Of a stretch of DNA of 64,000 nt, positions 1-64,000 are shown in pieces. The stretch covers positions 14,262,001-14,326,000 of the forward strand of contig NC_045696.1 of NCBI RefSeq assembly GCF_009834535.1, in the 5' to 3' direction. Both the position numbers and the translations under genes were made by a program. Origin of the DNA: Camelus ferus (Eukaryota). The notes under the pieces were generated by a model. The model had not been told where the DNA came from. It made no database searches and worked only from the letters and a program-made list of their open reading frames with translations. Within the stretch, counting starts at the first letter, position 1. Each line of letters begins with the position of its first letter.

Positions 1-2885
1 TAGGAACAAAATAGACAAAAGAGTCTGATGTACTGGGGCCAAATAATAAATGTATTTAAACATCAAGGTAAAAGGTATGGAATTCATTCTAAATGTAATG
101 GAGAACAATGGAGGCTTTTGAGCAAATGAATGACATAATCAGGTTGATATTTTGAGATACAGTGATCATTACTTCTTTTCCAATTCAGTTAGTCATGTCC
201 TATTTCTTTGAAACCATTGTTTTCTCAATTACTCTTGAGTAAAAATCTTTCCTTGAGGACTGGAGCTGATTGCATTGGATTTGTGGCAGTTTTTGTAAGC
301 AGCATTCTCCAACTATATTTCCAGGAACACTGGGTCTGGAAGGTATTAAAAGGTATTCCAAGAACCAGAGTTTCCAAGATGAAAAATATACTGTCAAATG
401 CTATAAAATAAAGCCCCTCCCAGGATGTTCACAACTTGCATTTATTCTTTAAATTTTACTTGAGCACCTCTTATCTGACAGGCACTGTAATAGGAATATC
501 AGCTGGAATGTAAGGGGAGGATCTGTAAGTGTCCTCTAGAGAACCATCATATGGAGAGAACTAATCCAACATTGTTCAACAAACTATCATATCTGTGCAA
601 TAAAAATAACTTTTAAGTTAATAAATAACTTTTTAAGTCCTTTTGAAAGGTGCTATTTTAGAATACGTGCTAAAATATAAAGGTCTTATGAGTGTACAGG
701 CTTCCTGGAGAAAACGATGGACTCTTCTACACAGCACAGGGGAATAAGCCATATTACGTCAAATAGGTTATTTTTTAAATAAGCATTTGGAAGGCAGTTT
801 TGCCTGAATTAAACTGACTATTTTCAAAATAAACTTTTGATAGAGCTGAATAAATTTTCTACCAAATTAATCTCAATGTAACCTCAGTATGGAGTTACTT
901 GACCATGAGAGTTGAAAACCATTTTGTAAGATGCTGAGTAAGGGTTGAGTTTTAGTTTTAAAAAATCTGTAAAAAGCTTCTGAAATTTGATACTTTATTG
1001 GAACCATTTTTTGTTGCAAACCATCTGTATTATGACATACCTATACTGCGTATTTCTTTGCATAAGTGTCTTATGTTACTAATTGTAACACAGGTAAGGT
1101 TTTTAAGAAGAAAGAACTCATTATTTTTAATTTTTTGTTTTATTTTGTTCTGCTTCTCTACACCCTGGAAACCATCTTGCCTAGGCCAGCATCTTTAGAA
1201 TGCTAGGACTGAGTCATGTTTATCTTGTGAGATTATTTTGTTTATAATTTTATTCATTTTAAGTATCTGCTTGTTTTAAGATTTTGGACTTCCATGTAAC
1301 TATAAAGAAATGTGGTTGCTTTTTTTCCCTACCCAAAAAATGTTAAATTGTGCTGGATAAGATTTCCTTACCACTTAAGAAATTTCCACTCTGGAAATTC
1401 CTTCCTACTTAATTTCCCAATTATTGATGATAATCCATTATGTGACTACCTTCAGCTCATCATTAGCAGAAATTCTTCACATTCAATAAGATGCAAAATT
1501 GACTACAACTTCATTCATCTTTCTCACTTTCTTCTTTTCATTTTTGCACCAATAGTTCCAGGTTAATCATAAATGGTGACTCTGTGCCACTCTGAATAAA
1601 ACTCAGAATTTTTGCACCCCCAATAGTCATTTGTAAAATAAACCTGTATGTCTTACCACCACAGCCCTCTCCATAAAACCACCATAAAGTCCCAAAATAT
1701 GTGATGGTAAAGTTTAAGTTTTATATTTTTTCTCCAGCTTGCTTCTACTCTTTACCAAATATACTATTAATCTGTTAAGCCAGTTTTTCTTTCTTGAATC
1801 TATGCTTTTTCTCTACTCCTGGAATATCATCAGATTTGGAAACCTTCATTTGTTTACCCTTCCGGAAGTTGCTTAATTCCTATGTTCTTCATCTTCCATG
1901 AAAGTTTCTCCAACTTCAGAGAAACAAAGTGTGAATATTAACCTTCATTCATCCACAAAAAAATTAGAAAATAGAAAATAAGTCATTTATTATCCCACTA
2001 GCTACTTTGTAATTTTTATTTATTAGATTTAATCTATCCAGTTCAATAAAATAGCCACATAAAAATTCAATACTATTATAATATTAATGGAAATTCCTTT
2101 AGTTCAAAGTCAGAGTTCATTTAATGTGTACTTTAAAATGCACCCATAATTTATAGTAGATTTCATCATGTGCAAGGAATATTTAATAATTATAGATTTA
2201 TGTAAATAAATACATTTAATTTTGAAAGTGGGTGATTGGACTGAAAATCAGTCATATCTGCTTTGTGTTTTCCCTTCAGTCTCAGAGGATGAGCAACTTT
2301 TTTTCCTTCTGTCTCATCATTAGCCCTCCATCAGTGTGGCAGCCTGCTTTGTTTTCTTGTTTTATTTCTTCTGGCTCCTTCTTCATCAGTCTCTTCAACT
2401 CCAGTTTCTTCCTCTGCCTACTTGTCTCTAAGAGATTTTTAATGTTTTATTTTGCCAAGCCCAGTGACCTTTCTCCATTTTTGTTTTTCTCAACCTCTGC
2501 TGTGTTCATCACAATTGATCACCTTCTTTTTCAAACCCTTTTCAACAACCCCATAACCTCCTCATCTTCTTTGTACTACTTCACAACTCTCACGTGTTCC
2601 TTCTTTTATACTTCTCCCTTTATCCTAATTCTTACTAATGGAGTCTTCCAGGATTCCATTCTTTGACCTTACACCCTCTTCCTCTAAATTCTTTTTTAAA
2701 CCACAGTTTGTACTCCCAATGCAGCACCTGGCCCATAGAAGGCATCAAAACTTTAAAGAAAAATATGCATGAGTATTTTCTCTCATGTTTACAGCATTAA
2801 GTAACAAATTAATATTATTCCCTTTCAAATTAGTAATTCATGTACTCTCATCCTTCTTGAATCTACAAATCTCAGCTAGATAAGC

Positions 2886-3340
2886 TCCTTCTTTTTTTTC
2901 TAAGAAAGAATAAAGCTTTATTTATTTTTTACTTTTAGTATATATTTTATTGAATTATAGTCAGTTTACAATGCTGTATCAATTACTGGTGTACAGCATA
3001 ATGCTTCAGTCATACATGAACATACATATCCTTTGTTTTCATATTCTTTTTCACTATAAGTTACTACAAGATAAAAGAAACCAAGCTGATACAAAAGAAA
3101 AATTATCAAACCCCCAAAATACTGTATATCACTTTTATGTGAAATCTAAAAAAAAAGACAAACAAACTTATTTACAAAACAGAAACAGACTCACAGACAT
3201 AGAAAATGAACTTATGGTTACCAGGGGGAATAGGGTGGGAAGGGATAAATTGGGAGTTCGAGATTTGCAGATACTAACTAACATATATATAAAATAAGCA
3301 ACAAATTCACACTGTATAGCACAGGGACAGTTTCCTTCTT
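2886..3340 (-). mobile_element. 5'-truncated, 5'-inverted (twin-primed) L1 3'-end insertion, artiodactyl type
   Basis: Poly-T tail and antisense L1 3' end run to ~3073. A sense L1 segment at ~3118-3328 ends in ctgtatagcacaggga. Flanking direct repeat tccttctt at 2886-2893 and 3333-3340. Confidence 0.75.
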
Positions 3341-4285
3341 GAATGTGTTATCATAATCTCCAATCCATGTCTCTGAAACCAAATACATTGTTCCAGAAAA
3401 ACTGACTCCTGAAATATTTCTGCCTGTTAGTAGCACCGCCTCTCTTGACGGTTACCCACGTTCAGTATAAAAGTATCACCTTTACCCACTTGTGTCACTA
3501 AAACAAATAATTTTCTACTGAGAATGTCACATATCCATTTCTTTCCCCTCTCTTATTGCAACAAGCCTAATGTTGGCCCAAATCTGTCTCCTCAGCCTTG
3601 GATCCCTCACTGGACCTTGATTTTCAGACACTCAGAGAATCTGGCATTTCCCCACTTCAGTCTATTCTGCACATTATTACTAAACTTATATCTCCCATCC
3701 CGGATTTCTTCTGTTTAACATTCTGGATTTTGTGCTCTGCTAACTCTAAATCCTCTGTCTGACTCACAGATCTTTTTTAATATACCTCTTCACTGATCAT
3801 TCTCAACCTGTTCAGCACTTGAAGTCATGGTAAGCAAATTATTTATTAAATTCATACATATGTAAGACACCAAACATATTCCATAGACAATTAATTTAAT
3901 GTCCTTTTTCATCTCTGCCTTTGTCCCCAAGTAGTTCTCCCACCTTGAAATTTTCCTTCGTTTCCAATCTGTTGATCTAGTTCTTCAAGCCCAGCTCAAG
4001 TTTTCATTCTGTGGTCACCAGAATTCCTACCAGTCTTCTTGTTTGTGTCACATAGCTATAACACACACTAAGTTTTGTTCTTGAGGTGTTTGTTAGTCTT
4101 CACTTTCCAAGTAGGTTAGTTCTTTGAAGGCAGCAATTGTATCTAATGTGTCTGCAGAACACCCATCACAGCAGGGATCAAGCACATATTAGGTGCTCAG
4201 AGAATCCCTGCTGAGCCTGTGCTGAGCCCAGGAGGAAGCAATATTTGCCACCAACTCATTTATTTGGTATCATTTGCTTAAGAGC

Positions 4286-4470
4286 CAGGGTTGCTGAAAA
4301 TGTGGACCATGGACCAGCAGCAGCAGCATCACTTAGGACCTTGTTTGAAAGGAAAATTTCCAGATTCTACCAAGACCTACTAAATCAGAAACTCTAGCAG
4401 TGGGACCCAGAAATCTGTTTTTTAGGCCCTCTGAGTGATTATGATACACACTGTCATTTAAGAACCACTG
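4286..4470. mobile_element. MER5A-like hAT-Charlie MITE
   Basis: gtggaccatggaccagcagcagcagcatcac...gacctactaaatcagaaactct...ttaagaaccactg resembles the MER5A consensus as recalled. Confidence 0.75.
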
Positions 4471-5110
4471 CTCTGGGTCAATCATCCAGTCATCAGGGCA
4501 ATGTTTCTAGATAAAATAGTGCTGGGCCGCACAAATGGTTAATCTACTAAGCTCTTATTTTTTAGAACATTCTGACCTGCTTAAAATAAGGCAAACGGTG
4601 ATTAACGATGTACTTTTTGTGATTCACAAAGCTTAGGTGATAATGGAAACACAGCCTATTTGCACAATCACGATTCTAAACCTAAAAGATTTTGTAGTGA
4701 AGGTTAATAGTCCACAATTCTTTTAACTTTTGCCTTATTCTCCCCCAAAACTGACATATTATGCAGTTCTGAAATTGGAATCTAAAGGACAGAGGTTATT
4801 GTTGAAAGCCACATACTTCAGAATATTTTGAAAGGTTTTAAGACCCAAACATTAGATTTCAGTTACCCCGTCCACCATTCTTTGTGGATAACCTCAGCTT
4901 AGGGGATCTGAATAGAGGTGCAATCAGGAATGGAGACTACAAACGCTGAAGCTGAGGACCCCAGGGAGATCATGTCATGCTCAGAAAGTTTTAAGGGTAA
5001 TCGAGGGAACTGAATGTTGATCTGTAATCTGTTCAAGGGCCAGAATTGCACAAAGGGAAGCCATGAAGCCCAGAGACAGCAGTTAATTTCATTTCCACCT
5101 AATTGGATGC

Positions 5111-5261
5111 TGTATTATAGTTCTACAGAGGAAAAAAAAAAAAAACAATAGGAAATAGAGAGGAAGGTAGATAGAAAGATGATATATATATATAGATTAC
5201 AATAGAAGATATATAGGATCTAATACATGATATATAGGATATAATAGGAGGTGTATATATA

Positions 5262-5307
<46 letters not shown>

Positions 5308-5681
5308 ATATAATAGGAGATAGGAGAGAGAGATTGACTACAAGGAATTGGCTCACATGATTTTGAGGACGGTCAAGAGTGAAATCTGCAGAGCAGGCTG
5401 GAGTCACAGGGAAAGTTGATGCTGTAGCTACAGTCCAGAGGCAATCTGGAGGCAGGATCTCCCCTCCTCTAGTGGATCTCAGTCTTTGCTCTTAAGGCCT
5501 TCAACTGATTGCATGAGACACACCCAACATTATGGAAGGCAATCTGCTTTACTCAAAGTCTACTAATTTAAATGTTCATTTCTTCTAAAAAACACCTTCA
5601 CAGAAGCACCTAGACTTGTATTTAAGTAAATATCTGGGCTCTCTAGCCCAGCCAAATGGACACATAAAATTAACCATCACA
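5111..5681 (-). mobile_element. MLT2-like (ERVL) solo LTR with internal (TG)n/(TA)n microsatellite
   Basis: TG...CA ends; aaggaattggctcacatgatt, ctttactcaaagtctact and terminal gacacataaaattaaccatcaca; near-TSD gatgc/gatgg; microsatellite at ~5255-5304. Confidence 0.8.
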
Positions 5682-5896
5682 GATGGTGAACTGCGTAAGT
5701 CCACGGTGATTGTTATAAAGTCACTCAGATTCTCCACACATATTTAACAGCAGAGGTACTTTGAGCTTTAATCTCAATCAAATGGAAAATATGTATCTCC
5801 AGGTGGCAGTAAAGAAAAAAGATTTGGCCGCTTTGGGGAAGTTCTTTTCAATTATTTAGTTTGAGGTACAACTTTTCTTAGCAGGCTTTGAGGTAA

Positions 5897-6076
5897 CAGG
5901 AACTTCTCAACAATGGAGGTGCATTACATTTCCTGGGGAAGATTTTATACAATGCCAACAGTCCCATCCCAGGCCAATTAAATAAAAATTTCAGGGATGG
6001 GGTTCAGGCACTGCCAGTTAATGAAAGCTCTTCCGGATGAACTTGATGTGCATAATTCAGATTTGAGAATCACTGC
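5897..6076. mobile_element. MER5-family MITE (diverged)
   Basis: cttctcaac...ttcagggatggggttcaggca...atttgagaatcactg, typical MER5 ends. Confidence 0.55.
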
Positions 6077-6282
6077 TCTAAATGCAGGAAACCCTCCTCA
6101 GCATGTCCTACAAACTCTGTCATCAGATGAATCCAATACTGCAATAGCTGAAAATAATCAGTAAATACAGGGGGTTTGCTCAGAGCACAGACTGAGAGGG
6201 TTCTGGACCAGATCCTGCAATGCTGAGAAGCTTGGAATGATGAAGCTCCTACTTTACAAAGTCTTGGCTGTACTTGAGGCTT

Positions 6283-6717
6283 TGTACAGTCAGGCCACTC
6301 AAGGTGGCTGTTCTTCTGCTTGTCCCCTGCCCCAGCTTGTCATAAATCTAATCCTTAGGCAGGAATGGTCCACCTGCTTGTTTTTAAAGGGAGACATCTG
6401 CCCTTTTGGTGGTCATTAACCTGATGATCTGTAAGAGACATGCCCCAAATGCTGGTTTTCCTGGTAACTGATGAGCCAACCTGATGTCAATTCCTGCTAT
6501 AAATGGTAGCCTCTTTCTCTTTCAAGTAGTGGAGATTGTTGCTATGACTTGTTTGCTGTCCACAGTGGGGGTGTTGCTCCAGGACTCTTTATTTCAGGCT
6601 TGTAAGATCCCCGAGCCAGTAAACCACTGATGTCCCTGTCGCTGCCTCCTGCCTCTTTCTTCAGTCTCACAGCTGGGCAGCTACAAGGCTTGCGGGCCTG
6701 CGGGGTGTAGCCCAACA
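6283..6717 (+). mobile_element. Probable ERV solo LTR
   Basis: tgtacagtcaggccactcaaggtggc...cccaaca; TATAAA near 6498; AGTAAA polyA-like signal near 6618; near-TSD ggctt/ggctc. Confidence 0.5.
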
Positions 6718-8009
6718 GGCTCCATGTGAACCTCTCCAGATCACTTTTTTCTCCTTTTTCTTCCTTCTCTTCTTTCCTTCTCTTCCCTTCTCCTATCTTT
6801 CCCATCTTCCTTTTCCTCTTTCTTCTCTCCGTTTGTCTCCCCTCTTCCTTTGTTAGAGAGCAAAGGTAAAAGGCTACCATTATCTCTAAGTCAGTAGTCC
6901 TGCCCTCCCTAAAACTTGGAATTCCATCATTATCTTATACTGAGTTCTTTTCTTTCCTTCAGTGCTTTGATGTATTTTCAAGTATGCCAAAAGACATTTT
7001 TAAAAGAAATTACTTATTTAGGAAAAATACAGGTATCTAAGTATTTGCAGAGAAGTCTAGTTGCATTATGTACAAAATTGAATTTTTAAATTAATAGACA
7101 AATCCAAGGACCTTGTTAAAAACCAGATCTTTAAATAATTTGGTTGAGGCAATTTGCTAAGCTTCTGAAGGCAAACATTTTCAATGATGTTATCCCCACT
7201 GCAATTTCACTCCATCAGCATACCAAATCTGTCTATGAAATATTATCTCCTATCACAAAAGCTGCCAACATACAAATCAAAGCACAACAAATAGAAAGAT
7301 CAATTGTTTCTCCCTTTGCAAATCCTACTGTGAGTACAGGTGGGTGTACCCATTTTTAAATGTCAAGAATTAAACTCAGTTTTTAAATGTTTGAGAATTG
7401 ATGTTTAATTTAATGTAAAACCAAATAATTAATGCTTGGTTTACAAAAGATAAAGATTATAGCCAATAAATTAGTTCTAATACATATTTTAAAATAGGTT
7501 TCCTATGGCAAAGGAAATGTCGTTAGAAATCTTATCTGAGTTTCTGTTCCTAGAATATGCCCAAGATCACAATAGCAAAGCAGAATCAGCAAATACAAGG
7601 TTTTTTTCCCTGAATATGTGTGTTTTATGTCTTATGAAAGTGAAATATGGACTTTGAAAACTGAAATCTTTTTGTCAATAAGCAAGGACTTAATATCAAA
7701 ATACTTAGAAGCAACTTGCAAACATGTATTGAAAGGAAAAGCCTCTAAATACAAATCCAGAGAAGAAAAATAGCTCTTAGAAGATGTCAAAATGCATGAT
7801 GTGTGTTATTAAGTCACAATCTAGGAGAAAGGTCATGGGATGGTCTGTGGTCATAGAAATCAGATCTGTAGGTGCAAGATGAGGCTCCTTCACCACATTA
7901 TTCTTCACAGGAGCCAGAGGAACCACTTCCACCAGCATATCATGAGAGTACTTGATCCCCAGTTCCCTACCTCCTTGCCAGGACCAGGCATTAACACTTT
8001 ATTTGTACG

Positions 8010-9440
8010 CACGGGTTCAGGGAGTATATGGGAAATCTCTGCCCCTTCCCATCAATTTTGCTGTGAACCTAAAATTTCCTTTAAAAAATAAAGTCTTAAT
8101 TAAAGGATTCAAAAACACTATTTGTTATTCATCGAATAAAAATATTTTGGTGGCTTTGATACTGACTTCCCTGGCCAAGAGTGAATTTTAATAACTGTTA
8201 ATATGTCTGGAGATTTGTACTTCTCTTACATGGAATGTCTGCTTATTTCCTGTGCATTTCTCTTGCCTGATATGTCTGCATGGAATGTCTGCTCATTTCC
8301 TCTGCCTATTTTCCTATTGGCTTGTATGACTTTCTGTATAATATGACATTAACACTCTTCCATTTATCTTCACTGTGTTCACCTATCTTTTTGTTCATAG
8401 AGTTGAGCTGTCTCTGTTGGTAAAGGTCTCCAGTATCCACAGATTATATGTGTATTCTCTTGGATTTCCCATTTGGCAGGGCTTGTTCTGTTTTGTTTTG
8501 CTTGCTTTATTTCCTAGGTTTGAATCTTTAATCCCTCTGGAATTTCTTTTAGTTAGTGTAATTGGAGGTCCACATCTATTGTTTTCTAGATGGATAGCCA
8601 GTTAACACCATTAAATCAATTTTTCACTATATTGAACTACAAATTGTGCACACATTACATTCTCAAATATACTTTATTTCCAAATTATTTCTTTCCTAAT
8701 TATTTCCAAATTATTTCTTTCCTACTCTTAAACCAAAAATATATCCCTTCATATTTTTTATTGGGACTTGGGAATGTATTTTATATGCATTTAGAATAAT
8801 TATATTCAGTGAAGAATCTGGTAGATGTCTTAGTTTGCATATTAATTTGGGAGAATTAACATTTTATGATAGCTCTTCCCATTCAAGGCAAGAGCAGCAT
8901 ATCAAATTGTTACATTTTTTTCTTTAGAATATCTTATTAGTGTTCTTCAAATAGGTCTTTGCATCTTTCTTAATTTTTTTCCTGAGAATTTTAGATATCT
9001 CACATTATAGCAATTATTTCCCTATTTTCTAACTCTAGATAATTCAGAATCTTTTTACATATTTTTCTGGTGTTCATATATCTTCCAAATTTCCTGATTT
9101 TAATTTTAGTATTTTTTTACTTTTAGTATTTTGAGCTTTCTATGTACACAAGAATGCATTAATCAAAAACGTGTTTCTTTTTCTCAGGAGTTTTCCCAAT
9201 TTTATTTTCTTACCCCTCTACACTTGAGGATGATCATGACAACTGCCAACACTGTGTTCTTCCTAACTTTAACTGGAATTGTTTTATGATTTGGCTGATG
9301 TAGATAAATACTGTCTTTTGGTTTTTGTTAAATTCCCTTATTATATTTAAACAGTTTTCTTATTTTGCAATTTATTTCAGTTATTTTGAGGTAAGAATTA
9401 TTTAAATCTCTCAAATATTTTTTCTCATCTATTTTTTCTT
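8010..9440. mobile_element. Old L1M fragments: sense 3' end at ~8010-8104, then antisense decayed ORF2/3' region
   Basis: ggagtatatgggaaatctct...ttgctgtgaacctaaa...aataaag, followed by T-rich antisense L1-like sequence (ttaatttgggagaattaacattttatgat). Confidence 0.55.
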
Positions 9441-9992
9441 AGCATCGGCGTCTATAGTTTCTATGTCATTTATAATTAAGGGCAGGACACATGCGTTTCC
9501 AGAAAACAGCTCAGTGCTCTTGGGAAGCTCTTCCCTTTGACTAAGGAAACTTATCTTAAGTTGCGTTCAGCTGGCTCTCCAGGAGGCCACAAACTCTCAA
9601 GTCAGTGATGACTATGACTTAAAGAAACCAGACTTCTTCGTCAATAAAGCCTTTTAATAATAGACTGCAGGTTTTGCTCCATTTTAGTATACTCCAATTG
9701 TATATTCTTCCTGGGCTTGTGCAAACAGCCATAGTACAGAGAGAGAAAAAGATGTAAGAAGTTATGTTTGAAAAATGATCAGAAATGAGATCTGTCTTCA
9801 GCGATGTGATGGAACTACTCCATCTAAATCAACTGCAAACAGCTTCTTTGAAATTAAATCATGTTCCTGACAGACAATAGTAATTCTTTACTTTGGTGTG
9901 AAGTTAACAGCCAGGGAGGGAAGAGGTAGATTTCAACTGGACATGTACTTGGAGTGATCATTTCAAAGGCACAGTATGATCTGCAGTGATGA

Positions 9993-10143
9993 TTAGCAGC
10001 AAGAGGAATAGCACCTTCTGTAACAAAAGTGGTTGGTAGCCACAGCAGCCAGATCTGTACCCACAACCATCATCACATGCACAGCTGTAGCAGGAGCCAC
10101 AGCCACAGCCACCACAGGGGTTTCTGTAGTAGTTGTAACACAT
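9993..10143 (-). pseudogene. KRTAP21-2-like high Gly-Tyr KAP with a +1 frameshift (probable pseudogene or variant allele)
   Basis: Reads MCYNYYRNPCGGCGCGSCYSCACDDGCGYRSGCCGYQPL. Removing one base from the A4 run at 10025-10028 restores CYRRCYSSCC-TAA (49 aa). TATA is degenerate (TATATGAAAG); ATTAAA at 9653-9658. Confidence 0.8.
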
Positions 10144-11099
10144 GGTGTCAGGAGATGAGGTTTCAGTTGATGTGTAGAAGCATTTCTGAAGTCTGAATAG
10201 CATCCACTCTCCTAGGACTTTCATATAATTCCAGGGATGGATAGGTCATACCACACATGGGCTCACTTCTCTAATTTGACAACAATTTATCTAAAATGAG
10301 CTCATTCTGTTTACAAAAAATTTGTTAGTTTGACATTGTTTATTGCTATCCTAGGAATCTTCTCAAGCCTTAAAACAAAATAATACACTTGCCAAGCACC
10401 CAAATTTATGCAATCATAATTTTATCTTCCATCATTGCATTTCATGACCATAACAGAACATATCACCAAAGTATGCTTGACCTATAAATATGTGCTTATT
10501 ATTTTGCTCTTTTGATATCTTGGAAATCATCTATCAGACATGAAGCTCTATTCACTGCTATTAATATGCTTTTCATCATCATCATCATCATCATAGATCA
10601 TCTTCTTTTTCCCTTCCCAAATATTTTGCTTTTTCCATTATAATAACACACTACACAGTATAATGCTGGTAAATTTATAAATGGTACATCTTTCTTCTAA
10701 GTTTCAGAGGCTCTGTAGTAGAGATTTTCATGGCACACAGATTAATTCATTTCTTAGTTGAGCCATTTACCAATCATCTGATCATAGAAAACGTCCTCAA
10801 CTTTATGAAATGTAGTTGCTGCAACTGCTAAATGGGAACAAAAATAACTGCATATATTTAAAAATTTGTCAAGAGGCCTGTAGAAAATACATGGGAAATA
10901 CAAAGGTCGCAGCACAGATCCTGGTATATAGTGGAGACTCAATACATTCTATTTCTTTCCTCCTTTGCTTTAATCCAAGTAAAAACATTCCCAAATAACA
11001 ACATCTTTTCCAATATCTATATTTACTTGTACTGATATAGTTATTATACTAAAATTTTAAGGTTTACTTCAAAGTCGCTCTACTTTAATGTTGCTCTAT

Positions 11100-11290
11100 T
11101 AATTAGTGTTTTTTATAACGACTTTTCAAAAATGACCCAACTCCCTCAGAAAATTAACTATCACACGATTGGCCACACTGCACCCTGCCTGAAGCATTTT
11201 AAATAATATTTCTGTAAAAATATAGTCTCTAGCAATACATCCCAGGGCTTGGCTTCATAGCATATTTTGAAGATCAATAATCATGAACAT
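11100..11290. repeat. Locus-specific low-copy non-coding element, copy 1 (candidate enhancer)
   Basis: tcagaaaattaactatcacacgattggcc...ccctgcctgaagcatttt...aaaatatagt...gcatattttgaagatca aligns by eye to 45378-45560. Confidence 0.7.
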
Positions 11291-11929
11291 CTATTGAAAT
11301 TACAAGAACCTAGTTGAGGAAAGCCTGTGTATTTAGTAAAGAGAAACTAGATTTCTGCATTCCAAGATTGTCACAGGATTGCTGTGTAAGAGTAAAGTCA
11401 GTCTCTATACGGAAGTATGGCCATATTGCAGTTGACAATTTCAGAAGAAATGAGTAATGTGTCATTGTACAGGGGCGCCTCCTGATTCATGAGGTCATAC
11501 TCTAAAAGTTCTATGAGAATCACACTAATAGAACATGCACTTTTCCCCTCTTTCCACTACATGTCAATTCAATCTGATTTAAAATGTAGTCTGATCCAAA
11601 TGCCCACACAGCTAGGCAGTATTCTCTACCTGTACAATACTTTATTTGTTGAAAAGAGTTCCTTTTCAGATGTCTATATCTGAACCCTAAAACCATTTGG
11701 TGAGACCAGCAGATTATGAATTACGATGTCATTTAACAAAGGCTGCGGCTCAGGACGCTTGGGCTCCAAATCAAAATCAAGTTTTCTTGGTCTCACATAC
11801 AATCTATATAGTATTCTTCAGAGAAGAGAGGGAAGAAAGAATGTCTATTATTTTATTTTGTCTTACTGCATCATGATACCAATTGATTTCATTTTCTTGT
11901 ATACCTATTATTTTATACCTATTGTTGAA

Positions 11930-13110
11930 AAGGGGTAGTGAAGGAGGACATTCTTGCCTTCTTCCTGATCTTAGCAGGAAACCTAGTTTTCACCATTAAG
12001 CAAGATGTTAGCTGTAGCTTTTTGTGGGTATTCTTTATCAAGCTGAGGAAATTCCCCTCTATTCCTGTTTACTGAGACTTTTTATCATGAGTGGGTGATA
12101 GACTTTGTCAAATGCTTTTTCTTCATCTATTGATAGGATCACATGGTTTTTCTTCTTCAGGCTGTTGATGTGATGGATTACATTAATTGATTTTTTTTAA
12201 TGTTGAACCAAGCCATGCATTATTGGGACAAATCCCTGTTGATCATGCTGTATAGTTATTTTTTCATATGGTGTTGGATTCAATTTTCTAATATTTTGTT
12301 GAAAATTTTAGCGTTTGTGTTTATTTAAGATATTGGTCTGTAGTTTTCCTTATTTGTAATACCTTTGTCTGGTTTTCATATTAGGGTAATGCTGGCCTCA
12401 TAGAATGAGTCAGAGAGTATTCCCTCTGCTACTATCTTCTGAAAGTAATTACAGAGAATTGGTATTACTTATTCCATAAGTGTTTTGTAGAATATATCAG
12501 TGAATGCATTTAGATTTGGTGCTTTCTGTTTTGGAAGGTTATTAATTATTGATTCAAACTCTTTAATAGATACAGTTCCATTAAGATTGTCTATTTCTTC
12601 TTGCATGAGTTTTGGCAGACCATGTGATTTCTTATAGCAAGTCAAGTTTATTAATGATTGTTAGAACCGTCTATAATTGTTTATTAATTTTTATTTAGTT
12701 GTTTAGATGTCTGTTTAGTTTTTTTGACTTCTGTCTGTCTCCTTCATTAAATATGCCCTCTGTGAATACACAGATAGCCATTCTTATTCAGTGTTACATT
12801 AGAGCCCACCAAAAAGATCTAAATGGCAGAGATGTGCCATGTTCATCGATTAGAAAACTCAATATTGTTATGAAGTCCATTGCTCCCAAAATTTATCTGC
12901 AAATTCAACTCAATCTCAGTTAAAATCTCAGGAGGATATATTTGTAGTTGTTGACAAGCTGATTTTAACAATTAGATGAAAAACAAAATAATTAGATCAG
13001 ACAAAATAATCTTGAAAAAAAAACAAAGTAGGAAGTCTCACATTACCTAACACCAAGATCTACTACAACTGTGTAGTGAACAAAACCGTGTGGTATTAGT
13101 GGAATTATGG
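11930..13110. mobile_element. L1 ORF2 fragments (antisense ~11930-12615, sense ~12795-13110)
   Basis: Antisense ttcttgccttcttcctgatcttag...gctggcctcatagaatgagt; sense part translates as DLNGRDVPCSSIRKLNIVMKSIAPK, a decayed ORF2 motif (WRDIPCSWIGRLNIVKM). Confidence 0.8.
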
Positions 13111-13570
13111 GCACTGAATAAACTGTGGATAAAGAATGTAAATGACCCTAAGGCTGAGGTAGTGGAGTAGCTGCCCAACTTTTCAGGGAGGCCACAAATA
13201 CCAACATCAGTAACGATTCTGGCCCAAAAGACGCAATTACTTGCAGGAACAAATGACATTTGTTTATTGAAAAAAAATGCAATTTCTTCCAACTTTGGAG
13301 TACTTATGCTCATGGACAATACAAAACCATAGAATAGAATAACCAAGAATTCATATTTTGGACATAATCAGACTCAGATCTTCTGTCTTCAGGTAACAAT
13401 GAGAGCATTCATAATTTCTCAATAACAAACAGCTTCTTTGAAGTAAACACAGGTGGTATCGAGCCCTTACTTGAATGTAGGAGATTACAAAATGAAGCAT
13501 CCTTTGGGAGAAAAGTGTTAAACTTTAAATATTATTTCAGAGGCATAGTGTATTCTAGGATGTTTTTCTG

Positions 13571-13729
13571 TCAGCAAGAGGAATAGCATCTTCTGTAGAA
13601 AAGTGGTCGGTAGATACAGCAGCCACAGCCAGACCCATAGCCACAACCAGAGCCACAGCCATATCTACAACCACAGCCAGAGCTCTATCCACACCCCCCA
13701 TAGGAGTTCCTGTAATAGTTGCAACACAT
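13571..13729 (-). pseudogene. KRTAP21-2-like pseudogene
   Basis: Reads MCCNYYRNSYGGCG*SSGCGCRYGCGSGCGYGSGCGCCIYRPLFYRRCYSSC*. TAG at codon 15 (13685-13687). TATA mutated to TATGCAAAG; AATAAA at 13263-13268. Confidence 0.88.
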
Positions 13730-14959
13730 GATGGCAGAGGGTGAGGTTTCAGGTGAGATGCAGAACACTTCTGAAGTTTAAATGTCACCTACTACTCTGG
13801 AACCTTTGCATACTGACAGGAAGTCCAGGGCATACCATCAATTTTATGATTCGTGCAATAAATATTTACTTAATACCCAGTGTTTGCAAGTCACTCCTGT
13901 CAGTTGATAATGAGAGCACTTGGTCTTTTCATAGCTACAGCATCTGTCATAAATAAACCCATTATTTCAGAGTCTCCAGTTTTACTGGGGAATCATGTTT
14001 GCTTTTTGTCACCCAAGCATTGTTTTGAGCCAATTACAAAACTATAAAGTTTTCATCAATTACCCAATCACCTGAACACGTGATTCCAAAGATATATTTC
14101 ATGTAACAAGGCTCTGTGGAAGGCAGGGAAGTTAATGTTTGGGCATGCAACTATTAAAATGAACTTGACTAATTACATTGAGTAGGTTACTAATTATCAA
14201 TTACATTGTAAGATATTTCATTGGAACACAATTCTGCTCTATACAGAAACTCCTCAACATTTTAGCTTATAGAGTTCCTATGAACCCAAACACTTGTGAA
14301 TGTAACTTTCTGATAATATTTTTTTTTATCCCAAGAGCCATTTTTCAATAAATTTTTATCAACTCCAGGTGGTCATTTAGTTCAAACCAGAGCAACAAAT
14401 ACAAAAAAGATCCTTTGCAATGACACTTTTGAATGTTTTCTAAATCACGAATTTCCTTCAGACAATTTTAATCTATTGGGTCCCAGTGAAAATGGGAAAG
14501 TGGTAGGTAACTTGTAATAAGGAAACCGGGTACAAAGAGGTTTGGAAAGTTATTAAAAGTCCACAGCTAATTCATTGCCAAGACTGAGTATTTGTTCTTC
14601 TTTATTATGCTACATGGTTTTCCTTTCCAATCACTGGAGACCTGAACACTTGCTGTAACTAGTTTATTGTGGTGACTCATTTAATTTTTTTGTGAAATTA
14701 CTCTTTTGTAAAATCCCCACATACTTCAGAATCTTTCATGATTCTCAATGTCACTTTGGATACTAATTAAAATGTACTTCAGTGTTTTGTTCACAAGCCC
14801 TTCCCATCGAGTAAGGCGGATAGTTCCTCTCAACCTTTCATTTTCACTCCGAAGTGATCTACCCTTGATATCCATTGGTGTGACTGGTCTCCTAGGCTCC
14901 GCTGATATGCTGGTATGATATCCACACAATTGGCCAGATAATTTAGAGAACAGTAGAGG

Positions 14960-15402
14960 AAGCCTTTGTAAATTACACCAAAAATGGCACCTTAGAAAAA
15001 CACTCATCCATTATCTCACAGTCTTATTGTATCAGGAGTCTAAGCACAGCCTAACTGGGGTCCCTCCTCAAGGTCTCACAATCTTGCAATCAAGGTATCA
15101 GCCAGGACATCTGCAAAATCTCTTTGCTGTACAAATTAATTAGAGTTACCGGGTTTAGAACACATACCCAAAATATTCCATGAAACATGTTTACACTAAA
15201 AAGCAATCCATTTTTTTAATCTGAAATTCAAATTTATTTACATTGTGTTTTATGTGCCAACTCTAAACATAGCATAATCACAGGAGTATATCCCATCATC
15301 TTTTCAAAGTTAGAGGTGAGTTACAGATCCTTCTTCCTGCACCGAAGAGGAGGGGATCATACAAGGTTTCTCACTGGGGTCAACTTAGAATTCTCACTAC
15401 AT
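14960..15402 (-). mobile_element. MLT1-type MaLR LTR fragment with a nested MER53-like hAT MITE (~15141-15266)
   Basis: attatctcacagt...tcaggagtctaagcacagc...caatcaaggtatcagccagg; insert ttagagttacc...ctgaaattcaaattta...gccaactctaa with inverted ends. Confidence 0.6.
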
Positions 15403-16324
15403 ATACCTGGGAATTTACTCCTTAACCCCAACTAGTGATCACATTTCTTCCAGGACGGTTGATGGCTATTGCAGTAAGGTTCCAACATATGGACATTTTC
15501 CAAAATGTATTTCTTCTCTTTCCCTTGTCAAGAAGGATATTTCGTTTCATCCATAATTGACCAACTTCAATTCATCCCTCATATTAAACTAGCGGTTTGT
15601 CTCTTTTAGAAAGATTCCTGATCCTTCTCTCTACTTACTCTTTGTCCTGGCCTCTCTCTGGATTTCTTCCTCTGTATTTCCCAAACACTCCAGTGTATGA
15701 TTCTATTGTAGCCATACTCTAATCTTTGTATAGAGTATGTATAAAGATTTTGAATAGAGGTTTGTTTTTGTCTGTTCCACACTTCAGAAAGCAGGGATGA
15801 GCTATTTTAGTTCTCTGTTCATAGCACATATGGAAATGTCCTTTATTAGGAGCTTAATAAGTGGTGAATGAGACTACTCCTTCATCTAACGTAAGATGTA
15901 GTTCTATTTCTTCAAGAATAACGATCTATCCACACATTCTCTTTTGCTCTTACTCTTCTCAAGACTGCAATTTCTTTCAGGTTTCCAGCGATTTGAGAAA
16001 CCACAGAAGTTATTTAACCATGGATGGTTGAATCTTGACTCCAGTTCTTGTGGTCTTCTTATATCCTACATGAAGATTGAACTTCTAAAGCCAAAACATA
16101 TTATAACTGGCCTCTCCTCCCCGATGTAGAAATATAAAAGTTTGCAGTTCTGTGTTTACCTGGTATCAGCATCTCCATTTTCACAATCAGGGTTCAAAGC
16201 TCAATTCCATTCCTAGCCTATAGTAGCCTAAAATAAGGTGGGACAAAATTTGCATGTAAAATCAGTTCATTCTACCCCTCTCCCTGAGTTTGTAATTTTC
16301 TCCTAAAGTAACCCTAGTAGTGGG

Positions 16325-16965
16325 CTTACAAAGCCAAACTTGTGTCTGCTTGCCAGCGCTCAGTAACGCCAATCTATTGACACCAGGTTGTAGTAAAGGA
16401 AAAGTACAGCTTTTATTGCAGGGAGACAAGCAAGGTGTCCAGGTAGCGAGTGAGTGCTTAAAAGATCTCAACTCCCTTAAGGCTTTCAGGGAAAGGTTTT
16501 CAAAGACAAGGTGAGAGAGGTGGGTTGTGGGGTGTGTCATCAGCTCACAGTCATTCTTCTGATTGGTTGGTGGGAGGTAATCTGGAGTCAACATCATTAA
16601 CCTTTTGGTTCCAACCCGTCTGGGGTCTATATGTTTGTGGGCAGCATACAATTAACTTCTTCCACCTGGTGGAGGTTGCAGTAACTGCAGAACAGCTCAA
16701 AGCACATGGCTCAGAATATTATCCATAGCCTTCTAAAATGAACAAAATGTTCTTGATTTTTGTTTAATGGCGAAACTGTTATAATTTTGTCTCACTTGAC
16801 TGTTTTCCCTTCTTTCTCCATTATCTCACTTCTCTGATTAAATGTACTCTTTGGGACTCAGGGAAGCCTAGGAAACTTCCTAGTGTTTCCATAGACAAGA
16901 GGCAAGTGGAGGACATGAGAGGGGCTCTGTCCTGGGAAGCCCCTATAGAGTCCTGTTTGGTTACA
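16325..16965 (-). mobile_element. ERV1-class solo LTR
   Basis: Flanked by gtggg direct repeats; ends in ggttaca; minus-strand AATAAA near 16412-16417; ctgattggttgg and gccaatctattgacaccaggttgtag motifs like laurasiatherian ERV1 LTRs. Confidence 0.7.
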
Positions 16966-17898
16966 GTGGGTGATCCTACCTGGGTTTAGAGATTTCTTCC
17001 TCTTTATTTCCCAAAGGTCATTGAGCACCTAATGAAGAAGTCATTCTTGTTTCAGATGGTGTCACATATTAGAAAGAGCTTTTGTGTTGAGAAATTTGTG
17101 TGTCATTATCATCCTTTCACTTCACCCTATTTAGTGTCTCTAGAAAGAACCAGAGCATGTCTCCAATACTAATCTTACTAGTTTTGCAATACCAGACTTT
17201 CAGGTACATAACTGTATACACCACGCTGAATTCCCCACAATTCCAAGTGTTAAGAAGAAATATATCTTTTTTCAAAATTATCTTCTCTAGGTTTCTCTTT
17301 CTTCTCCTTCATTGTTGATGTGTAAGATCTTACAGGCTCGAACTTTATAAGTTTCCTGATGCTGTTCTGTTTCCTTTCATTATTTATGCTACCACCCATA
17401 TCCAGGGGCTTTTACCAGTCTCCAGGTCATGTATATACCTAACTATTTAGCCTTCTGCCTCTCCTCTTCCAATGCATCTTTTTTCACCATTAGCATTTTC
17501 GAAAACAGATTTTTCTGAGGCACTTGTCTGTGCGTGTATATGTGTGTGAATGTGATGATGAGTACATAAGTGCTGATCAGTGTGGAAAGAAAGAAATGAA
17601 TAGACCTAGGGTCATGAAACACAAATGTTTAAGAACAAACCTTGAGTAAAATGAGTTAAGAACACAAGACTCAAAGAAGAGCCTTTTTTTTTTCAGGGAA
17701 ATTCAAGATACATAACATGCTGTATGTCATGCATACTGACCAACCAGAACGGAAGCCAGACATACACAATCATAATGAACAGCTGTGCATTATCTCTGCC
17801 AGTCTCTAAGGAAGGCACAGAAATTGGAGTCAAAAATATAAACCAACAGCATGGCTGACACAAAAGACACATAAACTTGTTAGGACCAGTGAAACATG

Positions 17899-17904
17899 TT
17901 TATT
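17899..17904 (-). terminator. Polyadenylation signal AATAAA of the 43-aa KRTAP
   Basis: tttatt on the + strand, ~255 bp 3' of the stop; similar spacing in the paralogs. Confidence 0.6.
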
Positions 17905-18158
17905 TGGAAATAATCACAATATAGAAACAAAATAAGAAGGTAGTGGGTTTACACTTGAACTAGGTACAAAATGAAGTTTTCTGCCTTCCAGGAGCATTTT
18001 GGAGTAACTCAGGCTCCTTTAATTAGAAATAGGACTTTCTAGAAGGCAATCAGGCTGTGACTTCTCTATTTGATGAGAAATGATGTGATTTTTGAGGCAC
18101 TGAAATGGAAAAAGGTTGAAATAATTATTTTAGAGGAGAAGTGCACTGCAGTTACATT

Positions 18159-18290
18159 CTAGCAGCGAGAAGAATAGTATCTTCTACAGAAAAATGGTTG
18201 GTAACCACCGCAGACATAACCACAGCCACAGCCATATCCAGAGCCATAGCCACAGCTACCACGGTAGTTTCTGTAATAGTCACAACACAT
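18159..18290 (-). CDS. Short intact KRTAP21-2-like keratin-associated protein (43 aa), not in the ORF track
   Basis: Manual translation MCCDYYRNYRGSCGYGSGYGCGCGYVCGGYQPFFCRRYYSSRC-TAG; ACACC-ATG Kozak context; intact TATA and AATAAA. Confidence 0.75.
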   Translation of the reverse strand: MCCDYYRNYRGSCGYGSGYGCGCGYVCGGYQPFFCRRYYSSRC

Positions 18291-18377
18291 GGTGTTTTAC
18301 AGGCGGGAGTTCAGGAGTTCTACAGAGGAGCAGATGGAGGTTTCTGAAGTCTGAATGTCATCTTCTGCTCTGAGACC

Positions 18378-18383
18378 TTTATA
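18378..18383 (-). promoter_or_regulatory. TATA box
   Basis: AGTATATAAAGGTC on the minus strand, same context as the four intact paralogs, ~90 bp upstream of the ATG. Confidence 0.8.
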
Positions 18384-20552
18384 TACTACCAGAAGTGGGT
18401 GGAGCATGTAACACAGACTCTGTGGATTCATTATCACAGCAATTTTTATTTCTAAAAAGCTTATCACACTAAGGACAACAGTTTTGGGGGATAGTTATGC
18501 CCTAGCTAGTCATGAAAATGGTAAGGAAACAGATGTAACCTTCACACTGAACAAGTATGTCTTGTGGAATGTAATCAAACCAAATTTAGATTTTTCACCT
18601 CAGAGGGCGTTAACTCTTCTGCAACTTCTAGTCCCATATATGCGGGAGATGCTGCAGCATCTTATATCTCAGCATCACTGACAGGAAAACACCAGGGCTG
18701 GAGAAGAAAGGCAAACAGGAGGGGCATTAGGTGAGGAATTCTCAGGTTATACCTACAAAAAAGTGGATGGAACCAGGTAGAGTGGCCACTAAAGTGGTGG
18801 CTGAAGCAAAGGTCAGATGAGGCAAAGAAGATCTGAATTAGTGCAAAGCAGAGATTTGATATAATATGCCAAAATAAAAACAGCCATGATTTTGTCCAAT
18901 GCAACATAACCCACTCTAATTAACAGTTCTTGGAAATTTTCAGTATTGCTTTCTTAGATACATTTTGCCCACTTTAAATAAAATCATCAAAATTGTATCT
19001 GCTCAAATCCTACTTGAATTTTCAAAGCACAGCTTAGGCTACACCTCATATAAGAAGCATTCCTGGGCATTCACAACATACATTAGCCTTAATTTCCATA
19101 GCTCCCTGCGTCTAAATCTAAATCTATTGTGATACTGCATGTTATATTAGCATGTTCGATTTTAATTACCTGATTCCCGCAGTCAACTGTAATTTAATGC
19201 AAATAACTTTGTCTTTATTTTCTGTGAATCTAAAGAACTAAGCACTCAGAAACTGTTGAATGAGTGCCTATAAATTTTTTTCCTCTTGTAAAAATTGTTT
19301 TTATTTTGATGTATAGGTTGTTATATAGGGAAATAATAATAATAACAATTAATAATGTTTTTATTTCCCTTTATAGCTTTGAGGCACACTCACACTTATT
19401 ACTTCGTTTAATTCTTACAAAAACAATGTAAAATGGGAAGCTGTGGTATTTATTTTTAAATGCATAGATGAAAAAACAGAGGCCAAGGATAATTAAGTCT
19501 TGCCCAAGTCTCTCAGCTTTCAGTAGTAGAGCTGAATTGGTCCAAATCCTGTTATAACCATAAAAGTTAAGGAAGAACCCATGAATTATTTTTTCTTAGT
19601 TTTTAAGATGGAAAATATTCACTTTGAGTAAAATTATCAATATTTTGCAATTTCTGCCTTATGTTTCTACCCTCTAAATTTTCTTTGTCATCTTTGCCAT
19701 TCTAGCTAAAGTGTGCTTTGAACCATCAAGAAAACAACTCAGTCCCCTCTCAGACCTGCCCCATAACTCTAAGTACCACACAGCGGCATTATGGCGGCTC
19801 TAATCATGCAAATGCATTCTCTATTGAGAATACAATCTTCTTAATACTGCAAGTTAATCTCAGAAATTATAGAATTTCTAAAAATTTTTTAAATTTTAAG
19901 AATTTTAGAAATTTTGAGTGGAAATGATTATAACTTTTCTAGACATTCCAAATTTTAATCAATATAGGGTATGTATTAGCACTCTAGATCAGCAACTTCC
20001 ATGTCAAAATAAAAACGTCAGATTCTAGGTGTACTTCCTAATTATGATTGTCCTGCTTTTGCAGTTCTTTCCACTAAAATATATTCAAATTGGCTCCATT
20101 TCTGCAAACTCTGTGACCCTTTCTACATTTCATATTTCACATGCTTTCTCCCATAATAGCTCTAGCCTGACCATGTTTATTTGCATCCTTTCATTAACTG
20201 CCCTACTAGACAGTGACTGAACAATTTAACTTTAAACAAAATTTTGAGTACCTACATCATGTAAGCAATATTCCAAGGCATAGAATTAAATAAAATTACA
20301 TATCAAGAGCCCAAGAATGAGCTCTGTGGTTTAGAAACTCTCCAGAGAGAGTGAAACACCTTTTTCATTGGACCAGTCTCCATCCTTTCACCACATGCTA
20401 CAGGAAAGATTATTTTCAATCTTTATATTTCCTCACTCATTCACTCTTCAATTTGTTGCAATCAATATTTACTGTTAACACCCCCCCCACAAAAAAGCTC
20501 TCTTCATGAAAAATCTCATATCATTTGCCAAATTCAATGGAAACTTCTCAAG

Positions 20553-20710
20553 TAATTAATACAATAGGATGATAAAGTAAAAAGCAAGACCAACTTATCA
20601 GAAAACAAGCCACTTCACTAAAACCAGTAATTTGTACTAATAATACAGTGACAAACGTATCAATGTATTTGGTGTCATAGTGCATGTTAAGAGTTCATAA
20701 CTATGGAATA
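20553..20710. repeat. Locus-specific low-copy non-coding element, copy 2
   Basis: taattaata...gataaag...caagaccaac...gtaatttgtactaataatacagtg...taagagttcataact aligns by eye to 50731-50910. Confidence 0.6.
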
Positions 20711-20959
20711 TATGTATGATAGATGTACAAAACATCTAACAGGAGAGTGCCTATGAATTTTACATGAGAAAATTGAAACTATTGATTTTCCTGGATTTTC
20801 AAAATATCGTCAATACTAATAAGAAAAATATATAGGATTGAGCCACATAAAATTGTCATTTTTATAAATTAAGATGTTAAGTGTCACCAGTTTTTCCATA
20901 ATAAGCAGCATAATGATAAATATAATGACAAAAATCCACTGAGTTCGCAGAGTGGCATA

Positions 20960-21150
20960 CCTTTGCATATTTTATTTAATTTAGTACTCTCAACAATCCT
21001 GATCTATCCCTATTTTGTCATTTTGTCTTTGATTATACTGAGGCTCAGAAAAGTTAGATAATGTGCCCACAATCACACAACAAATACTGATGGAACCTAC
21101 ACTTGAGCATAAGTGGGGTGACTCTGGAAGCTAGTCTTTTAATCACTATC
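20960..21150 (-). mobile_element. MIR SINE (other MIR fragments near 19380-19540, 45945-46110, 48660-48790, 52100-52310, 55360-55500, 58240-58380)
   Basis: ctgaggctcagaaaagttagataatgtgcccacaatcacaca MIR core. Confidence 0.7.
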
Positions 21151-21924
21151 TATACAATCTTCTTATTGTAAGTGTGATCAGTTGTATGACTTTGGGGAAA
21201 TGATATTTTGCAGGAACGTACAGTTAAAGACAATGTTTCTTGTGCTGGAGAACATGAATATCAACTAAAAATAAGCTTTAAAGATTCCTGGATCTAGAGC
21301 AATATTGCAGCCCCTCTTCATTGATTTCCATGGATTTTTCTTTTCTTTCTTTTTTTTTCTTTTTTTTTTTCTTTTTCAGGCTCATAAGTAATACATATCT
21401 ATTACAAAGCTTTCAAAGAAAAATATTTTTCTCAATGACAGGAGGGAAATGGGAGTGGGGTGCTGTTAATTGTTTAATGACTTCTGCTGGGAGTAGGGGT
21501 CTAATATGCTCATTTCCATGGCATTCATCCTCCTAGCATGACTGGTCTCAAGTTAGCAAATGGCTTACAAAATTGCTGAAAATCTATATCATTTGCTAGT
21601 ACTTTAAATTTCATATTTAAAATTTTAAATAATATGGAATTTTTTGTGTATAGTGTGAGGCAGTCACCCATCTTTTCTGTGTCTAAACACAAGGCCCACT
21701 GATCAAATAAACTACCTCAGATGAAAACTCTGTCTTTACTGGGAACCCCCCTGAAGTCTTCTGCAGTAGGTACTGTGGTCTTACTGGCTTAAAACCATCT
21801 ACTGCCTATACCTTGATAACATGGACAGATTGCCTCGTCTTTACTGGTAGCCTAACATGTCTTCTCTTCCTGACTATAGTTCTTTCTTGTCCAGCTTGTT
21901 GTGACCTTTTAAAGCCACATGGCA

Positions 21925-22242
21925 GAGTAGAAATATATCATGAAACACATGCATAATTTTAAACTTTCCAGTAGCCACATTTAAAAAAGACAAAAATAAG
22001 CAGGTGAATTAATTTTACAGCATATTTTATTTAACCTAATGCATCCAAAATATTATCATTTAATATATAACCACTATTTTTTAATTATTTGATATAGTTT
22101 CCATAATTGTCTTTACACTAAGTCTTTGAAATCTGATGTGTATTTTACACTTACAGCACCTTTAATTTTGTACTTAGCCACATTTCAGATTCTCAATAGC
22201 CACCTCTCTCTAGTGGTTAGTTACCATATTGGACAGTGCAGC
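21925..22242. mobile_element. MER33-like hAT-Charlie element
   Basis: ttccagtagccacatttaaaaaag...ctgatgtgtattttacacttacagcac...tagccacatttcag...ccatattggacagtgcag. Confidence 0.75.
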
Positions 22243-23677
22243 TTGAGACAATCTGAAGATTCCTCTATGGGTGTAGCCATTGAGTATAATTTTTCCAACA
22301 GCAGTTACTACTCTGGTAATAAGCTGCCAGTTTATTTGCTTGTTTTTCTAAATTCCCCTCGAATTCTATTTTCCATCTTATATAACTGACCAATTTCAAC
22401 TCATCCTTTACAGCTCTGCTCATATACCATTCTCCTTCGGAAGAAATTCGTGACCCTTGTCTGACCTTCTCTTCCCACATTCTAGCTGACTAAGTCAAAC
22501 CACTGTTTCTTCATCATTTGGAGAAGTTGGAGAAACTCTGTCTTGAGAATAACCTCATCCCAGGGCTGACCTTAATGGCAGGGCCATCTTCCTTGGTTTG
22601 GGCGATTTGTGGGGTCTCCCAGCTCCAGGGATCTCGGGGTCACATATTGTGCAGTAACCCAGGTCATGCAAATGAGATGGCAACACCTTTATTACTGCTG
22701 ATGAAACTTGATGCCTACTGAGTCTGAAAAGGGTTTTCTGTTGTAACATTTAAATGTTAGAGTTCAGGAAGGTCAGATGAGAAAAAAATACGAAAGTCAG
22801 AACACAAAAAAGTAATAAGCTCTCCAATTCAGGAAGCAGACCGGGTTTTTTTTTTTTAATCCCGTTCTTATATCTGCCCCAATTAAGGCATTAGAGAACT
22901 TTACTAAGCAGTGGAACTTACTCTTTCCCAACTGAAAAATGTAGCACTACCATACTCAAAACTGAATGGACTTGTCTGACAGAATTTACCTTAATTATTT
23001 GTACTATATTTTTTATCTTCATGCACTAGAATGTAAACCCTGTAAGAGCAGGGAACTTGTCTATAATTTTCCTACTGTGTCTTCAGTGTCCAGGATGGGA
23101 CCCGTTCAGAAGTACTCAAAACTACTTGTCAGTTAAGTGACTTGAATCAATTTCCTCAATTTCAATAAATACATGCAAATATATTTGCAGTTTCATCAAA
23201 AGCAGATGATACAATAGAATGTTTTTATTCTTCCCTTAGTTCTTTATTCCTCCTGTACTTAACACCTCTCCTTCTAATTTCTCATTAATTCTGCAAAGAA
23301 TCTCTTCCATTCCATTATTCCTCTAAGCACTCAGGTCACCTCTTCTCTACCTTGAACTTTGCATGAATTTCCTGAGCAAGTGTCATTCATACCCTTCTTT
23401 CGCCTCCAACTCCATCCTAGACACAGTGCAATTCACAAAAAAAACAGTTCTGAAATACTGTGTGATTTGTGCTCAGTGCCTGAGCATGTGGGATAAGAGA
23501 AATAGATGGAGAAGATGTTGTTGCTTATACAGGGATAAGAATAAATGCTTGTAATACTCCAAGGAAGAACTTGAGGTTCAGGCAACATGTTACCCAATAC
23601 TCAAGAGAGGCCATAACATCTAAAACAAATGAAAAATGCACAAACACACAAACATTTGTTAGAAAGAACGAACCATT

Positions 23678-23683
23678 TTTATT
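23678..23683 (-). terminator. Polyadenylation signal AATAAA (unit A)
   Basis: catttttattgagaataag context conserved in all four units. Confidence 0.7.
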
Positions 23684-23973
23684 GAGAATAAGTTATTTCC
23701 CCAACTTTAAGATGTTAGGATCATCAGTACAGATAGAGAATCATCAATATATAATAGACAATGAGAGATTAAGAGAACACTTGGAAATTAGTCAGATGAT
23801 ACCATGGAGCCTCAGGCTACAAAGATGCCAATCTAAAACCAGGTAATTGGAGGTCAAACCTTCTGTCAGGCATGTAATTTCTTGGATGTAGCAATCATGG
23901 GTTATAGATTCTTGAATCAGCATTATCTATAAATGTGCCACTTCAGAGCAAATGGGGCTTGGATAGTGATGTT

Positions 23974-24348
23974 CTAACAGCAAGAAGAATAACACATCCT
24001 ATAGCAAACTGGCCTGTAGCTGCAGTAGCCAAAGCCAGAGCCGTATCCACAGCCATATCCAGTTCCGTAACCACAGCCATAGCGGGAGCCATATCCATGG
24101 CCGTATCCACAGCCATATCCGGTACCATAACCACACCCATAGCGGGAGCCATATCCACAGCCGTAACCACAGCCATATCCACAGCCATATCCGGTTCCGT
24201 AACCACAGCCATAGCGGGAGCCATATCCACAGCCGTATCCACAGCCATATCTGGTACCATAACCACAGCCATAATAGGGGCTAAATCCACAGCCATAGCT
24301 GTTTCCACAGCCATAGCCACAGGAGTTGCCATAGTAGTTGCAACACAT
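23974..24348 (-). CDS. KRTAP21-1: Keratin-associated protein 21-1-like, 124 aa (unit A)
   Basis: Single-exon [16 protein letters not shown]...(YGCG)n...[18 protein letters not shown]; Gly/Tyr/Cys-rich; termini resemble KRTAP21-1 as recalled; TATA and polyA signal present. Confidence 0.92.
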
Positions 24349-24428
24349 GTTGTCAAGGGATGTGAATTCAGGTGGGTTGAAAGAGGAGGTTTCTCAAATG
24401 GGTGTGTGTCTTCCTATTCCCTGGGACC

Positions 24429-24434
24429 TTTATA
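24429..24434 (-). promoter_or_regulatory. TATA box (unit A)
   Basis: AGTATATAAAGGTCCC, ~80 bp upstream of the ATG. Confidence 0.85.
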
Positions 24435-24845
24435 TACTGTCAGTAATTAACAGAGCATACCATTCATTTCCTGACGTAACCAACAAATATGTAAGCAACC
24501 ATCATGTGCCAGTCACGGTTGACTATCAATAATGCCTTGTTTAAATAGCTCATTATTTTGGAGACTCCAGATTTATTTAAAGAGCACCATTTTAATTGGT
24601 TCTGCCGAAGAATTGCCTCAATAGAATCATTTGCCCCAAAACCGATATCCATTTTTCAAAACCTCCTTATATATGTCTTATTTAAAAGATTTGGGGGGGA
24701 TGTGGAAAAAATTTGCCCCCTTTTCTCTTTTGTATTTCCTAAATCATCTGTCTCTGTCCATAAGAAAAGAAATTTTCCTTTCTCCTTTCTTAAATCATTT
24801 CAACTTCTTGCCAGGCTTCTCCCACCCAGATACCCACTATGCCAT

Positions 24846-24966
24846 GATACCTATTGGCATCTTGTGTACAAACTAAAGATGCTGCTTATTCTACAAAGCA
24901 CAAAACAGCCCCCAACAAGGAAAAATTATCTAGTTCAAAATGCCAATAGTGCTAAAAATAGAAATC
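24846..24966 (+). mobile_element. 3' half of MER20 (also ~29733-29857 and ~35806-35930)
   Basis: ggcatc...gatgctgct...acagcccccaacaagg...aattatctag...caaaatgccaatagtgct; the full-length counterpart is at 43944-44169. Confidence 0.75.
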
Positions 24967-25184
24967 TATAAATAAGCTTCTCAATCAATAGATGTCTAAA
25001 TCCAAACATAACCTGTCTTCTCCCTCTGAACAAACACTTGACCTTTCCATCACCAAACATGTAGTCAAAAAAGAGTAGTTGTTTTGTTTGTTTGATAGAG
25101 GAGATTTTTTGCTTATCTTACATGTATGGGTTTTATTTATATCACCATGTTCAGAGTAAAGCAGACTCTAAAATTTAAGTTATT

Positions 25185-27875
25185 TTTTTATTCAAGTAAA
25201 ATTTATTTTTAATATTGTGTTAGCATCAGGTATACAGTGTAGTGATTCAGTAACTTTGAAGATTATACTATGTTATAGTTTATTACAAGTTAATTCTCAG
25301 TGCTGTATGGTGTATTCTTATTGCTTATCTACTTTATATTTAATACTTTATATCTGTTAATTGTATGGCCCTAATTTGTCACTCCTCCCTTTTCTGTCCA
25401 CTTTAGTAACTGTAAGTTTGTTTTCTGTATATATGAGTCTGTTTCTGTTTTCCATATACATTTATTGTATTTTTCTAGACTCAAATATAAATAATATGAT
25501 ACAGTATTTGCCTTTCTCTTCCTGACTTACTTCTCTGACTTAATTCACTAAGCACAATCTCTAGGTTCATTCATTTTGCTGCAAATGGCAATATTTCATT
25601 TTTTATGTCTGAGTTATACTCCATTGTGTGTGTGTGTGTGTGTGTGTGCCCCACATCTTCTTGATTCAATAATCTGTCAATGGGAAACTGAGTTGATTTC
25701 ATATGTTGGATATTGAGAACAATGCTGCTATGAACACTGGGGTGCATGTATATTTTCAAATTAGTGGGGTTTTTTTCCAGATATATATTCAGGAGTGGAA
25801 TTGCTGGATCCTATGGTAGTCCTATTTTTAGTCTTTTTACAAAATCTCCATACTGTTTCCCATAGTGATTTCACCAATTTACATTCCATTCAACAGTGTA
25901 CAAGGGCTCCCTTTCTCTACATCCTTTCCAACATTTGTTATTTGTAGATTTTGGATGATAGACATTCTGACAGGTGATATCTTATTATTGTTTTGATTGA
26001 CATTTCTCTAATAATGGGATATGTTAAGCATCTTTTCTTATGCCTAGTAGCCATCTCTGTGTCTTCTTTGGGAAAATGTTTATTCAGGTCTTCTGCTCAT
26101 TTTTTTCATTGAGTTGTTCTTTTTTTATATTGAGTTATATGTACTGTTGATGTAATTTGGATGTTAACACTGTATCAGTCACATCATGTGCAAATACTTT
26201 CTCCCACTTTGCAGGCTGTCTTTTCATCTCATCAACTGCTTCCTTTGCTGTGAAATAGCTTTTAAGCGTAATCATGCCTCATTTGTTTATTTTTGCTTTT
26301 ATTTCTTTTGCCTGAAGAGACTGATCCAAAAAAAACATTGCCACAATTTATGACACAGAATGTTCTGCCTGTGCTTTTTTCTAAGAGGTTTACATTTCAA
26401 GTATTACACTTAGATCTTTAACTCATTTTGAGTTTATTTTTTTATATGATGTGGGAGAATATTCCAATATCATTGCTTTACATGTGGCTGTCCAGTTTTC
26501 CCGGCACCGCTGGTTAAATAGACTGTCTTTTCTATATTGTACATTCTTTTCTCCTTTGTCCTAGATTAATTGGTCATAGATGCGTGGGTTTATTTCTGGG
26601 CTCTGTATTCCATTCTACTGATACATGTGTCTGGTTTTTGTGCCAATATCATGCTGTGTTGATAACTGTAGATTTGTAGTATAGTCTGAAGTCTGGGAGG
26701 GTCATACCAACAGCTTTGTCCATTTTTCAGAAGAATGATTTGGCAAATGAAGGTCCTTTGTTGCTCTAGTTTTAGGATTATTTTTCTATGAATTTTAAGA
26801 TTATTTAAGGATTTTTTTTTCTAGTTATGTGAATTTTAAGATTATTTGTTCTAGTTCTGTGAAAAATGTTACAAATAGTTTGATAGGGATTGCCTTAAAG
26901 CTGTAGATTTCTTTGGGTAGTATGGCCATTTCAATTATATTAATTCTTCTAATCCAAGGTCATTGGATATCATTCCATTTTGTTATGTTCTGTTCAATTT
27001 CCTTCATCAAAGTTTCATAATTTTCAGATTATAGGTCTTTCACCTCCTTGCTGAAGTTTATTCCTGGGGGGGGGGGGTTGATGCAATCTTAAATGGGACT
27101 TTTTTACATTCTCTTCTTCATGTTTTATTAGTAATGTATAGAAACACAACAGATTTCTGTATATTGATCTTGTATCATGCAACCTACCAAATTAATTTGT
27201 TATTTCTGATGGTTTCTAGGTGGACACTGGAGTTCTCTATATAAAATACCATGTCAACTGCACACAGTGACAGTGTTACTTTTTCTTTTTCTTAATGTGG
27301 TATATCACATTGATTGACTTGCATGTGTTGAACCATCCTTGTGATCTTGGAATAAATTCAGCTTGATCATGGTGTATGATCCTTTTTTGTATTGTTGAAT
27401 TTGGTTTGTTAATACTTTGTTGGATGTTTTTGCATCTATATTCATCAAAAATGGTGGCCTATAATTTTGCTTTTTTTTTTTTTTTTGTCTTTGTTTTTGG
27501 TATCATGGTAATCATGGTCTTATAGAATGAATTTGGGCATGTTCTCGCATCTTCAATTTTTTAGAATAGTTTGAGAAGGATAGGTATAAATTCGATATAT
27601 GTTTGGTAGAATTCACCTGTGAAGCCCTCTAGTCCTGGACTTTTGTTTGCTGGGAGTTTTTGAATAACAGATTCAATTTCACTTCTAGTGATCAGTCTGT
27701 TCAAATTGTCTGTTTCTTCTTGCTTCAGCCTTGGCATTCTGCGTGTTTCTGGAAACTTGTCTTATTTCTACTAGGTTGCCCAATTTGTTGGCATATAACT
27801 ATTCATAATATTCTCTTATTTTTTTTGTATGTCTGTGATATCACTTGTTATTTTTCCTTTTTCATTCTTTTGTCA
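25185..27875 (-). mobile_element. 5'-truncated L1 (unit A copy)
   Basis: Antisense L1 3' UTR and ORF2 (MKIYMHPSVHSSIV-like translation; ggagtggaattgctggatc); lacks a segment present in unit B at ~32130-32450. Confidence 0.9.
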
Positions 27876-28755
27876 ATATTGAGGTGACTTTTACAGTAAT
27901 AATTGCATTGTTCCAATACCTTTCAAAAAAGAAAAAAAACTTTCCAAAAAAAGAACTAGTTTGTAAAGACCAGTATATCATACATGCCTAATGATATTCT
28001 TTCAAAATTTAGTGAACTTCTCTTCCCCCTTTACACTGGCTACTGTCCTTTCTAGTCTTCCTTTGCAACTGGCATCAGCTCATTTGTAAACACTATGAGA
28101 GCAGGAGACTTGTTCTTAATTTTCCTTCTGCGTCTTCAGTGTCTAGGATGAGGATCTTTCAAAACTACTCAAATTATTTACCAGTTAAGTGACTGACATA
28201 CATTTCCTCAACCTCATTGTATGCAAACAAGCATATCTGCAATCCTATTAAGAGCAGATGATAGAACAGAATATTTTTATTCTGATTTATCCATTCCTTA
28301 GTTCTTTATTCTCATACGTATAACACCTATGTCTACTTCTAATTTCTCATTAATTCTGGGAACTACTTCTTATATTCTGTGACTGTTTTAAGCTTGCAGG
28401 TCCCCTCTCCTCTACCTGGCATTTTTGTCATAACCTCCTGAATAGATGTCATTCCACCTTCTCTTTCCCCTCCAGCTCCATCCTAGATACAGTGAGGTTT
28501 GAAAGCACCATTCTGATGTATTGTGAGATTTGTGCTTGAGTATGTGAGTGTCTGAGCAGGTAGGGATGGAGAAGACATTTTTCCTGGTGCAAATATAAGA
28601 AAAATATGCTTATATTATATCAAGGAAGAACTCAAGGTTCAAGCAACATGTTAGCCCAATCTATAAGAGAGCCCACAATACCTCAAAAAAAAAAAAAAAA
28701 AAAAGACTAATTCACCAGCAAGTATACAGAGAATTGTTAGAAACAATGAACCATT

Positions 28756-28761
28756 TTTATT
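28756..28761 (-). terminator. Polyadenylation signal AATAAA (unit B)
   Basis: Conserved context and spacing. Confidence 0.7.
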
Positions 28762-29046
28762 GAGAATAAGTGATTTCCTCAACTGCAAAATGTTGGGATC
28801 ATCAATACAGTCACAATAGAAAGTCAAAAAATGAGGAGGGTAAAGGCTAACTTTTGGAAAATAGTCAGATACTACCACGGGGCCTCAAGCCACAAAGATG
28901 CCAATAGAAAAATGGGCAGTTGGGGATCAAAGCCTCTGTCAGGCATGTAATTTCTTGGACATAGCAACCGTGGGTTATAGATCCTGAGTCAGCATTATCT
29001 TTAGATGTATCATTACAGAAACAAATGGGGCTTGGATAGTGATGTT

Positions 29047-29229
29047 CTAGCAGCAAGAAGAATAACACGTCCTATAGCAAACTGGCCTGTAGCTGCAGTA
29101 GCCAGAACCAGAGCCATATCCACAGCCATATCCGATACCATAACCACAGCCATAATAGGGGCTAAATCCACAGCCATAGCTGTTTCCACAGCCATAGCCA
29201 CAGGAGTTGCCATAGTAGTTGCAACACAT
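29047..29229 (-). CDS. KRTAP21-1: Keratin-associated protein 21-1-like, 60 aa (unit B)
   Basis: Intact [29 protein letters not shown]...[18 protein letters not shown] with TATA and AATAAA. Confidence 0.88.
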   Translation of the reverse strand: MCCNYYGNSCGYGCGNSYGCGFSPYYGCGYGIGYGCGYGSGSGYCSYRPVCYRTCYSSCC

Positions 29230-29309
29230 GTTGTCAAGGGATGTGAATTCAGGTGGGTTGCAAGAGGAAGTTTCTCAAGTGTGTGTGTGTCTTCTATTTC
29301 CCTGGGACC

Positions 29310-29315
29310 TTTATA
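29310..29315 (-). promoter_or_regulatory. TATA box (unit B)
   Basis: AGTATATAAAGGTCCC. Confidence 0.85.
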
Positions 29316-30081
29316 TACTGTCAGTAATTGACAGACATACCATTCATTCCCTGACTTAGACAACAAATATGTAAGCAACCATCATGTGCCAGTCACAGTT
29401 GACATTCAATAATGCTTTGCTTAAATAGCTCATTATTTTGGAGATTCCAGTTTTATTTAGAGAGCATCATTTTAATTGTTTTTGTTGATAAATTGTCTCA
29501 GTAGAAGTATATGCCCCAAAACTGACACCCATTTTCGAGAGCTACTATTATTTAACATGTATCTTTTAGTAAAAGATTTTGGGGAATGTGTAGAAAAACT
29601 TGTCCCCCTTTTGTCTCTCACCTTTCCTAAATCATCTGCCTCTGCCTGTAGGAAGAGAAATATTCCTTTCTCCTTTCTTGAATCATTGAAACTTCTTGCC
29701 AGGCTTCTCCCACCCAGATACCTACTATGCCAGATACCTATGGCATCTTGCATAGAAACCAAAGATGCTGCTAATTCTACAGAGCATGAAACAACCCCCA
29801 AAAAGGGGGAAAAATATCTGGCCCCAAATGTGAGTAGTGCTAAGAATAGAAATCTGGATTTATAGCTATGCCTTCTCAATCTAGAGATGTCTAAATCCAA
29901 ACATACACTATCTTCTCCCTCAAAACACACACTTGACCTTTCCATCACCAACATATAGTCAAAAAAGTGTAGTTGTTTTGTTTGTTGGTTGGTTTGATTT
30001 GGGAGATGTTTTGCTTATCTTACTTGAATAGGTTTTACTTATATCACCATGTTCAGAATCAGGCAGACTCCAAAATATGTT

Positions 30082-33012
30082 TTTCTTTCATTCAAGTAAA
30101 ATTGATTATCAATATTGTGTTAGTTTCAGGTGTACAGCTTAGTGACTCAGTATTTTTGAAGACTATATTATAGGTTATTACAAGACATTACACTATATGG
30201 TGTATTCTTATTGCTTATCTATTTTAGTACTTGATGTCTGTTAATCCCATGGCCCTAATTTGTCTCTCCCCCCATCTCTATCCCCTTTGTTAACCACAAG
30301 TTTGTTTTCTGTGTCTATGAGTCTGTTTCTGTTTTGCATATACATTTATTTTATATTTTCAAATTCCTCATATAAGTGTTATCGTATGCTATTTGTCTTT
30401 GTCTGGCATGTTTCTCTGACTTGATTCACAGAGCATAATATTCTCTGGGTTCAACCATTTTGCTACAAATGGCAACATTTCATTCTTTATGACTGAGTAA
30501 TACTCCATTGTGTGTGTGTGTGTATGTGTGCCACATCTTCCTAATTCAATAATTTGTTGATGGGCACTTGAGTTGCTTTCATGTGTTGGATATTGTAAAC
30601 AGTGCTACTATGAACATTGGGGTGCATGTATATTTTCAAATTGATGTTTTTATTTTTCTAAATATATATGCAGAAGTGGAACTGCTGGATCATATGGTAG
30701 TCTTAGTTTTTTAAGGAAACTCCATACTGTTTCCACAGTGATTGCACCAATTTACATTCCTACCAACAGTGTACTTCTCTCCTCATTCCCTCCAACATTT
30801 GCTATTTGTAGATTTTGGATGATAGCCATTCTGACAGGTGATGTCTCATTATTGTTTTGGTTTGTATTTCTCTACTAATGGGGTATGTTGAGCACTCTTT
30901 TTGTGCCTTATAGCCACCTCTATGTCTCCTTTGGAAAAATATCTATTTAGATATTCTACTCATTTTTTGATTGAGTTGCTCTTTTTTATATATATTAAGT
31001 TGTATGTGCTGTTTATATAATTTAGATTAACACCTTGTCAATCACATCATCTGCAAATATTTTCTCCCATTCTGTATGTTGTCTTTTCATCTTATTAGCT
31101 ACTTCCTTTGCTGTGCAATAGCTTTTAAGTGTAATTATGTACCAGTAGTTTGTTTTTGCTTTTATTTCTTTTGCCTTGGGAGATAGAGTCAAATAAATAT
31201 TGCCACAATTTATGACAAAGAATGTTCTGCCTGTGTTTTCTTCAAAGAGGTTTATTTTTTCACGTTTTACATTTAGGTTTTTAACCTATTTTGAGTTTAT
31301 GCTGTATATGGTATGAGGGAATATTTTAATCTCATTGTTTTACATGTGGCTATCCAGTTTTCCTAGCACCACTGATTGAAGGGACTGTCTTTTGTCCATT
31401 GTATATTCTTTCCTTCTTTGTCATAGATTAATTGGCCATAGCTGTGTGGGTTTTCTGAGCTCTGTATTCTGTTCTACTGATATATGTGTTTTACTTTGTG
31501 CTAATACCATGCTGTGTTGATTTCTGTAGTTTTGCAGTATACTCTGAAGTCTGGGAGGAATAGTCCTTCAGCTTGTCCATTTTTTTGAAGTGTGCTTTGG
31601 CAAATGAGGGTCTTTTGTTGTTCTAGGACTATATTATTAGGATTATTTAGGGATTCTGTGTTCTAGTTCTGTTAATTTTAAGATTATTTCTTCTAGTTCT
31701 GTGAAAAATGTTATGAGTAGTTTGATAGAGATGGCATTAAATCTGTAGATTTCTTTGGGTAGTATGGCCATTTTAAGAATATTAATTCTTCCAATCCAAG
31801 GCCACTGGATATCTTTCCATTTCTTTATATTATTTTTGATCTCATTCATCAAAGTTTTATAATTTTCAGGCTATAGGTTTTTCACCTCCTTGTTTAAGTT
31901 TATTCCTGGATGGGTTTTGTTGATGTGATTTTAAGTGAGATTTTTTGCTTTATATTCTCTTCCTCATGTTTTGTTATTAGTGTGTAGAAACACAATAGAT
32001 TTCAGCGTATTAATCCTGTACCATGTAACCTACTGAATTCATTTGTTAGTTCTAATGGTTTTGGGGTGGACACTGGAGTTTTCTATATAAAGTACCATGT
32101 CATCTGCACATAGTGACAGTGTTACCTTTTCGTTTCCAAATTGGATTTTTTAAAATTTTTTTGTTTGTCTATTGTTGTGGCTAGGACTTCCAATTCTATG
32201 TTAAGTAGACATGGTGAGACTGAGCATCCTTGTCTTGTTGCCAAATTTAGAAGAAAGCTTTCAGCTTTTTACCTTTGAGTACTATGTTGGCTGTGGGTTT
32301 GTCATAAACAGCCTTTTTATGTTGAGCTATTTTCCCTCTATACCCATTTTGATGAGAGTTTTTATCATGAATGGATGCTGAATTTTTTCAAATGTTTTTT
32401 CTGCATCTAATCAGATGATCATGTGGTTTTTGTCCTTCTTTTTGTTGTGTACTATATCACAATGATTGATTTGCATTCATTAGCCATTCTTGTAACCCTG
32501 GAATAAATTCAATGAGATCATGGTGTATGATCCTTTCTTCATTTGTTGAATTTGGTTTGTTAATACTTTGTTGAGGATTTCTGCATCTATACTCATAAAA
32601 GATAATGGCCATTTTTTTTTTAGTGCCTTTGTTTGATTTAGATATCAGGGTAATTGTGGCCTTGTAGAATGAATTTGGGAGTGTTCTCTCATCTGCAGTT
32701 TTTTGGAATAATTTGAAAAGGATGAGTATCAGTTCTTCTTTCTAAGTTTGGTAGAATTCCATTGAAGTTCTCTAGTCCTGAACTTATGTTTGCTAGGAGT
32801 TTTTCGAATTGCAGATTCAATTTCACTTCTAGTGAGAAGTCTGTTCAAATTGCTTGTTTCTTCTTAACTCTATCTTGGCATTCTGTATGTTTCTAGAAAC
32901 TATTCTCTTTTTCAGTTGTAGAATTTGTTGGCATATAACTATTTACAGTATTCTCTTATACTTTTTTGTGTGCCTGTAATGTCACCTGTTATGCATCCTC
33001 TTGCATTTCTTA
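30082..33012 (-). mobile_element. 5'-truncated L1 (unit B copy, most complete)
   Basis: ORF 31643-31852 [32 protein letters not shown] is decayed L1 ORF2; same insertion point as in units A and C. Confidence 0.92.
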
Positions 33013-34772
33013 TCAAAATGAAGTGACTTTTTCACAGTAACAACCATAAAATCCAAGTTGGAAAAGAGTACAAACTGGGAAGATGATTCCTTCTACAGGA
33101 CACTCACATTGTGACAACAATAATAAGTTATGATCCAGTAATTTATGGCGTGCCTTCAACAGGAATTTTCACGAAGCTGCCAATTTCATTTTCTGAGAAC
33201 ATTAATTATTAGGCAATTTTCTTTTGGGTGATGAATCTTTTTATTTTTCCGATATTGGTCATTGGTATAATATGATCACTCTACCATGTATAATCTCTAA
33301 AAATAGGATAAAGAAAATATATGTCCATCTCAATTTTTATTATTCTTCAGTTTCTATTATTTTCCATCCTCTTTGAAAGTCAAAATTATCAATTTTAATG
33401 CACAAATTCTCTGAAATTAGCCACTTTACTTTCAGTAGTGCCAACACATCCTTTCTTGCCAAAATACCCCTGAATTATTGAAAAGTTTCTTATCTTTAGT
33501 GCATTACTTCTAATACCTTTCCATTCAAACCTCTGGATATTGATGCATAGCAACAGAGACAATGTCTATGCTGTGCATCACTGAATAACCAGCACAGAGA
33601 ACAGTGCCTGGTGCATAATTTGTACTCAGTCAACATTTCATCAGTTAAAAAACAGGTGAATTAATTCAAACACTTGTGTGTCCCTCATAGGCTGTAAGAT
33701 ATTTGGATGTATTACCACCATTATCTCATTTTTCTAAAGCTGAATGTATCAACTGCTCTTTTACTAAGAAAGTCACAACATTTCAGATTGTCAAGGTATG
33801 TGAAGAGCTCATTTGTGAAGATCCTTTTCTGGATATATAAATTATATCATACATGCCTAATAAATGAAATTATATTCTTCCAAAACTGAGTGAACTTCTC
33901 TTCCCCCTTTACACTTGCTTCTGTCCTTCCTAGTCTTTCTTTGCAACTGACATCAGCTCATTTGTCACAACTTCAAAATACCTCCCTGAACTATTCCTCT
34001 AACACTTTAATCTTCAGCTCTTTCCCATTAAGCTGTTGTAATCCCTCCACAGCAAATGTCTGACAGAATGTATCTCCATTATTTTTACTATTTTTTATCT
34101 TCATCTACTAGAATTTAAACACTGTGAGAGCAGGAAACTTCCTCATGATTTTGCTTTTGTGTCTTCAATGTCTAGGATAAGAACCTCTCAAAAATATTTG
34201 TCAATTAAGTGACTGAAATCAATTTCCTTACCTCAGTTTATGCAAAAAAAAAATCCGTAATTTTATCTAAAGCAGATAATATGATAGAATATTTTTATCC
34301 TAACTCATTTTTTCCTTAGTTCTTTATTCTCAAGTGTTTAACACCTATGTCTACTTGTAATTTCTCATTAATTCTGGAAACTACCTCTTATATTCCATGA
34401 CTCCTTTAAGCTTGCTGGCCCCCTCTTCTCTACCAGGGACTTTATTGTGACTCCCTGAATATGTCATCCCACCATTTTGTTCCCCTCCAGCTCCATCCCA
34501 AATACAATGAGGTTTGCAAAGCACCATTCTGATATATAGTGAGATTTGTGCTTGAGTATGTGAGTGTCTGAGCATGTGGGGTATGAGAAATGCATGACGA
34601 AGACATTTTTTCTGATACAAATGTAAGAAAAATATGCTTATATTATGTCAAGGAAAAAATTCAAGGTTCAGGCAACATGTCAACCCAATATTCAAGAGAG
34701 TCCATAATACCTCAAAAAAAATACTAATTCTCAAGCAATTACACAGAGAATTATTAGAAACAATGAACCATT

Positions 34773-34778
34773 TTTATT
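34773..34778 (-). terminator. Polyadenylation signal AATAAA (unit C)
   Basis: Conserved context and spacing. Confidence 0.7.
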
Positions 34779-35061
34779 GAGAATAGGTGATTTCCCAAAC
34801 TATAAAATGTTAGGATCATCAATACAGTCATAACAGAGTCAGAGAATGAGGGAGTAGAGGATAATTTTTAGAACATTATCAGATGTTATCATGCAGCCTC
34901 AAGCCACAAAGATGCCAATCGAAAAATGAGAAATTGGAGGTCAAAGCTTCTGTCAGGCATGTAATTTCCTAGGCATAGCAATTGTGGGTTATAGATCCTT
35001 GAATCATCATTGCCTTCAGATGCGTAATTACAGAATCAAATGGTGCTTGGATTGTGATGTT

Positions 35062-35304
35062 CTAGCAGCAAGAAGAATAACACGTCCTATAGCAAACTGG
35101 CCTGTAGCTGCAGTAGCCAAAGCCAGAGCCGTACCCACAGCCATATCCAGTTCCATATCCACAGCCATAGCGGGAGCCATATCCACAGCCGTATCCACAG
35201 CCATATCCGGTACCATAACCGCAGCCATAATAGGGGCTAAATCCACAGCCATAGCTGTTTCCACAGCCATAGCCACAGGAGTTGCCATAGTAGTTGCAAC
35301 ACAT
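35062..35304 (-). CDS. KRTAP21-1: Keratin-associated protein 21-1-like, 80 aa (unit C)
   Basis: Intact ORF with one [20 protein letters not shown] module; TATA and AATAAA present. Confidence 0.92.
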
Positions 35305-35384
35305 GTTGTCAAGGGATGTGAATTCAGGTGGGTTGCAAGAGGAAGTTTCTCAAGTGTGTGTGTGTCTTCTATTTCCCTGGGACC

Positions 35385-35390
35385 TTTATA
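35385..35390 (-). promoter_or_regulatory. TATA box (unit C)
   Basis: AGTATATAAAGGTCCC. Confidence 0.85.
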
Positions 35391-36154
35391 TACTGTCAGT
35401 AATTGACAGACATACCATTCATTCCCTGACTTAGACAACAAATATGTAAGCAACCATCATGTGCCAGTCACAGTTGACATTCAATAATGCTTTGCTTAAA
35501 TAGCTCATTATTTTGGAGATTCCAGTTTTATTTAGAGAGCATCATTTTAATTGTTTTTGTTGCTAAATTGTCTCAGTAGAATCATGTACCCCAAAACTGA
35601 CACCCATTTTCAAAACATTCTATTATTTAACATATATCTTATAGTAAAAGCTTTTGGGGAATGTGTAGAAAAATCTGGCCCTTTTTGTCTCTCACCTTTC
35701 CTAAATCATCTGCCTCTGCCTGTAGGAAGAGAAATATTCCTTTCTCCTTTCTTGAATCATTGAAACTTCTTGCCAGGCTTCTCTCACCCAGATACCTACT
35801 ATGCCAGATACCTATGGCATCTTGTATAGAAACCAAAGATGCCGCTAATTCTACAGAGCATGAAACAATCCCCAATAAGGGAAAAAAAATCTGGCCCCAA
35901 ATGTGAGTAGTGCTAAGAATAGAAATCTGGATTTATAGCTATGCCTTCTCAATCTAGAGATGTCTAAATCCAAACATACACTATCTTCTCCCTCAAAACA
36001 CACACTTGACCTTTCCATCACCAACATATAGTCAAAAAAGTGTAGTTGTTTTGTTTGTTAGTTGGTTTGATTTGGGAGATGTTTTGCTTATCTTACTTGT
36101 ATAGGTTTTACTTATATCACCATGTTCAGAATCAGGCAGACTCCAAAATATGTT

Positions 36155-38137
36155 TTTCTTTCATTCAAGTAAAATTGATTATCAATATTGTGTTAGTTTC
36201 AGGTGTACAGCTTAGTGATTCAGTATTTTTGAAGACTATATTATAGGTTATTACAAGACATCACACTATATGGTGTATTCTTATTGCTTATCTATTTTAG
36301 AACTTGATGTCTGTTAATCCCATGGCCCTAATTTGTCTCTCCCCCCATCTCTATCCCCTTTGGTAACCACAAGTTTGTTTTCTGTGTCTATGAGTCTGTT
36401 TCTGTTTTGCATATACCTTTATTTTATATTTTCAAATTCCTCATATAAGTGATATCATATGCTGTTTGTCTTTGGGTTATTTCTCTGTCTGACTTGATTC
36501 ACAGAGCATAATATTCTCTGGGTTCAACCATTTTGCTACAATTGGCAATATTTCATTTTTATGGCTGAGTAATATTCCATTGTGTGTGTTTGTGCCAATA
36601 TTATGATGTGTTGATTACTGTTGCTTTGTAGTATAGTCTGAAGTCTAGGAGGGTTATTCCTCTTGGTTTTTCCATTTTTTCTGAAGAGTGATTTATCAAA
36701 TGAGGGTCCTTTTTTGTCCTAGGATTATTTTTCTATGAATATTAGGATTATTTTAGGATTCTTTGTTCTAGTTCTGTGAATTTTAAGATTATTTGTTCTA
36801 GTGCTGTGAAAAATGTTATGAGTAATTTGATAGGGATTACACTAAATCTGTAGATTTCTTTGGGTAGCATGGCCATTTCAATTATATTAATTCTTCCAAT
36901 CCAAGGCTGCTGGATATCTTTCCATTTCTTTATATTATTTTCACTTTCCTTCATAAAATTTTATAATTTTCAGATTATAGGTCTTTCACCTCCTTGTCTA
37001 AATTTATTCCTGGGTGTATTTTTTATGTGATTTAAATGGTATTTTTTATTTTCACCAACATTTCTTCATGTGTCATTATTAGTGTATAGAAACACAATAG
37101 ATTTCTGCATGTTAATTTTGTGTCACGCAGCCTACTGAGTTCATTTGTTAGTTCTAATGGTTTTTGGGTGGACACTGGAGTTCTCTACATAAAGTACCAT
37201 GTCTTCTGCACATAGTGACAGTGTTACCTTTTCCTGTCCATTTTGGAGTTGTTTTTTTTTTTTTAATATATTTTGATTGTCTGACTTCTGTGGCTAGGAC
37301 TTCCAGTTCTATATTAAATAGACATGGTGAGACAGAGCATCTTTATCTTATCCCCGAATTTAGCAGGAAAGCTTTCGACTTTATCATTGAATATTATATT
37401 GGCTGTGGGTTTGTCATAAACAGCCTTTTTATGTTGAGCGATTTTCCCTCTTATCCACTTTGATGAGAGTTTATATGATGAATGGATGTTGAATTTTTTC
37501 AAATGTTTTTTCTGCATCTTTTCAGGTGATCATGTGATTTTTGTCCTTTTTGTTAATGTGGTGTATACATTGATAGATCTGCATACATTAAACCATCTTT
37601 GTGATCCTGGAATAAATTCAACTTGTTCACATTGTATGATCATTTTTTGTTTTGTTGAATTTGGTTTGTTAATGCTTTGTTGAGGATTTTTGTATCTATA
37701 CTCATAAAAGATAATGGCCTATTCTTTTCTTCCTTTTTTTTTTTTTTTTTTTAGTGTCTTTGTCTGGTTGAGGTATAATTGTGGCCTTATAGAATGAATT
37801 TAGGAGTGCTCTCTCATCTTCAACTTTTTGGAATGGTTTGAGAAGGGTAAGTTCTTATTAATACATTGGGTAGAATCCCCATGAAGCCTTCTAGTCCTGG
37901 ACTTTCGTTTGCTGGGAGTTTTTCAAATAACAGATTCAATTTCACTTCTGGTGATCAGTCTGCTCAAATTGTCTGTTTTTTCCTGACAGAGTCTTGGAAT
38001 TTTGTATGTTTCTAGAAACTTGTCTATTTCTTATAGGTTGTCTAATTTGTTGGCATATAACTATTCACAGTACTCTCTTATGGTTTTTTGCATGTCTGTC
38101 ATATCACTTGTTCTTTCTCCTCTTTTTTATTTCTTAT
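36155..38137 (-). mobile_element. 5'-truncated L1 (unit C copy, ~1 kb internal deletion near 36590)
   Basis: ORF2 remnants [15 protein letters not shown] and KAVYDKPTANIIFN; jumps from tgtgtgtgtt to gtgccaata, skipping ~30520-31495 of unit B. Confidence 0.9.
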
Positions 38138-38620
38138 TAAAATGAAGTGACTTTTTACAGTAACAATTCTGAAATCCAAGTTGAAAAGGAGTATAAACTG
38201 GGAAGATAATTCATTCTACTGGACACTCATATTGTGACAACAGTAATAAGTTATGATCCAGTAATTTATGGAGTGCCTTCAACAGGAATTTTCACAAAGC
38301 AGCCAATTTCATTTTCTGAGAACATTAATTATTAGGCAATTTTCTTTTAGGTGATAAATCTTTTTACTTTTCTGACATTGTTCTCTGGTATAATCTGATC
38401 ACTCTGCTATATTTAATCTTTAAAAATAGGCATAAAGGAAATATACGTCCATCACAAATTTTATTATTCTTCAGTTTCTTTCCTTTTCTGTCCTCTTTGA
38501 AAGTCAAAATTATCAACTTTACTGCACAAATTCTCTGGAATTAGCCATTTTACTTTCAGTTCCGCTGCCAACACACACTTTCTGGCTACAATAACCCTGA
38601 GTTATTGAAAGTCTTCTGTT

Positions 38621-39039
38621 TTTACTGCATTACTTTTTTTTTTTTTAATTGAAGTATATTCAGTTAGAATGTGTCAAATCTGCTGCACAGCACAATGGCC
38701 CATCATGCATCTACATACGTATATTCTTTTTCATATTCTTTTTCCATAAAGGTTATTACAATATATTCAATATAATTCCCTATTCTATACAGAAGAAACT
38801 TGGAATTTTATCTACTTTTATATATAGTGGCTAACATTTGCAAATTTCAAACTCCCAAATTTATCCCTTCATACCTGCTCCCAGCCCCCGCCAGTAACTA
38901 AAAGATTGTTTACGATGTCTGAGAGTCTGTTTCTGTTTTTCAGATGAGTTCATTAGAGTTCTGCTTTTTTTTCTTTTTTTAGATTTAGCATATGAATGAA
39001 ATCATATGGAAAATTCTTCTATCTTTACTGCATTACTTT
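38621..39039 (-). mobile_element. Short, younger L1 3'-end insertion with target-site duplication
   Basis: Poly-T at 38634-38646, then aattgaagtatattcagtt...; TSD tttactgcattacttt at 38621-38636 and 39024-39039; empty site at ~33495-33515. Confidence 0.85.
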
Positions 39040-40281
39040 TAATATCTTTCCATTCAAACCTCTAGATATCAATGCATAGTAACAGAAACAATTATCTGTC
39101 TTGTGCATCACTGAATAACCAGCACAGAGAACAGTGCTTGGTGCATAATTTGTACTCAGTCAACATTTCATCAGTTAAAAAACAGGTGAATTAATTCAAA
39201 CACTTGTGTGTCCCTCATAGGCTGTAAGATATTTGGATGTATTACCACCATTATCTCATTTTTCTAAAGCTGAATGTATCAACTGCTCTTTTACTAAGAA
39301 AGTCACAACATTTCAGATTGTCAAGGTATGTGAAGAGCTCATTTGTGAAGATCCTTTTCTGGATATATAAATTATATCATATATGCCTAATAAATGAAAT
39401 TATATTCTTCCAAAACTGAGTGAACTTCTCTTCCCCCTTTACACTTGCTTCTGTCCTTCCTAGTCTTTCTTTGCAACTGGCATCAGCTCATTTGTCACAA
39501 CTTCAAAATACCTCCCTGAACTATTCCTCTAACACTTTAATCTTCAGCTCTTTCCCATTAAGCTGTTGTAATCCCTCCACAGCAAATGTCTGACAGAATG
39601 TATCTCCATTATTTTTACTATTTTTTATCTTCATCTACTAGAATTTAAACACTGTGAGAGCAGGAAACTTCCTCATGATTTTGCTTTTGTGTCTTCAATG
39701 TCTAGGATAAGAACCTCTCAAAAATATTTGTCAATTAAGTGACTGAAATCAATTTCCTTACCTCAGTTTATGCAAAAAAAAATCCGTAATTTTATCTAAA
39801 GCAGATAATATGATAGAATATTTTTATCCTAACTCATTTTTTCCTTAGTTCTTTATTCTCAAGTGTTTAACACCTATGTCTACTTGTAATTTCTCATTAA
39901 TTCTGGAAACTACCTCTTATATTCCATGAATCCGGTAAGGTTGCTGGTCCTCCCTTGTCATGACCTCCTGAATAGATGTCATTCCACCTTCTCTTTCCCC
40001 TCCAGCTCCATCCTAGATACAATGGGATTTGCAAAGCACCATTCTGATAAATTGTGAGATTTGTTCCTGAGTATGTGAGTGTCTGAGCATATGAGGTATG
40101 AGAAATGGAGAAGACATTTTTCCTGATGCAAATATAAGGAAAATATGCTTATATTATGTCAAGGAAGAATTCAACATTCAGGCAACATGTGAGCCTGATC
40201 TTCAAGAGAGTTCATAACACTTAAAAAAAAGATTAATTCACAAGCAATTACACAGAGAATTATTAGAAACAACAAACTATT

Positions 40282-40287
40282 TTTATT
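40282..40287 (-). terminator. Polyadenylation signal AATAAA (unit D)
   Basis: Conserved context and spacing. Confidence 0.7.
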
Positions 40288-40572
40288 GACAATAAGTGAT
40301 TTCCCCAACTATAAAATGCTGGGATCATCAATACAGTCATAGCAGAGAATCAGAACTTGAGTGCATAGAAGATAACTTTTGGAAAATAGTCAGATGATAT
40401 CACGGGGCCTCCAGCCACAAAGATGCCAATCAAAAAATGGGTAGTTAGAGGTCAAAGCCTCTCTCAGGCATATAATTTCTCGAACATAGCAACCATGGGT
40501 TATAGATCCTTGAATCAGCCTTATCTATAAATGTGTTGTTTCAGAAGCAAATGGGGCTTGGATAGTGATGGT

Positions 40573-40827
40573 CTAGCAGCAAGAAGAATAACACATCCTA
40601 TAGCAAACTGGCCTGTAGCTGCAGTAGCCAGAGCCAGAGCCATATCCACAGCCACAGCAGGAACCATATCCACAGCCATATCCAGTTCCACATCCACAGC
40701 CATAGCAGGAGCCATATCCACAGCCATATCCAGTTCCATAACCACAGCCATAATAAGGGCTAAATCCACAGCCATAGCTGTTTCCACAGCCATAGCCACA
40801 GTAGTTGCCGTAGTAGTTGCAACACAT
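40573..40827 (-). CDS. KRTAP21-1: Keratin-associated protein 21-1-like, 84 aa (unit D)
   Basis: Intact [16 protein letters not shown]...YGSCYGCGCGTG...[14 protein letters not shown] and AATAAA present. Confidence 0.92.
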   Translation of the reverse strand: MCCNYYGNYCGYGCGNSYGCGFSPYYGCGYGTGYGCGYGSCYGCGCGTGYGCGYGSCCGCGYGSGSGYCSYRPVCYRMCYSSCC

Positions 40828-40907
40828 GTTGTCAAGGGAAGTGAATTCCGGTGGGTTGCAAGAGGAGGTTTCTCAAATGGGTGTCTATGTTCTATTTCCC
40901 TGGGACC

Positions 40908-40913
40908 TTTATA
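40908..40913 (-). promoter_or_regulatory. TATA box (unit D)
   Basis: AGTATATAAAGGTCCC. Confidence 0.85.
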
Positions 40914-42588
40914 TACTGTCAATAATTGACAGACATACCATCCATTCGCTGACTTAGACAACAAATATGTGAGCAACCATCATGTGCCAGTCATGGTTGA
41001 CAATAATGGTTTACTTAAAACAGCTCATTATTTTGGAGACACCAGTTTTTATTTAAAGAGCATCATTTAAGTTTGTTCTGCCTAAGAATTGTTCAGTAGA
41101 ATCATGTACCCCCAAACTGATATCCATTTTCAAAACTTCCTATCATTTAGCATATATCTTATAAAACAAAGTTGTGGGGATATAGGAAAATTTTCTCCCT
41201 TTTTCCTTCTCATCTTCCTAAAACACCTGCTTCTGGCCATAGGGAAAGACATACTGGCTCCTTTCTTGAATCATTGCAACTTCTTGCCAGGCCTCTCCTA
41301 CCCACTCTGTATTCCATTATCTCCCCCTTGTCCAACTCTCCTCAAACCCTGAGAAGCAGATCAATATCTGATAAATCAAAGCCAAGTCCTCCCACTGGGG
41401 CAGTGACTACTTTACAGGGGTAGATACAGTGTGCTGTATGTAAGGGCTTCTTCTTGTATTTCCTCCTTCCATGTACCCAGCAAAGGGTGCAGGCAGGCAG
41501 CCCTTTTTTCTCTCCCAGTTCTTGTAGCTACATATGTCTTGTCACTGATGAAACTTTCACAGCCTAGCCAACTTTATTTGTGTAGGAAGCAGGAAACTTC
41601 AGCCCAGAAATTTTTTTTTTCATGTGCAGATCTTAACCAGAGTTTTGTGTTATGAAATGTCAGTACATTCCTAGAATTCAATAAACCAGCCTTTTCTTCT
41701 CCTATGACTAGTGTTCCTTGAATGTTTAGTTCATACAAGATGAAGCTGAAGGTGAGTGGATAACTTTGATACCTACAGCAAAAGCTCACCGTCAACTCCT
41801 AAAACATTCATGACATAAAGTAGGACAAAACTCAATTTTGTCCTCTATTTATATATTCATTAATCAAAAGTTCTCAACCTTTTACAAAAATGTTCATTGT
41901 GAGTTTGAAAGATAATGTGTCCTCTTTCTTCCAAATAATCCTATCACACTTACCTTTTCAACATACAAAAGATGAAAATGAGCCTTATTTCTTCTGCTAT
42001 TAATATTTTTCTTGCCACCCTTACTTCTCAGCTAATAAATCTCCTATATATACATCAAAACTCAGAACTAGAATCAGTTCCTTACCGAATCCTTTCCTCA
42101 CTGCTATCGTCTGGATTGGATCACCCTCTTTTTTGCTCCTATGTGCAGACACAAGTCATAGCACTTGTCAAGTTTTACTGAAACTATGTCTTGCCTCACT
42201 AATTAAAACATGATGTTTTTGAGGAAGGATTGCGCCTTCCACATCAGAACTTTCAGGCAGAGAGGGCATTTGATCCTTGTTTTACAAAAGAGAAATTTAA
42301 GGATCAGTGGGGGTTAAAGAATAGACCCAAATTAAAGCCACTTCTGGGAGGCATAACTGTGACAAGTTGTTCTGATGCCACACTGAGTAGCCTTTCACTG
42401 AAGCTCAAAGTGTGGCCCGGATTCAGGAAATGGTGTTTGTTTTTGACCTTCAAATTCCACCACCTTTCAAAAATGTCTGACATTATGACTTCTTTATTTT
42501 TTATGAATTTTTTTAAAATTTTATCTTTATAGCCTCAACTGAACCATGGTAATTCTGCAAGAAGATACCTGTATTTAGCACTTGGGAT

Positions 42589-42606
42589 TAGATAGATGGA
42601 TGGATG

Positions 42607-42669
<63 letters not shown>

Positions 42670-42670
42670 G
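42589..42670. repeat. (GATG)n(GATA)n tetranucleotide microsatellite
   Basis: Long, near-perfect GATA run visible directly. Confidence 0.97.
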
Positions 42671-43943
42671 CAGGTATAGACCTCATCCATGTATTTCCTC
42701 AATTGCAAAATTTCATGTGCAACACAACTCAGACTCCCTGCAAAGTATCCTTCTGATATACTAAAAGTGACTTAAAAAAGCAAAGAATCTGTGGGAAAAA
42801 TATACTTTTCAATGAAGTTGAACTTTGCATTCCAATCACTAAAGAATTACAAAGTTTATCCACACTCATAAAACAGGAAAGATTAGCGTTTGGAATCACT
42901 TATCAGAACTCCTCAGACTTATTATGACTGATTTGCCTTGCAATGATCCAGGTGGTTTATAATAGTGGGGAAGTGATCGTAAGGACCCTTGCTCTAAGTT
43001 CTTGATATTTCAGAAAAGCCATAATAGAAAAAAGCTTAGTAGAAAATGAGGTGCTAAGTAGAACTGAGCATCATATCTTGGCCTGACTTTTCCCTCTCAC
43101 CTTGATTTGTCCACAGGTTACACTATTGACAAACAACTCTTTATGTAGTAAGGTCCTGCTGGAATCAAATAAATGGGAAAATTCCTGATCTATTGCTTTT
43201 TTTTTTTTTTTTTGGCACTTGCATTTATATAACCATCTTGGAAAGACTTAACACTTAAACTCTATGAACTTCCATTTAAGACAATATTTTAAACTCTAAA
43301 GATGACTGGTTCTTGAAATAAACTTAGAAAGGAATTCCACACCTTTCCCATGGGATGTGGAGGGGTATGGACACAATGTCTGTGCCCTCAGTGCCCTGGT
43401 CTCTGTAATAAATATCCCCTCCCAGCTTTCTCATGTCACAGGGAGCCTGTAGCCCTAAAATCTACCCCTAGAGATCTCATACCACATTTAATCCAAAGAA
43501 GGAGACCACAGAGCCATTTTCCTGCATCCTCTCTTCCAATGAAAATATATTGAATTTTCACTGAAGCTACTCATAATACACGATTTTTCTAATTAGGTTT
43601 TCCCATCTCCACATATGTTTTTTAAGATATAATAAGCACTTACACATATTTGGTGGTGGTTTTGCTTGCTATGTATTCCTTGAACAACTCAGCTGACTTC
43701 CACAGACACTAATCAGCCACACGCTACAAATAAGGTGCTATCCTGGGAAATGGAAGCTTGCCAAGACAGATCACATATAATGCTTGCCCCAGGATCAAGC
43801 ATCTACAAACATAATGGGGCTCCCCAAAAGGAGATCTAGTGTTCTCAGGGTCACTCTACCTTTCAACCATCTATTCTCTAGGGTTCATCTTCTTTCCACA
43901 CTACAAGAAGAATAGAAACAATGAAGCTATTGACACTTCTAGT

Positions 43944-44169
43944 CAGTAGATCTAAACCAGGATGATTTTGCCCTCTTGGACTCTTGGAGACAGTTGACAA
44001 TAGCTGGAGACATTTTCAAATTGTCAAGACTTGGAAGTGGGGAGATACTACTACTGTCATCTAGTGGTAGAAATCAGGATGTGGCTAATTCTGCACAACA
44101 TAGAACAGCCTCAACGACAAGGAAACATCTAGTCCAAAATGTCAGTAGTGCTGAGGTCTGGAAACCTTG
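43944..44169 (+). mobile_element. Full-length MER20 (hAT-Charlie)
   Basis: cagtagatctaaacc..gatgattttgccc...ctggagacatttt...catctagtggtagaaatcaggatg...caaaatgtcagtagtgctgagg..gaaaccttg. Confidence 0.85.
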
Positions 44170-45377
44170 GTTTACAGCTCTGCATCTATAAATAAGCATC
44201 TCTAAGTCTATAAATCCAAACGTACCCTTTCTCCTCACTCTATACCAAACGTCCAACCTTTCCATGACCACACATGCAGTCCAAAAAAAAGGTGTTGCTT
44301 TGCTTGCTTGCTTGTTTGTTTTTGCTTATCTTACTTTCTAGGTTTGATTTAAATCACCATTTTCAAAATCAGGTAGACTCTAAAATTTAAATTATTTTTT
44401 ACTGTAACAACCACAATCCAAGGTGGAAGGGAGTCTAAATTCAAGATCACTCTCTCAACTGGATACTCGAATTTCAACAGCAAAGGAATGCGGCGATCAA
44501 GCGCTTCATGGAATACCTTCAACAGTGATTTTCACAAAGCTGCTGATTTCAGTTCTTGAGAACTTTCATTATTAGATAATTTTCCTTTAGTTGAGAAATC
44601 TTTCTACTTATTTTTTTTCCTGATACTGATCACTGGTCTATTCTGATCACTGTTACGCTTCACCCTTAACCATGAACATAAAGAAAATAAATTCCCATGT
44701 CAATTTTTCTTTTTCTTTAGTTTCTTACCTTTTCTCTCCTCATTGAAATTCAAAATTATAAATTCTACTTCACAGATTCTCTGGAATAGACTCTTTCTTT
44801 TCAATGCCATTGCCAACACACTCTTTATGGTCATAATACCCCTGGATTATTGAAAACATCTTTTGTCTTTATTGCATTATTTCTAATATCTTTCAAGTCT
44901 CTGGACACTCATTTATAACAACAGAAACCACCTCTATTCTGTGCATCCCTGAATAACCAGCCCTGAGTACAGTACTTGACACATAATTTGAATTCAATAT
45001 CTCTCCATGAAAAAAATGGATGGATCAAGTCAAACATATGTTCAAACATTGGTGTGCTACTTATAAGCTATAAGAAACTTGATTATATGCTTAAGTTGCC
45101 GGAACACCAGTTTCTTCTTTCTAAAATGTGGTGTAAGTATTTTTACGTAATTGTTTTTCATGTTTCATGCCTGTTCGGTACTCTGGGGCAGGAATTTTGC
45201 TTAATAAATGTTATTCCCTTTATCTCATTTTTCTTACACCATAGTTTTAAATTCTTGTCTATTGAATATTTCCAAATACCCATATTTATTTGTACTGAAA
45301 TGATGATTTTGTCTGAATTTGATGTAATAGCTTTGTAACTTAAAAGAGGTTATTCAACCATATGCATATATATGCCC

Positions 45378-45620
45378 TAATTAAAAACATTTTTATGATG
45401 AGGAAGCAAAACCTTTCAGAAAATAAATTACCCTCCTAGTGGCCTTTTTGTGCCCTGACAGAGCCATTTTGTATAGTAATTTATTAACCAAAATATAGTG
45501 TCAACATTAAGTCACTGGGTGTGAGATCATGCATATTTTTAAGTTCAGCAATTAAAAGGTGACTTTATGCTGCATTTATACAGCATATGACTTGGGAACA
45601 TGTTTAGGTTTATATTATGT
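45378..45620. repeat. Locus-specific low-copy non-coding element, copy 3
   Basis: 22-bp identity cattttgtatagtaatttatta (45465-45486) with 50820-50841; tagtggcctt (45437-45446) shared with 55088-55097. Confidence 0.8.
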
Positions 45621-48002
45621 CAAAAGTATATCTGATTTTTTTGAAACTCCACAAAAGTCAAAAGATCAGTTCATAGTAAAAAAAGTATTTTATTTTTCAG
45701 GACTCTGTTTGATAGCTTGGATTAAGTGTTATCTTGAAGAAAGACATTTTAGTCAATACCAAAGATTTACTAAACAGTAAATTTTCAATATCCATGTGAA
45801 ATATGTTCTAGAATTTCCCATAATTAGAAATGTGCATAAATTTCCCCCTTATATTTTTTCTAGCTTCCAGTCAAAAATCTTCTAGTCTAAACTCTCATTA
45901 ACAACAAAAATATTCCTTCTAACCAGTCCATCTACATTCTATGTTGTAAAGTGCCTTTATGCACATTATCTCAATTCATTCTCACAACTTTGTAAAATGA
46001 ACAGAGTGAGTACTTGACAAACAAGTGTTTGGAGAAAGAAGCTGAGGCTCAGAGTGATTAAGTCACTAGCCTGAAGTCACACAGCAGATGAGTATCAGAG
46101 CCAAGTCTTCTTAGTCTTCTGCTGGTGGGCTCATTGGCATGTGCTCCTTCTGGCCAGGCCCTCTCTTGCTCATGGGAGAGAGATGCACTGATCTCTAGCT
46201 ACTCTTATGAGAGTACGGAAGCCTGAGAATTCCTTTCCAGATATAGATGGTGATTACACTTCCCCAGAAGTGATCATAAATGTGCACAAAGACTGATTAT
46301 CCCACTTCCCTATCTGATGGCCAATTCCTACTCATGCCTCAGGCCTCAACTCACGTGCCCCTCTTCTCAGAACTCTTTACTGACTCTCACAGTGCTAAAT
46401 AACACTCCGTATTTTATAACTTTCATAGCATATTACTATAAAAACAATTACTTCATTCTATTTTTAGTCTTATTATGTTACTTCTACAGGAGATTATGAA
46501 TTCACTGAGAACTGGACCCATTTGGATAGATAGACAGACACAGACATACATACATACATGGGTAAATAGATACATAGATAAATTGTCCACAGCATCTACC
46601 ATAGCACAAGCCTTTCCTCTCTTTCCTTAGCCTTTAAATTGGGTAACAACACCTTCCTACACCACAGAGTATCCAGAAGACCTGTGCTGATTCTATTTAA
46701 AGACAGAATGATTGAAATTCACACCTGCCATGGTGTTCTTCCTATTTTTCTACATACTTTGCAGTGTGACAAGCTGACTCTCCCTTTCATCCACACTCCC
46801 TACTCCTGCCAGAAATACAGAAGACAAAAATCAGAGTGAGAGAAAGAATATCCCCCTTTACTTTCTTGTTTCTGGAGTACCAACATCATTTTCCCTGCCA
46901 GTCAGGCTCAATATTCCTCAGTCATTCTTGATGAACAGTTCACAGAATTTCAGGGCCAGATGTCCACTCAGCCACCACTTATCCTGGAATTCTCACTTTG
47001 GTGATCTTGGTTGCATTGCCTGTGATCACGTGGCTTCCATTACGTGCATTCCCATGGAATAGCCAATTCAGCTCTTGAGCCATAGTTATTGGAAAGATAT
47101 ATTTAGAAATCATTTTCCCTGTAGCTATTACCTATTGGTCTCAATTGTGATTTCTGGGACATAGGAAACAAATCCAATTCGCCTATCAGATTATAAATCT
47201 TTAAATATGTTTTGATAGCTCATGTCACTTCTTTCCTCACAAGTCTAGAAATTTTACGGGTACATTTCCACTAAATTTCTCTTTCTTGGACATCTCTTCT
47301 ATCTTCCCTCTCATCGTGTCCAGAAAGCAGAGATTTACCCTATAGATGGGTTCAGAAGTCTATCACTTCTTTCCCTTTATACGTGTCTATACTCAATTCA
47401 GGTCCACACCACTTCTTCCCTGAATTCTCCTAGACTCATATTTCTTCCTCTTCCAATCCATTCTGTACGACAATACTGGTTTCATTCCCCATAAATGTTA
47501 ATTCTTATTTCTGTGCATGTGCATATACAAGTGTGTGTGTTTATTATTTTAGGTGTGAATAATCATTAAACACTAAATTGTTGAAGAAACATGTTTGAGA
47601 AATGTTTGGCTAAACCAGTGAAGTCACAGGGAAGCACAAAAAGTAAAAAAATAAAAAATTGTTAAACAAGGAAGTTGCAAAACCCGTAGTCGTTGATGAT
47701 TTAACGTAAGATTGATGACACAGAGCTGACAGACTCAAAGAAAGCATTTCATTGGGAAACTGATTTGCCCCAGTGTGGAGCACTAAGGCTCACAGCCAAG
47801 GACACAGCAAAGAAAGAAACCATGAGAGATGTAAGAGTTAAATTTCATAAAACAAATGGAATTTTGTCTTCTTTCTTCCATTGGTATCAAAGCCCATCTA
47901 TGGAAAAAACATTTAAAAGGAATAAAAGTAGTCGATGACTGCTCCTTGGAACAGATTTCCACTTGCCACTTCAGCAGCAAAGGATGCTCTGGTACTGATA
48001 TG

Positions 48003-48214
48003 CCAACAGCAAGAGAAATAGCACCTCCTCTAGCAAAATGAATGGTAGCCATGGCAACCACAGCTGGAACAAGAGCTTGACGCTTATGGACACAACCATA
48101 GCCAGAGCCAGAGCCACACCCCAGGGTCCAGGAGTGCCTTCATCCCTGGACTTAGCCCGTGTCAGCGCTGCATCTACACACTCCATGGAAATTCCCACAG
48201 CGGGAGCAACTCAC
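48003..48214 (-). pseudogene. Degenerate high Gly-Tyr KRTAP (KRTAP21-like) pseudogene
   Basis: GTG replaces ATG (xSCSRCGNFHGVCRC); internal stops; GCGSGSGYGC; a frameshift; then SCGCHGYHSFC*RRCYFSCC with the stop changed to TGG. TATA decayed to TGTAAAAG. Confidence 0.82.
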
Positions 48215-49498
48215 GGGGATTAGGAGGTGAAAGTGTCGATGTAAGGTGTGTGTGGAGAGTGAGGGGGGCTGCAAATCTGAGTGTTACCCACAATCTCAGA
48301 CTTTTACATGCAATCAGAGGTGGGTAGGAAACACTGAGTCAACCTGCTCAGTGACATAACGATTTGCTTCAAGTGAGCTCATTTTACTAGGTCTGCAAAT
48401 TTGTTAGGAAGTCTCCTTAATTTGTTTTTACCCAGGGTTTTCTGTAGTTAATAATAAGCCTGGAATAACATTGATTCCTTTTCCTTCACCTCAACTCTCC
48501 TGAAAACATATCTCATGTGACTCATAACCTTACAAAGACCAAAATCAGTGTTTTGTCTTCTAATTAAACTCCATGGCCTTGAAATCACGTGTGTGTGTGT
48601 ATATATGTTGTGAAGGTTTGTGTATATGATTATTCTTGTTAGACAAGGCAAGGCTAGTATTATTATTATCATTATCTTCATTTTATAGAAAACAATACTA
48701 TGCGATGCTGAAATTTTCAAAAATTAAGTGACTTGGCCAGAATCACACAGCTGTGTAAGGCTGGTGATGTAACTTAGACATTTGACTCCAAATTATATAT
48801 ACATTACATCTGACTTCCAAAAAAGGCAGAATTTAATAAATGAGCTTTCATTAAAAACAACAAAATGCCAATATTTACATTTTGCAAATTGTCAATCGCC
48901 ATGCTTCGCTTTTTTATATTAATAGAGCATGTCTTACATTTCATTTGACCTCAGTAGCCTTGTATAAACCAAGTGCAATTGGATCATTTTAACTATGTTT
49001 CTGTGAGTTCTGAGTACCCCTTCAAGAACAAAGTACCATTATTACCTGCTTCTCCAGGCATACAACTCCAGCCTTTGTTCCTTGAGGTCAGAATTGCCTA
49101 CTATTCTTCCTCCTGAAAGAAGAGGTAGGTAAAGACAGGTTTAAGTCTGTTTGTAAGTGCTTTAAATCTGGATCCAGACCTGTGTAATAGTATAACATTA
49201 ATCATGATCACATAAAATTAAGCCATAAAGTAAAAGTCACCTTGAGGCTCAGATGTCCATCATCATTGCCTATGCCCATCCTACCCCTAAAAAAAGTCCC
49301 CAGTACACATGCAGTCCTCCAAAATTCCATGATTCCACCCACATAGCCAAAAGCTTCCCTGCCATCTCTCCAGACGAGTTCAGAATGCTGATATTTACTT
49401 GCACAAGTTTAATTGGATTCTTCGCTAGGTAGTCACCAAACAGAGCAATTCAATTTATCCAACATGTACTGAGTGCACGCCAATTTATGAGCTACAGT

Positions 49499-50150
49499 CA
49501 GGGCCAGCTGCACGAGTGTGCAGCCACTGCATGTGCACAAGGGCCAGTCCTCAGAAGGGGCCCTACACTTGGTGTTAAAGTCTCCACAGTCACCAGCTTT
49601 AAATTCTTAACACATTTGTCTTTGAATTTGTGGTTTGTAAGTGGAGTCTGCGGGGATGATGGAACATGTGCTGAGTATATGCAATGTTAGGGGGGAAGGT
49701 GTAGCTCAGTGGCAGAGTACATGCTTAGCATGCAAAAGGTCCTGGGTTCAATCCCCAGTATCTCTATTTTTAAAAAAAGTTTAAAAAAAAACTGAGTATA
49801 TGCAGTGTTATCTCACATGCATTCCCACCTCTTATCACTTTCCTGCCTCCCCAGAATAAGTCTTCAATTTCCCACTTCCCAATCCCTGTCCAGTGACCTC
49901 TGCTACCTTCTACCCTGATGGGAACCTGAGCACCAGCATGGGAAGGGTTGGAATCCAGTGTGGGTCTAGACTCACTCAACAGGCATCCTCATGCCCAAAA
50001 GCACCTGACATTAGATAGCAAGCAAAAAGCACCATGGCATGCCAAAAGAGACCACAGAATACTGGAAAAAGACCTTCTTCTTGCCTTTTAAACAAAGGGT
50101 ATCACATTTTTTGTTTACACTGGACCCTGCAGATTATGTAGCTGGCCCTC
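49499..50150 (+). mobile_element. MER45-family hAT-Tip100 element inserted in an L2 fragment
   Basis: TIRs cagggccagct / agctggccctc; ctcagaaggggccc and aaattcttaa internal motifs; 8-bp TSD gctacagt/ggcacagt (6/8 match). Confidence 0.75.
49690..49791 (+). mobile_element. tRNA-Ala-derived SINE, vic-1-like (camelid)
   Basis: A box gtagctcagtgg, B box ggttcaatccc, A-rich tail; 19-bp TSD ctgagtatatgcaRtgtta at 49671-49689 and 49792-49810. Confidence 0.85.
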
Positions 50151-50730
50151 GGCACAGTGCCAAGGATTGGGAGGATGTAAGTAGGAAGAGCATGTGTTCT
50201 CAGACCTTCAAAATTCCATCAATATTTTAAGAATTAAAATAAAGCAATGAAACATTAAAAAAAAATTTCAGAATTAGTACTTGACCCTATAAGTGGTCCA
50301 GTGCTCACTCTACCTCACTGCTTCCCTTCACCATCAGACTTCTTCTAAGAGTCAGCTACACCCAGGGTGTGGCCTTCTTCGTACTCAGTGGTCTCCCAAG
50401 TCATTGCAATTTACATTCCGTCCCCGTCAGATGTCTACAGCTACTCTTAATAAGTCACCAAGTATGGCCTTGTTGCCTGGTTACCGAACAGACCTCAGCA
50501 TTGTTTAATCTCCCTGGACCATATAACAACATACACCTCCAACTCCCTATTGAATTTTAACTCCTTACCTCATAATCTTTCCGTCAAAACGCACAAGTCC
50601 CCCCAAAACACAACTGGTCAAATATCTATATTTGCTGGTGACATCTCTACTGATCTTGCCATAAAATATTCTAAAATATATTCCTAAGTTGATCTACAGT
50701 AAAGTCTGATTATTCTGTTGTAAATAGGTC

Positions 50731-50970
50731 TTAATTAATATTTTGATAAAGAATGAAACAACCAAGGCCAAACACTCAAATAACAAACTAGCCTTAGGAA
50801 TTTTACAGGTTGCCTGGAACATTTTGTATAGTAATTTATTACCAAAAATAAATGTTAAACACTATGTTACTAGGTATGGCATCATGCCATAGTTTAGAGT
50901 TCATCAACCTTAAAATAGCTGTTGCCTGCTAGATACTTGTGACCTAGGAACTGATTTATGTATAGTATAC
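50731..50970. repeat. Locus-specific low-copy non-coding element, copy 4
   Basis: ttgcctggaacattttgtatagtaatttattaccaaaaata...tttagagttcatcaac...gacctaggaac aligns to copies 1-3 and 5. Confidence 0.8.
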
Positions 50971-52537
50971 AGGAAGGGAAATACTATATTAATACTAAAT
51001 GCTCTCTTTTCCTGTGGCAACTCAGCAAATGCCATCAGTGCTAATTCAAGAAACTATGGAGTCATTCTCTCACATGAAGAAAAATTATCCTCTAACAGAA
51101 ATATCTATGCATGCTTAATAAATTAAACAGTGGCTTTAAAATTTTTAATATATGTATATTTGATCCCAGTAAAAATGATGTGAAAGAGGTAACACAGTTA
51201 TTTTAATTCCAGCTTTACAGAGAAAATAAAAATGAGACTGAAAAAGAATGGGTTTTCCTCATCCTCTCCCAGCTCCCAAGTGGCTACACAGCAGCTTTTA
51301 AATCCAGAACCCAATCTGTGTCCTACAAAGTGATTTCCTAGTCTCCTACTGAAGACTTGTCATAATAAAGAGATAACTGGTTCCCAAGGATACCCATTCC
51401 ATTGAGAAAGAGTTCCAAATTACCCCAGATTCTCTCATAATTCAACAATAAATAGTCCCAATGTACTTAGGGTCCCTGGTGGAAATACCATTATCTACAC
51501 TGGGCTCCTCTCAGACTCACTTTGCCTAATGTGGTCTCTCTCTGATCCCAGTTCCCAGATGACACGATGGGTCCCACTGACTGCTGCAGATAAGCTGATA
51601 TGACATCTTCTCGCCAGGCCTTCCAAGATGCCCAGACTCTAAGAATATTTGCAGCAGAAACCTAGGATTGCTTCTCCTAATCTGGCTTTTCCAGTAAAAG
51701 CCAGACCTCTTTCAGTAAGATGACACCTTATTGATTCCTTCTCCCTTCTTTGGCCAACAAGGTCATTTCCCCAGTCATCTGTATGATTACCTCCCCTCCA
51801 TCCTTCAGCTATCAATGTGAGTGTCTTGATCTTCTCACTCTCCATCATGTCTGGTTTTGCTGCCTCTCTTTTTTGATTTTTCTAAAATATCTCATGTGTA
51901 ACTATAAGACCAATTATGTCATCTGTATCATAAACTGAATCACTGAAAAAAAATAGATAGATATTTCCATCTTGGTTAATTTCACACCACCAGCACGAGG
52001 TCGCTGATGTGGAGTTGGGAAGAGAAGCACACAGTCGCCCTCACAAGCTGGTACAGGCTGGCTTCAGCACAATTCCGCAGGAGAGGCCTCGTGTGGCACT
52101 TGAAAAACACGGATTCTGGCTTCGAATTCTGGCTCTTCCACTCACTAGCTCTTGAGTCTTGGGCAATTCACTGAATTTTTCTGTGCCTCAATTCCCTCGT
52201 CTATAAAATGAGTATATGAAATGATACTATCTATGTCTTAAAGTTGTTGAGAAAATCCGAGTAAATATCTTTAAATCACCTAGAATAATACCAGGTCTCT
52301 AACAAGTGCTACTTAAGAGGTTGTATTTTTGATATAAAATGGCATGCGTGATCTCATTATTTCCCCAATACACCAGAGTGTGAATGCCTTGGAGTTTAGA
52401 ACTTAATCTTTTACCATTAAATTCACAGCCCCTAGTGAAGTCCAATACATCATACTTCATGAATGTTTATAATTCGGAATCTAAAATACAGAGTGGCCCA
52501 TAAAAGGTGAATTTTTGTCTTTCTTCAAAGCATCTAT

Positions 52538-52561
52538 ACACACACACACACACACACACAC
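52538..52561. repeat. (CA)n microsatellite
   Basis: Directly visible. Confidence 0.9.
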
Positions 52562-53759
52562 GCTCACATTTTATCTGCCCCTTACTTTGGATCTCAAAAT
52601 TAGTCAATGCTGAAAGACATTTCTCCATGATGAGCTGAGGTTTCTAAAACTATCTAATACTATTTGATCTCACCGTCCATTACAGAAACTTGTAGAAAAT
52701 CATATTATTTTTCTGTTTCTATATCCCCCATTCTTCTTCTTCTGAAGCCTTTATATTTCAATGATGCTCTTTGCTTGTAGAATCTCCAAGTATTGCAGTA
52801 ATAAGAGAGTTGAGAGGACAATTAGCTCTGCCTCTCCTCCGGATGCTAAATTCCATCCACAACATGTCCACAAATTAGCAACTTGAACTGGCTTAAAATC
52901 TTCAGACCTAGGGGAGCCAGGCATAGTGCCAATCTACTTTTCAGAAGGGACTAATTTTTAGAGGAATTTCTTATGTCGAGAAGTCTAACTCCTTGAATTT
53001 TCCACTGACTTCTAATAATTATGGCCTCTTGAGTTAGAAAAAGCAAATAAAATGCAGTCATTTAATACTCTTCAAACATCGAACACCACAGACAGTATTT
53101 CCTGCCCTCATTTCTATCATTTTAAATACTATGAAAGCAAGCTTCTTTTTCCTAATGAGGAATCACCCATTTTTTCACTTTTAAATGCTAGTATTCAACA
53201 CATCTGATAATTTAGTACTAAATTATTTCCTTATATTTCCCATATATCATTTTTCTATTTATTTTTATCTTTATGGAACTAATAATGGTTTGTTTTGCAA
53301 GCACACCACTGTGACTAGCTCACAATCCTATTGTACATCTTCTCTGAGGCACAGAATATCATTGTCACTGCTGTTCTTTTCTAAAAGTTGTATTTTGTTA
53401 GTTTATAGAAAGAAAAGTGGAATCACTCCAGGAGTTCCCTTTTTTATATATAGTAAAGAAAAGTAGAGTATCAAAGATCAAAAATACTCATCCTAAAAAC
53501 AAACCCTCAAGTTCTCAGCTATTTGTAGGAAGTCTTTATTATTCAATCATGATTGGTAAACTTCAACAGCTTTTATCTATTAAAAAGGAGCCATCTTCCC
53601 TCCATTCTTCGTGAAGTCAAGCATTTTTCTGCATTTGCTTCTCATATGTCTTCTCTCTCAAGTCATTTTATAATGTGAGTATTTGTAATTAATTACATGA
53701 CTGTCTTAATAAGCAACAGCTCTTTTAAACACAGGCAACATATAAGACGTCATGCCATG

Positions 53760-54740
53760 GCCAGTAGAATTCTAAGACAGCCCTTATGATTCCCACCCAC
53801 TGTCATCCAAGCTTGTTGTAATCCCCTCATCTTGATCATAGGCAGGACCTGTACCATCCTTCTATCCAGTAAAATACCATAAAAGTGATTGGACATCATT
53901 CCAAGGATTATGTTACCTCCCATGGCAAAAGTGAAAGGGAAAATGCCATATGATATCACTTATAGGTGGAATCTAAAAAAATAAAAAAAAAATAAGGACA
54001 CAATGAACTACTTATTATTTATAACTTAGATGATTGATTTCTTGAATATGTATAAGCACATTTGACTGTCCTTTATAATTGGATTACTGCATTCTGTTGA
54101 TTCTTATTTTGTAGTTGGCTTTATTCCTTTGATAACTATGTAAGTTTAAAAAGCTAAAGTTCTAATCTGTTCTTGGAAAAAAATGATCAGTATATATATA
54201 TAAATTTTTTAAAAGGATGTGCAGTATATTGTATACATATATTTACATGCAACATAATGCATATGTGCTGTCAAACTGTAATAATTCTACCTAACACAAC
54301 TGAAAAAGGAAAAATAAGAGTGAACGGATTTTGCTGATACAATTAAGGTCTGTAATCAGTTGGCTTTAAGTTAATCAAAAGGGAGATTATCCTGGATGTT
54401 ACTGACCATGTCAGGCTAGAACTCAAAAACAGCACATCCCCTCTCTCTCTCCTCCCCCTCCCCCATTGCTGATTTTAAAGAATCAAATTAAACAAATGAG
54501 TTCTATAGGATCAAGGAAATGAATTCTGCCCAAAACCCAAGGAAACAAAGTAACTTCTATTTCAGTCTCCAGTTAAGAATTCAGCCTGGCCAACAACATG
54601 GTTTTAGCCTTGGGAGACCCTGACTGGAGACCCAGTGAGGCTGTTTCCAGGCTCCTGACCTACTGGCAGATAATAAATGTATGCTGTTTTCAGCTACTAA
54701 GTTTGTGGTAATTTGTGGCACAGTTATAGGCAATGAATCC
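53760..54740 (+). mobile_element. MLT1E-like MaLR LTR interrupted by a ~390-bp insertion (53936-54324)
   Basis: agaattctaagac...gtaatcccctc...catggcaaaa | ggattttgctgatacaattaagg...gggagattatcctgg...ctaagtttgtggtaatttgt. Confidence 0.75.
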
Positions 54741-55079
54741 CGGAGGAGTTGCAAAATTGAAGACTATATATATTCTTCACTTTATGTTTTCAGAGAGCAT
54801 GTTTTGGAAGTTCCTCCTTTACCCTGCATCATCAATGACCATTAATCTCCCTCCTTCTCTTGACCATAATGCTTCTTGAAACAGTAACCTGTACTCATTT
54901 TGTTCAATTCTTTACTATTCATTCAGTCCCAAGTTAAGCAACCTGTATTCACTCTCACCACTCTGCTAAAGTATTCAGTATTTTCATGAAGAACACCATA
55001 ACCTCTTAATTATCAAACCTAAATGAAGTTTTGAAATAATTCCTTTATTATTTTATGTTCAATGATGGAAATACAAGCT

Positions 55080-55200
55080 CTTAATTTTAGTGGCCTTATT
55101 ACACTTTGCCTGAAGTGCTTAATATAACAATTTATTATCTAAAATTTAATAAAAGCAATCTGTATCAGATGATACTTTGGAGTTCAGTAACTAAGGGATG
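55080..55200. repeat. Locus-specific low-copy non-coding element, copy 5
   Basis: tagtggccttattacactttgcctgaag...caatttattatctaaaat...ttggagttcagtaact; tgcctgaag is shared with 11186-11194. Confidence 0.6.
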
Positions 55201-56179
55201 AACAAATTTTATCTGTACATAACATTCCATTTGGAGATATTTCTATATGTTTAATTATTAATAGTTGCAATTCTTCCTAGAAATTTTATTACCATCAAAT
55301 GATTTTGATGACATTTAGATGATTAACTCTTAGAATGTAATGTCTTAGTCTAAAACCTACATTTAATCTTCAAAACACTCTTATGAGGCAGGTGTTCTTA
55401 TTCCCCATAATTTATTTTTTAAAATGCAGCTTATAACAAAAGTAAGTAAATTTTCCAAGACCACAAAACAAGTAAATAAGAGAGAGAAGATTATAGCTTC
55501 AAAATCAGGAATTTTCATGCTAGTTCCTGGAATTTCAATCATTGTATGTCATTAAGTTTAGGCTTAAAAATGCCCAATTTTAATGAACTGAAATCATTAC
55601 TTCTTGTAACAGGAGATTTTAGTGGTGTTCAATGTTTCCTTCAATAATCACCTAGAATGCAGAGGTTCCCATTAATCAGGGTGTCCCAAATATCACACAA
55701 CGATAAATATATGATTTTTCCTTATATTCTGATTGCTCTCCATGGCATCTTATTTTAATGCATGTAGATACCTATCTAATTTAAATAATTATATATCATG
55801 AATCTTCATAAATAAACATGAAAATCTTCCCTATGCCCTTTGTGAATGCCACAATTAATAATTACAATTTAAAATGTGATGTAATTAATTCCAGACATCT
55901 AGGAGAAGAGTGAGTGGAGAGGATTCATCTCCAGAAAGTAAACGGTTTCTTAACTTAGGAATGCAACTTTCTACATTATTTTTATTTTACTGGAGAAAAG
56001 TAAGATCCCAGAAGCATAACCTGGAAGACAGCTATGAAGAAAACTAAATTATTCCACGTATTAAAAGAGAGAGAGAGAGAATTTGGAAATGGAGAACAGA
56101 GATGACATAGCAAATGATGGTTAATAAGGAGAGAGTTAGCCAGAGTGAAATCCTCTATGAGACAGATGGTAGAATATTT

Positions 56180-57092
56180 ATAAACCTTTCATTGCAATTT
56201 AACATGTATGCAGAAAAGTACAAGTCTGAAGTGTGCTGCTCAGTAAGTTTTCACAAAGTGAGCACAACTGGGTAACTACTGTCTATATCAAGAAAAAAAC
56301 ATCAGTTTCTCTGAAGCCACCTCTCTCCTCCTCCTTCCTACCATCCCAGTTCTCCTCCCAAAAAGGAAAACCAAAAGTATAACCAATACCATGACTTTCA
56401 ATATCATAAGTGAGTTTTACCTGTTTTTAAACTTTAAATAAACAGAATCTTCCCATCTGTTATTTTGAGTCTTTTATATATGACTTCTTTTGTTCATCGT
56501 TGTATTTCTACAACTCTTTCCCATTTTACATTTTCAAAGTAATGTGCTCTTTTTCATTTCTTAACAATATACAACTTTATGAAAGTATCACATTTGATTT
56601 ATGCATTTTACTGTTGATAAACATTTGAATTGTCTTATGTTTTGACTATTAAAAATAATGCTACCAGGAATATTCTTGTGTTATGTCTTTTTATAAACAT
56701 GTATGCATTTCTTTGGGAAATAGTCTTAGATCAAAGTACTTGATCATAGAATATGTGTAAGCTTATTTTAAAAGATTCTGTTCAGCAATTTTTCAAAATT
56801 ATACCAATATATATGCCCTCTGGCAGTAAATAGAAACCCTAATTATCTATATCTTTAATAACCCTTGATATCATCTTTTTTTTTTAACACTTTCACCATC
56901 CTGGTGGATATATAATAACATAATATTGTAGTTTCAGTTTGCATATCCCTAATAATGAAGACAAAGACTTTTAAAATGTTTGCTGGCTGTTTGAATGTCC
57001 TCCTTGGTTAAGTGTCCAAGTTTTATTTCCATTTTTCTACTGGGCTGTCTTTTTTTCTGATAATTTTATAATTTTTCATATATTTTGGCTAT
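56180..57092 (-). mobile_element. Old L1M 3' fragment abutting a KRTAP pseudogene
   Basis: atttaacatgtatgcagaaaagtacaagtc...ttttcacaaagtgagcac, gtttcagtttgcatatccctaataatga and tatattttggctataag, all typical antisense L1M. Confidence 0.75.
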
Positions 57093-57334
57093 AAGAGAAA
57101 TAACATCGTCTGAGGCAAAATGGACCATAACCATAGCCAGAACCATATTCACAGCCATACCTGGATCCACACCCACAACCCATAGCCACAACCATGCCTG
57201 GAACCGTATCCACAGTTCAGTACTTTGTAGCTCTTGCATCCATAGCCGTAGCAATAGCCACGGCCATACCCACAGCCGTAACTAGGTACACAGCCACAGC
57301 CTCCACAGAAGCTCCCATAGTAGCAGCAGCCCCT
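57091..57334 (-). pseudogene. High Gly-Tyr KRTAP (KRTAP21-like) pseudogene
   Basis: ACC-AGG replaces ACC-ATG; GCCYYGSFCGGCGCVPSYGCGYGRGYCYGYGCKSYKVLNCGYGSRHGCGY; +1 frameshift at ~57179-57181; GCGCGSRYGCEYGSGYGYGPFCLRRCYFSY, then L1. No TATA box. Confidence 0.87.
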
Positions 57335-60300
57335 GGTTTCAGGGCCAGTGGGTTACAGTAGGAAGTTCCTAATGTCACTCACACCTAGGACTCAAAATCT
57401 GTGAGGAGTGGGTGGGGCTTCTCAGTATGAATCTGTGTCTCATCCCAGTAATTTGCATAAAATGAGCTCATTATTTTGGTGACTTCAGATTTGTTATAAA
57501 ATTTCTGTTTAATTTGCTCTTACTGAAAAAGTGTATCAAGCCAATCACCAACCCTTGAAGGAAATTAACATCACCCAAGTCCTTGCTGTTAAAACATATT
57601 CAATAACCCGGTTTTAAATTATAACAGTGCCTCTCTTTGTTGACCTCTTTCCATAGTACTTCCAGGAATACTGATGATTAAATTCAACACCTCCCATAGC
57701 TGCTTCAAATGTGTAACACATACTCCCACCAGAGTAATGTCTGGCAAAAGCCAACTCATCATTTGAGATTCAACACAAACATTACCTTCTCCAGAGGGCC
57801 CTCCCTGTTCCCACAATCTGATTCACGTACCCCTTCTTTGAGGTTGCAGCTTTATTCTATCTCTACCACGAACCCTGCACATTATCCTATAATTTGCTCT
57901 TTGATTATCTACTTTCCTTACTGAATTTCATTTGCTTACCTGATATGCCTTTCATTTTGTTTATTGGACCTAGCCCAATGTCTGATTCAAGGGAGGCAAG
58001 GAGCAAATGGTGGTTTAATAAAGGAAAGAATGAATGAGTGGGAAATGATTAAATTAATGAAAGACAAAGGATCATTAGATCTAATAATATTTAATATCCT
58101 TCTAATTCTAATATTCCACTTTTATTACTTTAATATAGAGAAAAAAACACAAATTTCAACAGTAATAGTTAACCACAAATATTAGCAATCATATTTGATT
58201 ATAAAACACTCCCACCCATGTTAGCCCATGTTATTCTCAAAAGAGTCCTGCGAGAAATATTTTATATTTGTTCTCATCATTTTATAAACAGACTGGTGTT
58301 AGAGGTTAAGTTATTTACGAGACCACTCAGCTTTTCAGCATCAGAACTTACCAGGTCTTTCAAATCTGACTTCCATACTTTTTCCTTAATGTCTCAAAAC
58401 AAGAGAAAGATAAATAAAAGCATTCATTACTGTTTTTTATATTCACTACATCTTCTAAATAACAAACATTCATGATTCTTTCCTTTTACATATCAAATCT
58501 TTTTATCTCCTTTTTGATCTTCATCACTGTAGTTGAACCAGGAATGCTTCTTAAGCAAATCACTTTAATAAGCTCTTGGATTTGCTGCAAAACTACCTTC
58601 AAACTCAAGGTGCCATGTTCTTATGGTAATTCTATGTTATTCTCTGGTTTTGGAAAGAGGGACCCCATTATTTTTATGACAAGGAGTTATAGAATACTAA
58701 GAGTTAAGGAGAAAGAACAATTATTTTTCTAATAGTTTTAGTTTTTAATCTTATGTAATAACGTGTCATAAATCCACAACCTCCATGTTGAAGACATGCC
58801 TTTTATTCAAACTTTCCTCAGCCTGTGTTATTATTGTGGGGGCTGTGATTACCCTTTCCTATAATAATCTTCTGAAATGTCAATCCTTCCAGTTCTAGGA
58901 CTTATTATAAATGTGTTTTTCCGTTGCCATTACCACAAAGTTGATCTTATTACAATAATCTTTATTTGCATTAATTCTCTTGTTTGCTTTTCTGTGGTTG
59001 TCAGACAACTGGTGAACATTTATTAAGCACGTACAATCTGAAATGCATTAATATATTGAATTTTTAAATGTGTCCCTGTCTTCTAGATTTAAACTTCTTT
59101 TTCAGAAACTCCCTTTTAACCCTGCATGTCTCCTGTCTGTCCCAGTTGTACTTTTTTTTCATGTTATTGACCTCTACTTCTTCACTGACATTTCAACCTC
59201 ATCATCCACTGCAACTGTTCTTGGTAAAAAAAAAAACCCTAGTAATGACTCATGTTACAATTGTCAATATCTATTTTATTTGCCCATTTTCTAGCATATT
59301 AACCATGCCTTTTTCTTGAAAACTTGCTATCTTCAGTTTCCTGATAATAGGCTTTTTTAGTTCTAATCCTGCTTCTCTAAAAAAATTCTTATTTTTCATT
59401 AGCTCCTCTTAATGTACCTTCTGTTTATTCTTTTATTTAGTAGGATTGCCATAATTCTGTCTTCACCACCTATTTCTCATTCTCTGTGTGCTTACCAAGT
59501 TACCTCTCCTCTCCCATTGTTTTAACTACCTGTAATTCCACGTACCTAAATCCAGCTTGCTAAAGAAGAAAATTTCTCATGAATGTCCCCAGATACCATA
59601 AAGCCTACAGCTCTTTCTCACCACTGTATTTCTTAGGATCTGAAGTAGTGCCCAAAACTTTGCTAGATCCAATAGATGATTCTTACATGGATCAAAGAGT
59701 AAATATACCTTATTCATCCTTAAATCTTCTCTTCCTCCTATGTTTCTACTCCCCATGATTGGTACAACCCAATCACTCAAGCCACAGACTTAAGAATTAC
59801 CCTTAACAATAACATCTCCATCAACCACCAACATCCAGGTAGTCATCAAGCCTTGATTCTACCTCCTATGTGTATCTCTGGAATCTGCATCATCCCCTCA
59901 GGCCATGCTCTATTCACTGTCATCATCATCGTCATCTTTCCTGCATTATTAGTGTGAATTATTTGGTCTTTCTGACACCAATTCATTTTACAAACATACC
60001 ATAACGTTTTTAAGCTGCAAGTCTAACTGAGTGCCTTCACTAATTCGAGTCAATACTCCCCATCACCATGAGAGTGAAACACAAATTCTGAATTATAACA
60101 TGTCATACTAAATATGGCCTTACTTTTGCCAAACTACTCACAGTACAAAGATATGGATCCTAGACTGCAGGAGGTTATTAATAAGTATCTGTTGTATTTA
60201 GTCGGCAAGAAGAATAGCAGGCTTCTCATACTCTCCTGCCTTTTCACATGCTACTTTGACTGCCTGGAATATCAGGGCAAACCGAGCCTTTATGTATTTT

Positions 60301-61944
60301 GTGAAGTTTTTAAGACCTCCTTTTATACTAGGCAGTGTCTAGCACAGTATTACATTAATGGCTTTACAGATTAGTAGACACATGAATTAAAAAGAGGAAT
60401 TACTTTTATCTATTGTTTTGGTATTCATTTTGAGCCTTAAATACAAAGTAAAGATGTATATATAAGTCTTAATCAAAAGCAACAGCATAGTATGCTGAGC
60501 ATAACTTTGTGACAATTTTCATTTAATTTTTTAATTTCTTTTCTTGTAAAGTCTATGAATAGCTTGGGCACACTGATTTTGTTTGTTCATTTACCTTACA
60601 TTCTCCCATTGCCTATCATGCACAGAAACTAGCCTATATATAGGCTTAATTATTTCTCACATGGATCGGAATGAAATGAGACAGAATGGGATAGAATGGA
60701 ATGGAATTGGCTTGGATACAAAAAGTTAACTTTCATGATAATGTCTAGGATGGATTACAGAAAAGAAAAACTGAAGTCATATAGAACTTTATAAGATTTT
60801 TACACTAGATAAAAGGCAAGGAATTTCCAGCCTAGATAGTTGACATGACACTCCAAGGAAGGATAAGATATAAGATACACAAATACAAGAGATGGGCTTT
60901 GGCAGTGATGGTAAAGGAGAACTGGAGGATGATGTTAAACTTTAAGACCTTTGCAACTTGGCAAAGATGACATCATTTTAATATTTATTATCTTACTTCT
61001 CTTTACAGTTGAGGTGATTTCAGTTCTCTATGTGTAAGCTCTTTGGGATCAAGGAAAGATTCCCACAAAACATGATGAGAAAGTGGCCCAGTTTTCATTA
61101 CCTGGCAATAACAGTGATTAAAATGAGTAATGAAAGCTCTGATTTTCATCTCCGCTGGGTATTTCACAGCCTGGAGATGCTCATAAAAGGAATGATCTAG
61201 TTATTAGCTTTGCACCTTTGACTACTGCTGTAACCACCACAATCCCTTATTATAAACACAGTTTGCAGTCATTGCATCATTTATTTTGTCATCGTAGCAT
61301 AACAGCAAGTGGGGTAACCACGACAAAGTATAAATGTGGGCCTGCCTAAGTGTCCCTGTTAGGAATGACCCTACCAGCTTTACATAAGATATTTTTTTTT
61401 TCTGAAAAACTCTGGTTCACCAACAAACTCTAATTGGCTAAATGTCTGGAGAACATAAGTTTCAATGACAACTGGTCAATACTTCTTTAAAATCATAGGA
61501 GAATTCAGGGGAGCCAGTGCATGTCTTGTGATCTGAGTTATGCTGATGCTGTTAGAAAAGCAAGAAATGCTTCTTTCACAAGTACTAAGACTGTGTTTGT
61601 AACAACCGAGTCACCTAAACTAGAACTGAATGGCAAACCACGTGTGGGATGTGAGCCAAGATATTTTTTGTGCCAATTGTATAATTTCACTGTGTTTCAC
61701 AAGAGAAATCTATAGCAACATGGCATATGGTGTTGAAAGAAAAAGAAAATTATCTCAAAGAAGATACAACTGTGTCTACAATCCTATGAAATGTTATATA
61801 TATGCAGCTCAGAATTGAAATTCATGAAAAGTCCTATAATAAACTAGACTTTTTAAAACAGGTAGCAAGGGAATTCATGATGGTCCTCTCTGCACTATAT
61901 ATGACACTTGGTAATTAACCTAATTTTCCAATTGGCATAAGGTT

Positions 61945-62300
61945 ATTTCTGTGAATTGAATTGTGTCCCCCTAAATTCATATGTTGAAACCCTAACCCTC
62001 AATGTGATGGTATTTGAAGATGGGACTTTGGGGAATTGATTAAGTTTAGATGAGGTCATGAGGATGAGGATAATTTCTTCCTCATGAAGAAATCAGTGTC
62101 CTTATAAGAAAGGAGTACACTGAAGCGTTTACTTCTTCTCTCTCACTCTGCCCTGTGAAAGACATAGCAAGAGGGAGTCCATCTGAAAGCCAGAAGGAGA
62201 TTTCTCACCAAGGAACCTTGATCTTGAACTTACCAGCTTCCAGAACCATGAAAAATAAATTCTTACTATATAAGCCACCCAGTCTATGCTGACTAATATA
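61945..62300 (+). mobile_element. MLT1A-like MaLR solo LTR
   Basis: gaattgtgtccccctaaattcatatgttgaaaccctaacc...tagatgaggtcatgagg...ccagcttccagaacc...taagccacccagtctatg. Confidence 0.85.
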
Positions 62301-64000
62301 GTTATTATCAGCTTAGATCTGGTTCTGACATCTTTAGTTGCAACAATAACACTCAAGTCAGGAGGCTGACTGTTCCTATTTAGATTAATTACAGTGGCTA
62401 GAAGAGTACAGATCAAAATAGAAATTGCTCAAATGATAGGTACAGTTAAAAAAAGACAAAAGTCTAGAACAGATTAAAATTTTATATTTTAACAGATAAT
62501 TGAAATAATATATCCAAGTCCAACTTTTCTATTTGTAAGTCCCTAGAATTCAAGAAGCTCACAAACAAATTGCAAAGCTACAATCCGGTATGTTTTATAC
62601 AATATAATTTGACTCTTCCTAAACTTTCATCTTTTTAAATCACTTATTTTATTCTTACAAGTTAAAGATCTAAAATCCAAATTCTTTTGTTAAACTTAAG
62701 GAAAAAATTCTCCTAAATTTCTTAATCAGTTTCATCTCAATGGAAGCAAACTTTCATCTTAACGAGAACCAAGTTGATCACTTTTTTATTTAAACATTTT
62801 ATGCAGAAAGCAGAGCAAATCAATTCGCAAGATGCCCTTTCTATATTATCATTGAGTAAATATCTATTCATTACAAATTGTTGTAGAAAGAAACTAATAG
62901 GCAAAATAAAAAAGAAAATGGCTGAGTAGAAGAAAGAAGGAGGGGAGACGGTTTGAGGTTACTGCTTAATTTTCAAAATTTATTTTGGAGGGACAATAGC
63001 ATAAACTGTGTCAAAAAATGAAAACAAAATAGTTTCTGGACCGTCAGTTCTCTTTAACAGTGAAAAATAGAGGAGTTAAACATCAAATGCAAAGTTATAC
63101 AAGGCACTAGAAAACACATAGCTACAAATTAACTGACTTTCCATACTAAAGAAAATATAAACAATTGCATCAATAAATTAGCATATAAATATGATATCAC
63201 AATTCAATTATTTTCACTTCCGTTGAGTTTTATACTCAATCAATGAGAAATAAGCAGGAAACAATACATTAGATCTCTTACCTCCTCTTTTCATTTCCTT
63301 ATGCTTGAAATATCTCTAAAATAAATGAATTGATATAGCTTGGTAGATGATTCTTTTTAATTGCAGTAAGTATTTTTATTTTCTACCCCATAACAGTAGC
63401 AAGATTTTATCTCCCTGCCTAGGTTTTAAGCTTTGAACTATTAATTCAGGTAATAAATACCACAGAATAGTGCTTGATCAAATATAAGACAAAATTAAAT
63501 AAATACAAAAATACACCTCTCATTGGTCCCTCATATAATCCAACTCACAGAAAGGTCTGGATTTTTCAACAATGTAACCAGGAAAACACCTAGATCCTGT
63601 CTTCATGTAATCAAATGTCATATCTGAAACCTGAAAAAAAAATAGACAGTGTTCTAGCTATTTAAAATATCTGAATGTTTAGTTCTTGAACACAGTGTCT
63701 ATATTTGCTAAAATTTCTAATTTTCAAATATTTGTCACGGTCCAAGAAAAAGAAAAAGAATCAGTCATGCACTCTATTTCTGAGGAACCCCTCAGGCCAT
63801 TGATTAATGCAATCAATTGAGTACTAGACCATTACGTCTGATTAAGCATTCCCTGATTTTATCAGCAATTTAAGAACTCCAGCTTAATTCTGAGGAGGGA
63901 ATTTAAAAGTATTAAAATTTATATATATTTTCTTCTTCAGGAGGGAAAAACTTCTTTTGGTGTTCAGTCTACACAAGTGGTAATCTGTGGAGCCAAACAT

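Follow-up and report, generated by a model that had tools for sequence, protein, structure and literature searches.

A non-coding block of approximately 350–450 bp that recurs between the KRTAP genes of Camelus ferus is probably a relic, mostly or wholly neutral, of the spacer of an ancestral KRTAP repeat unit, now present as diverged paralogous copies. These copies are homologous, restricted to the gene array, commonly oriented and without transposon features, and their conservation is on a par with that of the promoters of the same paralogues. A preliminary description of this DNA had proposed a regulatory module that was duplicated together with the genes and selectively retained; on present evidence the block should not count as an enhancer. 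The whole stretch of DNA analysed, hereafter the window, comprises 64,000 nt of the forward strand (GCF_009834535.1, NC_045696.1:14,262,001-14,326,000).

Results

The KRTAP array

Nine glycine/tyrosine-rich KRTAP loci (g1–g9) lie head-to-tail within the window, all on the - strand. The gene island of g1 (CDS, 3' flank and promoter; 9571-10413) holds a KRTAP-like CDS at ~9985-10224, the conserved C-terminus of which has moved to another reading frame; g1 is a probable pseudogene. The g2 island (13145-14121) is a pseudogene by virtue of an in-frame stop at codon 15 of its KRTAP-like CDS. In the g3 island (17789-18491) there is an intact 43-aa Cys/Gly/Tyr-rich ORF (18159-18290) which has no match in Pfam, its kinship to the KRTAP loci being drawn from DNA comparison only. 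A young tandem array follows (22968-41331), consisting of units of ~5.5 kb that are 82-89% identical and containing four intact ORFs: g4 (23974-24348), g5 (29047-29229), g6 (35062-35304) and g7 (40573-40827). Pfam family PF11759 reached or passed its cut-off in g4, g5 and g6, and fell slightly under it in g7; all four genes are KRTAP21-like. Beyond g7, 2.8 kb of sequence unique in the genome leads to two + strand blocks, A (44104-44400) and B (44388-45087), which are common to the young units. The remaining loci are g8 (47361-48485), a strongly decayed KRTAP relic without an ORF, and g9 (57079-57588), a pseudogene that is frameshifted and lacks a start codon at the position usual for the family. 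At least 11% of the window is repeat-derived.

Position of the spacer-block copies

All five putative copies (c1–c5) are on the + strand, in spacers between - strand KRTAP loci, and each is simultaneously upstream of one locus and downstream of its neighbour. Copy c1 (10938-11300) is ~0.8-1.2 kb upstream of the pseudogene g1 and ~2.3 kb downstream of the pseudogene g2, while c2 (20553-20753), which is weak and represents the 3' half only, is 2.3 kb upstream of the intact g3. Since blocks A and B are found in the young units, c3 (45200-45687) is located past the g7 unit on its distal side, starting ~110 bp after the young array's last unit ends, 4.4 kb upstream of the intact g7 and ~2.3 kb downstream of the relic g8. 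Copy c4 (50600-51056) lies ~2.4 kb upstream of g8, and c5 (54847-55234) is 1.9 kb downstream of the pseudogene g9, with no gene relic detected within 6.5 kb on its low-coordinate side. Distances from a copy to the ATG of the lower gene range over 0.8-6.9 kb, and those to the 3' end of the upper gene over 1.9-3.3 kb. The distances to gene loci given in the preliminary description hold good, but two of the loci concerned, those at 10.1k and 48.1k, are pseudogenes. Among the solid copies, three of four (c1, c4 and c5) have a pseudogene or relic as the locus they are upstream of; c3 and c2 are upstream of intact genes. As for a pattern of one copy per unit, the g8–g9 spacer has two copies, the g2–g3 spacer has none and there is none upstream of g9. 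Profile searches gave zero matches to the block inside the young array, where the intact g4–g6 have no copy of their own.

Homology of the copies

The sequence at each location agrees with the preliminary description, which had claimed five homologous copies in one orientation. Smith-Waterman scores for the 10 pairs among the five copies were each set against 300 dinucleotide shuffles, and six pairs exceeded every shuffle (0/300 reached the observed score), with z of 25.2 (c3-c4), 19.8 (c1-c3), 9.4 (c1-c4), 8.3 (c3-c5), 5.9 (c4-c5) and 4.3 (c2-c5). The other four were weaker: c2-c4 at z 3.9 (2/300 shuffles reaching the score), c1-c5 at 2.7 (7/300), c2-c3 at 2.0 (18/300) and c1-c2 at -0.1 (186/300). 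Reverse-complement comparisons of the copies yielded background scores only (9-14). In nhmmer searches c1 was recovered at E 9e-9 and 1.6e-8, window-wide E values for c1, c3, c4 and c5 spanned 1e-8 to 1e-11, and a profile built from c1, c3 and c4 recovered c5 independently (E 3.7e-8). The same profile missed c2; when c5 was added to the profile, c2 (20627-20753) became the top non-training match (E 0.0052 in 64 kb, 0.022 in 264 kb), the match after it having an E of only 2.3. BLAST aligns c3 and c4 over 96 bp at 78% identity (E 3e-13), and this alignment contains the 22-bp identity reported previously (45465-45486 = 50820-50841). Hence c1, c3, c4 and c5 are truly homologous and all on the + strand, as had been claimed, whereas c2 is marginal (E 0.005-0.02) and its status as a copy of the block is doubtful.

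Extent of the block

The left edge had been placed ~100-150 bp too far to the right: 10938-11045 matches 45200-45308 (z 7.7) and 10990-11088 matches 50600-50702 (z 9.7). A head block is common to c4 and c5 only (50314-50418 matching 54847-54950, z 9.2). Rightward there is no extension, tail-only tests giving z <= 1 and the c3 tail finding no match; an extent of ~800 bp for c1-c3, suggested by an nhmmer envelope (45267-46063 ~ 11004-11764), was therefore rejected (tail-only z 0.5). The edges are ragged and differ by pair, and no common direct or inverted terminal repeats occur among the four solid copies.

Two further candidates were discarded. A possible KRTAP relic below c4 (49406-49738, E 0.02) has no KRTAP-like frame and abuts a tRNA-like SINE head. 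Block D (11923-12619, + strand), just past c1 and considered as part of the unit, is instead a dispersed repeat, which explains its non-collinear match to 27.2-27.7k, 32.2-32.9k and 37.3-38.0k. A structured-RNA reading was likewise rejected: at gathering score the one match in Rfam was a tRNA-like stretch outside the copies (49695-49766), RNAalifold predicted 0 pairs on the copies, and single folds gave z of -1.0 to +2.1 in five of six cases, the + strand of c4 giving -2.55.

Distribution in the genome

When all five copies were used as BLAST queries against the 2.09-Gb assembly, a search blind below ~70% identity, c3 found itself and c4, c4 found itself and c3, and c1, c2 and c5 were single. 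Repeats of the window served as positive controls and produced 6968 first-look candidates at ~75% identity (block D), 7330 at ~87%, and 36 matches for a 70-bp fragment. Profile searches over 200 kb downstream of the window returned zero matches with E<1, and over 50 kb upstream they returned one weak match (E 0.0087); throughout the 314 kb scanned there was no strong copy beyond 11-55 kb and none near other KRTAP loci. A genome-wide search with the core pattern retrieved two exact matches, which are c4 and c5, and 10 near-matches with no homology outside the pattern. The block is accordingly specific to the cluster, and the earlier view that it is no recognisable transposon is upheld by the confinement of BLAST matches to c3 and c4 and by the lack of common ends, terminal repeats or target-site duplications. 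Matches to the 22-mer in metagenomes, on two contigs of 25-29% GC, cover 22-23 bases alone and were dismissed as chance.

Level of conservation

Pairwise identity among copies is 48-68% (global identity 48-53% for pairs with c2), and in the core it is 62-68%, compared with 58-69% for the promoters. Core scores in bits per column are 0.18-0.19 (c3-c1), 0.19-0.20 (c3-c4), 0.09-0.10 (c1-c4) and 0.09 (c3-c5), against promoter scores of 0.11 (g7-g1) and 0.10 (g1-g8), such that the core lies somewhat above the promoters in two of three comparable pairs. Overall, the core and the proximal promoters of these paralogues show about equal conservation. The spacer block is separate from the conserved proximal promoter block, which stops ~270-350 bp upstream of the ATG. 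Among the young units, promoters are not better kept than the unit as a whole (85-87% identical, against 82-89%).

Of 162 columns aligned across the four solid copies, 49 are invariant; the longest invariant run is 3 bp (P 0.98), and invariant columns do not cluster significantly (window-variance P 0.06); the perfect 22-bp run between c3 and c4, on the other hand, is improbable under uniform decay (P 0.002). Neutral simulation at ~60% identity left an island of >=27 bits in 20 of 36 pairs and a common island in 5 of 12 triples. When a whole unit was simulated at core identity (63-68%) with small indels only, ~80% of it should still align, whereas among the old paralogues only the gene islands and the spacer block remain alignable. 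This discrepancy calls for either large-scale turnover of the spacer or slower change of the block. Replacement of spacer by transposons is not demonstrated, because the repeat share is only 11% (a lower bound) and the 2.8-kb stretch that separates g7 from block A is unique.

Discussion

That the block was duplicated along with the array, as the preliminary description supposed, agrees with what we find: the copies are paralogous, confined to the array and oriented like the tandem genes. What we infer are the mechanism of duplication and the mostly or wholly neutral state of the present copies. Old unequal-crossover or tandem duplications would have carried gene, promoter and spacer jointly, after which drift would have taken the copies to about 50-68% identity, the level of the promoters of the same paralogues, while the remaining spacer was presumably lost, replaced or worn past detection. 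The junction of the later amplification that gave rise to the four KRTAP21-like genes probably fell shortly before the block, so that the young array has only one copy, c3, at its distal end.

It is possible, though unlikely, that the block is instead a distal cis-regulatory module (an enhancer or upstream promoter element) of an ancestral KRTAP20/21-type unit that purifying selection has preserved in several copies, with c3 as a shared enhancer of the young genes bound by cortex factors that recognise AT-rich sites. HOXC13 and DLX3 are homeodomain factors of hair cortex and candidate binders of such sites. This explanation would suit the fact that, gene islands aside, the block is the sole spacer segment alignable among the old paralogues, with core scores equal to or exceeding those of proximal promoters, and it draws further strength from the cluster specificity and non-transposon character of the block, from the 22-bp run identical in c3 and c4, from the intact genes downstream of c3 and c2, and from the sequence AATTTATTA, which has four occurrences in the window, three of them on the + strand, one in each of c3, c4 and c5. 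In transgenic mice, 1-6 kb of sequence upstream of KRTAP genes can direct cortex-specific expression (PMC4839604, which treats KRTAP11-1). Selective retention is nevertheless not supported, given an identity of only 48-68%, a four-way invariant run of at most 3 bp without significant clustering, conservation equal to that of neighbouring paralogous promoters, and the production of similar islands by neutral simulation. The distribution of the copies also speaks against it: three of the four solid ones adjoin pseudogenes or a relic, three intact young genes have no copy of their own, and none lies close to the other KRTAP loci of the 314 kb scanned. The argument from posterior-HOX motifs is weak, given that such words are frequent in this AT-rich window (TTTATTA 37 times and TTWATNRR 157 times in 64 kb). 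A fuller form of the proposal, in which the block is a distal enhancer of KRTAP20/21-type genes that predates the eutherian radiation, c3 is shared by the young four-gene array, and the copies beside pseudogenes also act on neighbours or were recently orphaned, we consider unlikely. The literature searched contained nothing on KRTAP intergenic enhancers and no account of the spacer block.

Two other explanations concern the origin of the similarity itself. A very old, low-copy interspersed repeat, either co-duplicated from the ancestral spacer or inserted several times, would be AT-rich and non-coding as the block is, and ancient repeats are able to escape BLAST; we consider it very improbable, however, in that the genome search with five copies found no further copy while detecting old repeats of the window, the profile had no match below E 1 over 200 kb downstream, the copies lack sharp ends in common as well as terminal inverted repeats and target-site duplications, and they keep to a single orientation, which is that of the gene array. 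Chance likeness between AT-rich sequences is extremely improbable as a general account: it draws on the marginal c2 (z -0.1 to 4.3, E 0.005-0.02, missed by the c1/c3/c4 profile, identity 48-53%), but it is ruled out for c1, c3, c4 and c5 by E values of 1e-8 to 1e-11, z of up to 25 and the recovery of c5 at 3.7e-8.

As a probable relic of the ancestral spacer, the block chiefly documents how the array grew by duplication, marking an old repeat unit as well as the junction of a later amplification. How hair cortex turns on its many KRTAP genes in a strict order is, to our knowledge, little understood, and a paralogous module common to a subfamily would offer a useful way into the problem; the block is a cheap candidate for comparison with follicle chromatin and multi-species alignments.

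Several known systems offer comparisons. Fossil repeats of the MIR/L2 type are, like the block, a few hundred bp long, non-coding and of low identity from copy to copy, but no dispersed copies of the block were found, while the true repeats of the window are readily detected. In the protocadherin clusters a conserved sequence element, short and nearly invariant, stands before each variable exon at every member. The block is similarly a non-coding element duplicated with the members of a tandem family, yet its invariant run is at most 3 bp in four copies and it is missing from most members. Hair keratin and KRTAP genes carry sites for HOXC13, LEF1 and similar factors in their proximal promoters and upstream sequence; the block shares with these regions a position 0.8-4.5 kb upstream of KRTAP loci, AT-richness and the words TAATTA and TTTATTA, and differs in that these words are frequent throughout the window and in being separate from the proximal promoter block. 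KRTAP genes occur in tandem, and gene conversion is scarce among the high glycine-tyrosine genes (PMC4180150). Although it is an isolated island around which the spacer is no longer alignable, the block otherwise resembles the tandem-duplication relics expected in KRTAP clusters, having the orientation of the genes, confinement to the array, ragged pair-specific edges and the same divergence as other paralogous non-coding parts, and being missing where a duplication junction fell short of it.

Organisation of the KRTAP array

Nine Gly/Tyr/Cys-rich KRTAP loci (g1–g9), which we take to be KRTAP20/21-like, lie head-to-tail in the 64-kb window of mammalian DNA at contig positions 14262001–14326000, all on the minus strand. 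Five are intact: g3 (18159–18290, 43 aa), g4 (23974–24348), g5 (29047–29229), g6 (35062–35304) and g7 (40573–40827). The conserved C-terminus of g1 (~9985–10224) is out of frame, making it a probable pseudogene; g2 (~13566–13730) has an in-frame stop at codon 15, g8 (~47964–48186) is a decayed relic, and g9 (~57085–57350) carries a frameshift and has no start codon. The Pfam KRTAP family PF11759 is matched at or above cut-off by g4, g5 and g6, slightly under cut-off by g7, and not by g3. Common to all loci is a 'gene island' extending from ~400–650 bp below the CDS to ~270–350 bp above the ATG. Genes g4–g7 are carried on young tandem units of ~5.5 kb, 82–89% identical along their full length; the remaining loci are older paralogues. 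The four KRTAP21-like genes of the young units (22968–41331) vary in ORF length (124, 60, 80 and 84 aa) because 12–72-bp Gly-Tyr-Cys coding repeats, with TRF periods of 12, 24, 36, 60 and 72, have been gained and lost. Two additional KRTAP-like loci occur within the 50 kb preceding the window, and a KRTAP8-like ORF 29 kb past its end.

Recurrence and extent of the block

The preliminary description had reported a non-coding block recurring five times in one orientation. Recurrence is real for four copies, c1 (~10938–11300), c3 (~45200–45687), c4 (~50600–51056) and c5 (~54847–55234), but the fifth, c2 (20553–20753), is doubtful; all lie on the plus strand. Self-BLAST of the window detected a single block pair, c3 and c4 (45465–45557 versus 50820–50915, 78% over 96 bp, E 3e-13), and this match encloses and confirms the 22-bp identity noticed previously. 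When all 10 pairs were compared by Smith-Waterman, each against 300 dinucleotide shuffles, no shuffle reached the observed score for c3–c4 (z 25.2), c1–c3 (z 19.8), c1–c4 (z 9.4), c3–c5 (z 8.3), c4–c5 (z 5.9) or c2–c5 (z 4.3); the score was reached by 2 shuffles for c2–c4 (z 3.9), 7 for c1–c5 (z 2.7), 18 for c2–c3 (z 2.0) and 186 for c1–c2 (z -0.1). Reverse complements gave background scores in the same procedure. Across the whole window, nhmmer E-values were 9e-9 (c1–c3), 1.6e-8 (c1–c4) and 2.5e-11 (c3–c4), and a profile built without c5 recovered it at E 3.7e-8 in 264 kb. With c2 left out of the profile, its 3' half was the top other match (E 0.0052 in 64 kb, 0.022 in 264 kb); a profile of c1, c3 and c4 missed it.

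Left edges lie 100–150 bp further out than originally reported, and one extra block is common to c4 and c5; given this leftward reach, copies measure ~350–450 bp, and their edges are ragged and differ from pair to pair. An 800-bp extent for c1–c3, proposed by nhmmer, failed tail-only tests. The c1 tail has no second genomic locus by BLAST of the whole assembly, and the sole dispersed content of the c3 tail in genome BLAST is a 70-bp fragment (46024–46105). This fragment belongs to an old dispersed repeat, present at 46024–46105 and 19383–19535 (36 genome matches, 77–91% identity), which explains a non-collinear match between the flanks of c2 and c3.

No ORF in the window covers the copies, and no Rfam family falls over them. 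The sole Rfam match is a tRNA-like stretch at 49695–49766 (RF00005, 40.8 bits); sequences related to the surrounding 49687–49779 recur in the 200-kb flank, at a depth of as many as 4 overlapping BLAST matches, so the stretch probably represents a tRNA-derived SINE head and not a tRNA gene. RNAalifold predicted zero pairs in the copies, and five of six single folds were unremarkable.

Position relative to the genes

The copies had been described as mostly upstream of KRTAP genes; they are, but because the array runs head-to-tail each is equally downstream of another locus. Thus c1 lies 0.8–1.2 kb upstream of g1 and ~2.3 kb downstream of g2, c2 2.3 kb upstream of g3 and ~3.2 kb downstream of g4, c3 4.4 kb upstream of g7 and ~2.3 kb downstream of g8, c4 ~2.4 kb upstream of g8, and c5 6.9 kb upstream of g8 and 1.9 kb downstream of g9. 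Of the four solid copies, c1, c4 and c5 each lie upstream of a pseudogene or relic. Profile search found no copy in the g2–g3 spacer, upstream of g9 or in the interior of the young array. The g7 spacer contains two blocks common to the young units, A (44104–44400) and B (44388–45087), and c3 starts ~110 bp past the end of B. Hence the later amplification had its junction slightly short of the block, leaving g4–g6, whose ORFs are intact, without individual copies.

A 2.8-kb stretch separating the g7 promoter from block A (41331–44104, including a (TAGA)n run at 42589–42669) is absent from the three sister units and unique in the genome; it is either inserted sequence or sequence that the later-amplified unit lost by deletion. 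Just after c4, 51080–51635 weakly resembles 14403–14937 on the same strand (nhmmer E 5e-4; shuffle z 4.5), the latter lying 300–800 bp upstream of the g2 promoter; this may be one more remnant of the ancestral unit, or may derive from an old repeat.

Genomic distribution

When the 2.09-Gb assembly was searched by BLAST with every one of the five copies, an approach blind to copies below ~70% identity, nothing was returned beyond self and the reciprocal c3–c4 match; as positive controls, the same search gave 7330 first-look candidates for 53929–54320, 6968 for 11923–12619 and 36 for the 70-bp fragment. The block profile gave zero matches at E<1 across 200 kb downstream of the window and, over 50 kb on the upstream side, one weak match (E 0.0087). 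The latter (contig 14231496–14231566, plus strand, model positions 167–241) lies ~30.5 kb before the window, remote from both KRTAP-like loci of that 50 kb. A degenerate 31-place core pattern matched exactly twice in 2.09 Gb, at c4 and c5; allowing 1–2 mismatches gave 10 matches, none homologous outside the pattern, against 2 for the reversed-pattern control. A metagenome scan with the 22-mer shared by c3 and c4 yielded chance hits alone, two AT-rich contigs (GC 25–29%) in which similarity is confined to 22–23 bases. We found no terminal repeats common to the copies. These searches uphold the earlier impression that no transposon is recognisable: the block is specific to this array, and its derivation from a very old, low-copy repeat is highly improbable.

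The first control, 53929–54320, is a ~390-bp dispersed repeat (86–90% identity genome-wide), probably a SINE, with short pieces in opposite orientation at 36418–36461 and 38965–39009. The second is an old dispersed repeat of ~700 bp (11923–12619, 27249–27747, 32200–32885 and 37316–37999; ~75% identity), which mimicked a paralogy, now rejected, of 11.9–12.6k with the young-unit interior.

Conservation, motif content and neutral decay

Conservation was measured in bits per aligned column, comparing pairs of cores (45407–45600 in c3, and its equivalents) with promoter pairs of paralogues. Core values were 0.18–0.19 for c3–c1 (67% over 144 bp), 0.19–0.20 for c3–c4 (66–68% over 176–178 bp), 0.09–0.10 for c1–c4 (62–63%) and 0.09 for c3–c5 (66% over 116 bp); promoters gave 0.11 for g7–g1 (63%) and 0.10 for g1–g8 (60%). 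The g7 and g8 promoters did not match one another, and 3' flanks of the old paralogues were mostly without match. The preliminary description would have counted conservation at or below that of flanking paralogous sequence as a refutation; the values fall clearly on neither side, the block being retained as well as proximal promoters are, and somewhat better in two of three pairs. Such parity is a weak sign of constraint. The young units give a direct reading of the neutral level, and in them promoters (85–87%) have been preserved no better than entire units (82–89%).

Global identity among cores is 48–65%. Across c1, c3, c4 and c5, 49 of the 162 alignment columns free of gaps are invariant; no invariant run exceeds 3 bp (P 0.98), and such columns do not cluster significantly (P 0.06). 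The 22-bp run of c3 and c4 alone stands out (P 0.002) and may represent a short conversion tract or a younger split. A role for HOX sites had been argued from motif content, and AATTTATTA is indeed present in c3–c5, but TTTATTA is common in this 64% A+T window (37 occurrences), as are TTWATNRR (157), TAATTA (92) and RGTTCA (65); AATTTATTA itself occurs four times, three on the plus strand, and its single occurrence in each of c3, c4 and c5 is expected from homology alone.

We simulated neutral decay starting from 3 kb of unique window sequence, with copies evolving independently by substitutions and small indels only. At 63% true identity ~80% of the unit was alignable; at ~60% the best island reached at least 27 bits in 20 of 36 pairs and was common to 5 of 12 triples; at 57%, 13% was alignable, with a median island of 11 bits, at least 27 bits in 5 of 36 pairs and a common island in 0 of 12 triples; at 52% nothing aligned. 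The observed pattern, in which three or four copies have islands of 27–37 bits at a single position and no similarity is detectable elsewhere, can under this model fall within the range of neutral decay at ~60% identity. It would fit less well were true identity the core's 63–68%, which would require large spacer insertions or deletions, or slower change in the block. Transposon-driven spacer turnover is not demonstrated, as a repeat origin could be traced for only 11% of the window, a lower bound, and the 2.8-kb stretch separating g7 from block A has no other copy in the genome.

Origin of the block

The block is very probably a relic of an ancestral tandem-duplication unit, which would have been copied along with the genes; that it is, in addition, neutral at present we hold to be somewhat the better-favoured view. 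Preservation by selection as a working enhancer, as originally proposed, seems rather unlikely: its positive support is limited to the parity with promoters and the one 22-bp run, and set against these are the pseudogene neighbours of the copies, the intact young genes with no copy, the lack of a conserved motif common to the copies and the outcome of the neutral simulation.

Our literature search found no published description of such a KRTAP spacer element. One paper reports that 5.9 kb of sequence upstream of sheep KRTAP11-1 gives cortex-specific expression (PMC4839604), and another describes KRTAPs as arranged in tandem, with gene conversion scarce among the glycine-tyrosine class (PMC4180150).
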